A stretch of DNA of 64,000 nt, from IMG/VR virus record IMGVR_UViG_3300030202_003189, positions 62,001 through 126,000 of that record; one strand, 5' to 3'. The notes under the pieces were generated by a model. The model was not told the DNA's origin, searched no databases, and was given only the letters and a program-made list of their open reading frames with translations. How positions within the stretch are numbered: the stretch's first letter is position 1; every line of letters starts with the position of its first letter. This document shows positions 1-64,000 of this stretch, piece after piece. A program made the position numbers and the translations under genes.

Positions 1-1
1 A

Positions 2-199
2 AATGAACATATAGAATCTATAAAACCTATGGGTGAAAAAATGTCTTTATCAACCCCACCAAGTAACACACCAGAAAAAATGAATGAAAGATTTCCTGAC
101 CCTATGCACCCTTTTGGTGCTCCGAATCAGGATGCGAGACACATGTATAAAGAACATGGTTGGTTATTCGGAAATATGATGAGAGGAAAACGTTCTTAA
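2..199 (+). CDS. 3' end of a gene entering the window, probably terminase large subunit
   Basis: Open frame 2 ending TAA at 197-199 (...MYKEHGWLFGNMMRGKRS). Lies directly upstream of the portal, the gp17 position in T4-like order. Product inferred from synteny only. Confidence 0.45.
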   Translation, partial: NEHIESIKPMGEKMSLSTPPSNTPEKMNERFPDPMHPFGAPNQDARHMYKEHGWLFGNMMRGKRS

Positions 200-240
200 G
201 GTTTATATTATGAATTTTTTAGTTTATTATTAGTAATAAG

Positions 241-248
241 TATTTATA
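241..248 (+). promoter_or_regulatory. putative late promoter element TATTTATA (portal)
   Basis: Same motif recurs in sense orientation upstream of most structural transcription units. Confidence 0.55.
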
Positions 249-266
249 TTAAACAATACGAATTAA

Positions 267-2084
267 ATGGCCAAGAGAAATTTAACAATATATCAGAAAT
301 TACAACAAGTATTTGGTGCGGGGGCAATGAGAAGGACCCCACCAAGTTATAATGTTGACCCAAGTAAAATACTACTTAAAACACCATCAAAGTCTGAGTT
401 CGATCAAGAAAAACTACAGGCTCAACAACAAGCTTTTCTAAAAGGACAATGGAATAAAGTAGATAGTGAGTTATATAACCAAGCCATTTATTATGAAACA
501 ACTAGACTAGCATCATTTTATGATTTTGAGTCGATGGAATTTACACCAGAAATTGCCGCAGCTTTAGATATATACGCAGAAGAAAGTTGTACTCCAGATG
601 AAACAGGAACTTTACTTACTGTAGAATCAGACTCTAGTAGAATAAAAGATATACTAGATAATCTCTTCCATAAGGTTCTTGACCTACACGCGGTATTACC
701 AGCTTGGACAAGAAATACCTGTAAGTATGGGGATAATTTTGTTTACCTAAAAATTGACCCAAAACAAGGTATTATTGGGGCATCACAATTACCAAACATT
801 GAGATAGAGAGAAAGGATGAAAGTAGTTATCTTACCTCACGAAAATCCGGGACCTATGGAGTTGAGGGGGAGGAAGAAAAAGATAAGAACATTAAGTTTG
901 AATGGAGAAATAAATCAATCTCTTTTAACGCTTGGGAAATTGCTCATTTTAGGTTACTAGGAGATGATAGAAGACTACCATATGGAACTTCTTTATTAGA
1001 AAAAGTAAGACGAATCTGGAAACAATTATTATTATCGGAAGATGCTATGATGATATACAGGGTAACTAGAGCGCCGGAAAGAAGAGTCTTTAAGATAAAT
1101 GTTGGTAATATTGATGATCAAGATGTACAAGCATATGTGAATAAGATTGCTAATAATTTCAAAAGAAGTCATGCTATAGATCAAAATACAGGTCAGGCAG
1201 ATTTAAGATATAACGCATTAGCGGTTGACCAAGACTTTTTTGTTCCAGTTCGTAATGACGGAGCTGCTAATCCAATTGAGACACTACCAGGGGCTGGTAA
1301 TTTAGATCAGATTGCTGATATCGAGTACATCCAAAAGAAAATGTTATCAGCTTTAAGAATCCCAAAACCTTTTTTAGGGTTTGAAGAACCAGCGGGAGAA
1401 GGAAAGAATTTAGCACTTCAGGATATTCGTTTTGCTCGAACAATCAACAGAGTTCAACAATCAATGATTCAAGAACTTAATAAGATTGCTATAATACATC
1501 TTTATATTTTAGGTTTTGAGGATGAGTTGGAGAACTTTACCCTAAGATTGCAGAATCCATCAACACAAGCCGAAATGTTAAAAATAGAACAGTTCCAATC
1601 AAAAGTGGCGTTGTATAGAGATTCGGTGTCTGATGCAGGTAATGGTTTTGGTGCAACTTCTATGACTTGGGCAAAGAAAAATATATTAGGTTTTAGTGAT
1701 GATGATATTCTTCTAGATTTAGAAAGACAAAGAATGGAAAAAGCCGCAGCGGCAGAGATGGAGAACACTGCGGAAGTGATAAAAAGTACTGGTATTTTTG
1801 ATGAGGTAGATAAACTATATGGACAGGCGGCGGAAGGTGAAGATGTACCAGCAGAAGATAGCGGTGACGAACCACCAACTCCAGGAGAAGCAACTGGTGA
1901 TGTACCCCCACCGGCAGACGTAGATATGGATGATGATATGATGATGGAAAAGAAGAGTAGTTATGAAAATCTAGTTGATATTGTAAATCTTGATACAAAA
2001 AAGAAAGGTAAAAATACAAAAAGTAATTTAATTAAAGAAGACCTAGAGTACCTAAAAGATAATTTGGACAAACTTTTAGAATAG
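267..2084 (+). CDS. gp20: portal protein, T4 gp20-like
   Basis: PEIAAALDIYAEE, YGTSLLE, LLSEDAMMIYRVTRAPERRVFKINVGN, DFFVP, IETLPG, DIEYIQKKMLSALRIP: typical gp20 motifs. Confidence 0.93.
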   Translation: MAKRNLTIYQKLQQVFGAGAMRRTPPSYNVDPSKILLKTPSKSEFDQEKLQAQQQAFLKGQWNKVDSELYNQAIYYETTRLASFYDFESMEFTPEIAAALDIYAEESCTPDETGTLLTVESDSSRIKDILDNLFHKVLDLHAVLPAWTRNTCKYGDNFVYLKIDPKQGIIGASQLPNIEIERKDESSYLTSRKSGTYGVEGEEEKDKNIKFEWRNKSISFNAWEIAHFRLLGDDRRLPYGTSLLEKVRRIWKQLLLSEDAMMIYRVTRAPERRVFKINVGNIDDQDVQAYVNKIANNFKRSHAIDQNTGQADLRYNALAVDQDFFVPVRNDGAANPIETLPGAGNLDQIADIEYIQKKMLSALRIPKPFLGFEEPAGEGKNLALQDIRFARTINRVQQSMIQELNKIAIIHLYILGFEDELENFTLRLQNPSTQAEMLKIEQFQSKVALYRDSVSDAGNGFGATSMTWAKKNILGFSDDDILLDLERQRMEKAAAAEMENTAEVIKSTGIFDEVDKLYGQAAEGEDVPAEDSGDEPPTPGEATGDVPPPADVDMDDDMMMEKKSSYENLVDIVNLDTKKKGKNTKSNLIKEDLEYLKDNLDKLLE

Positions 2085-2089
2085 TTTTA

Positions 2090-2096
2090 TATTTAT
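2090..2096 (+). promoter_or_regulatory. putative late promoter element TATTTAT
   Basis: Intergenic, 16 nt before ATG at 2113. Confidence 0.45.
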
Positions 2097-2112
2097 TATA
2101 TAAACATACTGT

Positions 2113-2868
2113 ATGAAAAATTTCGGTGATTTACTAGATTCACTATACTCTAAAGCGTCGTCACAATTTGCTAATGATAAAAAAAATTGTAGCAAAATAC
2201 TCAAAGAGTGTATAAACACAATAAAAACAGATAAAATCTTATCTGATCAATTCATAATTTTTAATAATCTTAAAACTTCAGTTGTTGACGAAAAACAAGT
2301 TAACGATTATATAAATGAAAATGTCAATTCAATAAAGTTACATAGAACCAAGGATATTATTAATTCTAATCATAAATTAGAAAGATTATGTAATAAGTTA
2401 GGGACAAAAATTAAGAAAGATGAGTTAAATGAGTCGATATCAAATCTATGTTTCTTAATGAATACGGCTAAGAATGTTAATTCACTACACAAATCAAAGA
2501 ATATAATAAAGGAAAATTTATTGACTAATGAAAAAACAAAGAAAAGTGACACACCGTCAATTCCTTTGGCTTTAATGAGTAAACTTGTTAGTAAAAAGTA
2601 CAATAAAAAATATAGTGATTTAAGTGAATCAGATAAAAAATTACTTAAAACAATTCTTGAAAATAACGAGGGAGACGAAAAACTTTTCCAATCCTATAAA
2701 GAAAACGCAACAAAATTATTATCAAATAAGATAGTTGAGAATGATGACCCTACCTTACATACAAATTTGAAAAAAAGTTATAAGAAGGTATCTAGTATGG
2801 AGTATATAAGTGAGAGTTTAATAAACGATGTGAGTAAATTACATTATTTAATAGAAGGTTTAGGATAG
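2113..2868 (+). CDS. hypothetical helical protein (possible head assembly factor)
   Basis: 251-aa ORF directly after portal; Lys/Asn-rich; no recognisable motif. Confidence 0.6.
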   Translation: MKNFGDLLDSLYSKASSQFANDKKNCSKILKECINTIKTDKILSDQFIIFNNLKTSVVDEKQVNDYINENVNSIKLHRTKDIINSNHKLERLCNKLGTKIKKDELNESISNLCFLMNTAKNVNSLHKSKNIIKENLLTNEKTKKSDTPSIPLALMSKLVSKKYNKKYSDLSESDKKLLKTILENNEGDEKLFQSYKENATKLLSNKIVENDDPTLHTNLKKSYKKVSSMEYISESLINDVSKLHYLIEGLG

Positions 2869-2869
2869 A

Positions 2870-3124
2870 ATGGGAAGACTAACAAACGAAAATCTACACA
2901 GTGAGATTAAAATAGTGAAGAATGATATGATTTACCTTAAAGAAGGTCAAGCAAAAATGCAAGAAGACATTACTATGATTAAAAAAGTATTATTGAATCC
3001 AGACAACGGTACGGTATCAAGAGTAAATAAAAATACAGAGTTTAGAAAATCAACAGGAAAAGTTCTATGGTCCTTATGGATTGCTGTATTAGGGATAATA
3101 GGAAAAATAATATTCTGGAACTAA
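2870..3124 (+). CDS. small coiled-coil protein with C-terminal membrane anchor (holin-associated type)
   Basis: Heptad-like N-terminus and hydrophobic VLWSLWIAVLGIIGKIIFW tail. Confidence 0.55.
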   Translation: MGRLTNENLHSEIKIVKNDMIYLKEGQAKMQEDITMIKKVLLNPDNGTVSRVNKNTEFRKSTGKVLWSLWIAVLGIIGKIIFWN

Positions 3125-3136
3125 AAAATTAAAATT

Positions 3137-3430
3137 ATGAACTTTTTCAAAAACATGTTAAGTAGTGAAGGTAAAGTCTCAAGTAAGAGATTTGTAACTT
3201 TTGTTTGCTTATTATTTATGTTAATAGGATACACAGCTAATCTATTTTGGGATTTTACAATTGAGCCTGACCTATTTGCATCACTACAATGGATTGTAAT
3301 GGCAGGACTTGGTTTTACCGCGGCAGAGAATTTTTCACCTAAAGGTGAGGAATCTCCAGAAGAACCACCGGCACCAACACATACTACGGTAACTCATGAA
3401 TATGACTACCATAATGACGATGACATATAA
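3137..3430 (+). CDS. putative holin (2 TM)
   Basis: SSKR followed by two hydrophobic segments (FVTFVCLLFMLIGY; LQWIVMAGLGFTAA) and an acidic tail. Confidence 0.5.
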   Translation: MNFFKNMLSSEGKVSSKRFVTFVCLLFMLIGYTANLFWDFTIEPDLFASLQWIVMAGLGFTAAENFSPKGEESPEEPPAPTHTTVTHEYDYHNDDDI

Positions 3431-3441
3431 AGAATAAAAAA

Positions 3442-5079
3442 ATGGGTAGACAAAAATATAATAAAAGAAATCATATAGAAAAATCCAATATAATTTTGGA
3501 AAATAATTACTCTAAGAGTAAAGGGTTATTAACTGAACAACAAGCAACACTGGCTTGGTCATGTAATGGGTCACAACTAGTTAGTCATAGTTTTGATGCT
3601 AACATGGTACAACTTGGATTTACTGGTTATTGGGCCTCTGCATCGGGAGCGTTGCCTGTAATATTTGAGGCACAACTACCAACCGGTCCCGGAACTCCTA
3701 CAATGATAAACCAAGGTTTATATAATCAACCAGACGTTACATTAAGTTTTACGGGACCACAACCATCATTAGTGACTAACAACCAAGCATGGTTTCCAGA
3801 TGATTATCCTGGTTTTATGGCACCAGGCGTTATGCAGGGTATTGTAGGAGATATATGTGCTAGTGGTGGAACAATAACAAATGATACAGATTGTTACGAT
3901 TGTGTAAACGGAGTACCAACTGTAGTAGAAATTATAGGACCTAATTCATCTTGGTGTCAAAATGTACCAGGTGGTCCACAATGTGGAACTGATTGTACCT
4001 TAATACCTATGAATGCTGTAGGTGGAGTACTTCAATTCCCTCTAGTAAACGACCCTAACCTAGCTTGTGGACAAAACCAAGCAGATTGGTGGTGTCCAAC
4101 AGGAGTAGCAGGACCAGGTCCTTGTATACAATCACCAACAAACCCTCAACCAGGAATGGCAACAGGACCTTATCCAGATCAACAAACTTGTGACGCTCAA
4201 TGTGGCGGAATCGGACAAGTATCTGGTTGTTTAGATCCAAATTTACCAAATTATGACCCTAATGCAACTTTAGACTGTTCAGGAAATCCACAACCAGCGG
4301 CTGGATACGGAGATACTAATTGTTGTGGTATGCCACCACCGCCACCACCAAGTGGAGGTTGTATGGAATTATGGGTAACCAAATGTGCAGGAACTAGTCC
4401 TGGACACCAAATTGGACAATCAAATCTTCATTTCCCATGTCCAATGGTAGATGGATCATTTGCAGACCCAACTCTTGTTGGACAAGAAGTTGGTATAGAC
4501 CCATCATCAGGACAAGGAGGAGATGACGTATATACGGTAGATGTGGTTAACCCAAACCCTAATTACCCGTCACAATATACACCAAATTCTTATCTAACAA
4601 CTAATGTTAGTTGTACAACAAATCCAGCTAATGCTTCATGTGATTTTTCATGGACTAGTTCTTGTGCACAACAACACTTAAATACAGGAGGACAAAATTC
4701 TTGGCAGAATTTCCTTGACCTACGAGAAACCGGTTTTAATGGGGCGGGATGTCAACATCTACAAAATGTAGTAAATTGGACAACTGACCAGTTAAATTCA
4801 GGAGTTACTGGAGCAGGTGCACCATTAACCCCGAATCAAATAGCTAGAAAAACAGAACAGAGAGACTGGGCACAATGTCAAGCGGCGGAGTGTGGATGTA
4901 GTACACTTAATCTCCCAGCATTAACAGGAGGACCAACACCACCTCCACCAACAGATCCAGATTTAATCGATCCTGAAGTACCTACAGATAAACCAAAAAA
5001 ACCAAAACCAGGTGAAGAAGGAGGATTAAATGAACAGTTTACTAGAATGAAAGAACTGTGGAAGTACAATAAACTATAA
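3442..5079 (+). CDS. Cys/Pro/Gly-rich protein, putative internal head or virion protein
   Basis: Basic N-terminus ending LLTEQ, many Cys, a GCLDPNLPNYDPNATLDC module, C-terminal LNEQFTRMKELWKY. Confidence 0.7.
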   Translation: MGRQKYNKRNHIEKSNIILENNYSKSKGLLTEQQATLAWSCNGSQLVSHSFDANMVQLGFTGYWASASGALPVIFEAQLPTGPGTPTMINQGLYNQPDVTLSFTGPQPSLVTNNQAWFPDDYPGFMAPGVMQGIVGDICASGGTITNDTDCYDCVNGVPTVVEIIGPNSSWCQNVPGGPQCGTDCTLIPMNAVGGVLQFPLVNDPNLACGQNQADWWCPTGVAGPGPCIQSPTNPQPGMATGPYPDQQTCDAQCGGIGQVSGCLDPNLPNYDPNATLDCSGNPQPAAGYGDTNCCGMPPPPPPSGGCMELWVTKCAGTSPGHQIGQSNLHFPCPMVDGSFADPTLVGQEVGIDPSSGQGGDDVYTVDVVNPNPNYPSQYTPNSYLTTNVSCTTNPANASCDFSWTSSCAQQHLNTGGQNSWQNFLDLRETGFNGAGCQHLQNVVNWTTDQLNSGVTGAGAPLTPNQIARKTEQRDWAQCQAAECGCSTLNLPALTGGPTPPPPTDPDLIDPEVPTDKPKKPKPGEEGGLNEQFTRMKELWKYNKL

Positions 5080-5086
5080 ACATTAG

Positions 5087-5110
5087 AAAAACCCCAATCG
5101 GGGTTTTTTT
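5087..5110 (+). terminator. intrinsic terminator
   Basis: AAAAACCCC-AATC-GGGGTTTTTTT stem-loop with U tract. Confidence 0.85.
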
Positions 5111-5170
5111 ATTCAATAATATTTCATAATATTAAGTATCAATAACACTTAGAGAAAAAGAATATGAAAA

Positions 5171-5602
5171 ATGAAATTAGGAAAAGAATTATCTTTGAAA
5201 ACGGAAAAACCATTCAAAATATATATTGGAACGGTCAATAATAAAGAACCAAGAACCTTGTACATGGTTCTATCTAGCTGGGTTGAACCTCTACAAGATT
5301 TAGAAAACTACCAACCACACTTAAATAAAATTACAAAAAACATTAAACGGTTCCTAAGTGAAGTGGTACCTAAAGAAAGTTTCAATAAAGAAAAGATAAT
5401 TGTAGACTTCGACTTACGTTCATCAGGTATAACAAAAAATAAAAAGTCTTTTATGTCATGTGAGGTGACACTTTTTCAAAAGGAACTACGAAAGATAAAC
5501 TCCCCATCAGTTATTATGGAACTTCAATGGTTATCAACTAAATTAATCGGAGAGGTTTTCGAGCCGGATATTGGATTTAGGTACCACTTAAATAAAAAAT
5601 AA
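5171..5602 (+). CDS. hypothetical protein
   Basis: 143-aa ORF bracketed by two terminators. Confidence 0.65.
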   Translation: MKLGKELSLKTEKPFKIYIGTVNNKEPRTLYMVLSSWVEPLQDLENYQPHLNKITKNIKRFLSEVVPKESFNKEKIIVDFDLRSSGITKNKKSFMSCEVTLFQKELRKINSPSVIMELQWLSTKLIGEVFEPDIGFRYHLNKK

Positions 5603-5614
5603 TAAATAACTAAC

Positions 5615-5645
5615 ATAAAACCCACTCTGGTGGGTTTTATTTTTT
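5615..5645 (+). terminator. intrinsic terminator
   Basis: ATAAAACCCAC-TCTG-GTGGGTTTTAT followed by a T run. Confidence 0.85.
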
Positions 5646-5653
5646 CCCCCTTA

Positions 5654-5678
5654 TATTTATAATAAAAACAATATTTAT
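5654..5678 (+). promoter_or_regulatory. two putative late promoter elements (5654-5661, 5672-5678)
   Basis: TATTTATA and TATTTAT between the terminator and the protease ATG. Confidence 0.55.
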
Positions 5679-5682
5679 TAAT

Positions 5683-6372
5683 ATGGAACTTAAATTATTA
5701 AAAGAAGGTGAGGTAGGTTATGGGTTATTAGTAGAAAAGGATTCTGGTTATATTTCACCACAAACTACAGAGAATAAAAAAATTATAAAAGAAATGAATG
5801 AGATGGGTACTAGTTATGGACCTATCCAAATGGTTGCTGTCCTACAGAAATGTGGTGTACAAAATAGAAACGGAAGAGTTTATCCAGAAAACATTCTAAG
5901 AAAAGAAGTAGATAAACATCAGGAAGTAATACAGAATGGTAGGGCGATTTCAGAACTAAATCATCCTGACTCTTCTATTATTGATTTGGAGAGAACGTCA
6001 CATAAGTTGGACGAAACTTGGTGGGATGGTAATACCTTAATGGGAAAACTAACTTTGATAACTTCACCAGCTTACGAATCTAATGGTACTGCAACTACAC
6101 CAGGAGATTTGGCCGCTAATTTACTAAGACATGGAGTACAGTTAGGTATTTCATCTAGAGGGGTAGGGTCCTTATCAAATGTAGGAGGACAGAATATGGT
6201 ACAAGATGATTTTGAATTAATTTGTTTTGATTTGGTCTCGTCTCCGTCAACACCAGGGGCCTACCTATTCAATCAGGTTGAAGAAGCGAAACCTTATGTG
6301 GAATCAAGAAGACCACAAAAAATAATGGAGTCAAAATTAGACGAAACAATTAAAAATTTCTTAAAAGATTAA
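5683..6372 (+). CDS. gp21: prohead protease, T4 gp21-like
   Basis: NRNGRVYP, SELNHP, SH, LGISSRGVGS (catalytic Ser motif), FDLVSSPSTPGAY. Confidence 0.93.
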   Translation: MELKLLKEGEVGYGLLVEKDSGYISPQTTENKKIIKEMNEMGTSYGPIQMVAVLQKCGVQNRNGRVYPENILRKEVDKHQEVIQNGRAISELNHPDSSIIDLERTSHKLDETWWDGNTLMGKLTLITSPAYESNGTATTPGDLAANLLRHGVQLGISSRGVGSLSNVGGQNMVQDDFELICFDLVSSPSTPGAYLFNQVEEAKPYVESRRPQKIMESKLDETIKNFLKD

Positions 6373-6376
6373 AATT

Positions 6377-7588
6377 ATGAGTAATAGAATTAGAAAAGCA
6401 AAATATGACAATATGGTAAAATTAAATAGAACTCTATTGTCAGAAGAGAACCTAAACATCAATAATGAGCCAGATGTAGAAGAATATATAGGTTTAGAAG
6501 AAGAGAATCATGATTATGGAGGAACACCTCCATATACAAAAAAGACTAAAGGTAAAAAACTAAATGAAGGATGTGGTTGTGGAGAATCAAAAGAAACAAG
6601 TGAAAAGTCATATATGGCGGCATCACAGTTACATAGTATTTCTAATAAAGCAGAAGACATGTATAATAAATTAGAAAAAGATGAGGTCTTAGATGATTGG
6701 GTTGAAAGTCACTTAGCCAAAATTGATCAAATGATGGATAGTGTTAGTGATTCATTTAATCATCACGAATCAAAAGATGCTGGTGATATGGGTACAGGTG
6801 GATGTCCTCCAGGTCATCATTGGTGTGCGGCGTCTGATTCATGTAGATCAGATGATGCCCCACAAATCGAACCTATGACTTTAATGGGAGCAGATGTGAT
6901 TAACTTAGAAGAATCAATTAGAAGAAAATTAAACTTAAGTGAACAAACAAATCCATTCGCTGGTGGTGGTTCAGGACCAAATTGGGCTGCGGCTGAAGCT
7001 GCTTGGACTGATTGGAACGCTTCAAATCAAACAGGAGCCCCTGAACCGGATGCAACTTTTTTATCTAATATGGATGGTAAAGGTTGTGGATTTTACCAAA
7101 AACGTTTAGACGCTCAAGTAAATTCTTTTGTTAACAATTTTGGTGGTAGTTTTGGTGCTGGTTCAAACGCTTCAAATGCACAACATCAAGGTCAAAACCC
7201 AGCTTGGCAGAGTCAAAAATATGCTAGAATAATGTGGTTATCAGACGCGGTATATAATTGTAACAATTCTAATACTACAGGAGGTTCTTTAACTACTACT
7301 TCTAGTGCTCAAGAATCTAATGCAAATTGTTTCTATACTTTCCTTAATGACCCAGCAAATGACCCATTACTTACTAACGCAGTATGTCCTAATGGTAATC
7401 AAGCAATAAAACCAAATAATATGGAACAAACTAAATTTAGGTGGCAATCAATATCCGACTGTCAAATGTTAAATACCAAAATAGCAAAAATGTTAAATTT
7501 GGCACAAACCACAACAGGGTGTGAACAGGTTAGGAAATCTGCAAAACATGAGTATTTGGTTGAATTAAGACAAAGTTGTTGTAATTAA
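6377..7588 (+). CDS. multi-segment Cys-rich putative internal head protein
   Basis: LLSEE, LNEG and LNLSEQ protease-type sites; acidic N-half; two copies of a Cys-bracketed helical domain in the C-half. Confidence 0.7.
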   Translation: MSNRIRKAKYDNMVKLNRTLLSEENLNINNEPDVEEYIGLEEENHDYGGTPPYTKKTKGKKLNEGCGCGESKETSEKSYMAASQLHSISNKAEDMYNKLEKDEVLDDWVESHLAKIDQMMDSVSDSFNHHESKDAGDMGTGGCPPGHHWCAASDSCRSDDAPQIEPMTLMGADVINLEESIRRKLNLSEQTNPFAGGGSGPNWAAAEAAWTDWNASNQTGAPEPDATFLSNMDGKGCGFYQKRLDAQVNSFVNNFGGSFGAGSNASNAQHQGQNPAWQSQKYARIMWLSDAVYNCNNSNTTGGSLTTTSSAQESNANCFYTFLNDPANDPLLTNAVCPNGNQAIKPNNMEQTKFRWQSISDCQMLNTKIAKMLNLAQTTTGCEQVRKSAKHEYLVELRQSCCN

Positions 7589-7589
7589 T

Positions 7590-8366
7590 ATGAATTTAAT
7601 AGAAAATATAAAAAAAGAATTAAGATTATTAACTGAGCAAAGCTCTTGGTGGACAACTATGACCTCATGGGCAACAGCAGCAGATGCAGTTAATACTTCA
7701 AATGCACCAGCCACTTCAGATCCAAATACTCCTGCAGCCCCAGGTGTAACAGGTTCATACTCTTCAAATGGTGTGTGTTTTGATTCAGCAGCTAGTACGT
7801 GTCAATTAAATAATAGTTTATCTCACACTCAGAAATGGAATCAATATGTTGCCTGTTTAGATCCTTATGCAACTCCTTGTACTTTAGGTACGAAAGTACA
7901 ACAGGGGACTCCCGGATATAATTCTCAATACGCAGGACAACAGTTATGTATTACACATACCGCTCCCTCCAATGTGACAGGGGGATATTCGCCATATGAA
8001 ATACTTGAACTTAATTCTCCTGATTGTGCAATTGCATCAACTCCATGTGACACAACACCATCTTCACCATGTGCACAACAGTGGTTCCAAAACCCTAACG
8101 CGACATGGGCATCAACTTGGATAACTAATAGAGATTGTTCAAATTACAATTGGCCATCAATTAATTTAGAACAACAAGCAATGGATATAATGAATGACCC
8201 AACAACTCCAAACCCACAAAGTGGTCCTTTTAATAATTGGAATGACATATGGTCAGCAGGTAACGTCGCATGGCCAAATACTACAGGAGCTCCTAAAACC
8301 CAATTCATTGCAAAAATGGCGAAAGCTAAATATGCGCAATGTCAAATACAAGCATGTAACTGTTAA
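7590..8366 (+). CDS. Cys-rich putative internal head protein
   Basis: Leader MNLIENIKKELRLLTEQ; C-terminus AKMAKAKYAQCQIQACNC resembles ARKTEQRDWAQCQAAECGC of the 3442 ORF. Confidence 0.7.
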   Translation: MNLIENIKKELRLLTEQSSWWTTMTSWATAADAVNTSNAPATSDPNTPAAPGVTGSYSSNGVCFDSAASTCQLNNSLSHTQKWNQYVACLDPYATPCTLGTKVQQGTPGYNSQYAGQQLCITHTAPSNVTGGYSPYEILELNSPDCAIASTPCDTTPSSPCAQQWFQNPNATWASTWITNRDCSNYNWPSINLEQQAMDIMNDPTTPNPQSGPFNNWNDIWSAGNVAWPNTTGAPKTQFIAKMAKAKYAQCQIQACNC

Positions 8367-8369
8367 ACT

Positions 8370-8795
8370 ATGAATTTAAGAAAAAACATAAAAAAACAAT
8401 TACGTCTATTAAAAGAAACGGATGATAGACCAGACAATTGGAGAGAACTACCAGGATATAATCCTGATGCTTTTTATCCGATAACGAATTATGGTGATGA
8501 TGATTTAAGGTTAGAACCTGAGGATGACGATACTTCTTCTAGACTACCAGCTCATTTCTATGAGGATGATTATGATTTAGATGAGGGGGACTTAGATGAA
8601 ATTTTTGACGAAACTCAAAGAGGAGACAGGGTTAGATATTTCGTAGACGTTTATTATGATACTATGTTACCAAGTTCTGGAAATGCAGAAAAAGATAAAG
8701 TTTTGGCGGAAAAAATTGCTAGAGCTGATCTTCGTAGTCTTAAAAATCGAGAGTATATTATAGGACCTGTAGAATTAAGAGGATACTATAATTAA
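8370..8795 (+). CDS. acidic putative internal head protein
   Basis: Leader MNLRKNIKKQLRLLKE, nearly the same as the upstream gene; unrelated acidic body. Confidence 0.65.
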   Translation: MNLRKNIKKQLRLLKETDDRPDNWRELPGYNPDAFYPITNYGDDDLRLEPEDDDTSSRLPAHFYEDDYDLDEGDLDEIFDETQRGDRVRYFVDVYYDTMLPSSGNAEKDKVLAEKIARADLRSLKNREYIIGPVELRGYYN

Positions 8796-8846
8796 TATTT
8801 ACTGACAAAATTTCATGTGAACACGTCTTTTTTATGTTCTCAGGTA

Positions 8847-8891
8847 TATTTATTAAAAAACTCCCTACGGAGTTCTTTACGCTTTTGCGTA
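8847..8891 (+). promoter_or_regulatory. putative late promoter (8847-8853) plus two 5'-leader hairpins
   Basis: TATTTAT, then AACTCC-CTAC-GGAGTT (8859-8874) and TACGC-TTTT-GCGTA (8878-8891). Confidence 0.55.
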
Positions 8892-8924
8892 TATTAATAA
8901 CAAAGATTAAAAAAATTAAGTCAA

Positions 8925-10334
8925 ATGGCAGAAAAATCTTTAGTAGAACAAGCTCTTCTTGAAGCGAAAACAATCGAGGAATCAGTTAAGAGGAGTGCAA
9001 AAGAAATACTACCTTCAGTTTTGAAGAAAGAAATTAACGACCTAGTAAAAGAATCCATCAACGAAGTTGATGAGATTGATTTAGATTCAGACACACTTGA
9101 CATTACTGACGATGAAATGGACATGGATATGGAACCAATAAGTGGTGACATGGATATGGGTATGGATTCAATTGAATTAGACTTGACAGCGTCATCAGAT
9201 GATGAAGTTATGAAAGTATTCAAAAAAATGGGCCCAGAAGACGAAATCGAAGTTGTAAAGACTGGCGATGGCGTAACGCTTACAGATGGTAATGAAGAGT
9301 ATGAGATAAAAAACGTTTCAGAAGGAAAAAAGAACGAACCAATTTATGAAATTGAATTGGACGACGACATGATGGAAATGGAAGACATGGATGAAATGGA
9401 AGACATGGACGAAATGGAAGACGACATGATGGAAGGACACCATGGAATGAAAAAGGGAGACCAATCAAAAACTCGTAGTGATTATAAAAACTACAAAGGG
9501 ACTGATAAAGGATACCACGGTAAAACTGGAGCTTCACATGGTGATCAAGGACATCCTGATGACTTTATGACTGAATACGATGACATGGATGAAATGTATG
9601 GTGGTAAAAAAGGCGATGAGTCTAAAAGTCACAGAGATTACATGGATGAAATGCATAGTAAAAAACGTCATATGGAAATGCACGACGAACAAATGTATGA
9701 AATTGAACTTGATGAGGAGGACGATTTAGAAGAAGGAACAGCTAGAAGTCACGCAAAAGGACAAAGAGCATCTTCTGGTGAAAGAAAAGGCTCCCCAAAA
9801 CCAAGTGCAATTCCAAATAAAGCTCTTTACAAAAAGAACATAAAGGAATCAAGAAAACCACAAAGAACAATTTCACCAAGAGTTATTAAGGAAAACAAAG
9901 CGTTAAGAGGTACGTTGGCTAAGTATGGTGACGAAGTTAAGACTCTAAAAGGAAAGAATGAAGAATATAGAAAAGCTCTTTCTTTATTTAGAGAAAAACT
10001 AAACGAAGTTGCAGTATTTAATTCAAATTTAGCTTACACAACAAAATTGTTTACTGATCACTCAACAACAAAGAAAGAAAAGTTAAATATACTTTCTAGA
10101 TTTGATGAGGTTAATTCATTAAAAGAATCTAAGTCTCTTTACAAACAAATAAATTCTGAAGTTGGTACAGGTAAATCATCTGCAAGACTTAAAGAAGTTA
10201 TTTCTCGTAAAGGTGGAACTAAGGTTATAACAGAAAGTAATAATAGTGCTAATAATAGTACTATAAGAGAAAATAAAGTTTACCAAGATCCTCAAATGAA
10301 AAGAATGATGGATCTAATGAGTAAAATAAAATAA
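8925..10334 (+). CDS. prohead core/scaffold protein (gp22 position)
   Basis: Immediately upstream of MCP; acidic low-complexity centre, coiled-coil C-half, many I/L-x-E sites. Confidence 0.8.
   Translation: MAEKSLVEQALLEAKTIEESVKRSAKEILPSVLKKEINDLVKESINEVDEIDLDSDTLDITDDEMDMDMEPISGDMDMGMDSIELDLTASSDDEVMKVFKKMGPEDEIEVVKTGDGVTLTDGNEEYEIKNVSEGKKNEPIYEIELDDDMMEMEDMDEMEDMDEMEDDMMEGHHGMKKGDQSKTRSDYKNYKGTDKGYHGKTGASHGDQGHPDDFMTEYDDMDEMYGGKKGDESKSHRDYMDEMHSKKRHMEMHDEQMYEIELDEEDDLEEGTARSHAKGQRASSGERKGSPKPSAIPNKALYKKNIKESRKPQRTISPRVIKENKALRGTLAKYGDEVKTLKGKNEEYRKALSLFREKLNEVAVFNSNLAYTTKLFTDHSTTKKEKLNILSRFDEVNSLKESKSLYKQINSEVGTGKSSARLKEVISRKGGTKVITESNNSANNSTIRENKVYQDPQMKRMMDLMSKIK
9375..9422 (+). repeat. 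in-frame 18-bp tandem repeat (EMEDMD x2.7)
   Basis: GAAATGGAAGACATGGAT / GAAATGGAAGACATGGAC / GAAATGGAAGAC. Confidence 0.85.
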
Positions 10335-10359
10335 CACATTTATAAAAAATAATTAAAAA

Positions 10360-12297
10360 ATGGGACAATTATTAAATTCAGGACAAGTTGGAAACATTGG
10401 AACTAATTCAATGAAACTTATCCGTGAGGATGTAATCAATAAATGGGACAAACTAGGTTTCCTAGATGGTCTTAATGGTTACTCTAAAGACAACGTTGCT
10501 CAATTATTTGAGAACCAAGCTTCTTATCTAATTAACGAGCAAACAACATCAACTGACTCAGGTTCATTCGAAACAGTTGTATTCCCAATCGTAAGGAGAG
10601 TATTCTCTAAACTTTTGGCTAACGATATTGTTTCTGTACAAGCACTTAACTTACCAATTGGTAAATTATTCTACTTTGTACCGGAAATATCTACTAACAG
10701 ACCAGGATTCAACGCTGGTGGATTTGACGCGTCAACTCCTTCATCAGTTGATTTATATGACCAATTCTATGAAGGTAGAACTGGAGATCCAGAAGGAGGA
10801 TTATTTGATGCTTCAAGAGGACTTGCAACTGTAAATATCATTAGACCTTCAGGAGCTGGAGCTGCTGCTAACGGTAACATCGGTTTATACGACTCTTCAG
10901 GAGCGTTCTCTGCAGCAACTGAGGATATGGATACTAGAGATCACAGATACATCGTATTAAAAATCGATTCTGCTACTTTAGTTACTACTGGAACTATGGT
11001 AGGTGCTGATGGTCAATTGGCTGATACTGAAGCTTTCTTAGCTTCATTAAACATCTACTTAACAGGATCTACAACTTCTGCTTCTGCAGCTGATTTAGCG
11101 GCATCTATCGGAACTACTTATGGTATGCCATGTAACGTTTCTGATTCAGTAACTGCAAACACTTACTTAAGAGCTACTGGTATTGTTGGAAATAATGGAG
11201 ATGGTATATTTACACAAGTTGGTAATACTACTGGTGTACTTTCAGGAGGTACTAGACTTAAGTACAGAATGATTACACAAAAGTATGGTCAAGGTATTGT
11301 TGATTCTGCTGGTGATTTATATGTTGAGGTAGACTTCGGTTGTCCAGCATGTCCAGACTGTCAAACTGTTGCTGGTAGAGGTTATGGTAATCCAGGTACT
11401 GCGGCAGGTGTTGGGGCTACTGTACCAAATACTTTTATTACTGCTGATGGTGCGGCTGAGGCTTTAGGTGCGGCTAATAACGGAGCACAAAAACATGGTT
11501 TAGCTGTTGAGTTTAAGAACTACGCAACTTTAGAATTAGAAGACAACATGGCTGAGGTAACTTTCAGATTGGATTCTGTAACTGTAGCGGTAACAGAAAG
11601 AAAATTAAGAGCTACTTGGTCTCCGGAACTTGCACAAGACGTTTCTGCATTCCATAACATTGATGCTGAGGCTGAATTAACAGCTTTATTATCAGAACAA
11701 GTTGCTGCTGAGATTGATAGAGAAATCTTGAAAGACCTTAGAAATGGTGCGGCTTGGTCATTAAGATGGGACGCTAACGGATGGAAAAGATCTAATAACG
11801 CTCAAGGTTACGCAGCTTATACTCAAAAAGATTGGAATCAAACGTTAATTACTACAATTAACCAATTATCTGCACAAATACATAAATCAACACTTAGAGG
11901 TGGTGCTAACTGGATCGTATGTTCAGCTGAAGCTTCTGCTATCTTTGATGATTTAGAGTATTTCCACGTTTCTAACGCGGCTCCAGATCAAGATTCTTAT
12001 AACATGGGTATTGAGAAAGTTGGTTCTTTATCAGGTAGATATACTGTATATAGAGACCCTTACTTCCCAGCTGGTTCAGTTTTAGTTGGACATAAAGGAA
12101 AATCATTACTAGATACTGGTTATGTTTACGCTCCTTATGTACCGTTACAACTTACACCAACTATGTATAACCCTTTCAATTTTGCTCCTATCAAAGGAAT
12201 CATGACTAGATACGCTAAGAAAATGGTCAACAACAGATTCTATGGTAAGATTACTATTGATGGAATACAAACGTTCTCTGTTAATGAGTTAAGATAA
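10360..12297 (+). CDS. gp23: major capsid protein, T4 gp23-like, with large insertion
   Basis: AQLFENQ, PIVRRVF..LLANDIVSVQ, RKLRATWSPELAQD..AFHNIDAEAEL, EIDREI, YAPYVPL, GIMTRYA. Confidence 0.96.
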   Translation: MGQLLNSGQVGNIGTNSMKLIREDVINKWDKLGFLDGLNGYSKDNVAQLFENQASYLINEQTTSTDSGSFETVVFPIVRRVFSKLLANDIVSVQALNLPIGKLFYFVPEISTNRPGFNAGGFDASTPSSVDLYDQFYEGRTGDPEGGLFDASRGLATVNIIRPSGAGAAANGNIGLYDSSGAFSAATEDMDTRDHRYIVLKIDSATLVTTGTMVGADGQLADTEAFLASLNIYLTGSTTSASAADLAASIGTTYGMPCNVSDSVTANTYLRATGIVGNNGDGIFTQVGNTTGVLSGGTRLKYRMITQKYGQGIVDSAGDLYVEVDFGCPACPDCQTVAGRGYGNPGTAAGVGATVPNTFITADGAAEALGAANNGAQKHGLAVEFKNYATLELEDNMAEVTFRLDSVTVAVTERKLRATWSPELAQDVSAFHNIDAEAELTALLSEQVAAEIDREILKDLRNGAAWSLRWDANGWKRSNNAQGYAAYTQKDWNQTLITTINQLSAQIHKSTLRGGANWIVCSAEASAIFDDLEYFHVSNAAPDQDSYNMGIEKVGSLSGRYTVYRDPYFPAGSVLVGHKGKSLLDTGYVYAPYVPLQLTPTMYNPFNFAPIKGIMTRYAKKMVNNRFYGKITIDGIQTFSVNELR

Positions 12298-12320
12298 GTA
12301 TTTCTAAACTTTATATAATG

Positions 12321-12348
12321 AAAAACCCCTCTTCGGAGGGGTTTTTTT
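12321..12348. terminator. bidirectional intrinsic terminator between MCP and cysK
   Basis: AAAAACCCCTC-TTCG-GAGGGGTTTTTTT with C(UUCG)G tetraloop; A and T tracts on both sides. Confidence 0.92.
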
Positions 12349-12349
12349 G

Positions 12350-13261
12350 TTATAAACAACTTAGATATCTATTTCCTCTATCACAGAGTATGGTAATTCC
12401 CTCTCTTTCGTTATTGTCTCTTAACCATTGAAAGGTTGCCATTACATTCGCACCTCCACTAATACCAATAAACAAACCATAGTTTTTAGCTAGGTGTTTA
12501 GTAATACTTTTCGCACATTCGGTCTTGATGACTCGTATGTCATCAACTAAATCTAAATCGACTAAGAACTTACTACCATCACCAATACCTTGTATCCCAT
12601 GTAATCCAACTTCCCCTCCACTCATTACTGGAGATTCTGCTGGCTCCACGGCAACAATTTTTATATCTTCCCATTTTTCTTTTAGAAATTTACGAGTTCC
12701 CATTAAGGTACCACCAGTACCTGTCCCAGCAACAAAAACTGCAGGAGAATCATTTCTCCTATAACTTCCCCTCTCTTTAGGTAAAGACCAATCCTCATAG
12801 ATTTCTGGTCCAGTAGTTTGATAATGAGCCTCAATGTTTAAGGGATTATGAAATTGATTACAATTAAACCAACCATTTCGTTTACAAAGATTATCTCTAA
12901 GTTCGATAGCCCCATCAAAATCTCCTTCATCTACTTCTATTAATGTCGCCCCATAATACTTAAACATTTTTTTACGTTCCTCGGACATATTTGATGGCAT
13001 AATAATTACCATTTTATAACCTCTTTCTGACGCTAACATAGCAAACGCAATGCCACTATTACCACTAGTTGCTTCACATATCGTACTGTTTTTTTGGATA
13101 ACACCTTTTTGTTGGGCATCATTAAGTATAAAAGATGCCATACGGTCTTTTACAGAGCCAGAAGGGTTCATAAATTCAGCTTTACCCCAAACGGTAAGGT
13201 TACCTAAAGTAATAGGGATTAACGGTGTTTTACCAATGTGGTCAGATAATTTCATATTCAT
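12350..13261 (-). CDS. cysK: cysteine synthase / O-acetylserine sulfhydrylase family (PLP-dependent)
   Basis: IGKTPLI, NPSGSVKDR (PLP lysine), EATSGNSG, GTGTGGT, HGIQGIG, GISGGAN, CDRGNRYLS. Confidence 0.9.
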   Translation of the reverse strand: MNMKLSDHIGKTPLIPITLGNLTVWGKAEFMNPSGSVKDRMASFILNDAQQKGVIQKNSTICEATSGNSGIAFAMLASERGYKMVIIMPSNMSEERKKMFKYYGATLIEVDEGDFDGAIELRDNLCKRNGWFNCNQFHNPLNIEAHYQTTGPEIYEDWSLPKERGSYRRNDSPAVFVAGTGTGGTLMGTRKFLKEKWEDIKIVAVEPAESPVMSGGEVGLHGIQGIGDGSKFLVDLDLVDDIRVIKTECAKSITKHLAKNYGLFIGISGGANVMATFQWLRDNNEREGITILCDRGNRYLSCL

Positions 13262-13296
13262 ATGTTAAGAATATAAAAAATATTTGATAATGGAAA

Positions 13297-14976
13297 TTAA
13301 ATAATTACTCTACTTTTTAAGTTATCTGGTAACCCCTGATTGGCGACAATAAATCTTAATTCCTGGTCATAGGTCATAACCCTTTGATTAGAGGTTAGTC
13401 TTAAATCAATATAATAAGTGTTTGGTATTAACCATGACGTGTCAATAATAAAATAGTTACGAGTAGGGGTTCTATTAACATCAGTATAGTCAATAACCGT
13501 GTATTCACTAGTACCATCTTTAATATAGAGTCTATATTTTAATGAATCGATAATCTGAGTCTGGTTAACTGTATATGGTACTCTGGCACTAACCAATACC
13601 TTTCTTAAGTCTCCCCTTTTGATTTTTTCATCACTTTTAATCCCAGAAACTGAAAGTCCATAAGAACGTGGTAAATCAGTGTCCGTACCAATGTTATAAT
13701 ACTCACTTTGTTCCCTAATAGTAATATAATTTGTTACATTGTCGAGATTTTGAGTTATCCCATTTTGTGTAATTGACATACCCGACCATACATCACTATA
13801 CTGGACTAATGGACAAGCACATGTAGATGGAACCGTAAGGTCAATACAATATATACCAGTATTAACATGTTGTACACTAGTGTATGGTGTGTATAATGAA
13901 GCATTTTGGTGATCAGTATTTACAGAAATGAATCTTTGGTATACATCCCCATCAGAATCATATACAACCGCACCAGGTAAGTCATCTAAATTTGTTGGTT
14001 CACTACCCACATTCACATATAAACAAATTCTATTAGTTTTACCCATATAGAATTTCTCTCTATCGTCAATTATGGTGTCCATATACGTGGTTTCGATATA
14101 TGGTTCAAAGAATGTATTTGTGCCCTCATTAAAGAATCCAACATACCTCTTCTCATCAGTTGTTATTGCTTCATATCGTGAGTTAAACGCAATCCCCAAC
14201 CCATAGTTCTTTATTCCAGTAAATGCATCCTCTTGAGCCGCATTTTGTAAAGGTTGGTATTGTCCAGCGGCTAAAGCAACAGGAGTTAAAGAAGTGCCTG
14301 TTAACATATCATTTATTACCGTAGTTACATCCATATCAAGATCTTCATTACCTCTTATAAAGTGTTGAGTTGCAACCATAGTAGTTGCGGTTGTATTGGT
14401 CATGGCTGTATATGGGAATAACGCGTATCTTGTATAATTACTAGCATTTGAACCGCTACTACCATCATAAATTCCACAAGTAGGAATACCTACATTATCA
14501 TATGTACCTCCACTCCACACAGTGTTAGTTTTACCAAAACACCAATTACTAACTCCTTTAGTATCAAATTTAACACCAGCATCCCAATCTTGTCCCATTT
14601 TGAAAGCGACTAAATCGAAAGAGTTTGCACGAGTAGCTGAATTAAATAGGGTATCTTTTCCTAATAAGGCATCATTATTAAAAATAGTATTGGTCATTTT
14701 TAATTTATGGACTGCCTTATGTTGTATTCCACTAGTTGCACTAAAACCACTAAGTGTTATTCTTTTATCTGAAATTCTCGTTTGTATCCCAGAAAGGTCA
14801 AATTTGAAAATATTCCTACTATAGTTGGTGTTTACTACTGTGGTTCCGGTTCCGGCCCCATAGAATAGTTCTGTTACAGGATTAAGAGCGAAATTAGATA
14901 TCGCTTCTGTTGATCCAGTCGAGAATCCTTTCACTATTGTATTACTCTCGGTAAAATATGTTCTATATACTCCCAT
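13297..14976 (-). CDS. putative virion structural protein
   Basis: Beta-rich, Thr/Ser/Gly-rich; preceded by TATTTATA; follows the baseplate spike gene. Confidence 0.6.
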   Translation of the reverse strand: MGVYRTYFTESNTIVKGFSTGSTEAISNFALNPVTELFYGAGTGTTVVNTNYSRNIFKFDLSGIQTRISDKRITLSGFSATSGIQHKAVHKLKMTNTIFNNDALLGKDTLFNSATRANSFDLVAFKMGQDWDAGVKFDTKGVSNWCFGKTNTVWSGGTYDNVGIPTCGIYDGSSGSNASNYTRYALFPYTAMTNTTATTMVATQHFIRGNEDLDMDVTTVINDMLTGTSLTPVALAAGQYQPLQNAAQEDAFTGIKNYGLGIAFNSRYEAITTDEKRYVGFFNEGTNTFFEPYIETTYMDTIIDDREKFYMGKTNRICLYVNVGSEPTNLDDLPGAVVYDSDGDVYQRFISVNTDHQNASLYTPYTSVQHVNTGIYCIDLTVPSTCACPLVQYSDVWSGMSITQNGITQNLDNVTNYITIREQSEYYNIGTDTDLPRSYGLSVSGIKSDEKIKRGDLRKVLVSARVPYTVNQTQIIDSLKYRLYIKDGTSEYTVIDYTDVNRTPTRNYFIIDTSWLIPNTYYIDLRLTSNQRVMTYDQELRFIVANQGLPDNLKSRVII

Positions 14977-14988
14977 AATTTCTTTTAT

Positions 14989-14996
14989 TATAAATA
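14989..14996 (-). promoter_or_regulatory. putative late promoter element TATTTATA (minus strand)
   Basis: TATAAATA on + strand, 12 nt before the ATG at 14976. Confidence 0.55.
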
Positions 14997-14997
14997 C

Positions 14998-15903
14998 CTA
15001 ATTAATTCTAATGTTTTGACTTTTTAACGTCTCTAAGTTATATGACTGTATTTTTTTTAGACTACCGGTTCCTGAAATCGGTTTTCCCTCACCATCTTTA
15101 TGTTCATGGTTAGTTATATAATCCTTAATTAGAGTTAAGAAATTAACTAATTTATTACCGTAAATAATCGGTTCAGTCTTACTATCTAGAAAATTTTGTA
15201 GTGTAAGGTTCGGAGTACCTCCTTCGATTCCTGTATTCATCCCGTAAAAATCTAAGTTATCAAACGATAATGCATTCTGTCCTTCATACGAAACAAGATG
15301 TATTTTTGTTGCAACAACAGTAGCACTACTAGTATCGTTATTTACTGATCTTAATTGTATGCGTGGTTGTTGACCAGTGTTTAACACCATTGGGTTACCC
15401 GTTGCATGTTTTCCTGCTCTTATGTTAACCTCTCGACTATTTAATACTATGTCAGAATTATCTCTACCTTGTATTGCAACATCTTGTACTTGAGGATAAA
15501 GCCCCTTGGCCAAATCTGCGACATCTGGGGCTTCTTCGGCTTCTCCAGGACCAATATCCGAACCAAGAATCATAGCATTATCTTTTGGGTCTTTAAGTAG
15601 ATTCTGGGGTTGACCAATAACGGGTCCTATGTAGGCCCTATTGATGTCTGTTTTATTTTTATTTGTTGTGTACATGAGGACACGAACTACCTCACCTACT
15701 TTCGGTACCACATTAAAGAATTTAGGGATTAGGGGATAACATAAAGGTAAGTCACTATCATATTCATAATCCTTATCATCAGGTGTTATACGTACTTGAA
15801 TTCTACCAGCCATTGTAAGATCCTCTACAGAAGTAACTTTACCATAGTAAAAAATATGGTCTCTAGAAAAATCTATTTTTAGTCCTCTATTAATAAATCC
15901 CAT
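14998..15903 (-). CDS. baseplate central spike / gp5-Vgr OB-fold protein
   Basis: YGKVTSVED..AGRIQVRI, LPLCYPL, VPKVGEVVRV (OB-fold signature) and C-terminal HEH tip motif. Confidence 0.75.
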   Translation of the reverse strand: MGFINRGLKIDFSRDHIFYYGKVTSVEDLTMAGRIQVRITPDDKDYEYDSDLPLCYPLIPKFFNVVPKVGEVVRVLMYTTNKNKTDINRAYIGPVIGQPQNLLKDPKDNAMILGSDIGPGEAEEAPDVADLAKGLYPQVQDVAIQGRDNSDIVLNSREVNIRAGKHATGNPMVLNTGQQPRIQLRSVNNDTSSATVVATKIHLVSYEGQNALSFDNLDFYGMNTGIEGGTPNLTLQNFLDSKTEPIIYGNKLVNFLTLIKDYITNHEHKDGEGKPISGTGSLKKIQSYNLETLKSQNIRIN

Positions 15904-15905
15904 TG

Positions 15906-16079
15906 TTAGTCTATTTTATATCTATTCTTTAACTCAGTAATAACTTCTCGATAGTCTTTCTCAATTACGTCTAACTTCTCAACTAAAAAAAGAATCTCAT
16001 TTTTTATACTAATGTGTTTATCACTTAATTCCTTTAGTGACTCACTTAATTTTTTATTACTTTTATTCTCGTTATTCAT
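15906..16079 (-). CDS. small coiled-coil hypothetical protein (57 aa)
   Basis: ATG at 16079 in A-rich context (MNNENKS...) avoids overlap with the upstream gene. Confidence 0.6.
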   Translation of the reverse strand: MNNENKSNKKLSESLKELSDKHISIKNEILFLVEKLDVIEKDYREVITELKNRYKID

Positions 16080-16089
16080 TTTATTTATG

Positions 16090-16572
16090 TTATACCGATG
16101 CAGTAGATGCAAAACCAGGTGCCATTGTTGCACCAAATACCTGTACAGGTCCACCACCGTTAGCACCAGTTGCTGTGATAGAAATACCAGGTGGTATTCC
16201 TACATCCACTCTTAAGTTTCTTGTTATCTCTCCTACTGTTTCCTCAGCAGTTATTCTTATCATTTGTTCTCTAACAGACATTGAACCGTCAGCCCTAGGT
16301 CCTAATTTAGCTCCAGTCTCTTCTAATCTACCCATTATGTTTCCAGCTAGTCTTCTAGCACTAAGACCACCTCTTTGTTTACCTAATAGAGTAACTGGAG
16401 GAGGTATAGGAGGTGTAGGTATAGAATCAAGGTCACATAAGAATAACAGTGCTTGTAGAACGCTTAAAGCAACCCCAAAGTTTATACCCTCCTCTTCCCG
16501 GTCATGAGGTCTACGAGTGTTATTTGTTCTAACCCCTAATTCTGAGGGTTTATATGTCATTCCACATCCCAT
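16090..16572 (-). CDS. hypothetical protein, possibly baseplate-associated
   Basis: Pro-rich segment and GIPPGISITATGANGGGPV beta-hairpin-like end; in the spike operon. Confidence 0.6.
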   Translation of the reverse strand: MGCGMTYKPSELGVRTNNTRRPHDREEEGINFGVALSVLQALLFLCDLDSIPTPPIPPPVTLLGKQRGGLSARRLAGNIMGRLEETGAKLGPRADGSMSVREQMIRITAEETVGEITRNLRVDVGIPPGISITATGANGGGPVQVFGATMAPGFASTASV

Positions 16573-18068
16573 TATAAAATTCTTTTACTTGCTTTATCGA
16601 CAGCCTTACCAAATCTACCCATAGTTGCCTTTATTGATTGTACCCAAATATCTAATTTTTCTTTTAGTATCCCGAGTGCAATATTTGCCATTAGTCGTTG
16701 AATATAGTAACTTAGATGTTGAAAAAAGTTTTTTACAATAAGTTCGTATAGTATTTTAACAATTTCTCTAATGGCTCCACCTAAAGAGGCGAATATCTTT
16801 AGTCTTTCAGGTCCAATATCTATTTTTTTAGGTTCTCCCCAACCTTGGTCTTCTAATTCGCTATCATCTACTAAAGCATAACCAACTAATATTAACATCA
16901 CTAATGTTTGTGGACTCAATGCTTGTTTAAGGAAAACATTCTTCAATTGGTCGAGTAAATTTTTTATTATATCGTCCTTGATTGTTTCGTCTGTCTCATC
17001 AGCAGATATTGTTGAACCAGCAAAAACCATACCACCTATCATTAAGTCCGCGACTCCGTCTATTAAGTTTTTAGTTGCTCCTCTTCTGGCAGATTTGGTT
17101 ATAAATAATTCGGTCGAGACTTCTTCCCTATATTTATCAAGTAGATTTTTCACTTGTATTGGATCTACTTCAGTTGTTAAAGTTCCACAATTAAGATTAA
17201 ATGAAACTCTTCCGTTAACTCTATCACTTGCATTAAATCTAAATAACTCTAATTCATCTCTACTAAATTTATAGAAAGCAGTTTCTTCATTGACGACTTC
17301 TCCACAATCAGTGTCAGCCATTTTATTTATTGTACCGTCTATCTGTTGCATCTCCATCACGTCTTGGAAAGATTTACCTGATTGTTTATCGAATACACCA
17401 GTGAGTAAGTTAACAATTGCAGTAACAATGGCATCAATAGGAAATAACTCCAGACCATCAAAGTAATCATCAATAAAGTTCTCCACCGTTTTATTGGTAT
17501 AGTCCACACCAATTTCAAAAATAAAACCACTACCTGTATATGTTACAGTCATTATTTGTTTCCCGTTATACTCCATTGGGATAGCATTATTTAGCATATC
17601 CACGGACTCCATAATTTTTCTATTAAAATCATCGACATCACCAAGGATATTACCGGCGTAATCTGCTGCGACCCCACCGGTACCCTGTATAGTCTTTAAT
17701 AAATCAAAGATATCAAGATTAACAAAATTAATTTCTAAACCACCACCTCCCATCCAAGCAGGGAATCCTGAGTTAAGAACAGCTTCACCACACTTAGCCT
17801 TTAGTGAGTTTCGTAACTGAATTCTAACCATATTATCGATCTCCTGTAGTTGAGAACCTAATAGATTATATAGTAGGTCTTCTAGTGATTTACCTCCAGC
17901 TAACATAGAAAGAATATCCATTAAGAATGGAATGAGGTCTTTTTTTCTGGTACCAAACCCATCGATACCTAACTGACCCGCCAGATCTAATGGTTGAGTA
18001 TTGTTAATTACCTGCAATACATTAAGTATTTTTTTTAATCTACTTTTTTCTTGTTGAGTTCCAGCCAT
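16572..18068 (-). CDS. hypothetical helical protein (498 aa)
   Basis: Long ORF coupled to its neighbour; hydrophobic helices near the C-terminus. Confidence 0.65.
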   Translation of the reverse strand: MAGTQQEKSRLKKILNVLQVINNTQPLDLAGQLGIDGFGTRKKDLIPFLMDILSMLAGGKSLEDLLYNLLGSQLQEIDNMVRIQLRNSLKAKCGEAVLNSGFPAWMGGGGLEINFVNLDIFDLLKTIQGTGGVAADYAGNILGDVDDFNRKIMESVDMLNNAIPMEYNGKQIMTVTYTGSGFIFEIGVDYTNKTVENFIDDYFDGLELFPIDAIVTAIVNLLTGVFDKQSGKSFQDVMEMQQIDGTINKMADTDCGEVVNEETAFYKFSRDELELFRFNASDRVNGRVSFNLNCGTLTTEVDPIQVKNLLDKYREEVSTELFITKSARRGATKNLIDGVADLMIGGMVFAGSTISADETDETIKDDIIKNLLDQLKNVFLKQALSPQTLVMLILVGYALVDDSELEDQGWGEPKKIDIGPERLKIFASLGGAIREIVKILYELIVKNFFQHLSYYIQRLMANIALGILKEKLDIWVQSIKATMGRFGKAVDKASKRIL

Positions 18069-18075
18069 GGTAAGT

Positions 18076-18447
18076 TTATATGTCGAATTTTATACCATCC
18101 CCACTTTCTTCCTGAGATTTGTTGATCATATCTTCTATTAATTGTTTATCTTCATCTGTAATTGACATAGGGTTTGATTCAGCAGTTGAGTCACTTTTTA
18201 CTAGACTTATCTGTAACTTAACAATGTCTAATTTTTTAGAGATACACGAATCCACTATTCTAAGAAGTTCATTATTAACTTTCCCAACCTGTTGTATGTC
18301 GGTGTTATCGCTAACGTCTCTTAATTGTTTATTAAGTATGTGAATTGCTTTTGATCTATTTTCACAGGTTTCATTATAACTTTCCTGTAAGAGTTGTTCG
18401 ATACTCTCTTTATCTAATAAAACATTTTTTCTTTTTGGTCGTGGCAT
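18076..18447 (-). CDS. hypothetical helical protein
   Basis: 123-aa ORF preceded by TATTTATA at 18462-18469. Confidence 0.6.
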   Translation of the reverse strand: MPRPKRKNVLLDKESIEQLLQESYNETCENRSKAIHILNKQLRDVSDNTDIQQVGKVNNELLRIVDSCISKKLDIVKLQISLVKSDSTAESNPMSITDEDKQLIEDMINKSQEESGDGIKFDI

Positions 18448-18460
18448 ATCATTTCTTTTA

Positions 18461-19180
18461 CTATAAATATTCTGAACTGAACTTATCTCGTATTGATTTG
18501 TATATCCTCTTATATCTTCTCATACCATTTCTAATTTCTTTTGTTGTAAGGGATGTCATTTCACGTATATTATGTAATACTAAGTTTTTGTTAAATTTAT
18601 TATTTCCATTGTTATCACTAAATATAATTTCCCAGTTTTCAAACATATATACTAAAGATTCACCAACAGAACGTTCATTATCTGTAAGTTTTGGGTGTTT
18701 AAGTTCCTCAGTTATTTCATTTATGATATTTGACATTAACTTTTTTAGTGCTTCCTCCTTTTCAATAGAATCTTCGCCTTGAAACTCGACCATGTCATCT
18801 CTTTCCTCTAAGTCTGATGCATAATCCTCATAAGATAATAGAGTCTTAGTTTTTTTACTGTCCTTAATTAATTGCCCTAGTAGATAGTTTTTACAAATAG
18901 TACCAAAATATGAATATGCTTTTTTTCCTTTTTCAGGTTTGAACTTATCACATTTAGTTATTAGAAAAGACAAGGTATCGTTATGGGTATTAATAAAAGA
19001 CATATCATCTCGATAGAGTTTGTATTTTCTTATAATACTTTCCACCATTTTATTTAGAGGGGCGCGTAAATGATCATTATACGCCTTATGTTTTTCAGTA
19101 TAGGTGCTTGCCGTTAGAAAAACCCTAACTGCGGCTTCCTGTTCCTGACCAAAATAAGGTTTTTTCTTACTTCTAGGCAT
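18461..19180 (-). CDS. phage sigma-like factor, T4 gp55 (late sigma)-like
   Basis: KCDKFKPEKGKKAYSYFGTICKNYLL resembles the gp55 region-2 pattern (F.PEK...F.YF..I); helical; 239 aa. Confidence 0.65.
   Translation of the reverse strand: MPRSKKKPYFGQEQEAAVRVFLTASTYTEKHKAYNDHLRAPLNKMVESIIRKYKLYRDDMSFINTHNDTLSFLITKCDKFKPEKGKKAYSYFGTICKNYLLGQLIKDSKKTKTLLSYEDYASDLEERDDMVEFQGEDSIEKEEALKKLMSNIINEITEELKHPKLTDNERSVGESLVYMFENWEIIFSDNNGNNKFNKNLVLHNIREMTSLTTKEIRNGMRRYKRIYKSIRDKFSSEYL
18462..18469 (-). promoter_or_regulatory. putative late promoter element overlapping the end of the sigma gene
   Basis: Minus strand GAA TAT TTA TAG (E-Y-L-stop) contains TATTTATA. Confidence 0.5.
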
Positions 19181-19181
19181 T

Positions 19182-19970
19182 CTACAATTCTTTTACCTCA
19201 ATACTCCTATCTTCAGTAAAGAAATATTCTTTTTTTGCCGTTTCTAACCAGAAAGGACCCGCATCATCACCAATTAGGTGAGCTGGGTGGTTTTTATAAT
19301 TAAAAAATAGAGAACCAACTCTCATATTCACGTGTTTATATCCAACTTTCGGTATTGTCATAATTCTAGCATCCATGAATACTGACCTTAATAAAAATTC
19401 ATAAACAAAGGTTAATTTAATATTATTCTTTAATCCCCCTATTTCCTTAAATAAATCCACTCTCATTACCATCCCGTCAATATTAAAGTTAGGGTAGTTT
19501 AATAACGAATCTAAGTCAAGAACCCCAATCTCCTCGGAAAAGTTCAACGCCCAAACAGGTTCGTTTGTCCATCCTATAAATTTATTTTTAGGGTCAACGT
19601 TAGTTATTAAAGGTAAAAAGATATCTACGTCTTCATAGAATCCCATGTAATCTTTAGCTTTTCTTATCCATAGGTTAGATAATTCATCATCTACCTCTAA
19701 GATACAGAAAAATTCTGTGCCACAATTATCCACCGCAAAGTTTATTTGTGATGCGAAATTATAAGACCCAGTAGTGTTAACTAAAATGTTATAATCTAAA
19801 TCTCCAAACTCTGATTTTTTTATTTCAGACTCTAATTCTGGGGTACAAACTACTACAAGTTTCTCAGCGTGAGTTTGTTGATCTTTCACACTACCTAAAG
19901 CAGTGTTCAAAAGTTCCAACTCTTTATTTTCGTTGGTGTGTATTGGTATAATAATAGTAATATCTTTCAT
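19182..19970 (-). CDS. glycosyltransferase, GT-A / GT2-like
   Basis: ITIIIPI, QINFAV, FCILEVDDEL (DxD-type), LFKEIGGL, YEFLLR. Confidence 0.75.
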   Translation of the reverse strand: MKDITIIIPIHTNENKELELLNTALGSVKDQQTHAEKLVVVCTPELESEIKKSEFGDLDYNILVNTTGSYNFASQINFAVDNCGTEFFCILEVDDELSNLWIRKAKDYMGFYEDVDIFLPLITNVDPKNKFIGWTNEPVWALNFSEEIGVLDLDSLLNYPNFNIDGMVMRVDLFKEIGGLKNNIKLTFVYEFLLRSVFMDARIMTIPKVGYKHVNMRVGSLFFNYKNHPAHLIGDDAGPFWLETAKKEYFFTEDRSIEVKEL

Positions 19971-19971
19971 T

Positions 19972-21066
19972 TTAATTCATTTGTTTTGATGCTTCAAGAG
20001 CTTGTACCTTTTCATTCTGTTCTTGATTATTTAGTGCTATAACTAGTTCTTCTATCCTTTCCTCAAATAGTTCATTATAGAAAGAGGCTACTTCTCCAGC
20101 TTCTTTCGCTTCGCTAAACTCGGATGAGGTTTTTTCCATTTCCTCATATAACTCTTGTGGGACAGAATCTTCTAACCAGTTTTTCATCACACTTGCTGCG
20201 GTGTCAACTAACGTTAATTTATTGTTAGTCCAAATTCCATTCTTTTCGGTTAACCAATTAGGGGTTAAATCAGGAACTAAACCAATAACTGGAGTTCCAG
20301 ACTTCATAGACTCAATCGGGAAAGTACCAAACCCAGCAATAGGGTCTATCCAAACTGAAAGAGCACATTCCCTTAATGCTTCAGCGAATTCTGGTCTAGT
20401 TAAACCTCTCATATCTCTAAACGTAATCCATTTTAGGAATGGGTGTTTAATGTAGAAACTTTTAATAAAATTAGCGGTCTCTCTAGACTCACGACAATGT
20501 ATAGCAATAAAAGGTTTTTTTGGTTCCTTACTTTTTACAAAATAATCAGGTATTGTTGGACTAACAATTGAGGTTTTAATATTTGGAAATAATGAGTTGA
20601 CGTAGTTCTCTTGAGATTTAGTTGTTGTAAGACATCTTCTAACAGCGAATTGTCCCCAAGTTATCCCCGGTTTCATTAATTCAAATATGTAATCGTAAGC
20701 TTGAACAAACATGATTTTCTCGCAGTTTGCATCTTTTAATTGATCTAAAACTCCACCATAAATCTCTGGGAGAATTAGAAAATCTTGTGGTCCGATTAGT
20801 GCTCCTTGATTACTTTCTCCACTAACAGCCTCATGAGGAATTTTTTCATATCCATCACCTAACCAGGTTGGTTTAACAAAATCATCCTTCTCTGTTAGTA
20901 TTATTGCGTTATATCCTAGTTCGCGTAGAATCTTAACGTGTTCATATATAGTCGATACGGCAGCCATTGCCGATCCTTTAGAATCCATACAGAAAAAATA
21001 AATTTTATTTGTTTTGGTTTCTAGGGTTTTAATTGCGCTTTTTACTTTTTGTATTATTTCACTCAT
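19972..21066 (-). CDS. glycosyltransferase, GT-B / GT4-like
   Basis: DFLILPE and GFGTFPIESMKSGTPVIG (E-x7-E-like region). Confidence 0.75.
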   Translation of the reverse strand: MSEIIQKVKSAIKTLETKTNKIYFFCMDSKGSAMAAVSTIYEHVKILRELGYNAIILTEKDDFVKPTWLGDGYEKIPHEAVSGESNQGALIGPQDFLILPEIYGGVLDQLKDANCEKIMFVQAYDYIFELMKPGITWGQFAVRRCLTTTKSQENYVNSLFPNIKTSIVSPTIPDYFVKSKEPKKPFIAIHCRESRETANFIKSFYIKHPFLKWITFRDMRGLTRPEFAEALRECALSVWIDPIAGFGTFPIESMKSGTPVIGLVPDLTPNWLTEKNGIWTNNKLTLVDTAASVMKNWLEDSVPQELYEEMEKTSSEFSEAKEAGEVASFYNELFEERIEELVIALNNQEQNEKVQALEASKQMN

Positions 21067-21071
21067 TTTAT

Positions 21072-21665
21072 TTAATTTAATTCTTTATGTTCTACCGTTT
21101 TGGTATTAATTATTTTATTAATATAACCCGATTCAAATAAATCTACAGTGTTGTCTATATTATAATCAGATTTAATATCTTTATTGTATAGTCGGTTAAT
21201 CTTTATAGATTTTTTATCTACTGGTTTGTTTTGTAGTGCCTTGGGAAAGGTGGTAACTAAAATATCACAGTGGTCCCACATCTCCTCATAAGAACTAACA
21301 AATTTTATTTCCTTTATCATACATCCTGTCTTTGAGAGAAAAAATAGTGTTGAGGGGATTGCTCTACCGCATTCCCTAGACAATAAAATAATCTCGTTCT
21401 CACCAAGGTTTTCTCTAATAAAATTATTTAGTTTGGTAACCACTTGATCCTCAATCTCATTAGAATAACCGAATATTTCCAGAGAACAATCCTCATATAA
21501 AAGTTTATCCAAATTATCTTCTCCCTTAAAATCAAAATACTTTTCTAAGTCATAATCTTTAATATCCTCAACCAAAACCTCCTTCTCAAAGTATTTCTCA
21601 AATGTCTTTGTTAATTTACCAAGTAAATTTCTTAAAACGCCATCTATGTTTAATCCTATTCTCAT
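21072..21665 (-). CDS. HAD-fold 5'(3')-deoxyribonucleotidase-like protein, degenerate motifs
   Basis: RIGLNIDGVL (first Asp is Asn), LLSR, DILVTT, RLYN. Confidence 0.6.
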   Translation of the reverse strand: MRIGLNIDGVLRNLLGKLTKTFEKYFEKEVLVEDIKDYDLEKYFDFKGEDNLDKLLYEDCSLEIFGYSNEIEDQVVTKLNNFIRENLGENEIILLSRECGRAIPSTLFFLSKTGCMIKEIKFVSSYEEMWDHCDILVTTFPKALQNKPVDKKSIKINRLYNKDIKSDYNIDNTVDLFESGYINKIINTKTVEHKELN

Positions 21666-21706
21666 TATAATGAAATTTATTTCTAATCTTGTTAAAGTAA
21701 AGTTAA

Positions 21707-22372
21707 TTACATTCCATTTAATAACTCAAAAACCGCGTCTATTGCTTCATGACGATGGTTATCAGTTAATAATGATTTATATACGAATTTTGACGTAGAT
21801 ATTTTTGGTACCTCATGTATCGCAGAGTAATTTTTATCTTTAAGATCAATCTGTTGGTTATCCCCAGTAAATATCATAGTGGAATTCTTACCCAACCTAC
21901 TTAATACCATAGATAACTGAGATTTAGTTAAGTTTTGAAATTCGTCGATAATACACACACTGTCCTCAAAAGTTCTTCCTCTAAAGTGAGCCAACGAAAC
22001 CAACTCAATCTGCTCCTCCCTTTCCATTTTATCAAGAATAGGTGGTTTATTATAAACCTTTCTCATATTCGATCTAATCGGTACCAACCAAGGTTCCATT
22101 TTTTCTCTTTCAGAACCAGGTAAAAATCCATTATCTTCTGTAGAGACCGTTGGTCTAGTGATAATGATTTTATTACATTGTTTCTTAAAGAATTGGTCAA
22201 GTGCGATTTGTACCGCTAATAATGTCTTACCACTACCCGGTTTTCCAACAATAAAATTAAAAGGGTGTTTCAGTATTTCTGTTTTGGCCTTTTTTTGTTC
22301 CGGTGAAAGAGAAAGTGAAAATCTCACAGATCCCTTTGGTGGAGTTTTATCTTTATTATTTTTTGGTGACAT
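21707..22372 (-). CDS. phoH: PhoH-family ATPase
   Basis: GKPGSGKT, ITRP, GFLPG..EKM.PW, FRGRTF, IIDEFQN, SRLG, GD..QIDL. Confidence 0.93.
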   Translation of the reverse strand: MSPKNNKDKTPPKGSVRFSLSLSPEQKKAKTEILKHPFNFIVGKPGSGKTLLAVQIALDQFFKKQCNKIIITRPTVSTEDNGFLPGSEREKMEPWLVPIRSNMRKVYNKPPILDKMEREEQIELVSLAHFRGRTFEDSVCIIDEFQNLTKSQLSMVLSRLGKNSTMIFTGDNQQIDLKDKNYSAIHEVPKISTSKFVYKSLLTDNHRHEAIDAVFELLNGM

Positions 22373-23378
22373 CTAGTATTTTTTTTATGTTATCTATTAT
22401 TATTTTAGAAGGTCTTCCATTTTTCATGTAGAAATCCTTCATTCTTGTACTCTTAGTATTAGTTGCCCAGTTTATGGGGTTGATAATATTTTTATATCTT
22501 ACTCCGTAATCCGCTGACTCTACTTCTGTCCACTCAATATTATTTCTCATAACTATACATTTTTTAGAAAAAAATGGACAAGTCTTCATTAAACCTCCTG
22601 AGTCTGTAATGATAAATTTACAGCTTGATAATGCGTCTATCATTTCACTATATTTTGCGGGTGGTTTTATGGTTATATTTTTTGGAAGGACGATGTTGTT
22701 ACCTTCAATAAAGGATTCTGTACTGTGATGTAAGTAAAAGTCTATAGGTTTATTGTATTTTTCACAGAAAGAAAGAATTTTAGAAAAACTTTCAACATTC
22801 TGATTCTCTTTTCTATGAATTGTCATAACAGGAGGACCAACAAAAGTAATATCTTTATCGTAATGTTTATTAAGTAATTCGTATTCTAAATCACCAGACA
22901 CTATTTCATTATTAAAAAAGTCCTGTATGTATCCTGTTTCTCTAGGTGTGAATTGAATCTGTGATGCCAAGTCTGCGACTATCCTGTTTAATTCCTCCGG
23001 AACTTTAATATCGTTACATCTTCGACCGGCTTCTACATGACCAAAAGGGATTTTGTGTTTATAACAAACTAAAGAGGAAGATAAAGTGCTATTTGTATCT
23101 CCGTATATTAAAACAAAATCAGGTTTTTCTTTTTTTAATATTTCACTAAACCTTTCCATAGTTTGTGATATGAAAGATACTTCATCATTATTAGATATTT
23201 GTAAATCGTGATCTATAATAAGGGAAAACTCTTCTATAAAGTAATCAGAAACATTTTCACTATAGTGTTGGTTGGTGTCAACAATGATATGGTTAATCTT
23301 ATTTTCGTTACAATAATCAAAAATAGGTTTTACTTTTACGTATTGAGGTCTAGTTCCTATTATGCTAAGAATCTTCAT
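22356..23378 (-). CDS. UDP-N-acetylhexosamine 2-epimerase, non-hydrolysing (WecB/WbpI-like)
   Basis: GTRPQYVK, QHY, YGDTNST, HVEAG, PEELNR, TIHR.EN, ITDSGG. Confidence 0.88.
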   Translation of the reverse strand: MKILSIIGTRPQYVKVKPIFDYCNENKINHIIVDTNQHYSENVSDYFIEEFSLIIDHDLQISNNDEVSFISQTMERFSEILKKEKPDFVLIYGDTNSTLSSSLVCYKHKIPFGHVEAGRRCNDIKVPEELNRIVADLASQIQFTPRETGYIQDFFNNEIVSGDLEYELLNKHYDKDITFVGPPVMTIHRKENQNVESFSKILSFCEKYNKPIDFYLHHSTESFIEGNNIVLPKNITIKPPAKYSEMIDALSSCKFIITDSGGLMKTCPFFSKKCIVMRNNIEWTEVESADYGVRYKNIINPINWATNTKSTRMKDFYMKNGRPSKIIIDNIKKILDVTKK

Positions 23379-24177
23379 TTTTTCTCATTTTGTTTCTTTC
23401 GCTTATTGTTGCTCCTAATACTTCACAAATACTACCATTTTCTAACATTGTGTTATAAAGGGCTTGGGTGTCTTTGGGGAAACACGCACCTCCATAACTT
23501 AATCTTCCGTCTGGACCCGGTACGTTTGTGTGCATCTCATTTACCCATCCATTTCTAAGTATCAGATCTTTTACCACGTCATAACTAGAATCTAGTTTAC
23601 CACATAAATCATACATTTCATTAAAGAATTGTACCTTAACCGAATAAAAGGAATTTGCAAATATCTTCATAAGTTCTGATTCTGTAGAGGTACAAATAGA
23701 GATTTTAACATCCGGAAAACCAGACTTATATAGTTCTATAATATCCTCCAACTGTTCTTCATTTTCAGTATAACCTAATACAATATGTTTTTGTTGTGCG
23801 AAATCTTTTTCACTAGTTCTGGCGGTTAGAAATTCAGGGTTGTGTACGATATTAAGATTGTAAAGGTGAGAAATATTCAAACAAGTATTAGGTTGTGTTG
23901 TGCTTTTTATTACGATAGTTCCCCTATACTCTTTTTTATTTAGTCTATTTAATATTTCATGTATTGCACTATAGTCATATCCTCTTAATTCATTCGAAAA
24001 AAGTGTTGGTAGACATAAGAACATTATATCAGACTCAAGAGTAGAGTCAAAAGAATCAAAACTTTTATATTTGTCATAACTTCTGGTTTCATATCCTTTA
24101 TTCCTAAACCAGGAGTAAACGGCGTTACCAACAAACCCTCTACCAATAACGCTAATTATTTTCTTAGTACTTTTCAT
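23365..24177 (-). CDS. UDP-glucose/UDP-GlcNAc 6-dehydrogenase family, short form (270 aa)
   Basis: IGRGFVG, CLPT, IKST, HNPEFL, SELMK..ANSF, YGGACFPKD. Start set at MKSTKK (24177). Confidence 0.85.
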   Translation of the reverse strand: MKSTKKIISVIGRGFVGNAVYSWFRNKGYETRSYDKYKSFDSFDSTLESDIMFLCLPTLFSNELRGYDYSAIHEILNRLNKKEYRGTIVIKSTTQPNTCLNISHLYNLNIVHNPEFLTARTSEKDFAQQKHIVLGYTENEEQLEDIIELYKSGFPDVKISICTSTESELMKIFANSFYSVKVQFFNEMYDLCGKLDSSYDVVKDLILRNGWVNEMHTNVPGPDGRLSYGGACFPKDTQALYNTMLENGSICEVLGATISERNKMRKNEDS

Positions 24178-24607
24178 TGTGCATCCTTTGTGCTGGTACT
24201 CCCAACCATATTTCATTATTCGGTACGTTTTTGGTGACCACTGACCCAGCACCAATTTTACAATCATTTCCCAAAATGATATTAGGTAATAGTGTGGAAT
24301 TGGCACCTATTGCTGCTCCTTCCTTTACTAGTGTTGGGGGTTCTTTTCTCCAAGCACCATTAGAAGGTGGATTTTTATCGTTCGTAAAAACAGTATGAGG
24401 TCCAACAAAAACATTATCTTCAATAATAATGTTTTCTGGAATAAATGAACCACAACCAATCCTACAGTTCTTACCTATTTTAACTTTATGACCAATCTCG
24501 ACAAAGGCTCCAATTCTAGTACCTTCCCCTATCTCTGCACTATCATAAATGTTACTACTTTCATGTATATAAGTTTCCATATTTCTAAATGTAAAAAGTT
24601 TGACCAT
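24164..24607 (-). CDS. left-handed beta-helix N-acetyltransferase (WbpD/WlbB-like)
   Basis: Hexapeptide repeats, VFTND..P, AAIGANST, IGAGSVVTK, GVPA. Confidence 0.82.
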   Translation of the reverse strand: MVKLFTFRNMETYIHESSNIYDSAEIGEGTRIGAFVEIGHKVKIGKNCRIGCGSFIPENIIIEDNVFVGPHTVFTNDKNPPSNGAWRKEPPTLVKEGAAIGANSTLLPNIILGNDCKIGAGSVVTKNVPNNEIWLGVPAQRMHNEKY

Positions 24608-25505
24608 CTAATTTAACTTCTTTCTGTCTTAGACCGTCGATTAATTTTATTGTGGGTTCCACATCTTCAAGGGTAAACCCATTCCCTTTTAATATCTCTT
24701 CGTAACTAACTTTGTGTAAGTCAGTAAATCCTGTTGAGAACTCTAACTCTTCTCCGTTTATCTTAATAGACCTAAAGGGTTTCCATTCATCCCACGGGAG
24801 GTCCTCCTTCATGATACTTAAGTTGTATCTAACCTTGGCACCTTTAAGCCATAAAGTACCCTTAGATCTCTTCCCTGTGGTTTCCACCTTAAAATCAACA
24901 ACATCCCCGAATATCCATATTAACATATCAAAAAAGTGTACGCCAATATTAGTAACCACCCCTCCAGATTTATCTGAATCGCCTTTCCAGGAATAATCAT
25001 ACCAAACACCTCTTGGTGTTATATAATCTAATGTTACCTCATGTTGTGTGATAGGAGATATGTTTTTATATTTTTCTTTAAGTTGTTTAATGAGTGGATG
25101 ATGTCTCAGTTGAAGAATGTTGTATATCTTTTTTCCTGTTTCTTTCTCTAGACCTTTTAATGACTGTAGGTGTTTATCTCTTAGAACAAGAGGTTTTTCA
25201 CAAATAACATCACAGTCATTTCTTAGCGATAGTCTTATATGTGCATCATGAAGATAGTTAGGACTACAAATTGAAACATAGTCGATGTCATCTTTGTGTC
25301 GGTAAAGATGTCGATCAAATCTTTCAGCCTCTTTGAAGTATGCGGCTTGTGGGAAATGCTTGTCTATGTATCCTACCCCATCATAGGGATCAAGAAGTGC
25401 CACCAAGTTACTATCAGTATGTTTTATCGCTTCAACATGACGAGGGGCAATATAACCCCCGGCACCTATAAGTGCAAAATTCTTTATATTATTTTTTGAA
25501 CCCAT
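24585..25505 (-). CDS. wbpB: Gfo/Idh/MocA oxidoreductase, UDP-GlcNAcA 3-dehydrogenase (WbpB/WlbA-like)
   Basis: FALIGAGGYIAPRH, CSPNYLHDAH, ICEKPL, ILQLRHH, SWKGD..KSGG..TNIGVHFFD, EFS.GFTDLH. Confidence 0.85.
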   Translation of the reverse strand: MGSKNNIKNFALIGAGGYIAPRHVEAIKHTDSNLVALLDPYDGVGYIDKHFPQAAYFKEAERFDRHLYRHKDDIDYVSICSPNYLHDAHIRLSLRNDCDVICEKPLVLRDKHLQSLKGLEKETGKKIYNILQLRHHPLIKQLKEKYKNISPITQHEVTLDYITPRGVWYDYSWKGDSDKSGGVVTNIGVHFFDMLIWIFGDVVDFKVETTGKRSKGTLWLKGAKVRYNLSIMKEDLPWDEWKPFRSIKINGEELEFSTGFTDLHKVSYEEILKGNGFTLEDVEPTIKLIDGLRQKEVKLDGQTFYI

Positions 25506-26607
25506 TTATACAAGTTATTATCGTTTTTAATTCATTTTCAGTAAGGTGTGGAGATACAGGTATATGTAAAACCTCCTTACATCTTTTTTCGCATTCAGGT
25601 AGCGATTGGTCCCCAAAAATCTTTTGGTATATCGGTTGTTTGTGTAATGGAATTGGCCAATAAACAAAGGTTTCAACACCGACATCTGACAGACTTTTTT
25701 GTAGCTCATCTCTACCTTCTACTATCAGAGTATACAGGTACCAACTATGATTGTCAATAGTATCAGTAGGGTACGGTAATGTAACTCTAGGATTTTTAAT
25801 ATTATCAAAGTAATATTGTGCGTTTTTTTGTCTTCTTTTTAACCACTCATCCGAGGCACCATTTAATAATACAGTGAGGAATCTAGCTTGTAATGCATCC
25901 AACCTTAAATTACCCCCTATAGTCTCATGGTAGTATCTTTTCTTAGAACCATGGGCTCTAATCATTTTTATTTTATTATAGGTTTCTTCGCTATTAGTTA
26001 TCACAATACCACCATCCCCCAAACAACCTAATGTTTTAGCAGGAAAAAAACTAAAAGATGATGCTAGTGAATGTGTTCCTGAGTGACCTCCTTCAGGATA
26101 ATAAGAACCGAAAGATTCTGCGGCATCTTCAAATAAGAAAGCTCCTCTGGATTTACAAAAATTATTAAGTTCCTTAATTGATTTGGTTTCGCCGAAAAGA
26201 TGAACAAACATTACCGCTTTAGTGTTTTCAGTCCAAGCCTCCTTAAATTCTTTTACTGATGGATGAAAGGAACCGGGCTCATTATCTACAAATATAGGAT
26301 TTAATCCTGCAACTAATATTGCTTCAGAACTTGCAATAAAAGTATATGAGGGTACCAATACGTCAGAACCTTTAGGTAAGTCCAAGGACATTAAGATGGC
26401 TAACAATCCATCTGTACCACTCGAAACCCCTACCGCATATTTGGCTCCTGTATATTCGGCAAACTCCTGCTCAAATCTACTAACTGAGGGACCATTCACG
26501 TAAATCCCGTCAGATAATGACTTATCTAACTCCCCCATTAAATAATCTTTATAGGGTGCCAGCAACTTAGGATAGTCAAAAAATCTAATAGTTTCTTTTG
26601 TTTGCAT
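25489..26607 (-). CDS. DegT/DnrJ/EryC1/StrS aminotransferase (WbpE-like)
   Basis: VSSGTDGL, VPSYTFIAS, VHLFG, EDAAESFG, FSFFPAKTLGCLGDGG, NLRLDALQA. Confidence 0.88.
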   Translation of the reverse strand: MQTKETIRFFDYPKLLAPYKDYLMGELDKSLSDGIYVNGPSVSRFEQEFAEYTGAKYAVGVSSGTDGLLAILMSLDLPKGSDVLVPSYTFIASSEAILVAGLNPIFVDNEPGSFHPSVKEFKEAWTENTKAVMFVHLFGETKSIKELNNFCKSRGAFLFEDAAESFGSYYPEGGHSGTHSLASSFSFFPAKTLGCLGDGGIVITNSEETYNKIKMIRAHGSKKRYYHETIGGNLRLDALQARFLTVLLNGASDEWLKRRQKNAQYYFDNIKNPRVTLPYPTDTIDNHSWYLYTLIVEGRDELQKSLSDVGVETFVYWPIPLHKQPIYQKIFGDQSLPECEKRCKEVLHIPVSPHLTENELKTIITCINGFKK

Positions 26608-27718
26608 ATTTTAAGTAAAAGCTTTTAGGTACTAAATTTAATCTATATAAGACATAAAAGAAAGGCCTAAGTCTCTCAAATAGTCTTTTGTATGTTGGGT
26701 AATCGGTATAATCCTTTTTATCATTAGTCATGATATCGTTAAATTGTTCATCTGTTAAATCTAATCTTTTCTTCATTTCTACGATTAAACTATCATCCAT
26801 TTCTTTATCTTCCATCATTTTTATAAGGGCCAATTTTCTTGTCATCTGTCCAGATCTAATTAGAGCGGAATACTCACACTTTCTTAGGTCAATACCAAAT
26901 TTATTAGGAAGATAAAAATTATTTACAAAGTATGCAGAACGATTTTCCATGTGGTGACCTCCATACCATTCCCATCCATATTCATCATGTAAGAATTTTT
27001 TAGTTTGTTCTTTATCATAATCCAGATAATAAAGAGGTCTAATCCTTTTAATTCTTTTCACCAATAATTGTCTCATCCAAGGCCAAAAATCCATAAGAGG
27101 TAGCGTAGTTAGTTTAGTTTTTCCAAATAATTTATGTATTGATCTAACATATTTTGCATCTTGGTAAAACCATCCTTGTGGTGAAATCCCTTCGGTTCTA
27201 AATGAATGACCATTCCATATCCATTTTATACCATATTCTTCTGCCGCTTTATAAAGTGTGGCGCCAATAGCTAAGTCAGTACCAGAATCTAGATCAGGAA
27301 CCGAAGCTAAAAAAAATGAACGAACTAGATCGTTGTATTCCTTGTTATCGACTACATGGGTGTATAAATCAATATCTAAAGAAGTTATCATTCTTTCTAT
27401 GTTTTCTACGGCTATCTTTGAATTCCAGGTGTTGTCGAAATGAACAGCAAGTGGTCGTAAACCACACTTAACCGCTAAGTGTAATAGGTATGAAGAGTCA
27501 CATCCTCCACTCACACCTACAATTACATCGTATTTTTTCCTCTTACCATCCTTCTTCATCTGATTAATGACGTCATTTAGTATTCTACCCCCTTCCTCAC
27601 CAACCGGATATTCCTTATCTAACTCGACATCTCTTTCACAATAGTTACAAACCCCATCATTATTAAACTTGATGTAAGGGATAGTTTCATCGTAGATACA
27701 GTTATTACATATTTTCAT
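26585..27718 (-). CDS. N-acetyl sugar amidotransferase (WbpG/WbuX/PseA-like)
   Basis: CxxC...CxxC, PP-loop GVSGGCDSSY, LRPLAVHFDN.W, YGGHHMEN, SALIRSGQMTR. Confidence 0.88.
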   Translation of the reverse strand: MKICNNCIYDETIPYIKFNNDGVCNYCERDVELDKEYPVGEEGGRILNDVINQMKKDGKRKKYDVIVGVSGGCDSSYLLHLAVKCGLRPLAVHFDNTWNSKIAVENIERMITSLDIDLYTHVVDNKEYNDLVRSFFLASVPDLDSGTDLAIGATLYKAAEEYGIKWIWNGHSFRTEGISPQGWFYQDAKYVRSIHKLFGKTKLTTLPLMDFWPWMRQLLVKRIKRIRPLYYLDYDKEQTKKFLHDEYGWEWYGGHHMENRSAYFVNNFYLPNKFGIDLRKCEYSALIRSGQMTRKLALIKMMEDKEMDDSLIVEMKKRLDLTDEQFNDIMTNDKKDYTDYPTYKRLFERLRPFFYVLYRLNLVPKSFYLKYANKRNY

Positions 27719-28466
27719 AATTTTTTATTATTTTGTCAATTTCATTTTGTTTTGGGAATCTAATTAGTACCCCCATATTTTTTTTAGAGTAAACACACAT
27801 ACTACCTAATGCGACCCCCGAACTACCACTTATGATAGAATCTTGTATATCTTTTATCTTACCAACCCCACCACAAGATATAACTGGAAGATGAGTATTT
27901 TTACAAACTTCTTTAATTATACTGGTATCCATACCTTCCCAAGTTCCGTCCCTATCTACTGAATATAATAAAATTTCACCAACACCTAATTCTTCTAAAG
28001 ACTTAATATACTCAATTGGGGTTAAATCTACTGTTTTTTTATTAGAATGTCTATAAATTCGATATTTCCCCCAAAAATTCTTTTTTATATCTACAGAGGC
28101 AACTATACTTTGACTACCAAATAGTTTTATTGCCTCCTCTATAGTTTGTCGGTCCTCGAATAGAAGAGTATTAACTATAATCTTTTCTATCCCTAGTTGG
28201 AATAGCTTTCTCATGTCGTCTATTGTTTTAACACTACCCCCATAACATAACGGCATGAAACATTCTCTTGTTATCTTACGTATAACATCAAAAGGAATAT
28301 CTTTTTTAGAGATATCAATTAAAACCAACTCATCCACTTCCTTTCCGTTAAATATTTTTATTGCGTTCACTGCATCCCCCACATATGAAGGATTATCAAA
28401 TTTAACGGTTTTAACTAAGGAACCGTCTTTCAATAATAAACAGGGCATAATTCTAGGTCTTAACAT
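27705..28466 (-). CDS. hisF: HisF2/AglZ-type cyclase-like subunit (ammonia channel)
   Basis: RIMPCLLLKDG (lacks the catalytic Asp of CLDV), VDELVLIDI, SQSIVASVD, SVDRDGT. Confidence 0.85.
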   Translation of the reverse strand: MLRPRIMPCLLLKDGSLVKTVKFDNPSYVGDAVNAIKIFNGKEVDELVLIDISKKDIPFDVIRKITRECFMPLCYGGSVKTIDDMRKLFQLGIEKIIVNTLLFEDRQTIEEAIKLFGSQSIVASVDIKKNFWGKYRIYRHSNKKTVDLTPIEYIKSLEELGVGEILLYSVDRDGTWEGMDTSIIKEVCKNTHLPVISCGGVGKIKDIQDSIISGSSGVALGSMCVYSKKNMGVLIRFPKQNEIDKIIKNYENM

Positions 28467-28467
28467 A

Positions 28468-29067
28468 TTACAAATTTATAAAGTTTTCCATTAGTTTCAT
28501 CCCATATTTATGACTTTTTTCAGGATGAAATTGTACACCAAAAATGTTATCTTTAGATATTCCAGATGTAAATTTAATACCATAGGTGGTCTCTAACATA
28601 ATATCTTCTTTGTTGTCACACTCAACATAATAAGAATGTACAAAGTAAAAACGAGAATCTTCTTTACATAACTCTGATTTTATTGGTTTTACTTGATTCC
28701 ATCCCATATGGGGGACCTTCAAAGTAATGTCACTAAAGTTAAATTTTTTACATTCTCCTTTTACAAACCCTAGTCCCGATTGGTTTCCCTCTTCACTCTT
28801 TTCCATTAGTAATTGCATACCAAGACAAATCCCTAATATTGGTTTATGTTTTTCTATTACATTATGGTGTAGTTTTCCTAACCATCCGGAATGAATTATA
28901 TTATCCATACCATTATCAAAAGATCCCACTCCAGGTAAAACTATTTTATCAACTAATTTTAATTCTTCGGGGGACTTAACGATTTTAGTTTTATGATATC
29001 CTAAAAAATTTATCATCGATTCAACAGAACCCACATTACCCATTCCGTAGTCAACTATACCTATCAT
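28468..29067 (-). CDS. hisH: HisH2-type class I glutamine amidotransferase
   Basis: DYGMGN, LPGVGSF, GICLGMQ, VPHMGWN, FYFVHSY, QFHPEKS. Confidence 0.92.
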   Translation of the reverse strand: MIGIVDYGMGNVGSVESMINFLGYHKTKIVKSPEELKLVDKIVLPGVGSFDNGMDNIIHSGWLGKLHHNVIEKHKPILGICLGMQLLMEKSEEGNQSGLGFVKGECKKFNFSDITLKVPHMGWNQVKPIKSELCKEDSRFYFVHSYYVECDNKEDIMLETTYGIKFTSGISKDNIFGVQFHPEKSHKYGMKLMENFINL

Positions 29068-29591
29068 TTTCTTATTCTTATTAATCTCGCAGGGACTCCT
29101 GCGATTACACTATATTCTGGGAAGTCTTTGGTTACTACCGCTCCAGCACCAACTTGGGTTCCTTTTTTAATTGTAACCCCTGGCATAATTACAGAGTTGA
29201 CCCCTAAATCGGAGTCGTCCTCAATAATAACTGGTTTGAATTCTAATTCTTCGTGTAGTATCGGTTGGTTTATATTTGTGTCTTTATGATGACTTGTGAG
29301 TATTTTAACTCCTGGTCCTATACCTATATTTTTACCTATTTTAATACCACCAGCAGAATGAAAGAAACATTGTTGACCAATCCAGGTTCCCTCTTCTATT
29401 ATCATCTCATTTTTATAGTAACCTTTTAGAATTGTATTGTGTCCGATATAGACGTTATCGTGTATGGAAATGTTTTCAGGATGAAATAGGAGTACACCGT
29501 CCTCTAATATAGTTTTTTCACCTAGTCTCTTAAGGGAGTCTTTATTATAAAAACCTTTTTCATTTAATCTACCGTTTCCGTGACTTTCCAT
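29064..29591 (-). CDS. left-handed beta-helix acyltransferase
   Basis: Hexapeptide repeats, [15 protein letters not shown]. Confidence 0.85.
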
Positions 29592-30535
29592 TTGTCTTTT
29601 ATGTATTTTGCTGTTCTTAATATCCCTTCTTCTAAATCTATTTTAGACGTAAAACCTAAAACTTCCTTTGCTTTTTCTACGCTTGGTATTCTAATTGCAA
29701 CATCCGCTGATAATGGTGGATCAAAAACAATTTTAGATTTAGAGTTTAGAACCCTACAAATTGTTTGTGCCAAACCTAAAATAGTTATAACGGCTCTCGG
29801 ATTACCTATGTTAAAACTTTCTCCTACGGCTTTCGGATTTATTATACACTCTTCTAAACAATCTACAAAATCGTCAACGTAACACCAGGCTCGTATTTGA
29901 TTTCCATCCCCATCAATGTGAATATCTTCATTTCGTAAGGCTTTTTCAATAAAAATTTGTAACGCTCCGTTAGCTGACTGTCCAGGTCCATAAACATTAA
30001 AAGGTCTAATAGTAACTACTGGTAAATTGTATTGAGTCGTATAAGCTTTTGCTAAATGTTCTCCGGCTAACTTACTTACTGCATAAACCCATCTAGCCTC
30101 ACCAGCAGAGCCCGCCACTGTTTGGTCTTCTTCTTTAGATTTGAAAGCCATTGAACCAAAGACTTCAGAAGTTGAGAATTCTACAATTCTATCTTTAATC
30201 CCTAGTCTCTGACATACTTCTAAAACATTAGCCGTACCTATCATGTTAACCCTCATTGTTTTAACAGGGTATTTTATTACCGTATCAATTCCAGCAATCG
30301 CGGCTGCGTGTATAACAATATCAGGGAGATTAGAACTCATGGATATAGATAGTTTATCATAGTCTAAAATGTCTCCTTTAATAATTGTTAAATTTTTATG
30401 ACCACTTAAACCACTAGAAGATAGGGTATCCCTCTCAAAATTATCATATACAGTAATTTTGTGAGTTTTTATAAATCTTTTAATTATTGTGTTGGCGATA
30501 AATCCAGCCCCTCCTGTTATAAAAATCTTTTTCAT
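29564..30535 (-). CDS. NAD-dependent nucleotide-sugar epimerase/dehydratase (extended SDR)
   Basis: [41 protein letters not shown]. Confidence 0.9.
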
Positions 30536-31878
30536 ATTAATATTTCTTTTTCAAATTTAATCGCAACCGCCTTGTGAGTTGAGGTCTTATTGTACCATTC
30601 TAAACCGTTTTTGGCAATCTGTTTCATTTCTTCTACTGGTAATTCTAAGAAAGAAAGTAATATATTACCAAAATCATTTGGGTCTTTTCCTAGATGAATA
30701 ACAGGACAGTTAGGTGCGTCTATATTTTTATTTGCGGCTTCCATTGCTTCTGGAGTGAAGTTATTGATTGTGGCAAAGGTTATATTACCAGTCATTAATG
30801 CTTCAACCGTACTTCCCCCGAAATAACCAACAAATGGATTAAACTCATCTATGTATATGTGAGACATTTCTTTTAGTTTCATTATTTCACTATTATCTAT
30901 CCATCCAGTTTCTTTATCACATAAGTGTTTGGTTTTCTCATATGTTTGTGGTGTAATAAACTTAAACTTCTTTTTGGTACTATCTTTTGAATTCTTTTCT
31001 AAATACTCTATAACTTGTGTTGTAATACTTGTTATTAAATCGGTTCCCTTCATCTCTTTAGAGGTTGGGGCGTGGAAGATGATAATCTCATTAGTATCAA
31101 ACTTCTCATCGATTAACTTCTCTACCTTTTTTCTGTCTAAGTCTTTATCGTAAGAGGTATATAAAGTAACATGGTTTTCCTTCTTACTCTTCTCTTCAAT
31201 TCCAATAGAGTTCATAAACAAACCCATAAATTCAGGGAATATACCTGGTTTATCAAGACTGTTGGTTGGGGTGGTGTCATACCAAGAAAGTCTATAAAGA
31301 TCCACACCATGTATTAATTTATTAAAGTGATTAATCCCTATAAGGTTAAACAGTTGAAAATTGTTTCTATAGTGTGTCCCTGTATGGTATAAATGAATAT
31401 TTTTATTTTTTCCGGCTTTCGTATCCTCTAAAAGATTAATACCTGTCATTTCATTTATCCTACCAATCCCAGTTAGTCTGTTTACTGGATTCTCGGTTCC
31501 AGCTTTATTAAAAGTTTGTAAATATTTTTGTACACTCCTTTGTCCCTTACTGTTGAGTAGTTTTTCTGGTGCGAAGTCTTCTTGGAATGGAGATCTTTCA
31601 GGGGCAAATATGATATGATCCGAATCTAACAACCAATCTTTCGCAGATTTAACATCCTCTTCTCTAATAATAAGATTACCTTCGGCATCCATATCGTTTA
31701 AGTTATAGTCATGTTGTTTTGTGAATTTGATTGGGTGAGGAATTTCACAAATTACTTTAGATTCAAACTCATCGCAATGACTATTAATTGCGGCAGAATA
31801 CTCAGTCATAACATTTGCGTAATCTTTCCACCCTATAAAACTTACCTTTTTCTTTTTTATTTCTTTATCCCTTTGCAT
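30532..31878 (-). CDS. divergent GT-B-like glycosyltransferase
   Basis: IFHAPTS..MKGT, IYIDEF...[13 protein letters not shown]; inside the sugar cassette. Confidence 0.6.
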
Positions 31879-32453
31879 AAGTATATATTTTGTTTACCAT
31901 GTTGTCCTTCCGCAATAGCGGTTATCTCAACATCTAATTTTTTATTATATCGTTTAATTACCTCATCTTTATCCTTAAAGTGTCTTACATGACTCTCAGT
32001 ATCAAAACTGGGAACACTGAAAAAGATAACATCTCCCTTATTTAACCTATCCAAGATTTCCATATCAAAAGGAATGTGCTCGAAAAATTCAAAGGAACAG
32101 TATATTACATTATCGTGAGAAGGAAAATCCTTTTCCAAATCCATTAAAAAGAATTTCTTTCTTTTCCTATCCTTCCAATTAGAAACCTTACCTTTATTAA
32201 TCGCCTCAATCGAAAAATCGTATCCGAAGTACTTAATATTATCATCCTTTAACATGAGTGGAAAATGTCCTGGACCACAACCCAAATCAACAATAGTGTC
32301 TAGTTCTGGTCTTTCATATTTTATGTAATTCATAATATCTTCTACAGCACAAGTCCAAACAATATAATACATTTCCATTTCACTAGGCGAAACGTCATAA
32401 TCTCCTTTACTGTAAGCATTATCGTAATATTCGGCTTTTTGATATTCTCCCAT
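31857..32453 (-). CDS. class I SAM-dependent methyltransferase
   Basis: IVDLGCGPG, GYDFS, EFFEHI, FSVP, HVRHF. Confidence 0.85.
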   Translation of the reverse strand: MGEYQKAEYYDNAYSKGDYDVSPSEMEMYYIVWTCAVEDIMNYIKYERPELDTIVDLGCGPGHFPLMLKDDNIKYFGYDFSIEAINKGKVSNWKDRKRKKFFLMDLEKDFPSHDNVIYCSFEFFEHIPFDMEILDRLNKGDVIFFSVPSFDTESHVRHFKDKDEVIKRYNKKLDVEITAIAEGQHGKQNIYLCKGIKK

Positions 32454-32457
32454 TTAT

Positions 32458-33210
32458 TTAATCTTTATAAACAGCTTTTGAGACCTCCTGTAGTTTTTGT
32501 ACATACTTCCAATATTTAGTTTCTCTAACGTCGGTTAAATCTTTTTTTGGCCATATCCAGTTATTTCTCTCTCCTTCTAGATAATGTGAACCATGTCCTG
32601 GTGGTTCACCATTTGCCCAAGCCTTTCTTCTTCTTTTTAGAGTTCCTTCTCTTTCTTCTTTAGTTTTAGTATTTCCATAATTAATCATCATACCTTCTAT
32701 TACCCCTAGTCTCTGACCAGGAAAAGAAACATCATCTGCCAAATAACGTAAAACAGGATTATATTTGTGTATCATGTTAAACTTATTTAATGTTCCATAA
32801 TGAAAATAGGTGTTAAATGGATCTTTTTTTCCTCTTTCCTCTCCAGTGTTAAAAAAGTTAACACATTCTATTTGTGCTAAGTTAAAACCTCTTCTATCTA
32901 GTCTTGATAATGCATCATGAAGGGGTTCTATTGTTACTGGAAACAAATCACATCCATTATAAATTGCCCAATCAGGTTTTTCTCGGTGAAGGGTTTTTAC
33001 AATATCATTTTGTAACATCCTTAAATCAAAAGAGTCACCAGTATCTAATCTATGTGACGGAACTTTATTTTCTTGGAGATATTCCCAAGAACCATCAGTA
33101 GACATATTATCTATGATATATGGTTCTAGTTTATTTTGTTTACAGTATTCTAATTTTAATGGAAGATATTCTCTTTCGTTCCACACTGTTAATATACACA
33201 TTACTCTCAT
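32458..33210 (-). CDS. GT2-like glycosyltransferase
   Basis: VWNE, IIDNMSTDGS, PDWAIYNGCD (variant DxD). Confidence 0.7.
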   Translation of the reverse strand: MRVMCILTVWNEREYLPLKLEYCKQNKLEPYIIDNMSTDGSWEYLQENKVPSHRLDTGDSFDLRMLQNDIVKTLHREKPDWAIYNGCDLFPVTIEPLHDALSRLDRRGFNLAQIECVNFFNTGEERGKKDPFNTYFHYGTLNKFNMIHKYNPVLRYLADDVSFPGQRLGVIEGMMINYGNTKTKEEREGTLKRRRKAWANGEPPGHGSHYLEGERNNWIWPKKDLTDVRETKYWKYVQKLQEVSKAVYKD

Positions 33211-34781
33211 CCTACTACATTTATAAATTGTCCTATTATTCTTCCTTTACGTTCTTGTCCTAAAGCCCCTCCAATAAAAGGGAATAGTCTTTCTCTGTAA
33301 TCTTCTTGTAAACGATGAAGTTTATCTTCATCTTTATCTCTGGTTTTACTCTCATAGTGGTATGCCACGGCATCACTCACAAATAAATTAATCTTTCCTT
33401 CTAATAAAATTGAGAAATTTAATTCAGCATCCTCAAAACATTCCGTGTAGGTTGGGTTAAACCCACCAACCTTTAAGAATAGTTCTTTTTGTACTAATAA
33501 AAAAGCCCCAGTATTACCAACGACTGGTGCGACACCTTCAAAACTATGTCGATAAGCTTGTCGTAAATTATAGTGGGTTATTTCGATACGACTTAAACCT
33601 TGTTCGCTCAACCATTCTTTCTTTAACCATAATAACATACCACCATGTTGTACGGTATTGTCTTCAAAATGTAATCTAGCCCCAACAGTACCAACCTTCT
33701 TTCTATTTTTTATCCAAGTTGATACCATTCTACTAATAGCATCATTAATTAACTCAATGTCATTATTACAAAATAATAGTAATTCTGAATCTTCTGAAAT
33801 ATGGTCATAAACAACTTCATTATTAATTTGTGCAAAGTTATAGTAATCAAATTTTACTAGTTTTATTTTTTCATAATTTCCACAGAATTCTTCTATCTGT
33901 TTCATGTTCTTATCTTCACTCCCAGTATCTGCAACTATAATCTCATAGTTAACGTACTTTGTTTTGTTAACGATTGAATTGAGGCAATTAAAAAGGATAT
34001 CTATATTATCCTTTGTTGGGATTATGATTGATAGTTTTGGTTGTTTTTTAATGTAGGTTTCTTTCTCAGGATAGAAAATTTCAACGGGTACCTCGCTAGG
34101 TAAGTTTGAAGAGTAGGTTTCCACAAATTTAATTCTGTTTTTTTCCCATTCTTCGTTGGTTTCACCAATGGACTTATGTGTAATTCTAATATTGGTAATC
34201 ACACCTATCTTTACTTCTTCTAAATGATTTCTAAAAGAGAAGTCCACATCATAAAAATGAAAACCTCTTACTTCTTTGTTAAAATTCTTTTTTAATTTCG
34301 TACGATCAACACCAAAGAATAATCCGTCAACCATTACTACTGGTATAATATCATTTATAAAAGCTTTAGAGTATTGTGACTCCCAGGTCTTTCCTTCGTT
34401 AGAGTGATTTACAATACCCACCATATTAGACAATGGTTTGTTTATGTCGTCCCACCATCTTCCAGTTTCAGGTAACCTTCTTGTTCCGGCTAAACCTAAT
34501 ATACCATATTCCGATTCCTTAAAATGTGAAATGATTCGTTTTCCCCATTTTTTAGTGTTAAAAATAATATCGTCATGACAAAATATAATGATGTCATTTT
34601 TTGCCTCTTTAAGTGCCTTGTTATAGATTTCCGTTAAGGAGGTCCCATTAGGATTCTCATAATGTAGAACTTCAAGGTCTTTAACGCCACAAGTATCTGT
34701 TATGTGTTTTACATAAGTTTCTTCTAGTTTTCTTGTACTAAATACTACTGTTAATTTCATTTTATTTTCCTGTTGACCCAA
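33207..34781 (-). CDS. two-domain GT2 glycosyltransferase
   Basis: Domain 1: YN.A, FCHDDI, VDG, GFHFYD. Domain 2: SIIIPT, VADTGS, FCNNDI, TGAFL, VGGF, EDAE. Confidence 0.85.
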   Translation of the reverse strand: MGQQENKMKLTVVFSTRKLEETYVKHITDTCGVKDLEVLHYENPNGTSLTEIYNKALKEAKNDIIIFCHDDIIFNTKKWGKRIISHFKESEYGILGLAGTRRLPETGRWWDDINKPLSNMVGIVNHSNEGKTWESQYSKAFINDIIPVVMVDGLFFGVDRTKLKKNFNKEVRGFHFYDVDFSFRNHLEEVKIGVITNIRITHKSIGETNEEWEKNRIKFVETYSSNLPSEVPVEIFYPEKETYIKKQPKLSIIIPTKDNIDILFNCLNSIVNKTKYVNYEIIVADTGSEDKNMKQIEEFCGNYEKIKLVKFDYYNFAQINNEVVYDHISEDSELLLFCNNDIELINDAISRMVSTWIKNRKKVGTVGARLHFEDNTVQHGGMLLWLKKEWLSEQGLSRIEITHYNLRQAYRHSFEGVAPVVGNTGAFLLVQKELFLKVGGFNPTYTECFEDAELNFSILLEGKINLFVSDAVAYHYESKTRDKDEDKLHRLQEDYRERLFPFIGGALGQERKGRIIGQFINVVG

Positions 34782-35382
34782 AACCGTCTGCGCCTCTGTC
34801 AGTTTGGGTTGTTATCTTATTATTTATTAGTTCCACGTACTCCCCAGTAACTACTGGACATAAACAAGCTTGGGCAATACGATCACCTTTTCCTATTATT
34901 CTTTCCTCACTACTAAAATTAGCTAGAATAATTTTTATTTCACCTATATATCCTTGATCTATAGTACCAGGAGAGTTTAACACAAACAAACCTTCCTTAA
35001 GAGATAATCCAGACCTACTTCTAACCTGAACCTCAAATCCTTTGGGTATTTCTAAACTAATTCCTGTTGGTACCAAACCAACTTCTTTTGGTTGTATAGT
35101 TATCCCCTCTGATGCTCTTAGGTCAAAACCACTATCTAGTTTATAAACAAAAGATGGGTCTTCATTGTCTGATTTATTCTGGAATTTTAGTTCTATTTTT
35201 AGATTCTCGTTAAATCCTGCAATATTATTTTTCATTTGTTGCTCCTTATAGTCCAGATCAACTTGATCAATCTCTTTTGTTAAGTCTATCATTTCATCTA
35301 GAGTTGCATCTGATGACATGGCCTCGTACTTGTCCACTAATTTTCCAAAAACTTTTTCTAAATCATTAATATTGTCATTCAT
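34762..35382 (-). CDS. dut: trimeric dUTPase
   Basis: SGFDL, RSRSG, NSPGTIDQGYIGEI, GDRIAQ, RGADGFGSTG. Confidence 0.95.
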   Translation of the reverse strand: MNDNINDLEKVFGKLVDKYEAMSSDATLDEMIDLTKEIDQVDLDYKEQQMKNNIAGFNENLKIELKFQNKSDNEDPSFVYKLDSGFDLRASEGITIQPKEVGLVPTGISLEIPKGFEVQVRSRSGLSLKEGLFVLNSPGTIDQGYIGEIKIILANFSSEERIIGKGDRIAQACLCPVVTGEYVELINNKITTQTDRGADGFGSTGK

Positions 35383-35383
35383 T

Positions 35384-36082
35384 TTATAAATTTTTAACTT
35401 TTTTAATTATTTTAATTAACACACTCACATCTTTTTCGCAGTAATGCATAATTTCGTTTTTCTTATTGCTGTACCAAGATTGGTGTATATTCTCTCCAGT
35501 AATCTCACCTTCCTTAGGTGAAGGTATTCCCATAACAGAAGTTACAAGATGTAATGAGGATAGTCCCTTGTAGGATCCAAAATTCCACATCTCCTTTGTA
35601 TCTAGAGCTTTAACTTCCCAAGGTTTTGTATCATGAGATGGTAATAAAGAAGGTGGCTTAATCCCGTTAATTAACATCCTTTTACCTAGATAAGGTAAGT
35701 CGAAATTTTTAATATTATGACCACATAGTGTAAAACCAACCTTTTCTATTTTATTTAGTAATTCTGTTAGTTGTATTAAATCATCCTTTTCGTTACCACT
35801 ACAGAAGGATTGTAACTTTTCTTTTTTTCCATTTATAAAACCCACACTAATACACACAATCTTACCAAACTCAGGTAACAATCCAGAATATTTTTTATAT
35901 AAGAATTCACAACTTTTATCCTCATTTTCAGGATAGTGTCTTCTAAAATAAGAACATCCTATAGAATCCCATAATTCCCAAAGGGATATATCTCTTTCTT
36001 TAAGTTCGTGGGAATCTTTATAGGAACCAGCGGTCTCTATATCTATAAACAATAATTTATTTTCATCTATGTTTTCTAACAT
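35384..36082 (-). CDS. stand-alone DEDDy 3'-5' exonuclease (PolB exo-like)
   Basis: FIDIET, GHNIKNFDLP, LDT, YCEKDV. Confidence 0.85.
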   Translation of the reverse strand: MLENIDENKLLFIDIETAGSYKDSHELKERDISLWELWDSIGCSYFRRHYPENEDKSCEFLYKKYSGLLPEFGKIVCISVGFINGKKEKLQSFCSGNEKDDLIQLTELLNKIEKVGFTLCGHNIKNFDLPYLGKRMLINGIKPPSLLPSHDTKPWEVKALDTKEMWNFGSYKGLSSLHLVTSVMGIPSPKEGEITGENIHQSWYSNKKNEIMHYCEKDVSVLIKIIKKVKNL

Positions 36083-36093
36083 TCTTGTGTGAT

Positions 36094-37290
36094 TTATTTA
36101 TTAACAATACTTCTATACCATTCGGCTCTGTTTTTTGTAACTTCTTTAATATGGTACTTTTGAACATCCTCATAAAGTTGTTCCCCTAACTCTTTAATCA
36201 TATTTGGATTATTGATTAGGGTTTTAATGTGTTTGTACCACCATTTATGATTTTTTGTAGTTGGGACAAGTAGGGAATTCTTCCCATGTACTAAGTCAAT
36301 AGTATAAGGACCAAAATCCTGTGCGATAAGTGCTTTCTTATGGAAACCAGCCTCCACAACTTTTAATTGTGATTTTACTTTATTAAATGTTGTTTCTTTT
36401 AGTGGTGCTAAAGAAACATCCATTAAATTATAATTTGTTGCATAAGTTGTAATTGGCTTCGTCCATACTCGTCTATAGTTATCGTATATGTTTTTAGGAG
36501 TACCTTTTTTGAACTTTAGTAATTTTTCTACATCTTCTTTGTTATTCATTATGTCATAATCTGATGTCATTATTTGTTCATACTGGTACCATACCGATTC
36601 TTGTGGTGTGATCTTTCTGGTTCTTTTTCTTCCTTGTTGATCTATTTCAGTCATAGACCCTCTAGTATCGAAACCACATAAAACCATTTGGTATTTATCT
36701 TTTAGGGAGGGATCGGCTTTTAGTTTCTGAATATTACCACGTAATATTTCTAAATCGTGTTTGTGGGATGAACCACCAAGCCAACCAACTCTCACCTTAT
36801 CGGATTCTTCTGGGTTTGGAGTAAATTGTCTTTTTGATGGGTCGATAGCATTAGGGAATATCTCTACATTCCTATTATGTTGTAACATTTCCTCGGCAAA
36901 TACTTTGGTAGTTGTTGTTACATACTCAGCGGCTTGGATATTGGCTATTATTCGTTGATTAATTTTTTCTTCTACAATCATGGCGTGTGCTGGGTGTTCA
37001 GGACCAGGCATCCAATAATCATCTAAATCCATAATAGTGATAATCCCCCATTTTTTACAATCTTTAAGTAACCTTAGACAATTACCCCAATCACCCATAC
37101 CTCTATGAAAATGAACAATATCAAAATCTTGCCAATAGGTATCTCTATTAGTCCATGGGTTATAATTTATTTCTACTCTAAATTCGTTAGGGTAATATTT
37201 TTCTAATGCGATGTGAGGATCAATCGACCTGAATGAACCAACCCCTGTTCTATCTGAAGGGACAACTAATATTTTTATCTTTTCTGACAT
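36094..37290 (-). CDS. glycosyltransferase, GT-B fold
   Basis: GVGSFR..P, MDLDDYW, PNAID, VGWLGGSSH..DL, DVSLAPL...FN..KSQLKVVEAG. Confidence 0.8.
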   Translation of the reverse strand: MSEKIKILVVPSDRTGVGSFRSIDPHIALEKYYPNEFRVEINYNPWTNRDTYWQDFDIVHFHRGMGDWGNCLRLLKDCKKWGIITIMDLDDYWMPGPEHPAHAMIVEEKINQRIIANIQAAEYVTTTTKVFAEEMLQHNRNVEIFPNAIDPSKRQFTPNPEESDKVRVGWLGGSSHKHDLEILRGNIQKLKADPSLKDKYQMVLCGFDTRGSMTEIDQQGRKRTRKITPQESVWYQYEQIMTSDYDIMNNKEDVEKLLKFKKGTPKNIYDNYRRVWTKPITTYATNYNLMDVSLAPLKETTFNKVKSQLKVVEAGFHKKALIAQDFGPYTIDLVHGKNSLLVPTTKNHKWWYKHIKTLINNPNMIKELGEQLYEDVQKYHIKEVTKNRAEWYRSIVNK

Positions 37291-37378
37291 ATGAATGTAT
37301 TTTAGATAATAATAATAAACAATTTTAAGAATTAAATCAAATAACTATGATATATTAAAATAGTTACGAACCTAAATA

Positions 37379-37385
37379 TATTTAT
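37379..37385 (+). promoter_or_regulatory. putative late promoter element TATTTAT
   Basis: In the divergent intergenic region, 18 nt before ATG at 37404. Confidence 0.5.
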
Positions 37386-37403
37386 CTATATAAAATAAAT
37401 TAA

Positions 37404-40400
37404 ATGGCGATACAAAATTACGGTTTTAATAATCTAGATGCAAAGATAAGTAACGATTCTTATTGGGACTTTTTCCTTTCTTCGGACCAAAGGGACTTCA
37501 ACCAAGAAGTAATATACTCAACAGAGATAATAAGTTATAGTGCTCAAACTAGTTTATTTAGTAATTCATTCTACTCAACTAGATTACCCATCTATATGGA
37601 TCTAAATGATCCAGAGTGTTCCCCTCAACTTGAGATTGGTACTTTGGCAACTCATGACCAGGGTGGAATTTTAACAATTAGTTTGGGTGGTGCAGATGTT
37701 AATAGAACTGCTGGACTCTACCACATTACCTCAACTTGTTCAGATACTTTAGGTGTCCAACCAACTGCGATGTTTAGTCTCGCTAATGGTGTAGTTGGGT
37801 GTGGGGCATCATTCTATCTTGTGGTGGACGGAGCTGGGGCTGCAACATTAAGTGGAAGCTCAGCTTACTTCAATTCAATTACTGGAGGGTACGGATATAA
37901 GGTTGGAGACATTCTAACAATACCCGATTCAAATTTAGGAGGGGGAGGTGCGGTTGATTTGGTAATTACGGTTGCTTCTGTTACAACTAGTACCGTAATT
38001 AATGGAGGAAGATTTCTTTCGGGAAATACTCTTTTAAGTAAAATGGCTTGGAATTATGCTTCGGTGACAGACTCACAAGAAATTATTGATATTGGATTAA
38101 CCGGTTTAGATAACGCATTGACTCCAACATTCACAGGACACTCATTAAATTTAGCCACAAGTATTCCAACAACACCAGAAGATTATACCTTCGAACCCTC
38201 ATGGTATGATTATAGAATGAAAATGAAACAGGTTAGTGGGTATACATCATTTTGGGATAAACGAACTAATGGTGAAATATTAACTTTTAGTGTGAGTGTT
38301 GGAGGTACTAATGTTAATAGACCAGCAGGGACCTATACGGTAAATTATGGGAATTATACTACGACGTCAACAGATGGAATTAACGCATCATTTTCAATAG
38401 TAGTTGACGGTAACGGTGTGACTTCCGTTGAAGATATCACAATACAGGATGCTGGTAATTATTATCTAGTTAATGATCAGATTGCAATCCCGGATGCGAT
38501 GTTAGGTGATGCAGCAACAGGAGGTAACCTAACAATAACAATAGATACTGTTAGTACAGGGGTAATAGATGGAACTATAACATATCCAATTAGGTCTGAC
38601 TTTGACAGAAGTGGATTTTTCTATCAACTATATGGAGGATGGTTCCAAGGATTCTATAACTTCTTTAGTTACGGTTACCAAGTTTTACCAAAAAGAATGG
38701 ATAAAGGGTGGACGGTAGAATGTTTATTAAAGGTTCGTTCATCAGGTTCTAGTTGGAATAATGAGAAGGTTGTTAATTTGAATAACTTATACCCAGATAA
38801 TGAAGGTATATTCTTTTATTATGGAGCTCGATCTGAAAATAAATTTTGGAATTGTTATGGTGGAGAAACAGGATACACGATTTCAAATAATGTAACTGCT
38901 TTGTATAATTGTACTGGTTCGTGTAAATATACTGGAGTATCTGCAGACACTTGTCAAAGTGCACAAAATTTTAGTTGTGCCGATGGTACGTGTACGGATG
39001 AAGTTAGTTGTATAGACCCTAACCAATGTAATTCAACTTGGGCCTATAATGGAACCAATACAGGATGGACTTATGATGACCAGATGTTTAGTGGAGATTT
39101 CTACACAAGTGCACAAACCGAATATCAAATAATGAGTAATAACTTTGCACTAAGATTAAGTGGTGGACCAGAATATGGTGGTTATAAATTAGGTTATCGG
39201 GCATTACGTTTTACTGGAGACACTGCGATAACTGGAACAAGTGATAGTTTTGCTTGTTCAGGTGGTACCTATGCAACTGGATTTACTATAGAAGAACAAT
39301 ATTCTCCACTTCAAATATGTACAGGTAATACCAAAGATTCATGGATTAAGGTAGATGCTGTTTTCAAACGTAACAACTTCTATGGTACAGACTTAGAAAA
39401 ATTATGGAGAGGAGGGACAAATTTAATAACAACGCTAACTTGTGAGGAAGAAACCTTTGAGATGTCTGGGTCGAGTGCAACAACAACAAATGTTATTGAG
39501 GGTGAAAAATTATTTATACAAAACATTGCATGGACAGGGGATAAATCAAACAGAATAGGAACCTTAACTCTTTACGCAAACTCTAGACCAGTACTTGTAG
39601 TGGAGAATTTTGAGGAAATTATACCTCGTAGACTTAATGAATTACCCCCAAAGCAACTTGCAGAGCCCTTTAATATGAGTTTTGGTGGTGGGTCTCAAGG
39701 ATTATACGACTCGTTAACATTGAGTGGGACTCCAGGAGAAGCTGCGGTCTTATGGGGACAAAGTTTTACCCAAACTGCATTACTAAATGGATTACGAGAC
39801 TGGCAACCAATGATTAAAGGACACATATGGAGTATGGAAGAACCTAACTCACCAGAACCGACATGGACCGCCGGTGTGTATGCACCGATTGCGGTAACTA
39901 GTGACGCACCAGGGGTGGGATACGGGGCTAATATTTCAATAACCATTGACGCTACAGGTAATATGGTTGTATCTCCTATTGCGGGAAGTTTAGGTGTTGG
40001 ATTTCAAGACGGAGATATCATAACCGTTCCAGTTGCTCAATTTGGTGGGACAGGCCCTAATGCCGAAATAGAAGTAACTCAAACTAATAATGGTACAATA
40101 ACTTTTAATGATGCTACAGGAGGGGATAATGTTACATTGGATACCACTACCAGTGTCTATGGAAATCAGATAGCAAAATTATATTATAAAGAGTATAGGG
40201 CACCCGCATTAAATGATTCTGGAGTCCTTGAGTCTAGCGGTTATCAACGTCCTGTGGTTGAAGGAGAAACTTATGATATCTTTTTACGAGGGTATGGGGT
40301 AAGTGGAACAACTTCTATTGATATGGGGTTCTCTGCGACCACAGCTAGTACTTCCCCATTTAATCAACCTTACCCAACAGGGCCAGAGGTTACTTATGTA

Positions 40401-41174
40401 TTTAAGGATTTTTCTTTACCTACAGTAATTACTGGTAATACTTCTTTTTATAAATCATATAAAGCAACTTTAACTGGAAATTTATTTGTCGGAATAACCC
40501 CTGGAAGTATAGGTAAGGTTGTTCTAGAAAGTGTGGTAGTATCTAGGCAAGCTTATAGGAGAGATCTTGCCGATGAAAGTATGTTAATAGAAAAACATTT
40601 TGGTGGATCATATATGGGAGGTATTTCGCAAATGAGATTTTATATCGAACCGTTGGATGCAAGTGAATTAATTCATAATTATTACACCAATAAGGAAAGG
40701 TACGGATTAATTGATTGTGACTGTGGTAATCTAGATACTCCAGTAGAGGGATGTGATACAGAGTATGCGATATTTACTTTTCCAATCGGTATTGATGAGG
40801 TCTCTTTAGACTTTGGTACTTTTAGGATGATAAGATGGGATTACACAGAAACAGAGAATGTATTAAGTTGGTCTGGAGTGACAAATTATCATGAAATACC
40901 AATAAGATATAGTTCAGTAGAACCCTACTGTACAGATCTTACCCAATACCAACCTTTCTTAACAGGGAGACCAATACTACATAAATGTTTAACACAAGCG
41001 GATTGTGAAGGGACTGGGTTTGGACAGTGTAATTCTACATGGAATACTAACGTTCCACCAATTAATAAATTCCCTTTCACGGTTGTTCCAAATAAACCAT
41101 TTACAATAAAGGTGACTCGTATTGTTCCAGGCAGTGAGGCAAAAATAACATTTACCGGAAAAAGGGTAAGGTAA
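37404..41174 (+). CDS. large virion structural protein (LamG/concanavalin-like frame with repeated inserted beta domains)
   Basis: 1256 aa; WTVECLLK, GTLTLYAN, YMGGISQMRFYIEPL..SELIHNY; three related inserts; Cys cluster. Confidence 0.65.
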   Translation: MAIQNYGFNNLDAKISNDSYWDFFLSSDQRDFNQEVIYSTEIISYSAQTSLFSNSFYSTRLPIYMDLNDPECSPQLEIGTLATHDQGGILTISLGGADVNRTAGLYHITSTCSDTLGVQPTAMFSLANGVVGCGASFYLVVDGAGAATLSGSSAYFNSITGGYGYKVGDILTIPDSNLGGGGAVDLVITVASVTTSTVINGGRFLSGNTLLSKMAWNYASVTDSQEIIDIGLTGLDNALTPTFTGHSLNLATSIPTTPEDYTFEPSWYDYRMKMKQVSGYTSFWDKRTNGEILTFSVSVGGTNVNRPAGTYTVNYGNYTTTSTDGINASFSIVVDGNGVTSVEDITIQDAGNYYLVNDQIAIPDAMLGDAATGGNLTITIDTVSTGVIDGTITYPIRSDFDRSGFFYQLYGGWFQGFYNFFSYGYQVLPKRMDKGWTVECLLKVRSSGSSWNNEKVVNLNNLYPDNEGIFFYYGARSENKFWNCYGGETGYTISNNVTALYNCTGSCKYTGVSADTCQSAQNFSCADGTCTDEVSCIDPNQCNSTWAYNGTNTGWTYDDQMFSGDFYTSAQTEYQIMSNNFALRLSGGPEYGGYKLGYRALRFTGDTAITGTSDSFACSGGTYATGFTIEEQYSPLQICTGNTKDSWIKVDAVFKRNNFYGTDLEKLWRGGTNLITTLTCEEETFEMSGSSATTTNVIEGEKLFIQNIAWTGDKSNRIGTLTLYANSRPVLVVENFEEIIPRRLNELPPKQLAEPFNMSFGGGSQGLYDSLTLSGTPGEAAVLWGQSFTQTALLNGLRDWQPMIKGHIWSMEEPNSPEPTWTAGVYAPIAVTSDAPGVGYGANISITIDATGNMVVSPIAGSLGVGFQDGDIITVPVAQFGGTGPNAEIEVTQTNNGTITFNDATGGDNVTLDTTTSVYGNQIAKLYYKEYRAPALNDSGVLESSGYQRPVVEGETYDIFLRGYGVSGTTSIDMGFSATTASTSPFNQPYPTGPEVTYVFKDFSLPTVITGNTSFYKSYKATLTGNLFVGITPGSIGKVVLESVVVSRQAYRRDLADESMLIEKHFGGSYMGGISQMRFYIEPLDASELIHNYYTNKERYGLIDCDCGNLDTPVEGCDTEYAIFTFPIGIDEVSLDFGTFRMIRWDYTETENVLSWSGVTNYHEIPIRYSSVEPYCTDLTQYQPFLTGRPILHKCLTQADCEGTGFGQCNSTWNTNVPPINKFPFTVVPNKPFTIKVTRIVPGSEAKITFTGKRVR

Positions 41175-41186
41175 CAAAATATAAAG

Positions 41187-41194
41187 TATTTATA
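41187..41194 (+). promoter_or_regulatory. putative late promoter element TATTTATA
   Basis: 3 nt before ATG at 41198. Confidence 0.5.
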
Positions 41195-41197
41195 AGT

Positions 41198-41599
41198 ATG
41201 GACTTTTACATTAGAAAAAACTCAACAGAACCAGTATTGAAAATGAAGGTAATAGAGGATGGTAAAAATGATTATGGTAATTTACACGATAAATTAGCAA
41301 ACTCATCAATTAAATTCTCTATGAGAGATTATAACACTGGGGTATATAAGATATTGAATAGAAGTGGTAGCATTGTTTCATTAACCAACGTAGATGTTAA
41401 CGCACCAACCGAATATTATATATTTTATCGATTTAGGGAACAAGATACAAACACACCAGGAAGATACCAAGGAGAATTCAGTATTTATTTTAATGATGAT
41501 TGTGCGGAATTAATAGTCCCGATTAGAGATAATCTATTTATAAACATAAATGACAGTTTTGCTAGAAGTAATTGTGCAAACTGCGTAGACAACACATAA
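41198..41599 (+). CDS. small Ig-like structural/adaptor protein (BppU N-terminal-like)
   Basis: FYIRKNSTEPVL, IKFSM, Y.F...DT..PGRYQGEF.I, LIVP; precedes the fibre gene. Confidence 0.6.
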   Translation: MDFYIRKNSTEPVLKMKVIEDGKNDYGNLHDKLANSSIKFSMRDYNTGVYKILNRSGSIVSLTNVDVNAPTEYYIFYRFREQDTNTPGRYQGEFSIYFNDDCAELIVPIRDNLFININDSFARSNCANCVDNT

Positions 41600-41609
41600 A
41601 AAAGAAAGA

Positions 41610-44501
41610 ATGGCTTGTAAATGTACACAAACAACGGTTAATGCAACTGCAGGGGGATCCACTACTGCGGCTTTAAGTGCCTGTACCTATCCCTTATGGA
41701 TAAGTATGTTAAGTGGATGTACCGCGGGACTCCCAGCAACTAATACACAGAGTGATGTTTTAATATCAAACCCTTCTGCAAATATTGTATTTAATACAGG
41801 ATATCCAGAAGGTTGTAATGATAGTTATACAACTTGTAATCAATACGTAAATAATATCGGTATAAATGAAACTAGACCACAACATACCTTATCAATAGGA
41901 GGAACTTTAGATGTTAGGGACTATGTACATTTTAGTCGTGGAGACACAGCTTCCCTTACTGGAGGTTCAAAACAGAGTGTTTATTTAGGTTTTAATGCTG
42001 GTCGTACAAGAATGAGCAACGCGAATTCATACGGGAATACTGCTGTTGGGTACTCGTCTGTAGGAGGAGCAGGAGTACTAAACGGATCCATATATAACAC
42101 CGGTATTGGTGCATATGCTCTTAATGATCTAACATCAGGAGATAAAAATACAGTCATAGGAGCTAACGCAGGAGCAGATATTACAACTGGTGTGAATAAC
42201 ACATTTTTAGGAACTGATGTAGCCTATCAATCGACGAGTACAGGAAATAGAAATGTTTACCTAGGATATGGACAGGGATATCAAACTGGAAATGTATCTG
42301 ATGAATTACGAATAGGTGCAGCAGAAGCAGCTTCTTGGAATAGAAAACCATTAATACAAGGAAACTTTGCAACTTCAGCAATGACAGTTAATGGAAGTCT
42401 TGAACTTGAAGGTACTTTAACTGGAAAAGGTGATGGTAATACTGGGGGTAATGAATATGTTTCAGTAGTTGGTGGCGTACTGTCAACTGGTATAGTACGA
42501 TCACCTAATTTGAATTTCGTTGAGCCGGCAAAATCTTTATATATCGGACCCACTTCTGGTTTGCATTCCGGACAAACAACTGACGTACAAAATACAAGTA
42601 TAGGATTTGAAGCAATGTCGGCACTTGGATTTGCGGGAGACGTTTTTAGTAATGTTGCGGTAGGATATCGAGCACTGTACCAAGCCGGATTGGCAAATGC
42701 GGTTTCTAGTTCAAATACTGCTGTAGGTAATAACGCATTAAAAGTTGTTGCTAATGGTACAAATAATGTTGCAATAGGTACTAATGCTATCGCAAATGCA
42801 CCCAATGGTACGGTCGACAATGTTGCAATAGGTGTAAGATCTCTTTTTGGTGCAACCGGGGCCAAATCAGGTAATGTTTCAATCGGTACTTCGGCTATGA
42901 TGGGATTGGAGGGGGAAAGATATAACACTGCGGTAGGACAAGACTCATTAAGTACCACCGCATCAGGAAGTGAGAATACAGCTATTGGGTATCAGGCAGG
43001 TGCTGAAGTTGCCGATCTTTCAGATTTTAATGTTTTGATTGGTGGTCACGCTGGACAAAATGGTGCTAGTACTTATAAGGGTGCAACTTTCGTAGGTTAC
43101 GGTACTGCGACCGGAGCAACAACATCAAGTTCCAATATTGCAATAGGTTATAACGCTCAAATACCTTATAGTGAAAATCACTTCATGAATATTGGTGATA
43201 TTATTTATGCAAGAAAAGGTTTTAATGGAGCGTTTGGTCCAGATACCATTTTACTAGGAAGGGATGCTTACACTAGTGGTGTAGGGATTGCTACTTATAC
43301 GGTTGGTGTAGTTGGTGCGTTAAGTGCAACAGGGGCAATACACTCAACAGATTATATTAAATTCCCTAATGTATCAGAATCTATGTGTATGGGATACCAA
43401 TGTGGTACTGGGGCAACAACTGAACTTAGGAATACTGTGATAGGGTACCAATCAATGGGGTTCTTAGGGTCTGGTTCAGACGCTTATGACAATACCGCTG
43501 TCGGGTACCGAACTCTGCGATGGACTTCAAATGGAGGATATAGAAATACCGCCATCGGATCTGGAGCATTACAGTTCAGTAACAATGGATATGAGTCTAC
43601 CGCTATTGGTGCTAGTTCCCTTAATGCACATACGGAATCACAGGGTAATACTTCAATAGGTTCTAGATCAATGTATTGGGCAAATAATGTTGAAATAGAA
43701 AATAACACCGTGGTTGGGGCTTATGCTTGGTATGGGTCGTTTGGGGCGGTAACTACAGGAAAACATAATACTATAGTGGGGTCTTTTGCCTGTCAAACTG
43801 CAAATAACCTAGGAGATTATAATGTTTATCTTGGGGGTTACTCTAATAGTAATGCAACAGCGACCGGTAAGGGTAATGTTTTTATGGGTTATGGTACCGC
43901 AACAGGTGCCACAACAAATAATGACGTAATATTACTTGGTTATAATGCTCAACCAGGTGCCGCTGTTGACCACCATATGAATCTAGGTGATGTTATTTAT
44001 GCGTCTCCAGGATCCACAACTGGAAGTAGTGGTAGAAAGGCTGTTGGAATAAATGTTCCTACACCATTAACCGCTCTTGACGTAAAATATGATAACGTTG
44101 TATCTTTAGCGTCAGATAAAGGTGGTGGTAGTGATATTGTTACGTTTGGTAGTGCTGGTGTTGGATATGCCGCAAATACACTAGTACAACTAAGAGGAAC
44201 TGATAATTGGGTTAAGGCAGACGCGGACCACACCACTTTACAAGGTAATTTAATTGGTATTGCAATGGGTGCGGCTCCTGAAGCTGGGATTTTATTAAAA
44301 GGTTATTATAATGTAACAACGGCAGATGATATAACAACTTGGGCGAATGGTGGTCCAGTATACGTTTCAACGAGTGCCGGTAAAGTAACGGAATCCATAG
44401 CGACACACGGGGCAGGAGATTATATTAGGCTTATGGGTTATATGACAACCACTGCTAATATTATATACTTTAACCCAGATAATACATTTGTAGTGTTATA
44501 A
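41610..44501 (+). CDS. fibre/spike protein with trimeric beta-roll (NTAVG-type) repeats
   Basis: Many N-[TV]-[AS]-[IV]-G repeats in three blocks; distinct C-terminal cap domain. Confidence 0.75.
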   Translation: MACKCTQTTVNATAGGSTTAALSACTYPLWISMLSGCTAGLPATNTQSDVLISNPSANIVFNTGYPEGCNDSYTTCNQYVNNIGINETRPQHTLSIGGTLDVRDYVHFSRGDTASLTGGSKQSVYLGFNAGRTRMSNANSYGNTAVGYSSVGGAGVLNGSIYNTGIGAYALNDLTSGDKNTVIGANAGADITTGVNNTFLGTDVAYQSTSTGNRNVYLGYGQGYQTGNVSDELRIGAAEAASWNRKPLIQGNFATSAMTVNGSLELEGTLTGKGDGNTGGNEYVSVVGGVLSTGIVRSPNLNFVEPAKSLYIGPTSGLHSGQTTDVQNTSIGFEAMSALGFAGDVFSNVAVGYRALYQAGLANAVSSSNTAVGNNALKVVANGTNNVAIGTNAIANAPNGTVDNVAIGVRSLFGATGAKSGNVSIGTSAMMGLEGERYNTAVGQDSLSTTASGSENTAIGYQAGAEVADLSDFNVLIGGHAGQNGASTYKGATFVGYGTATGATTSSSNIAIGYNAQIPYSENHFMNIGDIIYARKGFNGAFGPDTILLGRDAYTSGVGIATYTVGVVGALSATGAIHSTDYIKFPNVSESMCMGYQCGTGATTELRNTVIGYQSMGFLGSGSDAYDNTAVGYRTLRWTSNGGYRNTAIGSGALQFSNNGYESTAIGASSLNAHTESQGNTSIGSRSMYWANNVEIENNTVVGAYAWYGSFGAVTTGKHNTIVGSFACQTANNLGDYNVYLGGYSNSNATATGKGNVFMGYGTATGATTNNDVILLGYNAQPGAAVDHHMNLGDVIYASPGSTTGSSGRKAVGINVPTPLTALDVKYDNVVSLASDKGGGSDIVTFGSAGVGYAANTLVQLRGTDNWVKADADHTTLQGNLIGIAMGAAPEAGILLKGYYNVTTADDITTWANGGPVYVSTSAGKVTESIATHGAGDYIRLMGYMTTTANIIYFNPDNTFVVL

Positions 44502-44502
44502 T

Positions 44503-45093
44503 ATGGGAGTATTAACTAATATAAATGGTTTAGATAATAACCCGATAGAAGATGGTGGTTATTGTGGCGGTGCGATTTTTGGGCTTGTTGCCACCCCAAT
44601 GAGTGGTTTTTTTGGGGACGTATATGGTAACATACTTCCTCGAGATGCCATCTCTGGTATTAATGGGATTACTAGTACCAATCCAGCAGATATCCAACCA
44701 GGTGGAGATCCATTTGGTACAGCTTGTCTTTGGCATAAAGTTAGATATAATGGTCCATTTGCGGAGCTATCAGATGCTTGTTTACTTACTAATTCAGAAC
44801 CGGGAGCAACAGAGGCTAGAGTAGGAACCCCACCAAAATTTATGTTAGTACACGCTAAAGCAGGTGGAGGGAATCCTGTACCTTCAGAAGATATGTGGTA
44901 CGTTAGTACTTCAGTGTTTTCAAAAAGTGAATGGATAGGTGTTCCACCAGTAGTATCTTTTCCGGATAATGGTTATTATATACTGTGGGGTAAATATGGT
45001 ATTGATGACTCTGGGTCGAATTTTAAGGCGGTTGAGTTTCTAAACAATAATACTCCAGCACAGGTTAGTGTTAAAGGAACTTGTTCATTTTAG
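44503..45093 (+). CDS. hypothetical fibre-associated protein
   Basis: Starts 1 nt after the fibre stop; ING repeats near the N-terminus. Confidence 0.55.
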   Translation: MGVLTNINGLDNNPIEDGGYCGGAIFGLVATPMSGFFGDVYGNILPRDAISGINGITSTNPADIQPGGDPFGTACLWHKVRYNGPFAELSDACLLTNSEPGATEARVGTPPKFMLVHAKAGGGNPVPSEDMWYVSTSVFSKSEWIGVPPVVSFPDNGYYILWGKYGIDDSGSNFKAVEFLNNNTPAQVSVKGTCSF

Positions 45094-45128
45094 AAACCAT
45101 ATTTCTTTTATTTTTCAAAAATTATTCT

Positions 45129-45136
45129 TATATTTG
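45129..45136 (+). promoter_or_regulatory. Bacteroidota-type -7 promoter element TAnnTTTG
   Basis: TATATTTG 24 nt before the polymerase ATG; no exact -33 TTTG seen. Confidence 0.4.
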
Positions 45137-45160
45137 TCGTAAACTTTAATAAAGAGTTAT

Positions 45161-47878
45161 ATGTCTATAAAACACGATAAGATTCCACATATTGACCAAA
45201 CAACGATTTCTGCCTTTTTGGAGGGAAGAGATCCACAACAATATATTACAGCATTAGAATATGATGCGGCTAGTAACTACATTTACCTAGTTATCGATGA
45301 TCCAGAAAAAGGTAAATACACAACAAGAAAAAAACTTAAGCCATTTCTTTGGTGTAAACATGATGTGTTTACCTCAGAACAAATCAATTTTTATGGAAGA
45401 GACAGGAGAAGGATAAAAAACGCAATGAAGCAGTTTGGTGTTAAGATAAAAAAGTTAAACACTTCTGATGATGATAGATTAGAAAATGGGTTTAAGTACT
45501 TGGTTTACACAACACAAGGATTTTATACCTTACTTAAGTTTTTTGGTGATGGTGGGATACAACCATATAAGAATAGAGAGTATTTTGAACTAATATCCCC
45601 GGTTGAACAATACATGATATCAACAGGGAAAAGATTATTTAAGGGTTTTGAGAATTATGATAATGTTCATAGGTTGGTATTTGATATTGAGACTACTTCT
45701 CTTGAACCATCCGATGGTAGGATATTTTCTATAGGAGTAAAAGATAATAGAGGGTTTGAAGTGGTATTAGATGCTGATAATGAAGAAGATGAGAAGGAAA
45801 TGTTAATTAATTTCTTTAAGGTAATTGATTATGTTCGTCCTTCTATTATTGGGGGTTATAACTCGGAGAATTTTGACTGGTACTGGATTGTATCCCGATG
45901 TGAGACATTGGGGTTGAATATAAAAGAAATTGCAAAAACTTTAGACCCAAACAAAAAATCTAAATTTAGGAGACGAGAAAATATATTAAAGTTAGCTAAT
46001 GAGGTTGAGCGTTTTGAACAAACAAGTATGTGGGGTTATAATATTATAGATGTTATACATTCTGTTAGGAGAGCCATGGCCATCAACTCAAATATAAAAT
46101 CTGCTGGATTAAAGTATATCTGCAAACAACAAAGAATAGCAAAAGATAATAGGGTTTATGTGGATCACGATAAAATCGCTAAATTAAGATTTGATGAGAA
46201 TCCTTATTGGATAAACATAAAAACAGGTGAATGGTCACAAGATAAACAAGATGGTTTTGAGGAAATAAGTGGAAGAGAAATTGTAGAGAAGTACTTATTA
46301 GATGATATTTGGGAAACTTTAGAGGTTGATAACAGTTTTAATCAATCCTCTTTTCTAATGGCTAAAATTTTACCAACTATCTATGAAAGAGTTTCTACAA
46401 TGGGGACAGCGTCAATATGGAAATTATTAATGTTGTCTTGGTCATATGAAAATAATTTAGCAATACCAGAAAAAGGAGAGAAAAGGAGTTTTACTGGAGG
46501 TCTATCCAGAATACTTAAAGTTGGTTATTCTACGGATATAGTTAAATTAGATTACGCGTCACTATACCCTTCAATAATGATAACACATGGAGTTTATCCA
46601 GAATGTGATGTTTCGGGTGCGATGCATGCAATGTTACAATACTTATACGATACCCGAAACAAATATAAGTACAAAGCAAATGAATGTGCCAGTGAAGGAG
46701 ATAAGAAAATGGCATCATTCTTTAAGGCAAAACAATTACCAATTAAAATTATTAATAATTCTATGTACGGTTCATTAACTGCCCCACAAGTTTTTAACTG
46801 GGGAGATGTTATGAAGGGAGAAGAGGTTACTTGTACCGCAAGAATGTATCTTAGACTTTTAGTTAGGTTTTTTGAGAATAGAGGATTTATTCCCCTTGTG
46901 TTAGATACTGATGGGTGTAATTTTAGTGTACCTGAATCAACAAAGGAATATTCTTACGTTGGTAAAGGTATACACCATTTTGTTGAGGAGGGTAAGAGTT
47001 ATAGTGGAACCCCTGCGGTAGTTGCTGAGTTTAATGACTTATACATGAGAGGGGTTATGGGACTAGATATAGACGGTTTTTGGAAATCATCAATAAATAT
47101 ATCTCGTAAAAACTACGCTGATTTAACAGAAGACGGAAAGGTAGATATTGTGGGAAATACAATTAAATCAAAAGCCCTTCCTGATTATATTAAAGAGTTT
47201 ATTGATAATGGTTTGGACATGTTATTAAATGGTAAAGGACCGGAGTTTATAGAATATTACTATGAACATTTACAAAATATTTACGATTGTAAAATACCAC
47301 TTAATAAAATAGCATCTAAATCTAGAGTTAAAAGAACTGTAAAATCATATGTTAATAGAGGTAATAATAAAGCTGGTAATCCTCTTCCCTCACAAGCACA
47401 TATGGAGTTAATTATAAAAAACAACCTTAGAGTTAGTCTTGGTGATACTATTTTTTATGTTAATAATGGTACTAGAGCTTCTCATGGAGATATACAAAAA
47501 AAGAAGGGGACATTAACATTTAATTGTTATCTACTAGATAAAGAACAAATGGAAAATGACCCAAATTTACTAGGGGAATATAACAAAGCAAGATATGTTT
47601 CTAATTTTAATAAAAGGGTTAAACCTCTATTAGTGTCTTTTGACCCAGCAATAAGAGATAATGTGTTAAAGTCAGTTGATAAGAAAGGCGAGTTAGAATC
47701 TAGGGAATACTATACTAAAACACAAATGGCTTTAATTTCTGGAATCCCTTTCGCAGAAAAAGACCAAGACACTATGGACGATTTAATGAAAATGGATGAG
47801 AGGGAAGACGTATTCTGGAAAGAAATTAATAGTAGCCCCAAAGAAAGTTTAATGTCCGTTCTGGACTTAAATAAGTAA
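45161..47878 (+). CDS. polB: family B DNA polymerase
   Basis: Exo FDIETT, GYNSENFD, YLLDD; pol DYASLYPS, K...NSMYG, LDTDG, KNYA. Confidence 0.93.
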   Translation: MSIKHDKIPHIDQTTISAFLEGRDPQQYITALEYDAASNYIYLVIDDPEKGKYTTRKKLKPFLWCKHDVFTSEQINFYGRDRRRIKNAMKQFGVKIKKLNTSDDDRLENGFKYLVYTTQGFYTLLKFFGDGGIQPYKNREYFELISPVEQYMISTGKRLFKGFENYDNVHRLVFDIETTSLEPSDGRIFSIGVKDNRGFEVVLDADNEEDEKEMLINFFKVIDYVRPSIIGGYNSENFDWYWIVSRCETLGLNIKEIAKTLDPNKKSKFRRRENILKLANEVERFEQTSMWGYNIIDVIHSVRRAMAINSNIKSAGLKYICKQQRIAKDNRVYVDHDKIAKLRFDENPYWINIKTGEWSQDKQDGFEEISGREIVEKYLLDDIWETLEVDNSFNQSSFLMAKILPTIYERVSTMGTASIWKLLMLSWSYENNLAIPEKGEKRSFTGGLSRILKVGYSTDIVKLDYASLYPSIMITHGVYPECDVSGAMHAMLQYLYDTRNKYKYKANECASEGDKKMASFFKAKQLPIKIINNSMYGSLTAPQVFNWGDVMKGEEVTCTARMYLRLLVRFFENRGFIPLVLDTDGCNFSVPESTKEYSYVGKGIHHFVEEGKSYSGTPAVVAEFNDLYMRGVMGLDIDGFWKSSINISRKNYADLTEDGKVDIVGNTIKSKALPDYIKEFIDNGLDMLLNGKGPEFIEYYYEHLQNIYDCKIPLNKIASKSRVKRTVKSYVNRGNNKAGNPLPSQAHMELIIKNNLRVSLGDTIFYVNNGTRASHGDIQKKKGTLTFNCYLLDKEQMENDPNLLGEYNKARYVSNFNKRVKPLLVSFDPAIRDNVLKSVDKKGELESREYYTKTQMALISGIPFAEKDQDTMDDLMKMDEREDVFWKEINSSPKESLMSVLDLNK

Positions 47879-47915
47879 AACAATACAAAATACTAAACGT
47901 TTTATTATGATTCGA

Positions 47916-47923
47916 TATTTATA
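47916..47923 (+). promoter_or_regulatory. putative late promoter element TATTTATA
   Basis: 16 nt before ATG at 47940. Confidence 0.5.
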
Positions 47924-47939
47924 GTATAAAAGAAATACT

Positions 47940-48521
47940 ATGAAGAAGAAAAAATTAGAAGAGTTAATAGATTCTACTGGAAGTGTGATTTCAGGAGACT
48001 ACACTATTAATCATGATTTTGGTAGTGATAAAACCTCAGACCAGTTTGAAAAAATGACTAGACAAGGAGCATCCAATTTTTATGGATATAGAAGATTTTG
48101 GGGTGAGGATGATGCGAATAAACCTTATTCAGAATTGGCGGATAAACTACAAAACGACCCTAAAAAGTTCTATTCTATTCTTAAAAAGAATAATAAAGTT
48201 AATAAATTCACAGACTATTTTACTAACGACCCAGTTACAGAATCAGAAGAATTAATGAAAGATATGTTAGAAGATATAGTTAAAAACAAAATGAAAGATG
48301 GAATTCTACCGAAGGAAAGTCCAGAAATTATGTCATTACAAGAATATTCAGATGAGGATCCTATTCTTGCAAAATGGGTTTTTTTAGTAAAGGAACTTTG
48401 GTTGGAGAGAACAAATGATCAAAGACTTGTAATACTTAATAGTCTAATAGATGATGTTAATTTTAATGATATGGATCCTAACATTAAAAATACTTTAATA
48501 ACTAAGATTAATGGCGAATAG
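47940..48521 (+). CDS. hypothetical protein
   Basis: 193-aa ORF. Confidence 0.6.
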   Translation: MKKKKLEELIDSTGSVISGDYTINHDFGSDKTSDQFEKMTRQGASNFYGYRRFWGEDDANKPYSELADKLQNDPKKFYSILKKNNKVNKFTDYFTNDPVTESEELMKDMLEDIVKNKMKDGILPKESPEIMSLQEYSDEDPILAKWVFLVKELWLERTNDQRLVILNSLIDDVNFNDMDPNIKNTLITKINGE

Positions 48522-48987
48522 TGACTTATATGGTAATAAATGGACGGTACCTAATAATGTTATTACTAAGTTAAATAAGGAACTTAATAAGACTGATACT
48601 TCTGTGTCAGGGTATAAAAGAGCAAAGAATATAGTTAGTGATAGAACAATGACTTATTCTATGTTAAAGAGGATGAAAAACTTTTTCGATGCTTTCTCCG
48701 GAAATAAGAATAGTTCGGAATATTTATTAAATGGAGGAGACGCTATGAAGACCTGGGTTAACAATACATTAAATAACTCAAGAGGAGACATAGTTAGGAA
48801 TAAAAGAAATAAAAGCGATTCCGGAATGAATAATCAATTTAAGAAAACTCATTCTAAGGATAAAAATAATAAAAACGTCACCAAAAGCAGTATTGCAATT
48901 ATAAAAGGTGACTCTAGGTCAATAAAAAATAATAGAGCAGTCTATAAAGAAATGACCCAATTAATAAATAAATTAATAAAAAATTAA
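48511..48987 (+). CDS. basic hypothetical protein
   Basis: 158 aa, Lys/Asn-rich, overlaps upstream stop. Confidence 0.6.
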   Translation: MANSDLYGNKWTVPNNVITKLNKELNKTDTSVSGYKRAKNIVSDRTMTYSMLKRMKNFFDAFSGNKNSSEYLLNGGDAMKTWVNNTLNNSRGDIVRNKRNKSDSGMNNQFKKTHSKDKNNKNVTKSSIAIIKGDSRSIKNNRAVYKEMTQLINKLIKN

Positions 48988-48991
48988 AATT

Positions 48992-49327
48992 ATGGCACAA
49001 ACAATTGATGATGTAGCAAACGCAAAACGAGCAGAATTTTTCGCATTAAACCAAAGTAAGTTCGGTTATGATGAAACTGTTGCTTATAGTTATAATCACC
49101 CTAACGCTCAAGCTGATGGAGATACTAAGGGAAGAGGTAACTCAGATTATGCTGGTGGTGCTGTTGGTGGATATGCGGCCCCTTCAGACGCTTCTGTTGG
49201 TACAAGTATTGACATTGAGAAGCGAGATGAGGCAATTTCCTACAACGAAGGTTTAACAGGGATGGCTCCTGCTACACCATATACAGGACCAGAATTACCA
49301 GATTACCCATATCAGTCTAATCCTTAA
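48992..49327 (+). CDS. small putative virion protein
   Basis: 111 aa, Gly/Ala/Tyr-rich, codon usage resembling the MCP (GCT, GGT, AAC). Confidence 0.55.
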   Translation: MAQTIDDVANAKRAEFFALNQSKFGYDETVAYSYNHPNAQADGDTKGRGNSDYAGGAVGGYAAPSDASVGTSIDIEKRDEAISYNEGLTGMAPATPYTGPELPDYPYQSNP

Positions 49328-49335
49328 AGTAAATA

Positions 49336-49704
49336 ATGAAACTATTCTCAGTATATAAAGAGTTAGTCTTAGAGGCGGTAAATAGAAGTGAAATTATACG
49401 AGCAATAGACTCTCGTAATATATGTACAATATATTATGAAGGAGATACCATTTCTAATCCAGGATATAGGGAAATAGAACCTTATGTTTACGGACTATCA
49501 AAAAGAGAAAACCCCGTCATTAGGGCTTACCAATTAGAAGGTAAAAGTGATACCCCAGAAAATATGCCTGGTTGGAGACTATTTAGGGTGGACAGGATGG
49601 TTGACTTTATAAATAGTGGTGATATATTTAATGAAGCAAAACCTTTATATAACCCTAGTGGAGATAAGGATATGACAAGAATATACGCACAAGCAAAATT
49701 TTAA
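49336..49704 (+). CDS. stand-alone WYL-domain protein
   Basis: AI.....TIYY, REIEPYVYG, IRAY, WRLFRVDRM. Confidence 0.75.
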   Translation: MKLFSVYKELVLEAVNRSEIIRAIDSRNICTIYYEGDTISNPGYREIEPYVYGLSKRENPVIRAYQLEGKSDTPENMPGWRLFRVDRMVDFINSGDIFNEAKPLYNPSGDKDMTRIYAQAKF

Positions 49705-49706
49705 TT

Positions 49707-50312
49707 ATGGCAGAATCACCAGTAGACATAAATCAATTAGCAGGGGTCTTAAATAGATCAAAGGCATTATTAGACAAAGTAGACACACAAATGGGCCCAA
49801 GTGGGGATGGTGGGTCTTATAGTCAAAAAAGTGTTAGTGAAAATAGAAACGCTCCATTACCGAATGGTATGGTAGACTCTTCACAGATGTTAACAAGTTT
49901 ACCTCAGGGTCAAACCGCACAAATGACATCAGACCCTACAAGACCAATACAAAGAACATTAAGAAATGCTAAAACTACAAAGATGCCAAGAGAGGTAGTG
50001 GAGATGATGATAAATAATCCATCCCAAGACCCAGCAGCACATATGGGAGATTTAGACCCAGAATTAGTTAATATGATTAATCCTAATGGGGCTAAAAAGA
50101 AAAAACAAGTAATCGAAGAAGATTTTCCACAACATACGTCTTCACACCAAGAAGGTGGTTTTAATAGAAAAGAAATAAAAAATTTAATTAAGGAAGTAGT
50201 GGGAGAGTTAATAGTGGAGAGAGAGGTCGATGAACAGGTACAAATTAGAGTTGGGGACACTATATTTACAGGTAAAATAACAAAATCAAAATCAATAAAC
50301 AAAAAATCTTAA
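49707..50312 (+). CDS. hypothetical protein
   Basis: 201 aa; IKNLIKEVV and QIRVGDTIFTGKIT at the C-terminus. Confidence 0.6.
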   Translation: MAESPVDINQLAGVLNRSKALLDKVDTQMGPSGDGGSYSQKSVSENRNAPLPNGMVDSSQMLTSLPQGQTAQMTSDPTRPIQRTLRNAKTTKMPREVVEMMINNPSQDPAAHMGDLDPELVNMINPNGAKKKKQVIEEDFPQHTSSHQEGGFNRKEIKNLIKEVVGELIVEREVDEQVQIRVGDTIFTGKITKSKSINKKS

Positions 50313-50314
50313 TT

Positions 50315-50392
50315 ATGGAAAATTCTTGTAAAGGTAAAAAAGGAGGTTGTTTATCCTCTAGTGATACTGGAAGTACAGCTTCTGAAAAATAA
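50315..50392 (+). CDS. candidate 25-aa micro-protein MENSCKGKKGGCLSSSDTGSTASEK
   Basis: ATG 2 nt after the previous stop in the same TAATTATG context as 49707; less AT-rich than spacers. Confidence 0.45.
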   Translation: MENSCKGKKGGCLSSSDTGSTASEK

Positions 50393-50433
50393 TACAAACC
50401 CCAACACTTATATTCGTTTTATTATATTCTTAA

Positions 50434-50441
50434 TATTTATA
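50434..50441 (+). promoter_or_regulatory. putative late promoter element TATTTATA
   Basis: 17 nt before the neck gene ATG. Confidence 0.55.
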
Positions 50442-50458
50442 TATAAAGAAGATATTCT

Positions 50459-51580
50459 ATGGCAACAAATATAACTCCAGATGATAGGTTAGATTTATTT
50501 ACAAAAACTAGACATCGTTTAGGTGCTCCAGTTAGAAAGGTAGAAATAACTAACGATCAATTAGACACACTTTTAGCGATAGCGGTAGAAGATTACGTAC
50601 AATACCAATATGAATGGCTAGTAGATAACCAATGGCCATCATTAATTGGTTTGGATGTTAGTGAGGCTGACGCCGCAGCTAACTTAACAACAAGAGATTT
50701 TGATTATGAAACACAATTTACTTATGCTTATTCTAAGGCAGTTGGGTTACAGTCTAGAGGTCCTTGGGAATTAAAGACGGACTTCGTAGAGTTGGCAGCT
50801 GGACAGCAACAATATCTAATACCAGCAAACAGAGAATTAAATGAGGTTTTATGGTTTACACCACCTAGTTTGGATCAATCAGTTATTGATCCATTTATGG
50901 GTGTTGGTGGAGCATTTGGTGGTGGTTTTGGAGGTGAAGGAGGTTTAGCTCAATTTGGTATGGGTTCTTATTATGTGATGCCAGCTTTTGATGTTTTATT
51001 AAGACAATCAGATAGAAATCTTAAAAATAGACTTATTAGAGGAGATTTAACCTATAAGGTAACGGCAGCACCTAGTGGACAAAGATATCTTTGGATAATG
51101 CCGGTTCCAGGTGGAGCGTACGATTACGGTTTAACAACACTATTCAAAGGTAAGGTATGGTATAGATATTATGAAATTACTCCAGAAAGTGAGGATCAGG
51201 ACAGAGAGGCTTGTTTAGAAGCAAATACAGATGTAATTAAATTACCATCAGATGTACCTTTAGACTCTATTGATTATTCTTCTTTGAATTTACCTTCTAA
51301 AATATGGGTTCGTAGATACCTTTTAGGATTAGCTAAGGAAACCTTAGGTCGTATAAGAGGAAAATTCTCAGGGGCGTTAAATGTACCAGGAGCTGAAGTA
51401 TCTATGGATTACCAATCGTTATTAGACGAAGGAAAAGATGAACAAGCTAAACTTATCGAAGAATTAGGTGAAAGATTAACAAGTATGAGTAACTTTGGTC
51501 AAACTGAACAGAGAGCAAGTGAGGCAGAATCGATAAATAAATCTCTACAATACAGACCATTAGGGCTGTATGTAATATAG
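50459..51580 (+). CDS. neck / head-tail adaptor protein, T4 gp13-like
   Basis: RLGAPVRKVEIT..QLD, WVRRY...LAKE.LG.IRGKF...L.VPG.EVSM...LL.EG..E...L.EEL. Confidence 0.8.
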   Translation: MATNITPDDRLDLFTKTRHRLGAPVRKVEITNDQLDTLLAIAVEDYVQYQYEWLVDNQWPSLIGLDVSEADAAANLTTRDFDYETQFTYAYSKAVGLQSRGPWELKTDFVELAAGQQQYLIPANRELNEVLWFTPPSLDQSVIDPFMGVGGAFGGGFGGEGGLAQFGMGSYYVMPAFDVLLRQSDRNLKNRLIRGDLTYKVTAAPSGQRYLWIMPVPGGAYDYGLTTLFKGKVWYRYYEITPESEDQDREACLEANTDVIKLPSDVPLDSIDYSSLNLPSKIWVRRYLLGLAKETLGRIRGKFSGALNVPGAEVSMDYQSLLDEGKDEQAKLIEELGERLTSMSNFGQTEQRASEAESINKSLQYRPLGLYVI

Positions 51581-51586
51581 TTTCTT

Positions 51587-52792
51587 ATGGCATTTACAAC
51601 ATTAGTTGATTATTCAAGGCAATTAACACAAGCTCCAGACACAACCGCTATTTTTTCTGGTGATACAGAAATACTGGGTAGTCTTACGTTAGGGTCAATT
51701 TATTCTAATGGACTATCGGATTATTCCAAATTATATTTTAGTTCCAGTACACTTACAACATCACCTGAGATTAAATACAACCCACTACTAAAGAATTGGT
51801 TATTTACTATGCGTGACCCTGCTGACGCTACCGCAACAGAACACCAACTTAACAGATTAAAATTTACTTTGAACACCGCTGGTAAAAATGGAGAGTTTGG
51901 GTTTTATGGACAACAATCATTTTTTAGATATACTTCGGATGATATGGATGGACTACAAAGTAATGTTCTTCACAATCCAGCGACCGTTATGATAATTGGA
52001 AGTGGAACCACAAGTGCGAGTACGGCATTCACAGTTTCAAATTGGAACTCCTCAACAGGAATAGGAATGACGGGACTTACTATTGATGATGGAATGAATG
52101 TTAGAATTGGAGATAGACGACCTTACGCCAATGCAGATTCTAATACATGTCAGGTTTTTCTTGGTCCCGGAGGTATACTGAACAACCAGGAAGATTATGA
52201 AGTATTATATATCGGAGGAGAGGGTCGTGTTGGTATAGATTTATCTAGACGGGACGTAAAAATGAATATAGACTATGATTATGATAGTTCTTGGATATAT
52301 GGTCTTAAACCGGTGCAATTTGAATTTAAGAAGTCTCCGGGTCGTATTCAGTGGGGGTTTATTGCTGAAGATGCTGCAGAAGTTAAAAAAGATTTCGCTA
52401 AATGGGACTCTGATGGGTCATTAAGAGGGGTTAAACATGAGAGGTTAGTTTCTGTAGTACTTAAAGAATTAATTGAATTAAGAAAAAAGGTCGATCCCTC
52501 TTTTAGAAAAACGCATGAAGAAGATAAAGTAAAAATTATTTCAGATGATTATGAAGTAATTCATGATGGTACAATAATTGCTCGTGGAGGTAAAGATATT
52601 AAATTAACTATATCTGATTCATTATCTGGAATGGTAAGAATAAAATCATTGGCTAATGTTACTGTACGTTCTAATCGATTGATTGATGAAAAGTGGGGTC
52701 AGATGGAGTTAGAAGATGGTAGTAGTGTTAGTTTATTGTGTCACGACAAATTTATATACATACTTTCCTCAGACGGGGATAAGCTTAAATAA
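51587..52792 (+). CDS. fibre-type protein with peptidase S74 intramolecular chaperone domain
   Basis: SRRDVKMNI, LKPVQFEFK, WGFIAED, GVKHERLVSVVLKELIEL. Confidence 0.7.
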   Translation: MAFTTLVDYSRQLTQAPDTTAIFSGDTEILGSLTLGSIYSNGLSDYSKLYFSSSTLTTSPEIKYNPLLKNWLFTMRDPADATATEHQLNRLKFTLNTAGKNGEFGFYGQQSFFRYTSDDMDGLQSNVLHNPATVMIIGSGTTSASTAFTVSNWNSSTGIGMTGLTIDDGMNVRIGDRRPYANADSNTCQVFLGPGGILNNQEDYEVLYIGGEGRVGIDLSRRDVKMNIDYDYDSSWIYGLKPVQFEFKKSPGRIQWGFIAEDAAEVKKDFAKWDSDGSLRGVKHERLVSVVLKELIELRKKVDPSFRKTHEEDKVKIISDDYEVIHDGTIIARGGKDIKLTISDSLSGMVRIKSLANVTVRSNRLIDEKWGQMELEDGSSVSLLCHDKFIYILSSDGDKLK

Positions 52793-54560
52793 AACTTAAC
52801 TGTTCCATAAGACTTTCCACAATATCTTCTTCGGAATACTCACCCATTATTGTATCTATGTTTTTTTGTTTAGATTTTAGAGATTTGTAAATTATTTCCT
52901 CTACAGTTTTATCAAAAATTGGGTAATAGACATTAACTTTTTTATTTTGTCCAATCCTATAGGCTCTATCTTCAGCTTGTGAGTGAGATTTTGGGACCCA
53001 ATCTAAACTATTCATTATGACAACTTCTCCTTCAGTTAAAGTAATACCAACACCTGCGGAAATTATATTACCAACAAAAACTTTAATTTTTTTATCATTT
53101 TGAAATCTGTTTACGCTTTCTTCTTTCTGCTCATTTGTCATGGAACCGTTATGTCTAACACATACCTTACCAAAGGCATCATAAATCATTTGTTGTTCAT
53201 CATTAAAGTTTGTAAAAATTATAACTTTTTTATCTTGTTCAACTAGGTCTTTAGTAAAGTTAATGGTGTACTTTGTTTTTTCCTCAGCTAAAAACTTTCT
53301 AAGTGTTACTAATTTGGTCATATGTTCGGCAAGATTAGCGTGACCATGTTTTAGAGACCAAGTTTTATATTCACCCATTATTTCCTGGTATCCAGAAGCA
53401 TTTTCTAGTTGATGGTATATTGGTGATACTATTTTTGGTGGTAAATCTAATATCTCTTCTTTTTTTCTTCTCAATATAGTGTCTTTTGTGTAATCATGTA
53501 ACTCTTCTAGGTTTGAGGCGCCTTTGGTGTCCCATATGAGTCTACCCCCTTGTCCCCTAAATTGTCTAGCGTCACAATATCGTTTAACAAAATTAATCCA
53601 ATCTTGAGAAACATTTGACCGACAAATTTTAAGTAAATTATAAAAGTCGATAGGACGATTAGCCACAGGAGTTCCAGTTAATAACCAGACCCTATTTATT
53701 GTTTTTACAAAATCCATTACTATCTTAGTTCTTTTTGACGTAGTGTTTTTTATTGCGTGTGCTTCATCAATAATAACCAAATCAAAATTGGACTTAATTA
53801 TTTCACCAATCTTAATTTTTGAAAGACTTTTATTTTTTGTTGGAATCTCGTGGAAATTTTTTAATATGTCATAGTTGATAATGTTCCATTTTTTCGTGTC
53901 TCCCCATATCTTACCCTTTATAATGTTAATTTCTTCCTCGTCGTCGTAATTTGAGATTTCCTTTTTCCAGTTAAGTTTTAATGAAGAGGGACAAATAACT
54001 AATATTCTTTTAACTTTAGTTGTTAGTGCCGCGATAACGGCTGATGTGGTTTTACCAAGTCCCATATCATCAGATAATATAAATCTATCGTATTCTAACA
54101 ATTTTTTTATCGCTTCTTTTTGGTGTACCATTGGTGGTCTGTGTTTATATGGAGAATAGTCGACATCTTTAATCTCATTTTTCACACGATTTTTAATGAT
54201 ATACTTTTTAGGTATCCACAACATAGTCGGGACTTTTTGCTTTTGATTAAATTTTACCATTGCGTGGAGCACCTCCGAAGAATTAGACAATATCTTTACT
54301 ATGTTAATTTTTATTGGATTATTTACTAAAAGATGTTGTTCCTGTAGTTTAGTGGCAAAATATGTAGAAATAGTTATTTCTTCGTCAACAATAACAGGGA
54401 CCTTCCTATAGTTCTTTTGAATGTACTCAATCTGTTTTGGGGTAGGTGTGGTAGTTCTAGAGTTGTTAAATCTAGATTTTAGACTTAATATATAATCATT
54501 TTCCCCCTCATACGATTTGACTAGAGATATGTAATCTTTTATTCTACTTGGTTCTAACAT
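52785..54560 (-). CDS. SNF2/SWI2-family helicase (SMARCAL1/HARP-like)
   Basis: HQKEA, DDMGLGKT, ICPSSL..NW, IIDEAH, LLTGTP..NRP, AGVGITL, QAEDRAYRIGQ. Confidence 0.92.
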   Translation of the reverse strand: MLEPSRIKDYISLVKSYEGENDYILSLKSRFNNSRTTTPTPKQIEYIQKNYRKVPVIVDEEITISTYFATKLQEQHLLVNNPIKINIVKILSNSSEVLHAMVKFNQKQKVPTMLWIPKKYIIKNRVKNEIKDVDYSPYKHRPPMVHQKEAIKKLLEYDRFILSDDMGLGKTTSAVIAALTTKVKRILVICPSSLKLNWKKEISNYDDEEEINIIKGKIWGDTKKWNIINYDILKNFHEIPTKNKSLSKIKIGEIIKSNFDLVIIDEAHAIKNTTSKRTKIVMDFVKTINRVWLLTGTPVANRPIDFYNLLKICRSNVSQDWINFVKRYCDARQFRGQGGRLIWDTKGASNLEELHDYTKDTILRRKKEEILDLPPKIVSPIYHQLENASGYQEIMGEYKTWSLKHGHANLAEHMTKLVTLRKFLAEEKTKYTINFTKDLVEQDKKVIIFTNFNDEQQMIYDAFGKVCVRHNGSMTNEQKEESVNRFQNDKKIKVFVGNIISAGVGITLTEGEVVIMNSLDWVPKSHSQAEDRAYRIGQNKKVNVYYPIFDKTVEEIIYKSLKSKQKNIDTIMGEYSEEDIVESLMEQLSFI

Positions 54561-54579
54561 ACATTATTTATACTATAGC

Positions 54580-54630
54580 TAATGATCATTTATAACTAAT
54601 GATCAATTATAATTAATGATCTATTATAAT
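54580..54630. repeat. three tandem 17-bp AT-rich repeats with GATC core
   Basis: TAATGATCATTTATAAC / TAATGATCAATTATAAT / TAATGATCTATTATAAT. Confidence 0.85.
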
Positions 54631-54689
54631 TATTAATTACTAGTGGCGTGCATATTAACGCTAATTAAAAATAATAACTAAGTAAACAG

Positions 54690-54697
54690 TATTTATA
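54690..54697 (+). promoter_or_regulatory. putative late promoter element TATTTATA
   Basis: 4 nt before ATG at 54702. Confidence 0.5.
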
Positions 54698-54701
54698 GTA
54701 T

Positions 54702-55235
54702 ATGAAGAACAATCAGAACCAACAAACTAAAGTACCAATTACGAGATTGAATAAATTCTTTGATGACCAGGATTTTGGTTTAGAAGTTGATTTCGGTAGA
54801 GAGTATATGGAGGGTGACCTACATATGACTGTAGTGTTATTTAGTATTGATATTGAAGAAACTGATACGGATGATGTGTATAAAGAAGTTAACGCAGAGA
54901 ATGTACGTTTTCATCCACCTGTTGAGTTATTAGTTAATTTAGAAATAGCAGCTGGGGAAAATCAAACCTATAACCCTAATGGAACATTAAGGTATAGAGA
55001 TTATGGTAATATGACCTTTAATATTTTTCAACAACAACTAGACCAAAAACAAACTGAAATTAAGTATGGTGACTATATAGGATATAGAGACAGTGAAAGT
55101 TCAATGAAATATTGGGTAGTAGTTAATGATGGTAAAATTATAGCAGATAACGAACATACAATATTTGGATATAAAGGAGCAGTAAGAACTGTTGAGTGTG
55201 CAGTTGCTGATCGAAACGAATTTAAGGCAATATAA
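54702..55235 (+). CDS. putative head closure / neck protein (gp14-like position)
   Basis: DDVY.E, F.PPVEL, IKYGDYI, YW.V; lies between neck and tail-terminator genes. Confidence 0.6.
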   Translation: MKNNQNQQTKVPITRLNKFFDDQDFGLEVDFGREYMEGDLHMTVVLFSIDIEETDTDDVYKEVNAENVRFHPPVELLVNLEIAAGENQTYNPNGTLRYRDYGNMTFNIFQQQLDQKQTEIKYGDYIGYRDSESSMKYWVVVNDGKIIADNEHTIFGYKGAVRTVECAVADRNEFKAI

Positions 55236-55236
55236 A

Positions 55237-56355
55237 ATGGGTGTACCTAAAAAATTTCTTAAGAATGTACAAATAAAAGCCCCATCTAATAATCATGATA
55301 GGAGATTAGAACTATGGGAAGAAGGTTGGAATGCTAGTGGTACTTTTGTGCCTAAAGGAGTGTTATATGAAGATATGGATAGGGACTTTATTAATCTTAT
55401 TAAGGATGACCTTTCTTTTTCGGTTGAAGGAGAAAAGGTGCCAGTATTTTTCCTAACAATACAGAGATGGGCAGAATTTGCTAGGACTTGGGAATTCACA
55501 GATAAAGACAGAAATGTACAAATGCCGTTCGTTTCGATAGTTAGACAACCAGATATTCAGTTTGGGACAAATCCCGTAACTCAATATACTATTCCTCAGA
55601 AACAAAGATTTGATTATATGAAAGTTCCAAACTATGATGGGGATTCTGTGGGGGTTGACGTTTATAAAATTCCACAACCAATCGCAGTTAACTTAATGTA
55701 TGAAGTTAGATTCTTTTCTTATCGAATGAGAGAAATAAACAAATTTAACAAGATAGTTATGCAAGCTTTTCAATCTAGACAAAAGTACATTAATTGTAAT
55801 GGTCACTATTTTCCAGTGGTTTTAGAAACAATTGGGGATGAAAGTACCATAGACCAATTTGAAAGTAAAAGATTTTACGTACAAAATTTTGAAATGCAAT
55901 TACAGGGATATATTATGGATGAGGAAGATTATGAAGTTACACCAGCTATTAAAAGGGTGGTAACATTATTTGAAACCGAACCGAACGTAATACCTAGTCT
56001 AAACGCTACAGATAATTTAGACGCTGGTCGAGATACCGAAGAATTTGAAGTTAGTGTAAGTTATTTAGTTGATGTACCACATAACCCAGTTAATGAAACA
56101 CCACCAGTTACAATTAAAGATACCGCATTAATAACTACTTTTACCTTAGAAAATGTTAGGGATTGTCCTACTCTTAGCACAGGGTGTAGTGCAATTTCAC
56201 CAAAAATTCAAATCGATCCAAATACAGGAAGTTTTATAAGTACATCACTACCAGTTCAATTATTACCAAATTATAAGATAAGAGCCGTTATTACAGTTAT
56301 TGATGAAACATTAGACGCTAAGGTTACTTTTAGAGGATACAGGAACGAAGTTTAA
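55237..56355 (+). CDS. putative tail terminator / sheath stabiliser (gp15-like) with C-terminal extension
   Basis: MPFVSIVR, PQPIAVNLMYEV, INKFN..V...F; upstream of sheath. Start set at ATG 55237 (MGVPKK). Confidence 0.6.
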   Translation: MGVPKKFLKNVQIKAPSNNHDRRLELWEEGWNASGTFVPKGVLYEDMDRDFINLIKDDLSFSVEGEKVPVFFLTIQRWAEFARTWEFTDKDRNVQMPFVSIVRQPDIQFGTNPVTQYTIPQKQRFDYMKVPNYDGDSVGVDVYKIPQPIAVNLMYEVRFFSYRMREINKFNKIVMQAFQSRQKYINCNGHYFPVVLETIGDESTIDQFESKRFYVQNFEMQLQGYIMDEEDYEVTPAIKRVVTLFETEPNVIPSLNATDNLDAGRDTEEFEVSVSYLVDVPHNPVNETPPVTIKDTALITTFTLENVRDCPTLSTGCSAISPKIQIDPNTGSFISTSLPVQLLPNYKIRAVITVIDETLDAKVTFRGYRNEV

Positions 56356-56525
56356 TCATTATATAAATCATCCTTCTTACGATAGGGTTTGTTAACACAT
56401 TTCTCTTTTATTAGTCGTTCTACAAAAGCAAACATTTTAAGACCATTCTCCTCACAGTATTTTTTAAGTAGAGAATGGGTTACACTATCGATTTTAAGGT
56501 TTTTATCACGTTTTGATTTTAACAT
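56352..56525 (-). CDS. 57-aa ribbon-helix-helix-like DNA-binding protein (absent from ORF track)
   Basis: MLKSKRDKNLKIDSVTHSLLKKYCEENGLKMFAFVERLIKEKC...: strand, helix, G-turn, helix pattern. Confidence 0.7.
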   Translation of the reverse strand: MLKSKRDKNLKIDSVTHSLLKKYCEENGLKMFAFVERLIKEKCVNKPYRKKDDLYND

Positions 56526-56526
56526 A

Positions 56527-56563
56527 TATAAATAAGTATGAAAAAAGTATGATTTTTTTCATA
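56527..56563. promoter_or_regulatory. minus-strand TATTTATA (56527-56534) plus operator-like inverted repeat
   Basis: TATGAAAAAA (56537-56546) pairs with TTTTTTCATA (56554-56563); direct repeat AGTATGA twice. Confidence 0.55.
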
Positions 56564-56603
56564 TTACACTAAAAAAGCCTTTGTACTTTGATAAAAATCA
56601 GAG

Positions 56604-56610
56604 TATTTAT
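56604..56610 (+). promoter_or_regulatory. putative late promoter element TATTTAT (tail sheath)
   Basis: 43 nt before ATG at 56654. Confidence 0.5.
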
Positions 56611-56653
56611 TATAAAACCAAGAATAACAATAAATTAAAAAATAAAGAAACAC

Positions 56654-59470
56654 ATGGCAAATCAAGTAGTAGTATCACCAGGAGTATATACATCAGAAAA
56701 AGATCTTTCTTTTGTCGCATCCAGTGTAGGGATAACAAGATTAGGGGTATCAGCAGAGACACTAAAAGGACCGGCTAACCAACCTATTTTCGTACAAGAC
56801 TATGACACATACCAAACTTATTTTGGTGGACAAGACCCATCTGTATGGACAGTAGGGAGTACTTTAATACCTAAGTATGAAGGAACATATATCGCTAGAT
56901 CTTATCTAAGTGAATCAAATAATCTTTGGATGACAAGAACTCTAGGTCTTAGTGGATATGACGCAACCGAGGCTTTAGTTATAAATGTAGGTGAGGGTAA
57001 TATGGACGCAACTCAAGCGACACAACAAACAAATACTGCTGGAGGTATCCAATCGGATAAAAGATTTTCAGCTATGACAGCCTGTGTTATTAGAGTAAGA
57101 AAAAAACAAGGTGTTACATTTACTCAACCAAATTTTGCTGTACAAATATTAAGAGTAGGGACAGCACCAGGAATGATAGAGGTTGCGGATGGACAATGGG
57201 TACCTAATGGAATTAATGGAGGAAGTTCAGCTACAGGTATTGCGAGTACTACTAATATACAACCACCAGCTAACGCACAAAATGCAGTTTGGAGTACAGC
57301 TGCGGATGACTTCGTTATACAAACTATGAGGTTAGGTGGTGTAATAAGAGATACTTATGTTGTTAGTTTCAACCCAAACAGTAATAACTACATAACAAAA
57401 GTTCTAGGAACTAATCCATACTATGACTCTACAAATAATAGTGAGGCTAGAATATATGTTGAACAATTCTACCCTAAAGCGATACAACAGTTAGGTAAAG
57501 AATGGGGTGGTACAGCAGGAAACAGTTATCTTGATGGTTTACCACACATGACTTGGTATAACGTACCTTCAGGATGGAGTAATTATACTGACACTTGGCA
57601 ACCAATTGCAACAACAGACGGACCAACTACTCCATGGATTTATTCTGAAGTTAGAGGTCTTGACGTAGAAAAATTATTTAGACTTATTTCTATCGGTGAT
57701 GGTAATGCCGCAAATAAAAACATTAAAACATCTTTCCTTAATTTAGATATTGATAATAAAACTTTTGATATTGCAATTAGATCATATGACGATACCGACG
57801 CTAAACAATCAGTATTAGAGAGTTTCAAGAATTGTAGTATGAACCCAGTTAGTCAAAATTATATTGGTAAAAAAATTGGTACATTAAACGGAGAATATGC
57901 TTTAAGATCAAGATATGTAATGGTTGAAATTGATGACAACGCACCAATAGATGCGTTACCATCAGGATATAAAGGATACCCAACTACAGATGGACCTAAT
58001 ATGAGTGGGGTTACTAATTTCCAAGGGTCTACTTTTAGTACGTTTGAAGATGCACTTCATTCACGTATCCAACCAGATGTGTATTATAATTTAAGTTATG
58101 ATACAGTTAATGACAATGTTAGAAAAACTTATCTAGGTCTTTCTGATAAGATGGGATATGACCAAAACTTATTTAATTACATGGGGTGTGCTACTGTTAG
58201 AGGTACTACTTGTGCTACAGCTTGGACAGGACACACATACGGTTTCCACTTAGATACAAGAGTTTCTGGGTCAACTTTCTTAGGTGATACAAATTTATCA
58301 GATGGAAAACAATGGTTCTCAGGTTCAGTTGGGACATTCCCATTTTATGTTAATTCCGTTGACTATGTTAACGATCCATACTATGGACCTGGATCAGAGG
58401 CACTAGCGGCTAATTCAAAAAACGCATATTACCAGAAGAAATATAGAAAATTTACCGTGGCATTTTATGGTGGTTTTGATGGTTGGGATGTGAGTAGAGC
58501 TAGTAGAACAAATACAGATAGTTGGAGAGAGAATCAAGCGGCGGGATATAATTTAGGGTACGGTAGTGGTACTACAGGACCATATCTTGGAGCTTATACT
58601 TTTAATAAGAACACTGACTGGTATGCTTATTATAACGCAATACAAAAGTTTGCTAATCCAGAAGAGGTTGATATAAATCTTTTTGCAACACCTGGTATCG
58701 ACTACACTAATAATTTAACATTAGTTAATGATACTATTGAGATGGTTGAAGATGATAGAGCTGATTCACTATATATCCTTACTTCAGAGAATTATAAGGA
58801 CCAAACAGTGGATAATGCGGTAGACGCTTTAGAAGACTCAAGTATCTCTAGTAATTATGTTGCGACTTACTGGCCATGGATACAATTTAACGATGTTGAA
58901 AACAACGTAAGGATATACATTCCACCAACTAATGAAGTTTTAAGAAATATGGCGATTACAGATAATGTATCCTTCCCATGGTTCGCAACTGCTGGTTACA
59001 ATAGAGGAATAATAAAAGCTAATAAGGTAAGAATAAATCTAACACAAGATAATAGAGACGACCTATATGAAGCTAGACTAAACCCAATTGCGACATTTAC
59101 AGCGACTGGACCGGTTATTTGGGGTAATAAAACATTACAAACAGCAATGTCGGCACTTGATAGGATTAATGTTAGAAGATTACTTCTTAGAGCTAGAAAA
59201 TTAGTTTCAGCAGTGGCGGTTAGACTAGTATTTGAACAAAATGATGAAATAGTAAGACAAGAATTCTTAAGTTTAGTAAATCCAATTCTAGAAGATATTA
59301 GAAGAGATAGAGGATTAACAGACTTTAAGGTTGTTCTTTCTAATGACCCAGAAGAAATTGATCAAAACAAGTTGACAGGTAAGATTTATATTAAACCAAC
59401 TAGATCTTTAGAGTTTATCGAAATAGAATTTAATATCACACCAACAGCAACAAGTTTTGACGATATATAA
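56654..59470 (+). CDS. gp18: tail sheath protein 1, T4 gp18-like
   Basis: SPGVYTSEKD, KGP, YWPW, PWFATAGYNRG, RDDLY..RLNPI, WGNKTLQ...SALDRINVRRL, IKPTRSLEFI. Confidence 0.93.
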   Translation: MANQVVVSPGVYTSEKDLSFVASSVGITRLGVSAETLKGPANQPIFVQDYDTYQTYFGGQDPSVWTVGSTLIPKYEGTYIARSYLSESNNLWMTRTLGLSGYDATEALVINVGEGNMDATQATQQTNTAGGIQSDKRFSAMTACVIRVRKKQGVTFTQPNFAVQILRVGTAPGMIEVADGQWVPNGINGGSSATGIASTTNIQPPANAQNAVWSTAADDFVIQTMRLGGVIRDTYVVSFNPNSNNYITKVLGTNPYYDSTNNSEARIYVEQFYPKAIQQLGKEWGGTAGNSYLDGLPHMTWYNVPSGWSNYTDTWQPIATTDGPTTPWIYSEVRGLDVEKLFRLISIGDGNAANKNIKTSFLNLDIDNKTFDIAIRSYDDTDAKQSVLESFKNCSMNPVSQNYIGKKIGTLNGEYALRSRYVMVEIDDNAPIDALPSGYKGYPTTDGPNMSGVTNFQGSTFSTFEDALHSRIQPDVYYNLSYDTVNDNVRKTYLGLSDKMGYDQNLFNYMGCATVRGTTCATAWTGHTYGFHLDTRVSGSTFLGDTNLSDGKQWFSGSVGTFPFYVNSVDYVNDPYYGPGSEALAANSKNAYYQKKYRKFTVAFYGGFDGWDVSRASRTNTDSWRENQAAGYNLGYGSGTTGPYLGAYTFNKNTDWYAYYNAIQKFANPEEVDINLFATPGIDYTNNLTLVNDTIEMVEDDRADSLYILTSENYKDQTVDNAVDALEDSSISSNYVATYWPWIQFNDVENNVRIYIPPTNEVLRNMAITDNVSFPWFATAGYNRGIIKANKVRINLTQDNRDDLYEARLNPIATFTATGPVIWGNKTLQTAMSALDRINVRRLLLRARKLVSAVAVRLVFEQNDEIVRQEFLSLVNPILEDIRRDRGLTDFKVVLSNDPEEIDQNKLTGKIYIKPTRSLEFIEIEFNITPTATSFDDI

Positions 59471-59491
59471 CATAAATTAAAACTTTTATAG

Positions 59492-62400
59492 ATGGCAGAT
59501 CAGTCACCATTATCACCAGGAGTTTATGTATCAGAAAGAGAACTAAGCTTTAACGCACCAAGTATTGGTGCAACAACGTTGGCCACAGTTGGAGAAACCC
59601 TTAAGGGTCCAGCGCAACAACCAATATTCATTGAAGATTATAACGAATATAAAACATATTTTGGTGGGTTAGATACTACGGTTTTTTCTGGTAGTACTAG
59701 ATTAAAATACGGACAACAATATATTGCTAAGAATTGGTTGGCGGAATCAAACTCTATGTGGGCCGTACGTTCATTAGGATACTCTGGATATGATGCGGGA
59801 ACCGCTTGGAATATTTCATTAAACTACGTACCAACCACAAATAATGTGTTTAGATCATTTGGTGGGGGTGGTACTGACGGACACTATAACGGACTAACCC
59901 AAAGAGAATTAGGAGGAACAGGTATACCATATATGGCACCAGACGGTACAATAAGTGCAATGACACTATATAAACCAACTCAATACTCTTTCCCAAACAA
60001 TGCGGGAGCCACATCAGTACAGCCAGGTATGTATAGTGGAGGTACATGGGGATATAACGCAGATGCTGACGGAGGTTCGGCTATAAATGGTACACAATAT
60101 ACTAATGCAGGTGGAGGGGCCAACTTTGGTGCAAACTACCAATCAGCAATAGAGTTAGCTGTAATATTTTCTGCTACTACATATGGAGGGGCTGGTAAAT
60201 TAGTCGTAACAGGTAGTACAGGTGGGAATTCTTTTGCGGGACCATCATCAGAGGCAGCAGGACTTCCTTGGGTTTCAGAATTAACAACAACATCTTATCC
60301 TCTTTGTTTATTAAGTGCAACAACACTAGTAATAACTACGAACTCTTCAGTAGGGGGTGCTGATCCAACAGCATTTACCGCAGGAGGTTCTGAAGGATTT
60401 GAGAGTCCTAGAATAACAACAGGAAGTAACGCAACTACTTTCCCAACTATTCAGTGGAAACCAGCAATTTCAGTACATGATAATGGAGTTAACGCGTCTA
60501 ATGTATCACCAGCAAATATAATACACGCTGGAATGGGGTCAAGAGATGTCAATCCATTAGGTTATCCTGTAACAGGACACACTTTCCAACTAAATTGGAG
60601 GTACGGTAATTATATAGGTGCACATAGTGGAGGGACAACTGGATGGACAGCACAAACAACAGGGACCGTGTATACATGGTCGGCGGCAACTCAAGAAATG
60701 GTGGTCGGAACTCTAAGAAGTAGAGCAAAATATGCGGGTAATACTTATAGTACAAACACTGCGTATAATGGAGGTGCTTGGGGAGTCACAGACTACCAAT
60801 CTCCATCTTTTGGTAATAAGAGTGAATGTGATGGAACAGTTACTACGTGTCCTGAAAAACCATTTAGGACCATCAATACAACAAACTATAAAGAAGATTT
60901 TTATATATCTGGGTATACTAATGGTGCTTCTGTAAATTCACAATTCCTTTATAAGGTAAGTTTAGACCCTAACTCTCAGTGTTATATCACAAAAGTATTG
61001 GGTACAAAAAAACATAATAATTCTCGTCATTTATGGGTTGAAGACATTTATCCTAACACATTACTTAATTTAGCTTCTTCTGCTGTAACATTCTCAAACA
61101 TTAATCTAAATAAGGCAGACACATATAGAAATTATACAGAAACATGGCAACCATTAGGCGCTTTAGAAGGGCCAACAACTCCGTGGATTGTGTCTGAACT
61201 AATGGGTAGTACTCTACATAAGTTATTTAGAGTTATTTTAATACCAGATGGTAACGATGCAAATGAGTTGGTTAAAATATCTATACAAGATGTCGATGTC
61301 TTTACTAAAACTTTTACTCTTACTGTTAGAGAATTTAACGATAGCGATGCGTCCCAAAGAATATTAGAAGGATATACTAACTGTAGTATGAACCCAACAA
61401 GTCAAAACTACATTGGGAAGAAAATAGGAACGGAGAATGGGGAATACCCTGTTAGGTCACGATATATTATGTTGGAAATTGATGAAAACGCACCCATAAA
61501 CGCTCTTCCAAGCGGATTCCAAGGAATCGTCGTTAGAAGCTATAGTGGGTCAACTCATAGTAATGAAGTTTATCAAGACCCACCTGCACAAACAGAAATT
61601 GCAAATGATAGTGGATGGTATGGTAATGAATCACCAAAACCATTTTATAATTTAACTTATAATACAACATCTGACGATATTAAGAAAACTTACTTAGGGT
61701 GGTCCACTAAAAAAGGTATTGACCAAAATTATTTTAACTATAGAGGTCTTGAAACTCTAACAACTACGGCACCATATAAATGTGGTGCTAATGGAACATT
61801 ATGGACTGGAAGAACTAAAGGATTCCACTTTGATAAAAGAGTATCCGGATTAACAACAAGTGACGTACTTCAGTATGAGGTAGGGGCTTATAGTTTTTAC
61901 ACTAGTGGTAGTACAGGAACATTAGTAGGTGATAGTGGAAATTATTATCAAAATAAAGATTATTTGAAATTTACAGTTATTCCTTATGGTGGTTTTGATG
62001 GTTGGGATGAATATAGGATAACAAGAACAAATGCTGACACATATATAATAGGAGGGACAGACTACGGCACATTCTGGTATAATCAGAGTTTTACAACATC
62101 CACTTGTCAAGTAACTGATTATTATGCTTACTATGATGCCATGAGGAAACTAGCCAATCCAGAGGCGACACCAAGTAGCGTATTTACAACACCAGGTATA
62201 GATTATACAAATAATTTAACATTGGTTAATCGAGCAAAAGAAATGATAGAAAATGATAAAGGAGACTCGATTTATATTGTAACTTCAGATAACCCAAGAA
62301 ATCAAACAGTAGATGAAGCTGTAGATAATTTAGAAAACGCAGCATTAAATAGTAGTTATATGGCTACGTATTGGCCTTGGGTAAGGTATAACGATACTGA

Positions 62401-62974
62401 AAATAACGTAAGAATATATATTCCACCTACAGCTAATGTTGTTAGAAATTTAGCATTAACTGATAATGTATCATTCCCGTGGTTCGCAACAGCTGGTTAT
62501 AATAGAGGTAAACTGGATGTTGATAGGGCACAAACAAAACTAACTCAGATTAACAGAGACGACCTTTATGAGGCAAGAATAAACCCAATAGCCACATTTA
62601 ATGGTGCGGGGGTTATTATATGGGGAAATAAAACTTTACAAACAACACAATCAGCTTTAGATAGAATTAATGTAAGACGACTTATGTTAGACCTTAAAAC
62701 TAAAGTTAAAGATATAGGGTTACAATTATTATTTGAACAGAACGACGCTATTGTAAGACAACAATTCTTATCTTTAATTAATCCAGTTCTAGAAGAAGTA
62801 AGGGCAAATAGAGGATTAACAGATTTCAGGGTAGAACTAAATTCAGATGTTAACGAACTAGACACCAACTCTATGACAGGTAAAATATTTGTTAAACCAA
62901 CTAGAACACTTGAATTTATAGAAGTTGAGTTTAACATAACACCATCGAGTACATCATTCACTGACTTAACATAA
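59492..62974 (+). CDS. gp18: tail sheath protein 2, T4 gp18-like paralogue
   Basis: Same N- and C-terminal sheath motifs as sheath 1, with a longer distal insertion. Confidence 0.92.
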   Translation: MADQSPLSPGVYVSERELSFNAPSIGATTLATVGETLKGPAQQPIFIEDYNEYKTYFGGLDTTVFSGSTRLKYGQQYIAKNWLAESNSMWAVRSLGYSGYDAGTAWNISLNYVPTTNNVFRSFGGGGTDGHYNGLTQRELGGTGIPYMAPDGTISAMTLYKPTQYSFPNNAGATSVQPGMYSGGTWGYNADADGGSAINGTQYTNAGGGANFGANYQSAIELAVIFSATTYGGAGKLVVTGSTGGNSFAGPSSEAAGLPWVSELTTTSYPLCLLSATTLVITTNSSVGGADPTAFTAGGSEGFESPRITTGSNATTFPTIQWKPAISVHDNGVNASNVSPANIIHAGMGSRDVNPLGYPVTGHTFQLNWRYGNYIGAHSGGTTGWTAQTTGTVYTWSAATQEMVVGTLRSRAKYAGNTYSTNTAYNGGAWGVTDYQSPSFGNKSECDGTVTTCPEKPFRTINTTNYKEDFYISGYTNGASVNSQFLYKVSLDPNSQCYITKVLGTKKHNNSRHLWVEDIYPNTLLNLASSAVTFSNINLNKADTYRNYTETWQPLGALEGPTTPWIVSELMGSTLHKLFRVILIPDGNDANELVKISIQDVDVFTKTFTLTVREFNDSDASQRILEGYTNCSMNPTSQNYIGKKIGTENGEYPVRSRYIMLEIDENAPINALPSGFQGIVVRSYSGSTHSNEVYQDPPAQTEIANDSGWYGNESPKPFYNLTYNTTSDDIKKTYLGWSTKKGIDQNYFNYRGLETLTTTAPYKCGANGTLWTGRTKGFHFDKRVSGLTTSDVLQYEVGAYSFYTSGSTGTLVGDSGNYYQNKDYLKFTVIPYGGFDGWDEYRITRTNADTYIIGGTDYGTFWYNQSFTTSTCQVTDYYAYYDAMRKLANPEATPSSVFTTPGIDYTNNLTLVNRAKEMIENDKGDSIYIVTSDNPRNQTVDEAVDNLENAALNSSYMATYWPWVRYNDTENNVRIYIPPTANVVRNLALTDNVSFPWFATAGYNRGKLDVDRAQTKLTQINRDDLYEARINPIATFNGAGVIIWGNKTLQTTQSALDRINVRRLMLDLKTKVKDIGLQLLFEQNDAIVRQQFLSLINPVLEEVRANRGLTDFRVELNSDVNELDTNSMTGKIFVKPTRTLEFIEVEFNITPSSTSFTDLT

Positions 62975-62979
62975 TCACT

Positions 62980-63762
62980 ATGAGTAGAAAGTTATTATAT
63001 GAAATAACAATGAGAGCTTATAGTTTTGACTGGGATGATAATATTCTGCACATGCCAACCATGATTAACATGGAAAAAAGAATGGGTAATGGTTGGGAAT
63101 TGGTTAAATTAACAACTGGAGAATACGCGGAATTAAAAGATAATGAAGATTATAGATACCCAGAAGGGGACATTAGGAAAGCTTTTAGTGAGTTTGATGA
63201 CGACGAAGGATTTCTTAAGAATGTAGAAGACAGTCTAAGAAAAAAAGATTTTGCTCCAAGTTTTAACGACTTCAAAGAAGCAGTAATAAAGGCAAAACCA
63301 ATATCAATTATTACAGCGAGACCACAATCCCCAACAACTCTAAAGAAAGGAGTTTCAATGATAATTAATACTGATTTTAGTGATGAAGAAATCGATGAAA
63401 TGGTTAGAAATGTAGAAGAAAACTATGGATTTACTGGTGATTCAGATGAAATTATTGATAAATATATTGAATCAAACTACTATTACCCAGTTTCATTTAG
63501 GGATAGAAACGCCGATATTAAAAAAGGAAAGGGAGACGCTTTAGATAATTTTGTTGAAAATATTGTTAAATCTTTTGAAAAAATGGATAAAAAACTATAT
63601 AATAAAATGAGTGTTGGGTTTAGTGATGATGATGTAGACAACGTAGAAGAAATGATAAAAAAAGTAGAAAATGAAATGGCGGAAAAATATCCCGGAGTTA
63701 AATTTTTTATATATGATACCTCTGAAAGGGGTAAAAACAAATTAATAGTACATACAACTTAG
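62980..63762 (+). CDS. HAD-superfamily-like protein
   Basis: SFDWDDNI (DxD), IITAR, K, VGFSDDD. Confidence 0.65.
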   Translation: MSRKLLYEITMRAYSFDWDDNILHMPTMINMEKRMGNGWELVKLTTGEYAELKDNEDYRYPEGDIRKAFSEFDDDEGFLKNVEDSLRKKDFAPSFNDFKEAVIKAKPISIITARPQSPTTLKKGVSMIINTDFSDEEIDEMVRNVEENYGFTGDSDEIIDKYIESNYYYPVSFRDRNADIKKGKGDALDNFVENIVKSFEKMDKKLYNKMSVGFSDDDVDNVEEMIKKVENEMAEKYPGVKFFIYDTSERGKNKLIVHTT

Positions 63763-63781
63763 ATAATTTTATATTTAGTTA

Positions 63782-63789
63782 TATTTATA
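63782..63789 (+). promoter_or_regulatory. putative late promoter element TATTTATA (tail tube)
   Basis: 41 nt before ATG at 63831. Confidence 0.55.
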
Positions 63790-63830
63790 GTTGTATTCAA
63801 TATAATAATACAAATAAAAAAAAATAGAAA

Positions 63831-64000
63831 ATGGCAGACTTACTAATGAAAATGCCGGTTCCTTACGAACCAAAAAGAAAGAATCGGTTTATAATGAAAT
63901 TTCCTTCTGACTTAGGAATAGCAGAATGGATAGTATCTAGTGCGGCTAGACCATCAATAACAATTAACGAAGTTGAGATTCCATTTCTTAACACTAAAAC
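63831..64000 (+). CDS. tail tube protein (5' part, runs off the window)
   Basis: MADLLMKMPVPYEPKRKNRFIMKF...WIVSSAARPSITINEVEIPFLN; downstream of sheath. Confidence 0.75.
   Translation, partial: MADLLMKMPVPYEPKRKNRFIMKFPSDLGIAEWIVSSAARPSITINEVEIPFLNTK

What the first reader, a model, noticed from the sequence alone, without database searches (positions are those of the whole stretch)
241..63789. Sense-oriented TATTTAT(A) element: a candidate late promoter that is the reverse complement of T4's TATAAATA
Seen: the motif lies in the short spacer before structural units on + (241, 2090, 5654/5672, 8847, 37379, 41187, 47916, 50434, 54690, 56604, 63782) and flips with gene orientation on - (14989, 18462, 56527). 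I did not see it in sense orientation before the polymerase, cysK, the helicase, the 5171 ORF or the glycosylation block. Known: T4 gp55 reads TATAAATA. Inference: this lineage's late sigma reads TATTTATA. The AT-rich background gives many chance hits, so the argument rests on position and orientation.
Basis: partly seen in the sequence, partly recalled or inferred. Interest (0 to 1): 0.65.

Follow-up and report, generated by a model that had tools for sequence, protein, structure and literature searches.

The report
Variant late promoter of T4-like phages
A short DNA word, TATTTAT(A), sits in the gene-reading direction just ahead of the virus-particle genes of this large T4-related phage and its relatives; it is most likely the start signal read by the phage's own divergent gp55-like sigma factor, a new variant of the classic T4 late promoter.

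Summary
Every listed site exists; the minus-strand coordinates are one base off. The window as a whole shows no excess of the word (39 found, 46 expected). Position and strand carry the signal.

- **Own genome (231 kb):** intergenic regions between same-strand genes hold 41 sense and 8 antisense copies. Shuffles give 7.4±2.6. Convergent regions hold none.
- **Relatives:** TATTTAT is the top upstream 7-mer in 61 uncultured relatives (282 sense, 59 antisense). It also stands before terminase, portal, sheath and tube genes in Flavobacterium phage immuto and Microcystis phage Mel-JY01.
- **Control:** T4 gives ATAAATA with the same script.

Geometry points to a promoter. The motif starts either exactly 12 nt before the ATG, the slot of the host −7 box TAnnTTTG (leaderless mRNA), or 17–27 nt before it. 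An A-rich start lies at +12, and no −33/−35 element is conserved.

The 18461–19180 protein is a divergent sigma: phrog_234 at E 6e-4, Sigma70_r2 in 20 of 21 homologues, T4 gp55 structure at Z 8.4. Its family co-occurs with the motif in two complete genomes that have no other recognisable sigma.

Late timing and the sigma–motif link are inferred, not shown. I rate it a new variant of a known kind.

The parts
241..248 (+). gTATTTATA, 26 nt before the T4-type portal gene (267-2084)
   Evidence: TATTTAT is conserved before the portal in 71 of 80 relatives.
2090..2097 (+). aTATTTATT, 23 nt before ORF 2113-2868
5654..5661 (+). aTATTTATA, 29 nt before the prohead protease gene (5683-6372). It directly follows a terminator-like hairpin at 5615-5640. 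A second copy at 5672-5679 lies 11 nt before the ATG.
8847..8854 (+). aTATTTATT after a T-run, 78 nt before ORF 8925-10334
10337..10344 (+). One-mismatch variant CATTTATA, 23 nt before the gp23-type major capsid gene (10360-12297)
14989..14996 (-). gTATTTATA, 20 nt before ORF 13297-14976 (-)
18462..18469 (-). aTATTTATA, 22 nt before ORF 18076-18447 (-). It lies inside the 3' end of the sigma gene.
   Evidence: The same arrangement (sigma gene, then motif) occurs in phage immuto at 78885.
18461..19180 (-). Gene for a 239-aa divergent sigma-family protein (gp55-like), the proposed reader of the motif
   Evidence: phrog_234 'late sigma transcription factor' E 5.7e-4 and 4.6e-5. Sigma70_r2 in 20 of 21 homologues. 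Best PDB profile hits are SigA region 2. The fold matches sigma factors, including T4 gp55 7d7c_F at Z 8.4.
37379..37386 (+). aTATTTATC, 25 nt before the 1256-aa ORF 37404-41174
41187..41194 (+). gTATTTATA, 11 nt before ORF 41198-41599. This heads the unit with the 963-aa virion/tail-spike-like protein.
45129..45136 (+). Contrast: host-type -7 box TATATTTG (TAnnTTTG) before the family B DNA polymerase gene (45161-47878). There is no TATTTAT here.
47916..47923 (+). aTATTTATA, 24 nt before ORF 47940-48521
50434..50441 (+). aTATTTATA, 25 nt before ORF 50459-51580. This heads the unit with a Peptidase_S74 tail-fibre-type protein.
54690..54697 (+). gTATTTATAgtatATG, motif starting exactly 12 nt before ORF 54702-55235. 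The mRNA is predicted to be leaderless.
56604..56611 (+). gTATTTATT, 50 nt before the first of two tail sheath genes (56654-59470)
63782..63789 (+). aTATTTATA, 49 nt before the ORF that starts at 63831
56527..56534 (-). tTATTTATA, 9 nt before a 57-aa ORF. Doubtful member.
   Evidence: It lacks the purine before the motif and precedes only a very short ORF.

Best explanation
R-TATTTAT-W is the single, -10-like promoter element of a phage-specific transcription class. This class serves mainly virion, packaging and lysis genes, so it is probably late. Host RNA polymerase core carrying the phage's divergent gp55-like sigma (window 18461-19180) would recognise the element at about -12 to -5. It would melt the A/T-rich stretch and start at an A about 12 nt from the motif's first T. 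About a third of these promoters in this genome sit so that the start is the A of the ATG, giving leaderless mRNA. The rest give short A-rich leaders of about 5-15 nt. No -35/-33 element is needed, as at T4 late promoters. Shown: enrichment, strand bias, conservation, spacing, sigma fold and co-occurrence. Inferred: promoter activity, start site, timing, and which protein reads it.
For: (1) Strand-specific excess in intergenic DNA: 41 sense and 8 antisense against 7.4±2.6 in shuffles, and none in convergent regions. It is the top upstream 7-mer.
(2) Conservation through divergence. It precedes the portal gene in 71 of 80 relatives at distances of 15-47 nt within otherwise diverged spacers. It is the top 7-mer in 61 non-redundant relatives: 282 sense, 59 antisense, 16.8 expected. 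In cultured Flavobacterium phage immuto it stands before terL, portal, sheath, tube, baseplate, tail fibre and lysis units, but not before SSB, DnaB, RNR, polA or primase. In Microcystis phage Mel-JY01 the count is 11 sense and 1 antisense.
(3) Promoter geometry. There is a sharp peak with the motif starting exactly 12 nt before the ATG: 13 of 55 sites here and 22 in relatives. The host-type box TAnnTTTG occupies the same position at six genes. TSS mapping in Flavobacterium places that box at -12 to -5 (PMC9723704).
(4) A logo of 339 sites shows A 73% just before the motif and 78% A at +12. No TTG appears at -33.
(5) Several sites directly follow terminator hairpins.
(6) The same script on T4 returns ATAAATA as the top word, 16 sense and 8 antisense.
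(7) Sigma evidence comes.
(8) Co-occurrence. The sigma family is present in this genome, four relatives, immuto (E 2.5e-22) and Mel-JY01 (E 1.7e-17). The last two are complete genomes with no Sigma70_r2 hit. RM378 and T4 lack both the family and the TATTTAT bias.
Against: So neither start sites nor timing are shown. Sequence similarity of the 239-aa protein to gp55 is weak (phrog E 5.7e-4; hhalign against T4 gp55 E 0.023, probability 2%). Z 8.4 for a helical protein is within the range of common arrangements. The motif also precedes non-structural genes: a DnaB-like helicase/RNR operon, PAP2, and many unknown genes at 12-60 kb of the genome. The major capsid gene has only a one-mismatch variant. 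No gp45-type clamp was found by Pfam. The co-occurrence rests on few genomes.
Confidence: 0.72

Rival explanations
1. The promoter class is real and is read by the phage sigma, but it is not late-specific. It would be a general middle-plus-late phage promoter that takes over from host-type early promoters.
For: The motif heads a DnaB-like helicase/RNR operon, a PAP2 gene, a T9SS-tailed 1262-aa protein unit and many unknown genes at 12-60 kb. In immuto it also precedes GroES and the glycosyltransferase block. Only two promoter classes were detected in the genome.
Against: In immuto the replication genes (SSB, DnaB, RNR, polA, primase) lack it, while nearly every virion and lysis unit has it. 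In the window polB uses a host-type box.
Confidence: 0.2
2. The RpoD-like sigma encoded outside the window (genome 196015-196818; regions 1.2, 2 and 4) reads TATTTATA, not the gp55-like protein.
For: It is a clear sigma-70 family protein (Sigma70_r2 E 1e-17, r4 E 4e-15). It lies downstream of a host-type promoter and directly upstream of a TATTTAT site. It is also present in three large relatives.
Against: The complete genomes of immuto and Mel-JY01 use the motif but have no Sigma70_r2 match at all. A sigma with region 4 would be expected to leave a -35-like element, and none is conserved.
Confidence: 0.06
3. Host primary sigma reads the motif as a variant -7 box, and no phage factor is involved.
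For: It occupies the same slot as TAnnTTTG and shares T-12, A-11, T-8 and T-6.
Against: It lacks the conserved G at -5 and the -33 TTG that the genome's own host-type promoters have. The same motif is used in a phage of a cyanobacterium, whose host has different promoter rules and SD-led genes.
Confidence: 0.06
4. It is not a promoter. It would be an RNA-level signal (translation, processing, stability) or a compositional by-product of AT-rich spacers.
For: It lies at a fixed distance from many start codons, and the background is AT-rich.
Against: Dinucleotide shuffles and the antisense strand show no excess. There are two spacing classes rather than one. The co-positioning with the host -7 box is exact. 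The motif follows terminators, and it is kept while flanks diverge.
Confidence: 0.04

Closest known systems
Bacteriophage T4 late promoters (TATAAATA) read by gp55 with gp33 and the gp45 clamp
   Same: A single 8-bp A/T-only element in the -10 region. No -35 element. An A/T-rich region downstream. It lies before virion genes on either strand. It is read by a small, very divergent sigma with a region-2 fold (PMC2988020).
   Different: The consensus is TATTTATA, with the two central A's replaced by T's. TATAAATA itself is not enriched in sense (7 against 35). The sigma is 239 aa with an extra helical C-terminal part and no T4-like acidic/hydrophobic clamp-binding tail. No gp45-type clamp was detected. 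Many promoters give leaderless mRNAs.
Late promoter variants predicted in other T4-related phages (KVP40, 44RR, S-PM2; Aeh1 with a/gC at -13/-12)
   Same: Lineage-specific variants of one theme, found in silico before structural genes (PMC2988020).
   Different: Those variants keep the AAATA core. This one changes the core and so reads as the reverse complement.
Bacteroidota sigma-A promoters (-33 TTG, -7 TAnnTTTG)
   Same: Same position relative to the start (-12 to -5), with TA at -12/-11 shared. In this genome both kinds can sit exactly 12 nt before an ATG (PMC9723704).
   Different: No -33 TTG, A instead of T at -7 and A instead of G at -5. It is also used in a cyanobacterial phage.

Membership tests
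T4-type late promoter system (gp55/gp33/gp45) | A single A/T-only element at the -10 position with no conserved -35 element | tested here: met
   Logo of 339 sites: the only upstream signals are a purine at -1 and a weak T about 15 nt upstream, and there is no TTG.
T4-type late promoter system (gp55/gp33/gp45) | Consensus TATAAATA on the non-template strand | tested here: not met
   Upstream sense counts are TATTTATA 35 and TATAAATA 7. The T4 control gives ATAAATA as the top word.
T4-type late promoter system (gp55/gp33/gp45) | Placed before virion, packaging and lysis genes | tested here: met
   Portal, protease, sheath, baseplate J unit and the likely terminase gene next to the portal in this genome. 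terL, portal, sheath, tube, baseplate, fibres and the lysis unit in immuto.
T4-type late promoter system (gp55/gp33/gp45) | A gp55 homologue is encoded | tested here: inconclusive
   phrog_234 E 5.7e-4 and 4.6e-5. 7d7c_F Z 8.4, 122 residues aligned, rmsd 4.5. hhalign against T4 gp55 only E 0.023. The A1 profile finds nothing in T4.
T4-type late promoter system (gp55/gp33/gp45) | Sliding clamp gp45 as activator | tested here: inconclusive
   PF09116 and PF02916 find nothing in this genome (70% complete), a 93%-complete relative, or complete immuto. Pfam may miss a divergent clamp.
T4-type late promoter system (gp55/gp33/gp45) | gp33 co-activator | not tested
   No search was made.
T4-type late promoter system (gp55/gp33/gp45) | Late timing, dependent on replication | not testable with these tools
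Bacteroidota sigma-A promoter | -7 box TAnnTTTG with -33 TTG | tested here: not met
   A at the positions of T-7 and G-5, and no -33 TTG. True host-type promoters are present elsewhere in the genome for comparison.
Sigma-70 family (the 18461-19180 protein) | Region 2 domain | tested here: met
   Sigma70_r2 in 20 of 21 homologues, best E 8.5e-6. SigE region 2 at Z 8.7, rmsd 2.7, 91 of 91 residues. Nearly all Foldseek hits are sigma factors.
Sigma-70 family (the 18461-19180 protein) | Region 4 helix-turn-helix | tested here: inconclusive
   No Sigma70_r4 hit in any homologue. Two-domain alignments to ECF sigmas span residues 11-232 but with rmsd above 15.

The most novel reading that the evidence does not exclude
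A globally abundant clade of distant T4-like phages shares one late-transcription system that differs from T4's. The sigma family has more than 7,800 relatives in metagenomes, and hosts include Bacteroidota and Microcystis. A two-domain gp55-like sigma would read a core-inverted element, TATTTATA. It would work without a gp45-type clamp or a -35 element, independently of host phylum. It would often start directly at the AUG, so that late mRNAs are leaderless.
Probability: 0.3. Interest if true: 0.7.

Novelty: new variant of a known kind. Interest (0 to 1): 0.55.

Why it matters
It gives a usable rule for finding late transcription units in a large, mostly uncultured phage clade from seawater and lakes. 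It names the unannotated gene that probably sets this specificity; the homologue in the cultured phage immuto is filed as 'hypothetical protein'. It extends the known range of gp55-type promoter recognition beyond the AAATA core. The same motif occurs in phages of Bacteroidota and of a cyanobacterium, so specificity appears to travel with the phage rather than the host. The exact 12-nt spacing also predicts frequent leaderless mRNAs in phages of hosts where such mRNAs are rare (about 5.5% in Flavobacterium, PMC9723704). A cultured pair, immuto and Flavobacterium sp. LMO8, makes all of this directly testable.

Tried and rejected
- **Near-identical phage DNA:** none in the phage collection.
- **PHROG and Pfam scans:** most virion-region proteins stayed unnamed. 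The early/late split in this genome therefore rests on few named genes.
- **Direct sequence link to T4 gp55:** phmmer and the A1 profile against PDB gave only weak SigA region 2 hits. hhalign against T4 gp55 was weak, and the A1 profile finds nothing in T4 or RM378.
- **Host-dialect idea:** I considered that the motif derives from the Bacteroidota -7 box. I dropped this as the main explanation when the Microcystis phage showed the same motif.
- **Phage-encoded RNA polymerase:** Pfam PF00940 and PF00623 find none in the 231 kb held. The PF00940 control rang nowhere, so that half is uninformative.
- **E. coli-type promoters:** not enriched in the window's first 20 kb scanned (1-20000) (64 against 82.8 in shuffles).
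- **Literature:** searches for the motif as a phage promoter found nothing relevant.
- **RM378:** no TATTTAT bias; TATTTAA-like words recur there but were not analysed further.
Full report
**Context.** The window is bases 62001-126000 of a single 231,285-bp virus contig (IMG/VR class, linear, CheckV completeness about 70%), with 34% G+C. It encodes several T4-type virion proteins:
- a portal (267-2084);
- a prohead protease (5683-6372);
- a gp23-type major capsid protein (10360-12297);
- two tail sheath paralogues (56654-59470 and 59492-62974);
- a Peptidase_S74 fibre-type protein.

It also encodes a family B DNA polymerase (45161-47878), an SNF2 helicase (52785-54560, -) and a cysK-like PALP enzyme (12350-13261, -). 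The closest named phages by capsid protein, at about 41-44% identity, are Microcystis phage Mel-JY01 and Flavobacterium phage vB_FspM_immuto; Rhodothermus phage RM378 is more distant at 35.5%. A type IX secretion sorting domain on a phage protein, together with Bacteroidota-type promoters, points to a Bacteroidota host.

I called genes with a simple ORF rule (234 genes, 95% coverage). I then compared the sense and antisense strands of upstream regions.
- TATTTAT is the most enriched 7-mer: 59 sense, 22 antisense, 3 expected. TATTTATA scores 35 sense against 7 for the T4 word TATAAATA.
- In intergenic regions between same-strand genes, where sense is unambiguous, there are 41 sense and 8 antisense copies.
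- Three hundred dinucleotide-preserving shuffles of those same regions give 7.4±2.6 (maximum 17) for sense. The antisense count is at expectation (8 against 8.9).
- Convergent regions (981 nt) hold none.
- In the window alone the counts are 8 against 1.

**Conservation.** The portal protein retrieved 80 related loci from IMG/VR at 57-85% identity.
- TATTTAT precedes the portal gene in 71 of them, at distances of 15 to 47 nt in spacers that have otherwise diverged.
- In 61 non-redundant loci (626 kb) it is again the top upstream 7-mer: 282 sense, 59 antisense, 16.8 expected.
- Loci whose portal spacer lacks it still use it before neighbouring genes. One example is 12 nt before the 577-aa gene upstream of the portal, probably terL by its position.
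- In cultured Flavobacterium phage immuto (first 150 kb read) 33 sense sites precede terL, portal, sheath, tube, baseplate, tail fibre or spike units and the unit with endolysin and holin.
- In immuto, SSB, DnaB, RNR, polA and primase lack it. The early region carries about 25 copies of a different, host-type promoter, GTTGC-N17-18-TATATTTAGG.
- In Microcystis phage Mel-JY01, whose genes have GGAG ribosome sites, the motif stands before terL, portal, the sheath unit and tube: 11 sense and 1 antisense.
- The same script on the T4 late region returns ATAAATA as the top word (16 sense, 8 antisense). There TATTTAT has the opposite polarity. This validates the method and confirms the polarity difference.
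- RM378 shows no TATTTAT bias.

**Anatomy.** Aligning 339 distinct sites gives the following:
- A (73%) just before the motif, then TATTTAT, then A or T;
- an A-rich patch peaking at 78% A twelve bases after the first T;
- a weak T preference about 15 nt upstream;
- no TTG at the -33 position.

Distances to the start codon fall into two classes. One is a sharp peak at exactly 12 nt: 13 of 55 sites here, with six identical TATTTATAGTATATG, and 22 in relatives. The other is a broad class at 17-27 nt.

The genome's host-type promoters (TTG, about 19 nt, TAnnTTTG) also sit exactly 12 nt before ATGs at six genes. TSS mapping in Flavobacterium psychrophilum places that box at -12 to -5 and finds 5.5% leaderless mRNAs (PMC9723704). 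So TATTTAT(A) occupies the -10/-7 slot. The 12-nt class would start at the A of the ATG (leaderless). The other class would give short A-rich leaders. Several sites follow terminator-like hairpins directly, for example 5615-5640 before 5654.

**Who reads it?** Several lines mark the 239-aa protein at 18461-19180 (-) as a divergent sigma factor.
- It hits the PHROG family 'late sigma transcription factor' weakly (E 5.7e-4, and 4.6e-5 in the six-frame search).
- It belongs to a very large metagenomic family, with more than 7,800 hits.
- Twenty of 21 sampled members match Pfam Sigma70_r2 (best E 8.5e-6).
- The family profile's best PDB matches are region 2 of SigA.
- An AlphaFold model (pLDDT 74) matches almost only sigma factors.
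- In the second-look alignment, sigma-E region 2 scores Z 8.7 (rmsd 2.7, 91 of 91 residues). T4 gp55 in the late open complex (7d7c_F) scores Z 8.4 (122 of 137 residues, rmsd 4.5).
- Direct hhalign to T4 gp55 is weak but co-linear in region 2. By eye the two share a C-x-N stretch where sigma-70 has WWIRQ; this last point is my own reading.

The genome also holds a clear RpoD-like sigma (regions 1.2, 2 and 4) at genome position 196015-196818. Co-occurrence separates the two candidates.

| Genome | TATTTAT bias | gp55-like family (A1) | Sigma70_r2 hit |
|---|---|---|---|
| This genome | yes | yes | yes (RpoD-like) |
| Four large relatives | sense excess in the 21.6-kb loci read from three (L013 8/0, L025 9/5, L007 9/6); the fourth (G004, L078) not examined beyond its portal spacer | yes | yes above cut-off in three; the fourth shows only a weak hit at the gp55-like gene |
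| immuto (complete) | yes | yes, E 2.5e-22 | none |
| Mel-JY01 (complete) | yes | yes, E 1.7e-17 | none |
| RM378 | no | none | yes |
| T4 | no | none | not searched |

In immuto the sigma gene lies downstream of an early-type promoter and is followed at once by a TATTTAT site, as in the window. This is the expected order: early promoter, then sigma, then late promoters.

**What is not shown.** No transcript data could be obtained. 'Late' rests on gene content. The motif also heads a DnaB-like helicase/RNR operon, a PAP2 gene and many unknown genes at 12-60 kb of this genome. In immuto it heads GroES and the glycosyltransferase block. The capsid gene has only CATTTATA. No gp45-type clamp was found by Pfam in this genome, a 93%-complete relative or immuto. 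gp33 was not searched. The sigma's C-terminal helical part could be a region-4-like domain, but this is unresolved.

**Comparison with what is known.** T4 late promoters are a single TATAAATA at the -10 position, with no -35 element and A/T-rich DNA downstream. Related phages keep near-identical words (PMC2988020). The element here works like that but fails the consensus test: TATTTATA differs at the two central positions, which makes it the reverse complement as a string. The fixed spacing to start codons and the A-rich start site show that it acts in the sense orientation, so no flipped mechanism is needed. It is not a Bacteroidota sigma-A promoter, because it has no -33 TTG and carries A in place of T-7 and G-5. 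Searches of the held literature found no description of this motif as a phage promoter.

**Verdict.** It is a new variant of a known kind, of moderate interest, and directly testable in a cultured phage-host pair.

Noticed in passing
genome 2827, 6593, 16938(-), 28153, 213010, 225206 (outside the window); window 45129-45136: Host-type Bacteroidota promoters (TTG, about 19 nt, TAnnTTTG) sit exactly 12 nt before ATGs, which predicts leaderless early mRNAs. The family B DNA polymerase in the window has TATATTTG 32 nt upstream.
   Followed up: partly
genome 196015-196818 (L094:1357-2160), outside the window: A second, RpoD-like sigma factor (regions 1.2, 2 and 4; 267 aa). It follows an N6/N4 DNA methylase in a unit with a host-type promoter. 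Homologues occur in three large relatives but not in immuto or Mel-JY01.
   Followed up: partly
window 56654-59470 and 59492-62974: Two adjacent, unusually long tail sheath paralogues (938 and 1160 aa), each with both sheath Pfam domains at the C-terminus.
   Followed up: no
window 10360-12297: The major capsid protein is 645 aa. The Gp23 domain's best-scoring stretch covers residues 371-632 (a second, shorter stretch was not shown), and tblastn matches to relatives come in two pieces covering about 55-59% of the protein. This suggests a large N-terminal or inserted region.
   Followed up: no
L083:13021-16809 (genome 33021-36809): A 1262-aa phage protein ends in a type IX secretion C-terminal sorting domain (Por_Secre_tail, E 8e-12). 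This is a Bacteroidota hallmark, and the unit is headed by a TATTTAT site.
   Followed up: no
L090:16889-18754 and L084:11507-13960: Phage-encoded Hsp70/DnaK (E 6e-253) and a ClpB-like double AAA+ protein, both behind host-type promoters.
   Followed up: no
window about 54561-54625 (- strand, upstream of the SNF2 helicase): Three copies of ATCATTA(G/A), 17-18 nt apart, lie between the divergent helicase and the 54702 gene. They could be an operator-like repeat.
   Followed up: no
Flavobacterium phage immuto NC_055915.1, 60-76 kb (L108): About 25 small genes are each preceded by a near-identical early promoter cassette, GTTGC-N17-18-TATATTTAGGTATCAATAATTAAAAC. The gp55-like gene (78174-78872) is annotated 'hypothetical protein'.
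   Followed up: partly
window 19182-37290 (- strand): A long block of glycosyltransferase and sugar-modifying genes lies upstream of the sigma gene. The same order (glycosylation block, then sigma region) is seen in immuto, where the block is preceded by a TATTTAT site.
   Followed up: no
Rhodothermus phage RM378, L111: TATTTAA/ATTTAAA-like words recur before several genes near the capsid gene. An annotated small sigma factor sits two genes upstream of that gene. This may be a different late motif in that lineage.
   Followed up: no

What the first reader, a model, noticed from the sequence alone, without database searches (positions are those of the whole stretch)
3442..8795. Shared cleavable leader on unrelated proteins: candidate capsid-targeting code
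Seen: MNLIENIKKELRLLTE (7590) and MNLRKNIKKQLRLLKE (8370) are almost the same leader on unrelated bodies. An internal copy INLEESIRRKLNLSE (about 6899-6943) splits the 6377 ORF like a polyprotein, and 3442 has KGLLTE. The 3442 C-terminus LNEQFTRMKELWKY resembles the scaffold end QMKRMMDLMSKIK. The MCP (YLINE), protease (LLKE) and scaffold carry the same I/L-x-E pattern. Known: T4 gp21 cleaves after I/L-x-E and internal proteins use an N-terminal capsid targeting sequence. Inference: a portable amphipathic tag loads diverse cargo into the head.
Basis: partly seen in the sequence, partly recalled or inferred. Interest (0 to 1): 0.7.

Follow-up and report, generated by a model that had tools for sequence, protein, structure and literature searches.

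The report
Portable cleavable tags on phage proteins
A marine T4-like phage puts short, interchangeable helical tags ending in a protease-site motif on dozens of otherwise unrelated proteins, most likely to load them into the virus head as phage T4 does with its internal proteins. The same undescribed tags occur on thousands of metagenomic proteins.

Summary
ORFs 7590 and 8370 share a 16-residue leader (12/16 identical) with no detectable likeness after it. ORF 6377 carries an internal copy. ORF 3442 ends in a copy of the scaffold protein's tail. All lie in a T4-type head operon (portal, S77 protease, scaffold, gp23 capsid protein).

- **Genome-wide:** about 37 proteins of this 231-kb phage carry N-terminal tags ending in [LI][LI]xE, 4.5 times the density in protein bodies.
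- **Tag classes:** I found three main ones. Different leaders occur on the same protein family, and tags sit at N-terminal, internal or C-terminal positions.
- **Spread:** the commonest tag (MKKxIKLTESDLxRIVKRVIxE) matches 7,995 protein clusters in public metagenomes. It has no Pfam family, and I found no paper describing it.
- **Scaffold mimicry:** one class copies the scaffold's C-terminal tail and changes along with it in a distant cultured phage.

Best reading: an analogue of T4's capsid targeting sequence, removed by the L/I-x-E-specific prohead protease. Packaging and cleavage are inferred, not shown.

Corrections: 3442 and 7590 share a C-terminal domain, so their bodies are not unrelated. 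The protease's conserved site is LLVE (residues 15-18), not LLKE.

Verdict: a new variant of a known kind.

The parts
5653..5679 (+). Two copies of the upstream motif [GA]TATTTAT[AT] (5653-5661 and 5671-5679) just before the protease gene; a candidate late promoter element.
   Evidence: This 8-mer family is 12-13 times enriched in the 80 nt upstream of genes. It precedes the terminase, portal, protease, adaptor, sheath, tube and baseplate wedge genes, and 13 of 37 tagged genes against 30 of 202 others (Fisher p = 0.005). Coordinates.
5683..6372 (+). Prohead protease of the T4 gp21 type (Peptidase_S77), 229 aa. The candidate self-processing site LLVE (residues 15-18) is conserved in the clade. 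His94 (in ELNHP) and Ser158 (in SSRG) are present.
   Evidence: Pfam PF03420, E 3.8e-25. phrog_207. T4 gp21 structure 5JBL, E 1.4e-15. N-terminal alignment. Residue positions.
6377..7588 (+). 403-aa ORF with an N-terminal leader ending in LLSE (residues 20-23) and an internal leader copy INLEESIRRKLNLSE (residues 175-189, nt 6899-6943). It looks like two tagged units fused.
   Evidence: There are no homologues in 80 related loci.
7590..8366 (+). 258-aa ORF. It has a type A leader at residues 1-16 (nt 7590-7637), a disordered Cys/Trp/Asn-rich middle, and a conserved helical C-terminal domain (residues about 148-258) that ends in CQIQACNC.
   Evidence: The 58 homologues carry four interchangeable leader types, and the junction is E|Q in 40 of 43. 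In the AlphaFold model residues 3-14 form a helix, 16-147 have pLDDT below 50, and 148-258 have pLDDT 86-96.
8370..8795 (+). 141-aa acidic ORF with a type A leader at residues 1-16 (nt 8370-8417). Its body shows no detectable likeness to that of 7590.
   Evidence: No Pfam or PHROG match.
3442..5079 (+). 545-aa Cys-rich ORF. It has an N-terminal extension ending in LLTE (residues 29-32, nt 3526-3537), a domain related to the C-terminal domain of 7590 (residues 388-486), and a scaffold-tail-like C-terminus LNE-QFTRMKELWKYNKL (residues 527-545, nt 5020-5076).
8925..10334 (+). Acidic scaffold protein, 469 aa. It has 14 [LI]xE sites (6.4 +/- 2.1 expected from its composition), an internal motif DDEVMKVFKKMGP (nt 9198-9236) and a C-terminal tail VYQDPQMKRMMDLMSKIK (nt 10278-10331).
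   Evidence: Conserved in 78 of 80 related loci. Tail nearly invariant in the clade and preceded by NLIE. Site enrichment. Coordinates.
10360..12297 (+). Major capsid protein of the gp23 type, 645 aa. It has an N-terminal propeptide of about 60 residues that ends in the invariant LINE (nt 10528-10539).
   Evidence: Pfam PF07068, E 2.9e-71. T4 gp23 structures, E about 1e-24. L57, I58, N59 and E60 are invariant in 41 sequences.
2113..2868 (+). 251-aa ORF between the portal and protease genes. It has 9 [LI]xE sites (3.5 +/- 1.6 expected) and is a candidate prohead core protein that is cut into pieces.
   Evidence: The upstream late-type motif is at 2089-2097. No family match.
267..2084 (+). Portal protein of the T4 gp20 type. 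It marks the start of the head module.
   Evidence: Pfam PF07230, E 3.6e-75.
12328..12341 (+). Terminator-like hairpin followed by a T run, after the capsid gene. No such hairpin lies between 5683 and 12297. The protease, the three tagged ORFs, the scaffold and the capsid genes therefore look like one transcription unit.

Best explanation
The leaders are removable head-incorporation tags. [quoted passage not shown]

Proposed sequence of events:
1. A short amphipathic helix at a protein's end binds a component of the assembling prohead core, so the protein is enclosed when the gp23-type shell closes.
2. The S77 prohead protease then cuts after the Glu of the [LI]-x-E motifs that flank the helix. 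This frees the mature protein inside the head.
3. The same protease cuts the scaffold to pieces and removes the capsid propeptide at LINE.

There are at least three tag classes:
- A: MNLxxNIKKxLRLLxE.
- B: MKKxIKLTESDLxRIVKRVIxE. It has a site on each side of the helix, so it could be removed from an N-terminal, internal or C-terminal position.
- C: ExxxRMxxLMG. This is a copy of the scaffold's own C-terminal tail, so it presumably uses the scaffold's binding site.

Shown here: the tags, their portability, their positions, their spread, and the gene context.

Inferred: binding to the prohead core, cleavage, and the fate of the cargo (presumably ejected with the DNA).
For: Head context:
- The window holds a T4-type head module: portal, S77 protease with His and Ser in place, scaffold and gp23.
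- ORFs 6377, 7590 and 8370 lie between the protease and scaffold genes, with no terminator-like hairpin up to the end of the capsid gene.
- In 58 related loci this gap usually holds one 70-aa ORF. In L023 it holds a protein with a type B tag.

Protease logic:
- T4 gp21 cuts after L/I-X-E, and 10-residue propeptides target the internal proteins to the core (PMC9026906; PMC3012670).
- T4 IPII and IPIII both start MKTYQEFIAE on different bodies.
- In this clade the capsid propeptide ends in an invariant LINE, the protease N-terminus carries a conserved GILIE-type site, and the scaffold tail is preceded by NLIE.
- The scaffold is enriched in [LI]xE beyond what its composition predicts (14 against 6.4 +/- 2.1).

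Tags:
- [LI][LI]xE is 4.5 times enriched at residues 5-30 (39 proteins against 15.0 +/- 3.6). The same holds in 80 related loci (282 against 114 +/- 9).
- In the type B alignment both Glu residues are invariant or nearly so.
- Tagged N-termini are more amphipathic than the others (0.61 against 0.50, p = 3e-5).

Portability:
- The bodies of 3442, 6377, 7590 and 8370 have no homologues in 80 related loci, while the flanking head genes do.
- The 7590 family carries four leader types, and the junction is E|Q in 40 of 43.
- A widespread DHH-like protein always begins its conserved body right after [LI][LI]xE, with leaders of 7 to 22 residues.
- There are 10-13 type B tags in each related large genome, and 7,995 protein clusters match at E <= 1e-3.

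Scaffold mimicry:
- The scaffold tail motif recurs at the C-terminus of 3442 and of two 1000-aa proteins, and at five N-termini.
- In the cultured Flavobacterium phage immuto the scaffold ends in SRWQKLAGIIK and two proteins start MKKQILSEQF(K/R)RMQxLAGIITE. The motif therefore changes together with the scaffold tail.

Timing:
- Tagged genes share the upstream motif of the structural genes.
Against: - There is no direct evidence that any tagged protein is in the virion or is cut.
- Two proteins with a type B tag end in a Peptidase_S74 intramolecular chaperone domain, which is typical of trimeric fibres and spikes.
- Several large Cys-rich tagged proteins share repeats with a protein that has a signal peptide and a T9SS sorting domain, and with proteins of the tail-fibre region. 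Both are more natural outside a head.
- Most tagged proteins are acidic, unlike the basic T4 internal proteins.
- The tagged set is 17% of all coded residues, which is a lot for head contents.
- [LI]xE is not depleted in the cargo bodies once composition is allowed for (observed/expected 1.1, the same as in other proteins).
- The tags have no sequence likeness to the T4 CTS.
Confidence: 0.6

Rival explanations
1. The tags are docking helices that fix diverse proteins to a common site on the outside of the virion (head fibres, collar or baseplate appendages). They are not internal cargo, and they need not be cut off.
For: - Two proteins with a type B tag carry the C-terminal Peptidase_S74 chaperone domain of fibres and spikes. 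Through that domain they match PHROGs named virion structural protein, tail fiber and baseplate.
- The Cys-rich repeats of tagged proteins recur in proteins of the tail-fibre region and in a T9SS-sorted protein.
- Conserved N-terminal anchors on variable fibre proteins are common in phages (general knowledge).
Against: - A 7- to 22-residue helix is far shorter than known fibre anchors.
- The tags sit on enzymes and small proteins (the DHH-like family; GNAT and PG-binding domains).
- Both flanking Glu residues are invariant in an L/I-x-E context.
- One tag class copies the tail of the scaffold, which works inside the prohead.
- Three tagged genes lie between the protease and scaffold genes.
Confidence: 0.17
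2. The tags act in the infected cell, not in the virion. For instance they could be recognition tags for the phage's own chaperone or Clp-type machinery, or generic oligomerisation helices of early or late accessory proteins.
For: - Judged by eye only, the genome seems to encode a ClpC-like ATPase, two ClpP-like proteins, a DnaK and a DnaJ (N-termini listed; not tested).
- Tagged genes often sit in long arrays of small ORFans, like hyperplastic accessory regions.
Against: - Tagged genes share the upstream motif of the structural genes and lie inside the head operon.
- The motif logic matches the prohead protease and the scaffold tail.
- Nothing ties the tags to Clp recognition.
Confidence: 0.12
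3. The shared leaders have no function as protein. They would be a by-product of recombination between gene starts, or of selection on the 5' coding region for translation initiation in an AT-rich genome.
For: - N-termini here are Lys-rich (11.1% against 6.9%).
- [LI][LI]xK also shows a small N-terminal excess (1.8 times).
Against: - Identical residues in the two window leaders use different codons.
- The excess is specific to Glu at the last position.
- The tags also occur at internal and C-terminal positions.
- The type B tag is conserved as protein over 7,995 clusters at 50% identity.
- Leaders of different kinds all keep the same E|Q junction in the 7590 family.
Confidence: 0.04

Closest known systems
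Capsid targeting sequences (CTS) of phage T4 internal proteins IPI, IPII, IPIII and Alt, removed by the gp21 prohead protease
   Same: - A short N-terminal propeptide, shared by proteins with different mature parts, ends in hydrophobic-x-Glu.
- It occurs in a phage with a gp20 portal, gp21 S77 protease, gp22-like scaffold and gp23 capsid protein.
- The cargo genes are hypervariable between relatives.
- T4 Alt is also processed at its C-terminus (PMC9026906), which parallels the C-terminal tags here.
   Different: - There is no sequence likeness to MKTYQEFIAE.
- This genome has about 37 tagged genes, against a handful in T4.
- There are several tag classes that replace each other on one protein family.
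- Type B has a candidate cleavage site on both sides and occurs at N-terminal, internal and C-terminal positions.
- One class copies the scaffold tail.
- The cargo is mostly acidic and often Cys-rich rather than small and basic.
- Nothing here has been tested by experiment.
Propeptides of head and inner-body proteins of giant phages (phiKZ, 201phi2-1, SPN3US), cut by a gp21-like protease
   Same: - Many head proteins are processed after Glu in a three-residue motif.
- There are multiple sites within a propeptide.
- Paralogues keep identical N-termini although their bodies have diverged (SPN3US gp53/gp54, PMC5694885).
   Different: - Those propeptides are mostly 100 residues or longer, and the motif is S/A/G-x-E or A-x-E.
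- They belong to a different lineage with no recognised scaffold protein.
- Here the tags are 7-25 residues long and the motif is L/I-x-E.
Cargo-loading peptides of encapsulins, and the C-terminal coat-binding helix of phage scaffold proteins such as that of P22 (general knowledge, not tested here)
   Same: A short terminal peptide directs varied cargo to the inner face of an HK97-fold shell. The type C tag looks like the scaffold's own terminal helix.
   Different: Encapsulin peptides are not removed by a protease and are unrelated in sequence. That the scaffold tail of this phage binds the capsid protein is only assumed, and the complex prediction gave no answer.

Membership tests
T4-type head maturation system (gp20 portal, gp21 S77 protease, gp23 capsid) | Portal, S77 protease and gp23-family capsid protein are encoded together. 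| tested here: met
   Pfam Portal_T4 (3.6e-75), Peptidase_S77 (3.8e-25) and Gp23 (2.9e-71). PDB matches to T4 gp21 and gp23.
T4-type head maturation system (gp20 portal, gp21 S77 protease, gp23 capsid) | The catalytic His and Ser of the protease are present. | tested here: met
   His94 lies in ELNHP and Ser158 in SSRG. Both align with the corresponding positions of 5JBL; the crystallised chain has Ala at the His position. That these are the catalytic residues rests on knowledge of the family.
T4-type head maturation system (gp20 portal, gp21 S77 protease, gp23 capsid) | The capsid protein has an N-terminal propeptide that ends in L/I-x-E. | tested here: met
   LINE at residues 57-60 is invariant in 41 sequences. 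It lies 12 residues before the segment that aligns with the N-terminal part of mature T4 gp23. Cleavage itself was not tested.
T4 capsid targeting sequence (CTS) proteins | The same short N-terminal leader sits on proteins with different mature parts. | tested here: met
   7590 against 8370. Type B tags on many bodies. For comparison, T4 IPII and IPIII.
T4 capsid targeting sequence (CTS) proteins | The leader ends in the L/I-x-E site of the prohead protease. | tested here: met
   LLTE, LLKE and LLSE in the window ORFs. Glu is invariant in the type B alignment. The junction is E|Q in 40 of 43 members of the 7590 family.
T4 capsid targeting sequence (CTS) proteins | Sequence likeness to the T4 CTS (MKTYQEFIAE). 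| tested here: not met
   The T4 leaders were read from NC_000866. Beyond the terminal hydrophobic-x-E they do not resemble tag types A, B or C.
T4 capsid targeting sequence (CTS) proteins | The leader is needed for, and sufficient for, packaging into the prohead core. | not testable with these tools
   This needs tag-reporter fusions in an infected host.
T4 capsid targeting sequence (CTS) proteins | The leader is absent from the mature virion protein. | not testable with these tools
   This needs virion proteomics or N-terminal sequencing. I found no cultured phage with type A or B tags in the phage collection.
T4 capsid targeting sequence (CTS) proteins | The cargo is small, basic and DNA-associated. 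| tested here: not met
   Most tagged proteins have a net negative charge, and sizes run from 86 to 1375 aa.
Scaffold-tail-like cargo-loading peptide (proposed here) | The cargo motif matches the scaffold's C-terminal tail and changes with it between lineages. | tested here: met
   In the window clade the scaffold has QFLRMKDLM(S/G)K and the cargo has RMxxLMG or RMKELW. In immuto the scaffold and two cargo proteins all have LAGII. The comparison covers only two lineages.
Scaffold-tail-like cargo-loading peptide (proposed here) | The tail peptide binds the capsid protein or another prohead component. | tested here: inconclusive
   The complex prediction of the capsid protein with the last 60 residues of the scaffold gave no answer.
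Any curated family for the tag itself (Pfam, PHROGs) | A profile match that covers the tag. | tested here: not met
   None of 70 tagged proteins has a Pfam match over the tag. The PHROG matches lie in C-terminal domains.

The most novel reading that the evidence does not exclude
Marine T4-like phages of Bacteroidota use a small set of interchangeable address peptides that can be cleaved from either side, one of them a copy of the scaffold's own tail. With these they pack a large and fast-changing part of their proteome into the head for delivery with the DNA. That part includes enzymes, fusions with peptidoglycan hydrolases and sigma-factor domains, and hypervariable Cys-rich proteins. If so, the tag is a sequence-only marker that picks out injected effector proteins in thousands of uncultured phages.
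Probability: 0.35. Interest if true: 0.8.

Novelty: new variant of a known kind. Interest (0 to 1): 0.62.

Why it matters
Proteins that a phage carries in its head and injects with its DNA act first in an infection. In T4 they block host defences. In uncultured phages they cannot be recognised, because they are fast-evolving ORFans.

If these tags mark head cargo, they give a simple way to list candidate injected proteins across a very large group of marine phages, since 7,995 clusters match one tag class alone. They would also show that cargo can enter by imitating the scaffold tail. And they would offer short natural peptides for loading foreign proteins into capsids, as the T4 CTS is used today.

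If the tags turn out to be external docking helices instead, they would still define a large, undescribed modular system of virion decoration.

Tried and rejected
- **Complex prediction.** Capsid protein (alignment of 41) with the last 60 residues of the scaffold (alignment of 41): no answer, score 0.00. This is not evidence either way.
- **Depletion of [LI]xE in cargo bodies,** as a sign of exposure to the protease: none once composition is controlled (observed/expected 1.1 in tagged and untagged proteins).
- **Searches of the phage collection.** Megablast of 3442-8795, tblastn of 7590, and tblastn of a 30-residue type B tag at E <= 10 all found no match.
- **Type B profile in three other phage records.** No matches in immuto or Mel-JY01, and two weak ones in the uncultured 484-kb record LR756508.
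- **Pfam and PHROGs** on 2113, 3442, 5171, 6377, 7590, 8370 and the scaffold: nothing.
- **Pfam on 18 other tagged or related proteins:** mostly nothing.
- **ESM Atlas look-alikes** of 3442 and 7590: no usable hit.
- **Fold search** with the AlphaFold model of 7590. The best PDB Z-score was 5.0, among generic helical bundles, and AlphaFold DB gave E > 0.6. The C-terminal domain therefore stays unassigned.
- **Word-based search** with the leader region of a tagged protein found only close orthologues.
- **Metagenomic contigs that carry type B tags** (L091, L093-L095). They hold arrays of tagged ORFans but no recognisable head genes, and they share no homologues with this genome. So I could not test whether the tags occur together with S77 and gp23 genes.
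- **Literature searches** found no description of these tags.
- **Rejected idea.** I first read the extra domains of the DHH-like family as N-terminal. They are C-terminal, and the N-terminus always carries the short leader.

Full report
**What the window is.**
The window is bases 62001-126000 of a single 231,285-bp phage contig with 34% G+C. Its first 12 kb hold a T4-type head module on the + strand:
- portal (267-2084, Pfam Portal_T4);
- four ORFs without family matches (2113, 2870, 3137, 3442);
- a conserved 143-aa ORF (5171);
- an S77 prohead protease (5683-6372);
- three ORFs without family matches (6377, 7590, 8370);
- an acidic scaffold protein (8925-10334);
- a gp23-family capsid protein (10360-12297).

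The protease matches the T4 gp21 structure 5JBL (E 1.4e-15) and has His94 and Ser158 at the aligned positions. The capsid protein matches the T4 gp23 structures.

The nearest capsid proteins in the phage collection are only 41-44% identical: Microcystis phage Mel-JY01 and Flavobacterium phage immuto, with Rhodothermus phage RM378 further off at 36%. IMG/VR holds at least 598 loci with capsid proteins about 52-56% identical. One protein of the genome has a signal peptide and a T9SS sorting domain, which points to a Bacteroidota host. Close relatives come from marine metagenomes.

**Check of the observation.**
The leaders of 7590 and 8370 are 12/16 identical, with E 1.6e-7 among the 239 N-termini of the genome. 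At the DNA level they are 38/48 identical, and four identical residues use different codons, so the likeness is selected at the protein level.

Against a profile of 52 members of the 7590 family:
- 8370 matches only with its first 18 residues;
- 6377 matches only with residues 175-193, its internal copy, and that match is to the leader;
- 3442 matches with residues 388-486, to the family's C-terminal domain.

So 8370 and 7590 really have different bodies, while 3442 and 7590 do not.

A stand-alone 119-aa paralogue (L002:12284-12643) aligns with the second half of 6377, with its own leader on the internal copy. The KGLLTEQQATLAWSC of 3442 aligns with the very N-terminus of another paralogue.

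**The motif is not a chance feature.**
In my ORF set of 239 proteins, [LI][LI]xE occurs at 7.2 per 1000 residues at positions 5-30 and at 1.6 per 1000 beyond residue 60. It is found in 39 proteins, against 15.0 +/- 3.6 after shuffling each N-terminus. Patterns that end in D, K or Q show little or no excess.

The same holds in 890 distinct proteins of 80 related loci (282 against 114 +/- 9). It holds more weakly in the cultured phage immuto (21 against 10.8 +/- 3.1).

Tagged N-termini are more amphipathic than the rest. In the AlphaFold model of 7590, residues 3-14 form a helix, followed by about 130 residues of low confidence and then a confident helical C-terminal domain.

**Tag classes.**
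Clustering the N-termini gives several groups.
- Type A (MNLxxNIKKxLRLLxE) is on 7590, 8370 and three further proteins.
- Type B (MKKxIKLTESDLxRIVKRVIxE) is on nine or more proteins. In an alignment of 19 copies from this genome and its relatives the first Glu is invariant and the second is at least 90% conserved, and each sits in an L/I/V-x-E context.
- Type C (ExxxRMxxLMG) is at five N-termini, in each case after an L-x-E. It is also at the C-termini of 3442 and of two proteins of about 1000 aa.

Further leaders end in LLNE or LLTE.

In relatives a strict type A/B pattern is N-terminal in 45 cases, internal in 13 and C-terminal in 6. A tag with a candidate site on each side of its helix could be cut off from any of these positions. 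That would explain why both Glu residues are kept.

**Portability.**
The four window ORFs have no homologues in 80 related loci, although the portal, 5171, protease, scaffold and capsid genes are found in 41-79 of them. In those loci the gap between the protease and the scaffold mostly holds one 70-aa ORF, and in L023 it holds a different protein with a type B tag.

One small protein family (body starting RYMFFSNLEQ) has a type A leader in some relatives and a type B leader in others.

The 58 homologues of 7590 share the C-terminal domain that ends FIAKMAKAKYSQCQKQACNC. They carry four different leaders: type A 20, a long two-part leader 19, a third kind 9, type B 1. The junction is Glu-Gln in 40 of 43.

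A DHH-like protein (L003:12576-13979) has more than 4000 homologues. Its conserved body always starts right after [LI][LI]xE, with leaders from 7 residues (MKKIIKE) to the full type B tag. Many members carry extra C-terminal peptidoglycan-binding, M23 peptidase, GH19, SET or sigma-70 domains.

The type B profile finds 5-13 copies in each of four related records, 10 and 13 in the two large ones. In a library of 1.84 billion representatives it finds 7,995 clusters at E <= 1e-3, mostly at residue 1 and often with a second copy 100-140 residues further on.

No Pfam family covers the tag, and I found no paper describing it.

**Links to the head.**
1. Position. Three tagged genes lie between the protease and scaffold genes. 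No terminator-like hairpin lies between 5683 and the end of the capsid gene, whereas hairpins follow 3442, 5171 and the capsid gene.
2. Protease logic. According to the literature, T4 gp21 cuts after L/I-X-E. Ten-residue propeptides target the internal proteins to the core. Alt is processed at both ends, and gp21 itself has such a site near its N-terminus (PMC9026906; PMC3012670; PMC5694885). In this clade the capsid propeptide ends in an invariant LINE, the protease has a conserved G(I/L)L(I/V)E at residues 15-18, and the scaffold tail is preceded by NLIE. The scaffold and ORF 2113 are enriched in [LI]xE beyond what their composition predicts.
3. Scaffold mimicry. The last 20 residues of the scaffold are nearly invariant in 78 loci, and the type C tag is a copy of them. 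In immuto the scaffold, which is annotated there as a DNA polymerase phi-like protein, ends IISE-VSEQVSRWQKLAGIIK, and two proteins begin MKKQILSE-QF(K/R)RMQxLAGIITE. All three have LAGII, where the window clade has LMG or LMS. The Mel-JY01 scaffold ends ILNE-SNNVVERMKKLAGIVK.
4. Timing. The motif [GA]TATTTAT[AT], 4-45 nt before the start codon, precedes the terminase, portal, protease, adaptor, sheath, tube and baseplate wedge genes. It also precedes 13 of 37 tagged genes, against 30 of 202 others. Most of the remaining tagged genes follow a motif-bearing gene closely on the same strand.

**What speaks against the head reading, or is missing.**
- Nothing shows packaging or cleavage.
- Two proteins with a type B tag end in a Peptidase_S74 chaperone domain, as fibres and spikes do.
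- Some large Cys-rich tagged proteins share repeats with a T9SS-sorted protein and with proteins of the tail-fibre region.
- The cargo is mostly acidic, and the tagged set makes up 17% of all coded residues.
- [LI]xE is not depleted in cargo bodies.
- The one complex prediction gave no answer.
- The bodies of the window ORFs remain without assigned function.

**Comparison with what is known.**
The closest system is the T4 CTS. IPII and IPIII both start MKTYQEFIAE and then differ, which is exactly the pattern of 7590 and 8370.

The tags here are not members of that sequence family, but they most likely work in the same way. Five things are new:
- the number of tagged genes;
- the several classes that replace each other;
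- the two-sided architecture and the use of all three positions;
- the copy of the scaffold tail;
- the very wide spread in metagenomes.

The long propeptides of phiKZ-like phages, and the cargo-loading peptides of encapsulins, are more distant parallels.

**Verdict.**
The finding is a new variant of a known kind, of clear interest to phage biologists, and a few standard experiments can test it.

Noticed in passing
L003:12576-13979 (G000:C1:48576-49979): A DHH-like protein with a type B tag belongs to a very widespread, well conserved family (more than 4000 hits, about 60-65% identical). Many members carry extra C-terminal domains: PG_binding_1 with Peptidase_M23, GH19, SET, or sigma-70 regions. 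The Pfam DHH match itself is weak (E 0.0025, below the cut-off).
   Followed up: partly
window 2113-2868: This ORF between the portal and protease genes has 9 [LI]xE sites, against 3.5 +/- 1.6 expected from its composition, like the scaffold. It may be a core protein that is cut into pieces, in the position where T4 has gp67 and gp68.
   Followed up: partly
whole genome; in the window for example 240-248, 2089-2097, 5653-5661, 5671-5679, 8846-8854: The upstream motif [GA]TATTTAT[AT] is 12-13 times enriched just before start codons, mainly of structural genes. It is a candidate late promoter element. TATTTATA is the reverse complement of the T4 late promoter TATAAATA (recalled from memory).
   Followed up: partly
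L096:7707-8948 (MW353176.1 125582-126823): The gene of Flavobacterium phage immuto annotated as 'DNA polymerase phi-like protein' is the acidic head scaffold. It lies between the protease and capsid genes and has the scaffold-type C-terminal tail.
   Followed up: partly
immuto genome (L102-L109 joined): 1803-2318, 117587-118588, 118588-118887: Three immuto proteins share another leader (MENFDLKKFLVENxLTxNSKLINE), two of them just upstream of the terminase gene. One of them is annotated as cob(I)alamin adenosyltransferase.
   Followed up: no
G000:C1: 51507-53960 (-), 5424-6086 (+), 227944-228543 (+), 222889-224754 (+), 210797-211726 (+): By eye, the genome seems to encode a ClpC-like ATPase, two ClpP-like proteins (paralogues), a DnaK and a DnaJ. 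None was tested against a family library.
   Followed up: no
L002:15021-18809: A 1262-aa protein has a Bacteroidota-type signal peptide and a T9SS C-terminal sorting domain (Por_Secre_tail, E 8e-12). It shares Cys-rich repeats with tagged proteins and with proteins of the tail-fibre region. Several other ORFs also start with such signal peptides.
   Followed up: partly
window 56654-59470 and 59492-62974: Two adjacent tail sheath paralogues (49% identical over 750 residues; the first matches phrog_23, tail sheath).
   Followed up: partly
window 12350-13261 (-): The ORF directly after the capsid gene, on the opposite strand, looks by eye like a PLP-dependent cysteine synthase (an auxiliary metabolic gene). 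It was not tested.
   Followed up: no
G000:C1:211738-211950 and related loci (for example L023:7658-7873): In most relatives a conserved 70-aa ORF (MDEKYFVAKITTD...) fills the gap between the protease and scaffold genes. This genome has a look-alike far away (window coordinate 149738), and the three tagged ORFs take its place. The likeness was judged by eye.
   Followed up: no
L002:4356-5219: A run of 10 N, the only gap in the contig, lies inside a gene with a type B tag. The record is therefore probably a scaffolded metagenomic assembly.
   Followed up: no

Follow-up and report, generated by a model that had tools for sequence, protein, structure and literature searches.

Proteins A, B and C, three cysteine-rich products of an uncultured marine phage, together with the cysteine-free protein D, are probably T4-style internal head cargo that is targeted to the capsid and cut by the prohead protease. 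This reading is favoured because the genes share an operon with the protease, within a T4-like head module, and because a hydrophobic-x-E-Q tag is enriched at the N-termini and present at module junctions. The tag also matches the predicted capsid maturation site and is modular across unrelated mature parts. In addition, each folded Cys domain contains at most one [LIVM]-x-E match, compared with 26 hydrophobic-x-E sites in the scaffold-like protein. A preliminary description of this DNA had proposed that the proteins are head-packaged and matured by the protease. The operon position, tag enrichment, module junctions and capsid-site match support that proposal well at the level of sequence.

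Genomic setting of the cysteine-rich genes

The window analysed is a stretch of 64,000 nucleotides (positions 62,001 to 126,000 of IMG/VR record IMGVR_UViG_3300030202_003189) from a phage of 231 kb. The phage belongs to an abundant lineage and its host is probably a member of the Bacteroidota. By Pfam and PHROG the head module is T4-like, with a portal, an S77 protease, a scaffold and a gp23-type capsid protein. Gene A lies downstream of the portal and is followed by a 143-aa gene, the S77 protease, B, C, D, the scaffold and the capsid protein (Table 1). The gaps among protease, B, C and D are 1–4 nt. In T4, the core genes 67 and 68 sit between portal and protease.

The three ORFs first described are real, each having tens of metagenomic homologues, and a prohead protease does separate A from B and C, as had been claimed. 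This protease is 35% identical to T4 gp21 and retains the His and Ser motifs (ELNHP and GxSSRG, with GISSRG aligned). Neither A, B, C and D nor the 143-aa protein matched a Pfam, PHROG or NCBIfam family. The T4 late-promoter motif TATAAATA was not found 5′ of the A, B and C genes. In relatives the protease is followed by an ORF of 69 aa; kinship of this ORF with B, C or D was considered and rejected, as it encodes an unrelated DUF4494 protein. A cysteine-synthase-like gene of the phage adjoins the capsid gene.

The A, B and C genes are clade-specific insertions. About 40 more distantly related phages have matching portal, protease, scaffold and capsid genes but lack A, B and C. D is kept in relatives L094, L096 and L102. 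The copy number and modules of the Cys-rich genes vary between close relatives, and at least ten further tagged Cys-rich proteins are encoded elsewhere in the genome, in agreement with the earlier view of an expanding set. Some paralogues, and the homologue in relative L103, lie outside head modules.

Table 1. Positions in the window of the genes, modules and predicted sites discussed in the text
Feature	Position	Strand	Observation
Protein A, 545 aa, 26 Cys	3442..5079	+	Propeptide, variable body, six-Cys domain and C-terminal tail; mosaic homologues
A propeptide, aa 1-32, ending L-T-E32/Q33	3442..3537	+	Conserved as an N-terminal HSP of its own in most homologues of A
A six-Cys helical domain, aa 396-490	4627..4911	+	C400, C408-AQQ, C437, C479, C484, C486
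A C-terminal tail, L-N-E531/Q then FTRMKELWKYNKL	5026..5076	+	Conserved in homologues
Terminator-like hairpin 3′ of A	5087..5110	+	Read from sequence
Basic 143-aa protein	5171..5602	+	Directly 5′ of protease, the position of T4 gp68; kept in all relatives
Prohead serine protease, T4 gp21/S77 family	5683..6372	+	PF03420 3.8e-25; phrog_207 4.6e-45
Protein B, 403 aa, 13 Cys, fusion of B1 and B2	6377..7588	+	Start 4 nt past protease stop
B1 module, aa 45-176	6509..6904	+	GCGCG, acidic helices, GGCPPGHHWCxxxxxC; recurs with differing downstream modules
B internal linker INLEESIRRKLNLSE189/Q190	6899..6943	+	Retained propeptide, predicted cleavage junction
B2 module, aa 190-403, eight invariant Cys	6944..7585	+	Two helical hairpins, each Cys-bracketed; homologue alignment
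Protein C, 258 aa, 12 Cys	7590..8366	+	Start 1 nt past B stop
C propeptide MNLIENIKKELRLLTE16/Q17	7590..7637	+	E16 and Q17 near-invariant in homologue alignment
C hypervariable middle, aa 17-149	7638..8036	+	Homologues unalignable there
C domain, aa 150-258, five helices	8037..8363	+	Six near-invariant Cys, C-x7-CAQQW ... DC ... C-x4-C-N-C at C-terminus
Protein D, 141 aa, acidic, Cys-free	8370..8795	+	Propeptide type as in C (MNLRKNIKKQLRLLKE/T), ending L-K-E16
Scaffold-like acidic protein	8925..10334	+	L-V-E-Q at aa 6-9
Capsid protein, predicted maturation site L-I-N-E61/Q62	10531..10545	+	Just upstream of T4 gp23-aligned block (gp23 LTE65/A)

Cysteine content reaches 4.8, 3.2 and 4.7% in A, B and C, respectively, against 0.9% for the genome median and 2.8% for the 90th percentile. 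As first reported, they are Cys-rich without a signal peptide: their N-termini are hydrophilic and Pfam finds nothing in them, including the Por_Secre_tail domain. By contrast, the genome ORF at 33021-36809 has both a signal peptide and a Por_Secre_tail domain. The mature parts are acidic, with pI values from 4.0 to 6.1 (A 4.05, C 4.5, B2 6.1). More than half of their residues are N, Q, S, T, G or P, and they are rich in Trp and Cys.

Modular architecture and the six-cysteine domain

Following its propeptide, protein A has a variable body that is rich in Cys, Pro and Gly. Paralogues in L094 and L096 have MTEQ, LMEQ or LNEQ at residues 29–33, and the six-Cys domain has a paralogue within a 1065-aa protein (genome 203415-206612). 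The C-terminus is conserved as L-N-E-(E/Q)-F-x-R-M-K-x-L-W-K-Y in about 35 of 44 homologues, the residue after the Glu being mostly E rather than Q.

Protein B joins two modules. B1 has five Cys, itself comes after L-N-E64/G and is 72–86% identical across 19 proteins in which the downstream module varies (B2, the C domain or others). Atlas feature searches with B1 and with the body of A matched unnamed viral clusters only. Stand-alone B2 proteins, which are 221–239 aa long, start with a propeptide equal to the linker between B1 and B2, and the first half of B2 has a paralogue at genome 30284-30643. The AlphaFold2 model of B2 is all-alpha, with a pLDDT of 59 that is too poor for fold comparison.

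In protein C, the propeptide is identical to that of D at 12 of 16 residues. Around its hypervariable middle, contigs of other metagenomes have both flanks conserved and a different sequence between them. A diversity-generating retroelement was considered as the origin of this variability and rejected, there being no reverse transcriptase in the record.

The preliminary description had quoted four Cys-bracketed units as members of one family. All four strings were found in the three proteins, and the units of A and C do belong together as the C-terminal halves of one all-helical domain of about 90–105 residues with six near-invariant Cys. BLASTP among A, B and C within the window gave weak matches (E 0.01–0.05). 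When homologue profiles were used, jackhmmer from C found A at 5e-22, and an independent hhalign comparison over the whole domain gave an E of 8e-6 with a probability of 84%. The two units of B did not join. They are separate families with weak similarity to the A/C domain, profile comparisons giving no better than E 1e-3 (29 columns) and E 1e-4 (20 columns).

The AlphaFold2 model of the C domain has a pLDDT of 94 and a pTM of 0.87. Structure searches with Foldseek (PDB, AFDB clusters and BFVD), VIA wide and the ESM Atlas returned no credible neighbour, the best Foldseek E in any library being 0.6, with TM below 0.4 and VIA Z of at most 5.0. The sole TM of 0.50 was obtained with an all-viral, unnamed cluster whose members are 221 aa long. 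The Foldseek check that had been suggested at the outset provided no significant match to a known fold, and searching PDB sequences with the C-domain profile found none either. Judged from the model, the domain is apparently a new fold. No more than 81 cluster representatives out of 1.84 billion were recovered, and tblastn with A, B and the C domain gave no match in 50,697 GenBank phage records. Nearly all members keep the six Cys and co-loss analysis thus gave no disulfide pairing.

Predicted cut sites and the fate of the products

It had been stated that the Cys-rich part of each protein begins right after an L-x-E-Q site. Such sites are present at residues 30–33 of A, 187–190 of B and 14–17 of C, but B is also Cys-rich upstream of its site. 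Among 150 C-domain proteins, 123 have hydrophobic-x-E-Q within the first 60 residues, a count over related homologues and not of independent events; the strict motif is missing in the other 27. The same N-terminal count in 200 shuffles had a mean of 6.0 and a maximum of 12, amounting to an enrichment of approximately 20-fold, and outside the N-termini of these proteins the motif occurs at 0.029 per 60 aa. The positions are discrete (8, 14, 18 and 28–30), and P3 of the sites is L, I or M. Genome-wide, an N-terminal L-x-E-Q is found in 7 of 23 Cys-rich genes versus 6 of 217 others (Fisher p 3.5e-5).

Module junctions carry the motif as well. A hydrophobic-x-E(Q) site directly precedes all 27 of the 27 B2 domains, stand-alone or fused, and in every B1 fusion listed one follows B1, either immediately or no more than about 17 residues on. 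One propeptide type stands on unrelated mature parts, as in C and D, or in B2, the L103 C-domain protein and genome ORF 22356, and a single mature domain occurs with different propeptide types. Within the folded Cys domains, [LIVM]-x-E is found once in the six-Cys domain of A, once in B2 and nowhere in the C domain. The L-I-N-E of the predicted capsid site is invariant in 68 capsid proteins of the lineage. It is followed by Q in the clade of the window and in L005, which has no A, B or C genes, and by A in other relatives.

Computation thus covers the gene context, the families and domains, the enrichment, position and conservation of the motif, the shuffling of modules and the confidently modelled fold; packaging, cleavage, Cys redox state, ejection and any host role are inferred. 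In the proposed scheme, precursors synthesised in the cytoplasm would start with a short propeptide, basic and amphipathic, which would act like the T4 capsid-targeting sequence and allow entry into the prohead scaffold core. The S77 protease would then remove the propeptide by cutting after hydrophobic-x-Glu, usually before Gln. B would be split at its retained internal junction, and the C-terminal tail of A would probably be removed too, at E531/Q532. The DNA-filled capsid would retain helical domains that are compact, acidic and rich in Trp and Cys and that offer hardly any further predicted cut sites, or none. The invariant Cys may lock the fold, either through bound metal or through disulfides formed after the virion reaches oxic seawater, and the cargo would leave together with the DNA at infection.

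There is evidence against the cargo reading. The mature parts are acidic, while T4 internal proteins are basic and DNA-binding, and their composition resembles that of surface-exposed or secreted proteins. The paralogues and the L103 homologue outside head modules, the homologues without the strict motif and the E that usually follows the C-terminal site of A also count against it, as does the lack of these families in the GenBank phage records. Disulfide-locked domains might fail to traverse the tail tube. A bolder form of the scheme, in which a clade of marine Bacteroidota jumbo phages loads its capsid with fast-shuffling, polyprotein-encoded mini-domains of new fold, is tentative and rather unlikely to be correct. 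In it, the six invariant Cys would form disulfides only on release into oxic seawater, the domains would reach the envelope or periplasm of the host in folded form and serve there as effectors stable to redox change or against host defence, and the cysteine-synthase-like gene would supply the extra Cys.

A different reading takes A, B and C as external virion proteins (head fibre, decoration, adhesin or tail/baseplate accessory) with an N-terminal helix as attachment peptide, Cys owed to extracellular life and a variable middle shaped by host or receptor contact. The acidic composition, rich in N/Q/S/T/G/P, Trp and Cys, and the conserved ends around a variable middle, as in receptor-binding proteins, would fit this, as would the CTDxxAxNYNxxAxxDDGSC repeat modules shared with a 1065-aa protein, and the L103 C-domain gene adjoins two ORFs with N-termini that, judged by eye, recall tail fibres. 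Such a role is nevertheless improbable for genes within the protease-scaffold operon whose tag is also borne by the Cys-free, acidic D, resembles the scaffold start, is kept at the internal junctions of fusions and matches the capsid maturation site in its E-Q. To our knowledge, the T4 outer capsid proteins Hoc and Soc have no such propeptide, which was likewise counted against an external location.

The genomic slots of A, B and C equal those of T4 genes 67 and 68, and the acidic helices of B1 are scaffold-like, D and the scaffold being acidic as well. The proteins could therefore be transient prohead-core assembly factors comparable to T4 gp67, gp68 and gp22, cut and then expelled before packaging, neither retained nor injected. 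This is quite unlikely because about 40 relatives assemble heads without these genes. Furthermore, with at most one [LIVM]-x-E in each Cys domain of 100–200 aa, large fragments would remain, whereas what mostly leaves the T4 head is peptides derived from propeptides and from core proteins after cleavage (PMC9026906).

Cytoplasmic, non-virion proteins (Zn- or metal-binding regulators or anti-defence factors) with L-x-E-Q as a conserved helix unrelated to the protease are a very unlikely alternative. The C-x-C, CC and CPPGHHWC (B1) motifs could bind metal in a reducing cytoplasm, and the phage encodes thioredoxin and glutaredoxin with no Erv-type thiol oxidase found among its genes, but the operon position, junction sites, capsid-site match and N-terminal restriction of the motif are left unexplained.

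Comparison with known systems

If the cargo reading holds, the T4 system of tag and protease reaches an abundant uncultured marine phage lineage, with three elaborations: multi-module precursors with internal cut sites, interchangeable tag types, and acidic Cys-rich cargo of apparently new fold. A hydrophobic-x-E/Q near the N-terminus would then be a sequence rule by which the head proteome of such phages could be predicted, and the propeptide would be a candidate for a natural tag that brings foreign proteins into Bacteroidota phage capsids. The C domain is a compact target for structural work.

By analogy, the small all-alpha domains resemble twin-Cx9C CHCH, saposin-like and plant PMEI/invertase-inhibitor bundles, where Cys at helix ends tie a hairpin or bundle; the Cys spacing differs, and no superposition on these folds with a TM above 0.5 or a significant E or Z score was obtained.

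The jumbo phages phiKZ, 201phi2-1 and SPN3US have expanded families of head-internal paralogues and a prohead protease that cuts after Glu (PMC10052503, PMC5694885). The phage described here is similarly a jumbo phage with an expanded paralogue set and predicted processing after Glu. The ejection and inner-body proteins of those three phages differ in belonging to an unrelated lineage with no homology (no PHROG match) and in their A/S/G-x-E motif with mostly long propeptides, whereas P3 here is L, I or M. The term "cysteine-rich" is absent from accounts of those ejection proteins (PMC10052503, PMC5694885).

The nearest parallels are in T4. Like gp67 and gp68, the A, B and C genes lie between portal and protease/scaffold, and their products are predicted substrates of the same protease class. 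Unlike gp67 and gp68, these are much larger, have folded Cys domains and no detectable homology, and are missing in most relatives. T4 gp21 cleaves after L/I-x-E, the part common to the T4 internal proteins is the short N-terminal targeting propeptide only, and mature IPI* is a compact domain proposed to traverse the tail without unfolding (PMC9026906, PMC3012670). Compared with IPI, IPII, IPIII and Alt, there is no sequence similarity (PHROG, Pfam) and the genes here are inside the head operon. The propeptides of A, B, C and D are longer (16–32 aa) and of several types, mature A, B2 and C are acidic and Cys-rich instead of basic, and A, B and C, for which packaging is predicted, are polyprotein-like, with fusions, internal cut sites and C-terminal tails. 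As in IPI, IPII, IPIII and Alt, a short N-terminal propeptide (CTS) ends in L/I-x-E with a gp21-family protease encoded nearby, and diverse, non-essential, fast-evolving mature parts have only the tag in common. The protein families are new, and the strategy of tag plus protease is already known from T4.

Head-gene layout, variable slots and lineage

Bases 1-12,300 of the window form the head-morphogenesis module of a T4-like myovirus, with every gene on the plus strand (Table). The module contains three Cys-rich proteins (A, B and C) near the prohead protease and a Cys-free acidic protein (D) after C. The gaps between the protease, B, C and D are 1-4 nt, and terminator-like hairpins lie 3′ of A and 3′ of the gene for the 143-aa protein. 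The protease is 35% identical to T4 gp21 and retains the ELNHP and GxSSRG motifs.

Table. Features of the head module and related proteins elsewhere in the record (window coordinates unless marked; genome coordinates refer to the whole record)
Feature	Position	Strand	Match or remark
Portal	267-2084	+	PF07230, 3.6e-75
251-aa protein, then two small membrane-like proteins	between portal and A (small proteins 2870-3124, 3137-3430)	+	
A	3442-5079	+	
Conserved basic 143-aa protein	5171-5602	+	
S77 prohead protease	5683-6372	+	PF03420, 3.8e-25; phrog_207, 4.6e-45
B	6377-7588	+	
C	7590-8366	+	
D	8370-8795	+	
Acidic scaffold-like protein	8925-10334	+	
gp23-type major capsid protein	10360-12297	+	PF07068, 2.9e-71
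bS21 of the window's genome	genome 214878-215018	-	outside head module
bS21 of a relative (contig L011)	L011:4532-4717	-	inside head module, reverse strand
1262-aa protein, 75 Cys	genome 33021-36809 (L082:13021-16809), outside window	+	Bacteroidota-style signal peptide; T9SS C-terminal sorting domain PF18962, 8e-12
1065-aa protein, 50 Cys	genome 203415-206612 (L089:3415-6612)	+	A-type six-Cys domain, E 1e-39

The three Cys-rich ORFs and the four Cys-bracketed helical strings quoted from them in the preliminary description (one in A, two in B, one in C) are all found in the sequence. The lack of a signal peptide that it reported also stands, since the N-termini are hydrophilic. Cys accounts for 4.8% of the residues in A, 3.2% in B and 4.7% in C, against a median of 0.9% and a 90th percentile of 2.8% for the genes of the genome. 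Each ORF has 39-58 homologues from marine and some freshwater metagenomes, but none falls in a Pfam, PHROGs or NCBIfam family or has a match among 50,697 GenBank phage records.

Close relatives (Tara Oceans contigs of 177-273 kb) carry the same two insertion slots with different contents. The slot before the 143-aa gene holds A-type genes of 324 and 664 aa, or one of 458 aa, while that after the protease holds genes of 405, 244 and 138 aa, or 604 and 144 aa. In ~40 more distant relatives the order is invariable (portal, ~240 aa, bS21, ~150 aa, protease, 69-aa DUF4494, scaffold, capsid protein) and the head operon contains no Cys-rich gene. Thus, A, B, C and D are clade-specific variable insertions in a conserved head operon. 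The bS21 slot of the relatives is filled in the window's clade by the two small membrane-like proteins and A. The 69-71-aa ORF that the relatives conserve between protease and scaffold (L011:5984-6193 and equivalents) is DUF4494 (PF14902, 2.9e-7), and its slot is occupied in the window's clade by the B, C and D genes.

The record is a single IMG/VR virus sequence of 231,285 bp with a G+C content of 34% and a completeness of ~70% (CheckV). At least 10 studies between 2014 and 2025 have yielded marine metagenomes with near-identical sequence. The isolates with the closest capsid protein, Microcystis phage Mel-JY01 and Flavobacterium phage immuto, are just ~41-43% identical, and the ~40 metagenomic relatives 52-56%. 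In those of the latter that were checked, the bS21 gene (PF01165, 8.4e-11) lies within the head module on the opposite strand, a hallmark of the bS21 phages, whose predicted hosts are Bacteroidetes (PMC9723584). Judging from its sequence, the 1262-aa protein is a phage-encoded T9SS cargo; its combination of signal peptide and T9SS sorting domain again points to Bacteroidota as host. A second protein with a signal peptide is found at genome 200870-201661. By eye, the 25-nt leaders of the head-module genes (window 242-10359) are A/T-rich and show no Shine–Dalgarno-like purine-rich motifs, which fits a Bacteroidota host.

The capsid protein is 645 aa in length, against 521 aa in T4 gp23, and at ~aa 110-370 has a large insertion that cannot be aligned to gp23 and holds a CPACPDC motif (C328, C331, C334). 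Adjoining its gene is a cysteine-synthase-like PLP enzyme (12350-13261, minus strand; PF00291, 2e-65; TIGR01136 cysKM, 6e-86, under the curated cut-off). This gene occupies the same place in three related contigs (L093, L096, L102) and is present as two ORFs in a fourth (L094). It is tempting to link such a gene to the many Cys-rich putative virion proteins. Further downstream are two tandem tail-sheath paralogues on the plus strand, 56654-59470 (938 aa) and 59492-62974 (1160 aa), both matching phrog_23 at ~1e-55.

Domain families and modular build

Homologues of C consist of a conserved 16-residue N-terminus (MNLxENIKKELRLxxEQ), an unalignable middle and a strongly conserved domain of ~105 residues, nearly always at the C-terminal end of the protein. 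This domain (aa 150-258 in C) has six near-invariant Cys, in the pattern C-x7-CAQQW ... DC ... C-x4-C-N-C. When its profile, built from C homologues only, was compared by hhalign with an independent profile of A residues 396-490, built from A homologues only, the two aligned over their full length with the six Cys in register (E 8e-6, probability 84%). Iterative searching from C also picks up A (5e-22) and the 1065-aa protein (7e-18). The preliminary description had placed all four units in one family. On the evidence of the profile alignment and the iterative recruitment, those of A and C do belong to one real domain, of which they make up the C-terminal two-thirds; the two in B appear to lie outside it. 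The latter (aa 236-295 and aa 361-403) each belong to a conserved family of their own, were never recruited into the A/C family by iterative searches, and gave short weak matches only in profile comparison (E 1e-3 over 29 columns and E 1e-4 over 20 columns). Their description as Cys-bracketed helical hairpins agrees with invariant Cys and with the AlphaFold2 prediction, a poor model (pLDDT 59).

AlphaFold2, using an alignment of 64 sequences, models the A/C domain as five helices (pLDDT 94, pTM 0.87). Foldseek found no neighbour for this model in the PDB (best E 1.4), the AFDB clusters (best E 0.6, TM <0.4) or BFVD (best E 0.9), and a Foldseek-independent scan of 48,161 PDB chains gave a best Z of 5.0. 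These scores do not rise above the range that has been reported even where a model lacks a clear match. A TM of 0.50 was reached just once, with an ESM Atlas cluster that is unnamed and entirely viral. Its proteins have 221 aa, a length also seen in stand-alone B2 proteins (see below), so this match is a lead only. Searching 1.84 billion cluster representatives with the domain profile returned just 81 proteins. Both the A/C domain and B2 are missing from five more distant relatives examined, including one 93%-complete genome of 272 kb. As modelled, the A/C domain appears to be a new fold, restricted to one marine phage clade.

Comparison of sequences indicates that B is a fusion of two modules. 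B1 (aa 45-176) is 72-86% identical among 19 proteins with different downstream parts: B2, the C domain or other Cys-rich segments. B2 (aa 190-403) is also found as stand-alone proteins of 221-239 aa, whose N-terminal propeptide corresponds to the internal linker of B, INLEESIRRKLNLSE followed by Q, with the predicted cut between the two. A is likewise mosaic, and its family ends in a conserved tail, K-rich ... L-N-E-(E/Q)-F-x-R-M-K-x-L-W-K-Y. In contigs from other metagenomes, the propeptide and C domain are kept and the stretch between them differs, which weakly fits a cassette-like swapping of the middle of C. Targeted hypermutation of this region was discarded as the record has no reverse transcriptase to drive it.

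At least 10 more Cys-rich proteins with similar N-termini are encoded elsewhere (genome 9469, 11553, 14128, 17503, 22356, 23225, 30284, 30665, 31366, 38911 and 203415). All but the last, along with ORF 29291, lie in a second Cys-rich cluster at genome 9-40 kb with hydrophobic-x-E(Q/A/K) N-termini. Several of its members have a 'GC-x-F-L ... helix ... C' hairpin resembling the originally described unit, and ORF 38911 has its mature N-terminus in common with A (LLTEQGATQAWTCCCNG vs LLTEQQATLAWSCNG). An N run (translated XXXX) inside a repeated MDNWWGNDWGKVADDGGG segment of ORF 22356-23219 (L082:2356-3219) reflects either masking or a gap in the assembly. The 1065-aa protein, which has no Pfam family, carries an N-terminal IKLNEQ, internal INLQEQ and MKLTEQ sites, an A-like C-terminal tail (GELNEQLSRMKTL) and at least six CTDxxAxNYNxxAxxDDGSC repeats; the same repeat module occurs in the variable middle of three C homologues (P0011, P0012, P0037).

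The N-terminal tag and the predicted capsid cut site

In T4, the gp21 protease cleaves after L/I-x-E. The internal proteins are targeted to the prohead core by an N-terminal sequence of ~10 residues that gp21 then removes, and are highly diverse outside this tag (PMC9026906, PMC3012670). Of 150 C-domain proteins, 123 have a hydrophobic-x-E-Q site among their first 60 residues, against a mean of 6.0 and a maximum of 12 in 200 shuffles. In the remainder of those proteins the site occurs at 0.029 per 60 residues. The sites are grouped at positions 8, 14, 18 and 28-30. Such a site precedes the B2 domain by 0-3 residues in all 27 cases. In each of the B1 fusions listed, one also lies immediately after B1 or no more than ~17 residues beyond it. 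Genome-wide, L-x-E-Q was observed 36 times against ~13 expected and is associated with Cys-rich genes (7/23 vs 6/217, Fisher p 3.5e-5).

In these sequences, the tag is portable between mature parts. C and the unrelated, Cys-free D have 12 of 16 N-terminal residues in common. A MKKSQLRKIIRESIKEL..EQ tag type is found on B2 proteins and on one C-domain protein in contig L103, and a related type, IKxKESDLTxxVKRxI, on some B2 proteins and genome ORF 22356.

The capsid protein has L-I-N-E61 followed by Q (window 10531-10545) shortly before the segment that can be aligned to T4 gp23 past the gp23 cut between L-T-E65 and A. This predicted maturation site, L-I-N-E, does not vary across 68 capsid proteins of the lineage. 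It is followed by A in most members of the lineage and by Q in the window's clade and one further contig (L005). The capsid E-Q of the window's clade thus mirrors the one in the Cys-rich proteins.

Proposed route into the capsid and comparison with T4

The likeliest mechanism, favoured with some reserve, is prohead entry led by a propeptide. A, B and C would be synthesised in the cytoplasm and brought into the prohead scaffold core by their amphipathic propeptides. The S77 protease would then cut after hydrophobic-x-Glu, also splitting the modules of fused precursors, and the folded Cys domains, in each of which no more than one further cut site is predicted, would remain in the capsid. The predicted cuts fall after E32 and E531 in A, E189 in B, and E16 in both C and D. 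Taking T4 IPI* and Alt, and also the phiKZ and SPN3US ejection proteins, as models, we infer that the mature parts may be ejected and may have a host target, and that their Cys could act as disulfides in the oxic virion or as metal ligands.

Two observations counsel caution. The predicted mature parts are acidic (pI 4.0-6.1), with a composition like that of exposed or secreted proteins, and no Erv-type oxidase is encoded, the search having turned up a thioredoxin and a glutaredoxin only. It is improbable, though the best of the alternatives, that A, B and C are instead surface-exposed virion proteins. A role as transient core assembly factors that are later expelled is slightly less probable still. 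Each of these readings, and the cytoplasmic metal-binding role that is the most doubtful of all, leaves at least two of the following unexplained: the place of the genes in the operon, the sites at module junctions, the agreement with the capsid site, and the absence from relatives building the same head type.

With propeptide-led packaging as the preferred reading, the system would work like the capsid-targeting-sequence and internal-protein system of T4. A, B and C belong to none of the T4 internal-protein sequence families and do not share the “basic, DNA-binding” feature of those proteins. What appears to be new is the domain families, the confidently modelled fold without a neighbour, the Cys-rich acidic putative cargo, the polyprotein-like fusions with retained predicted cut sites, and the C-terminal tails.
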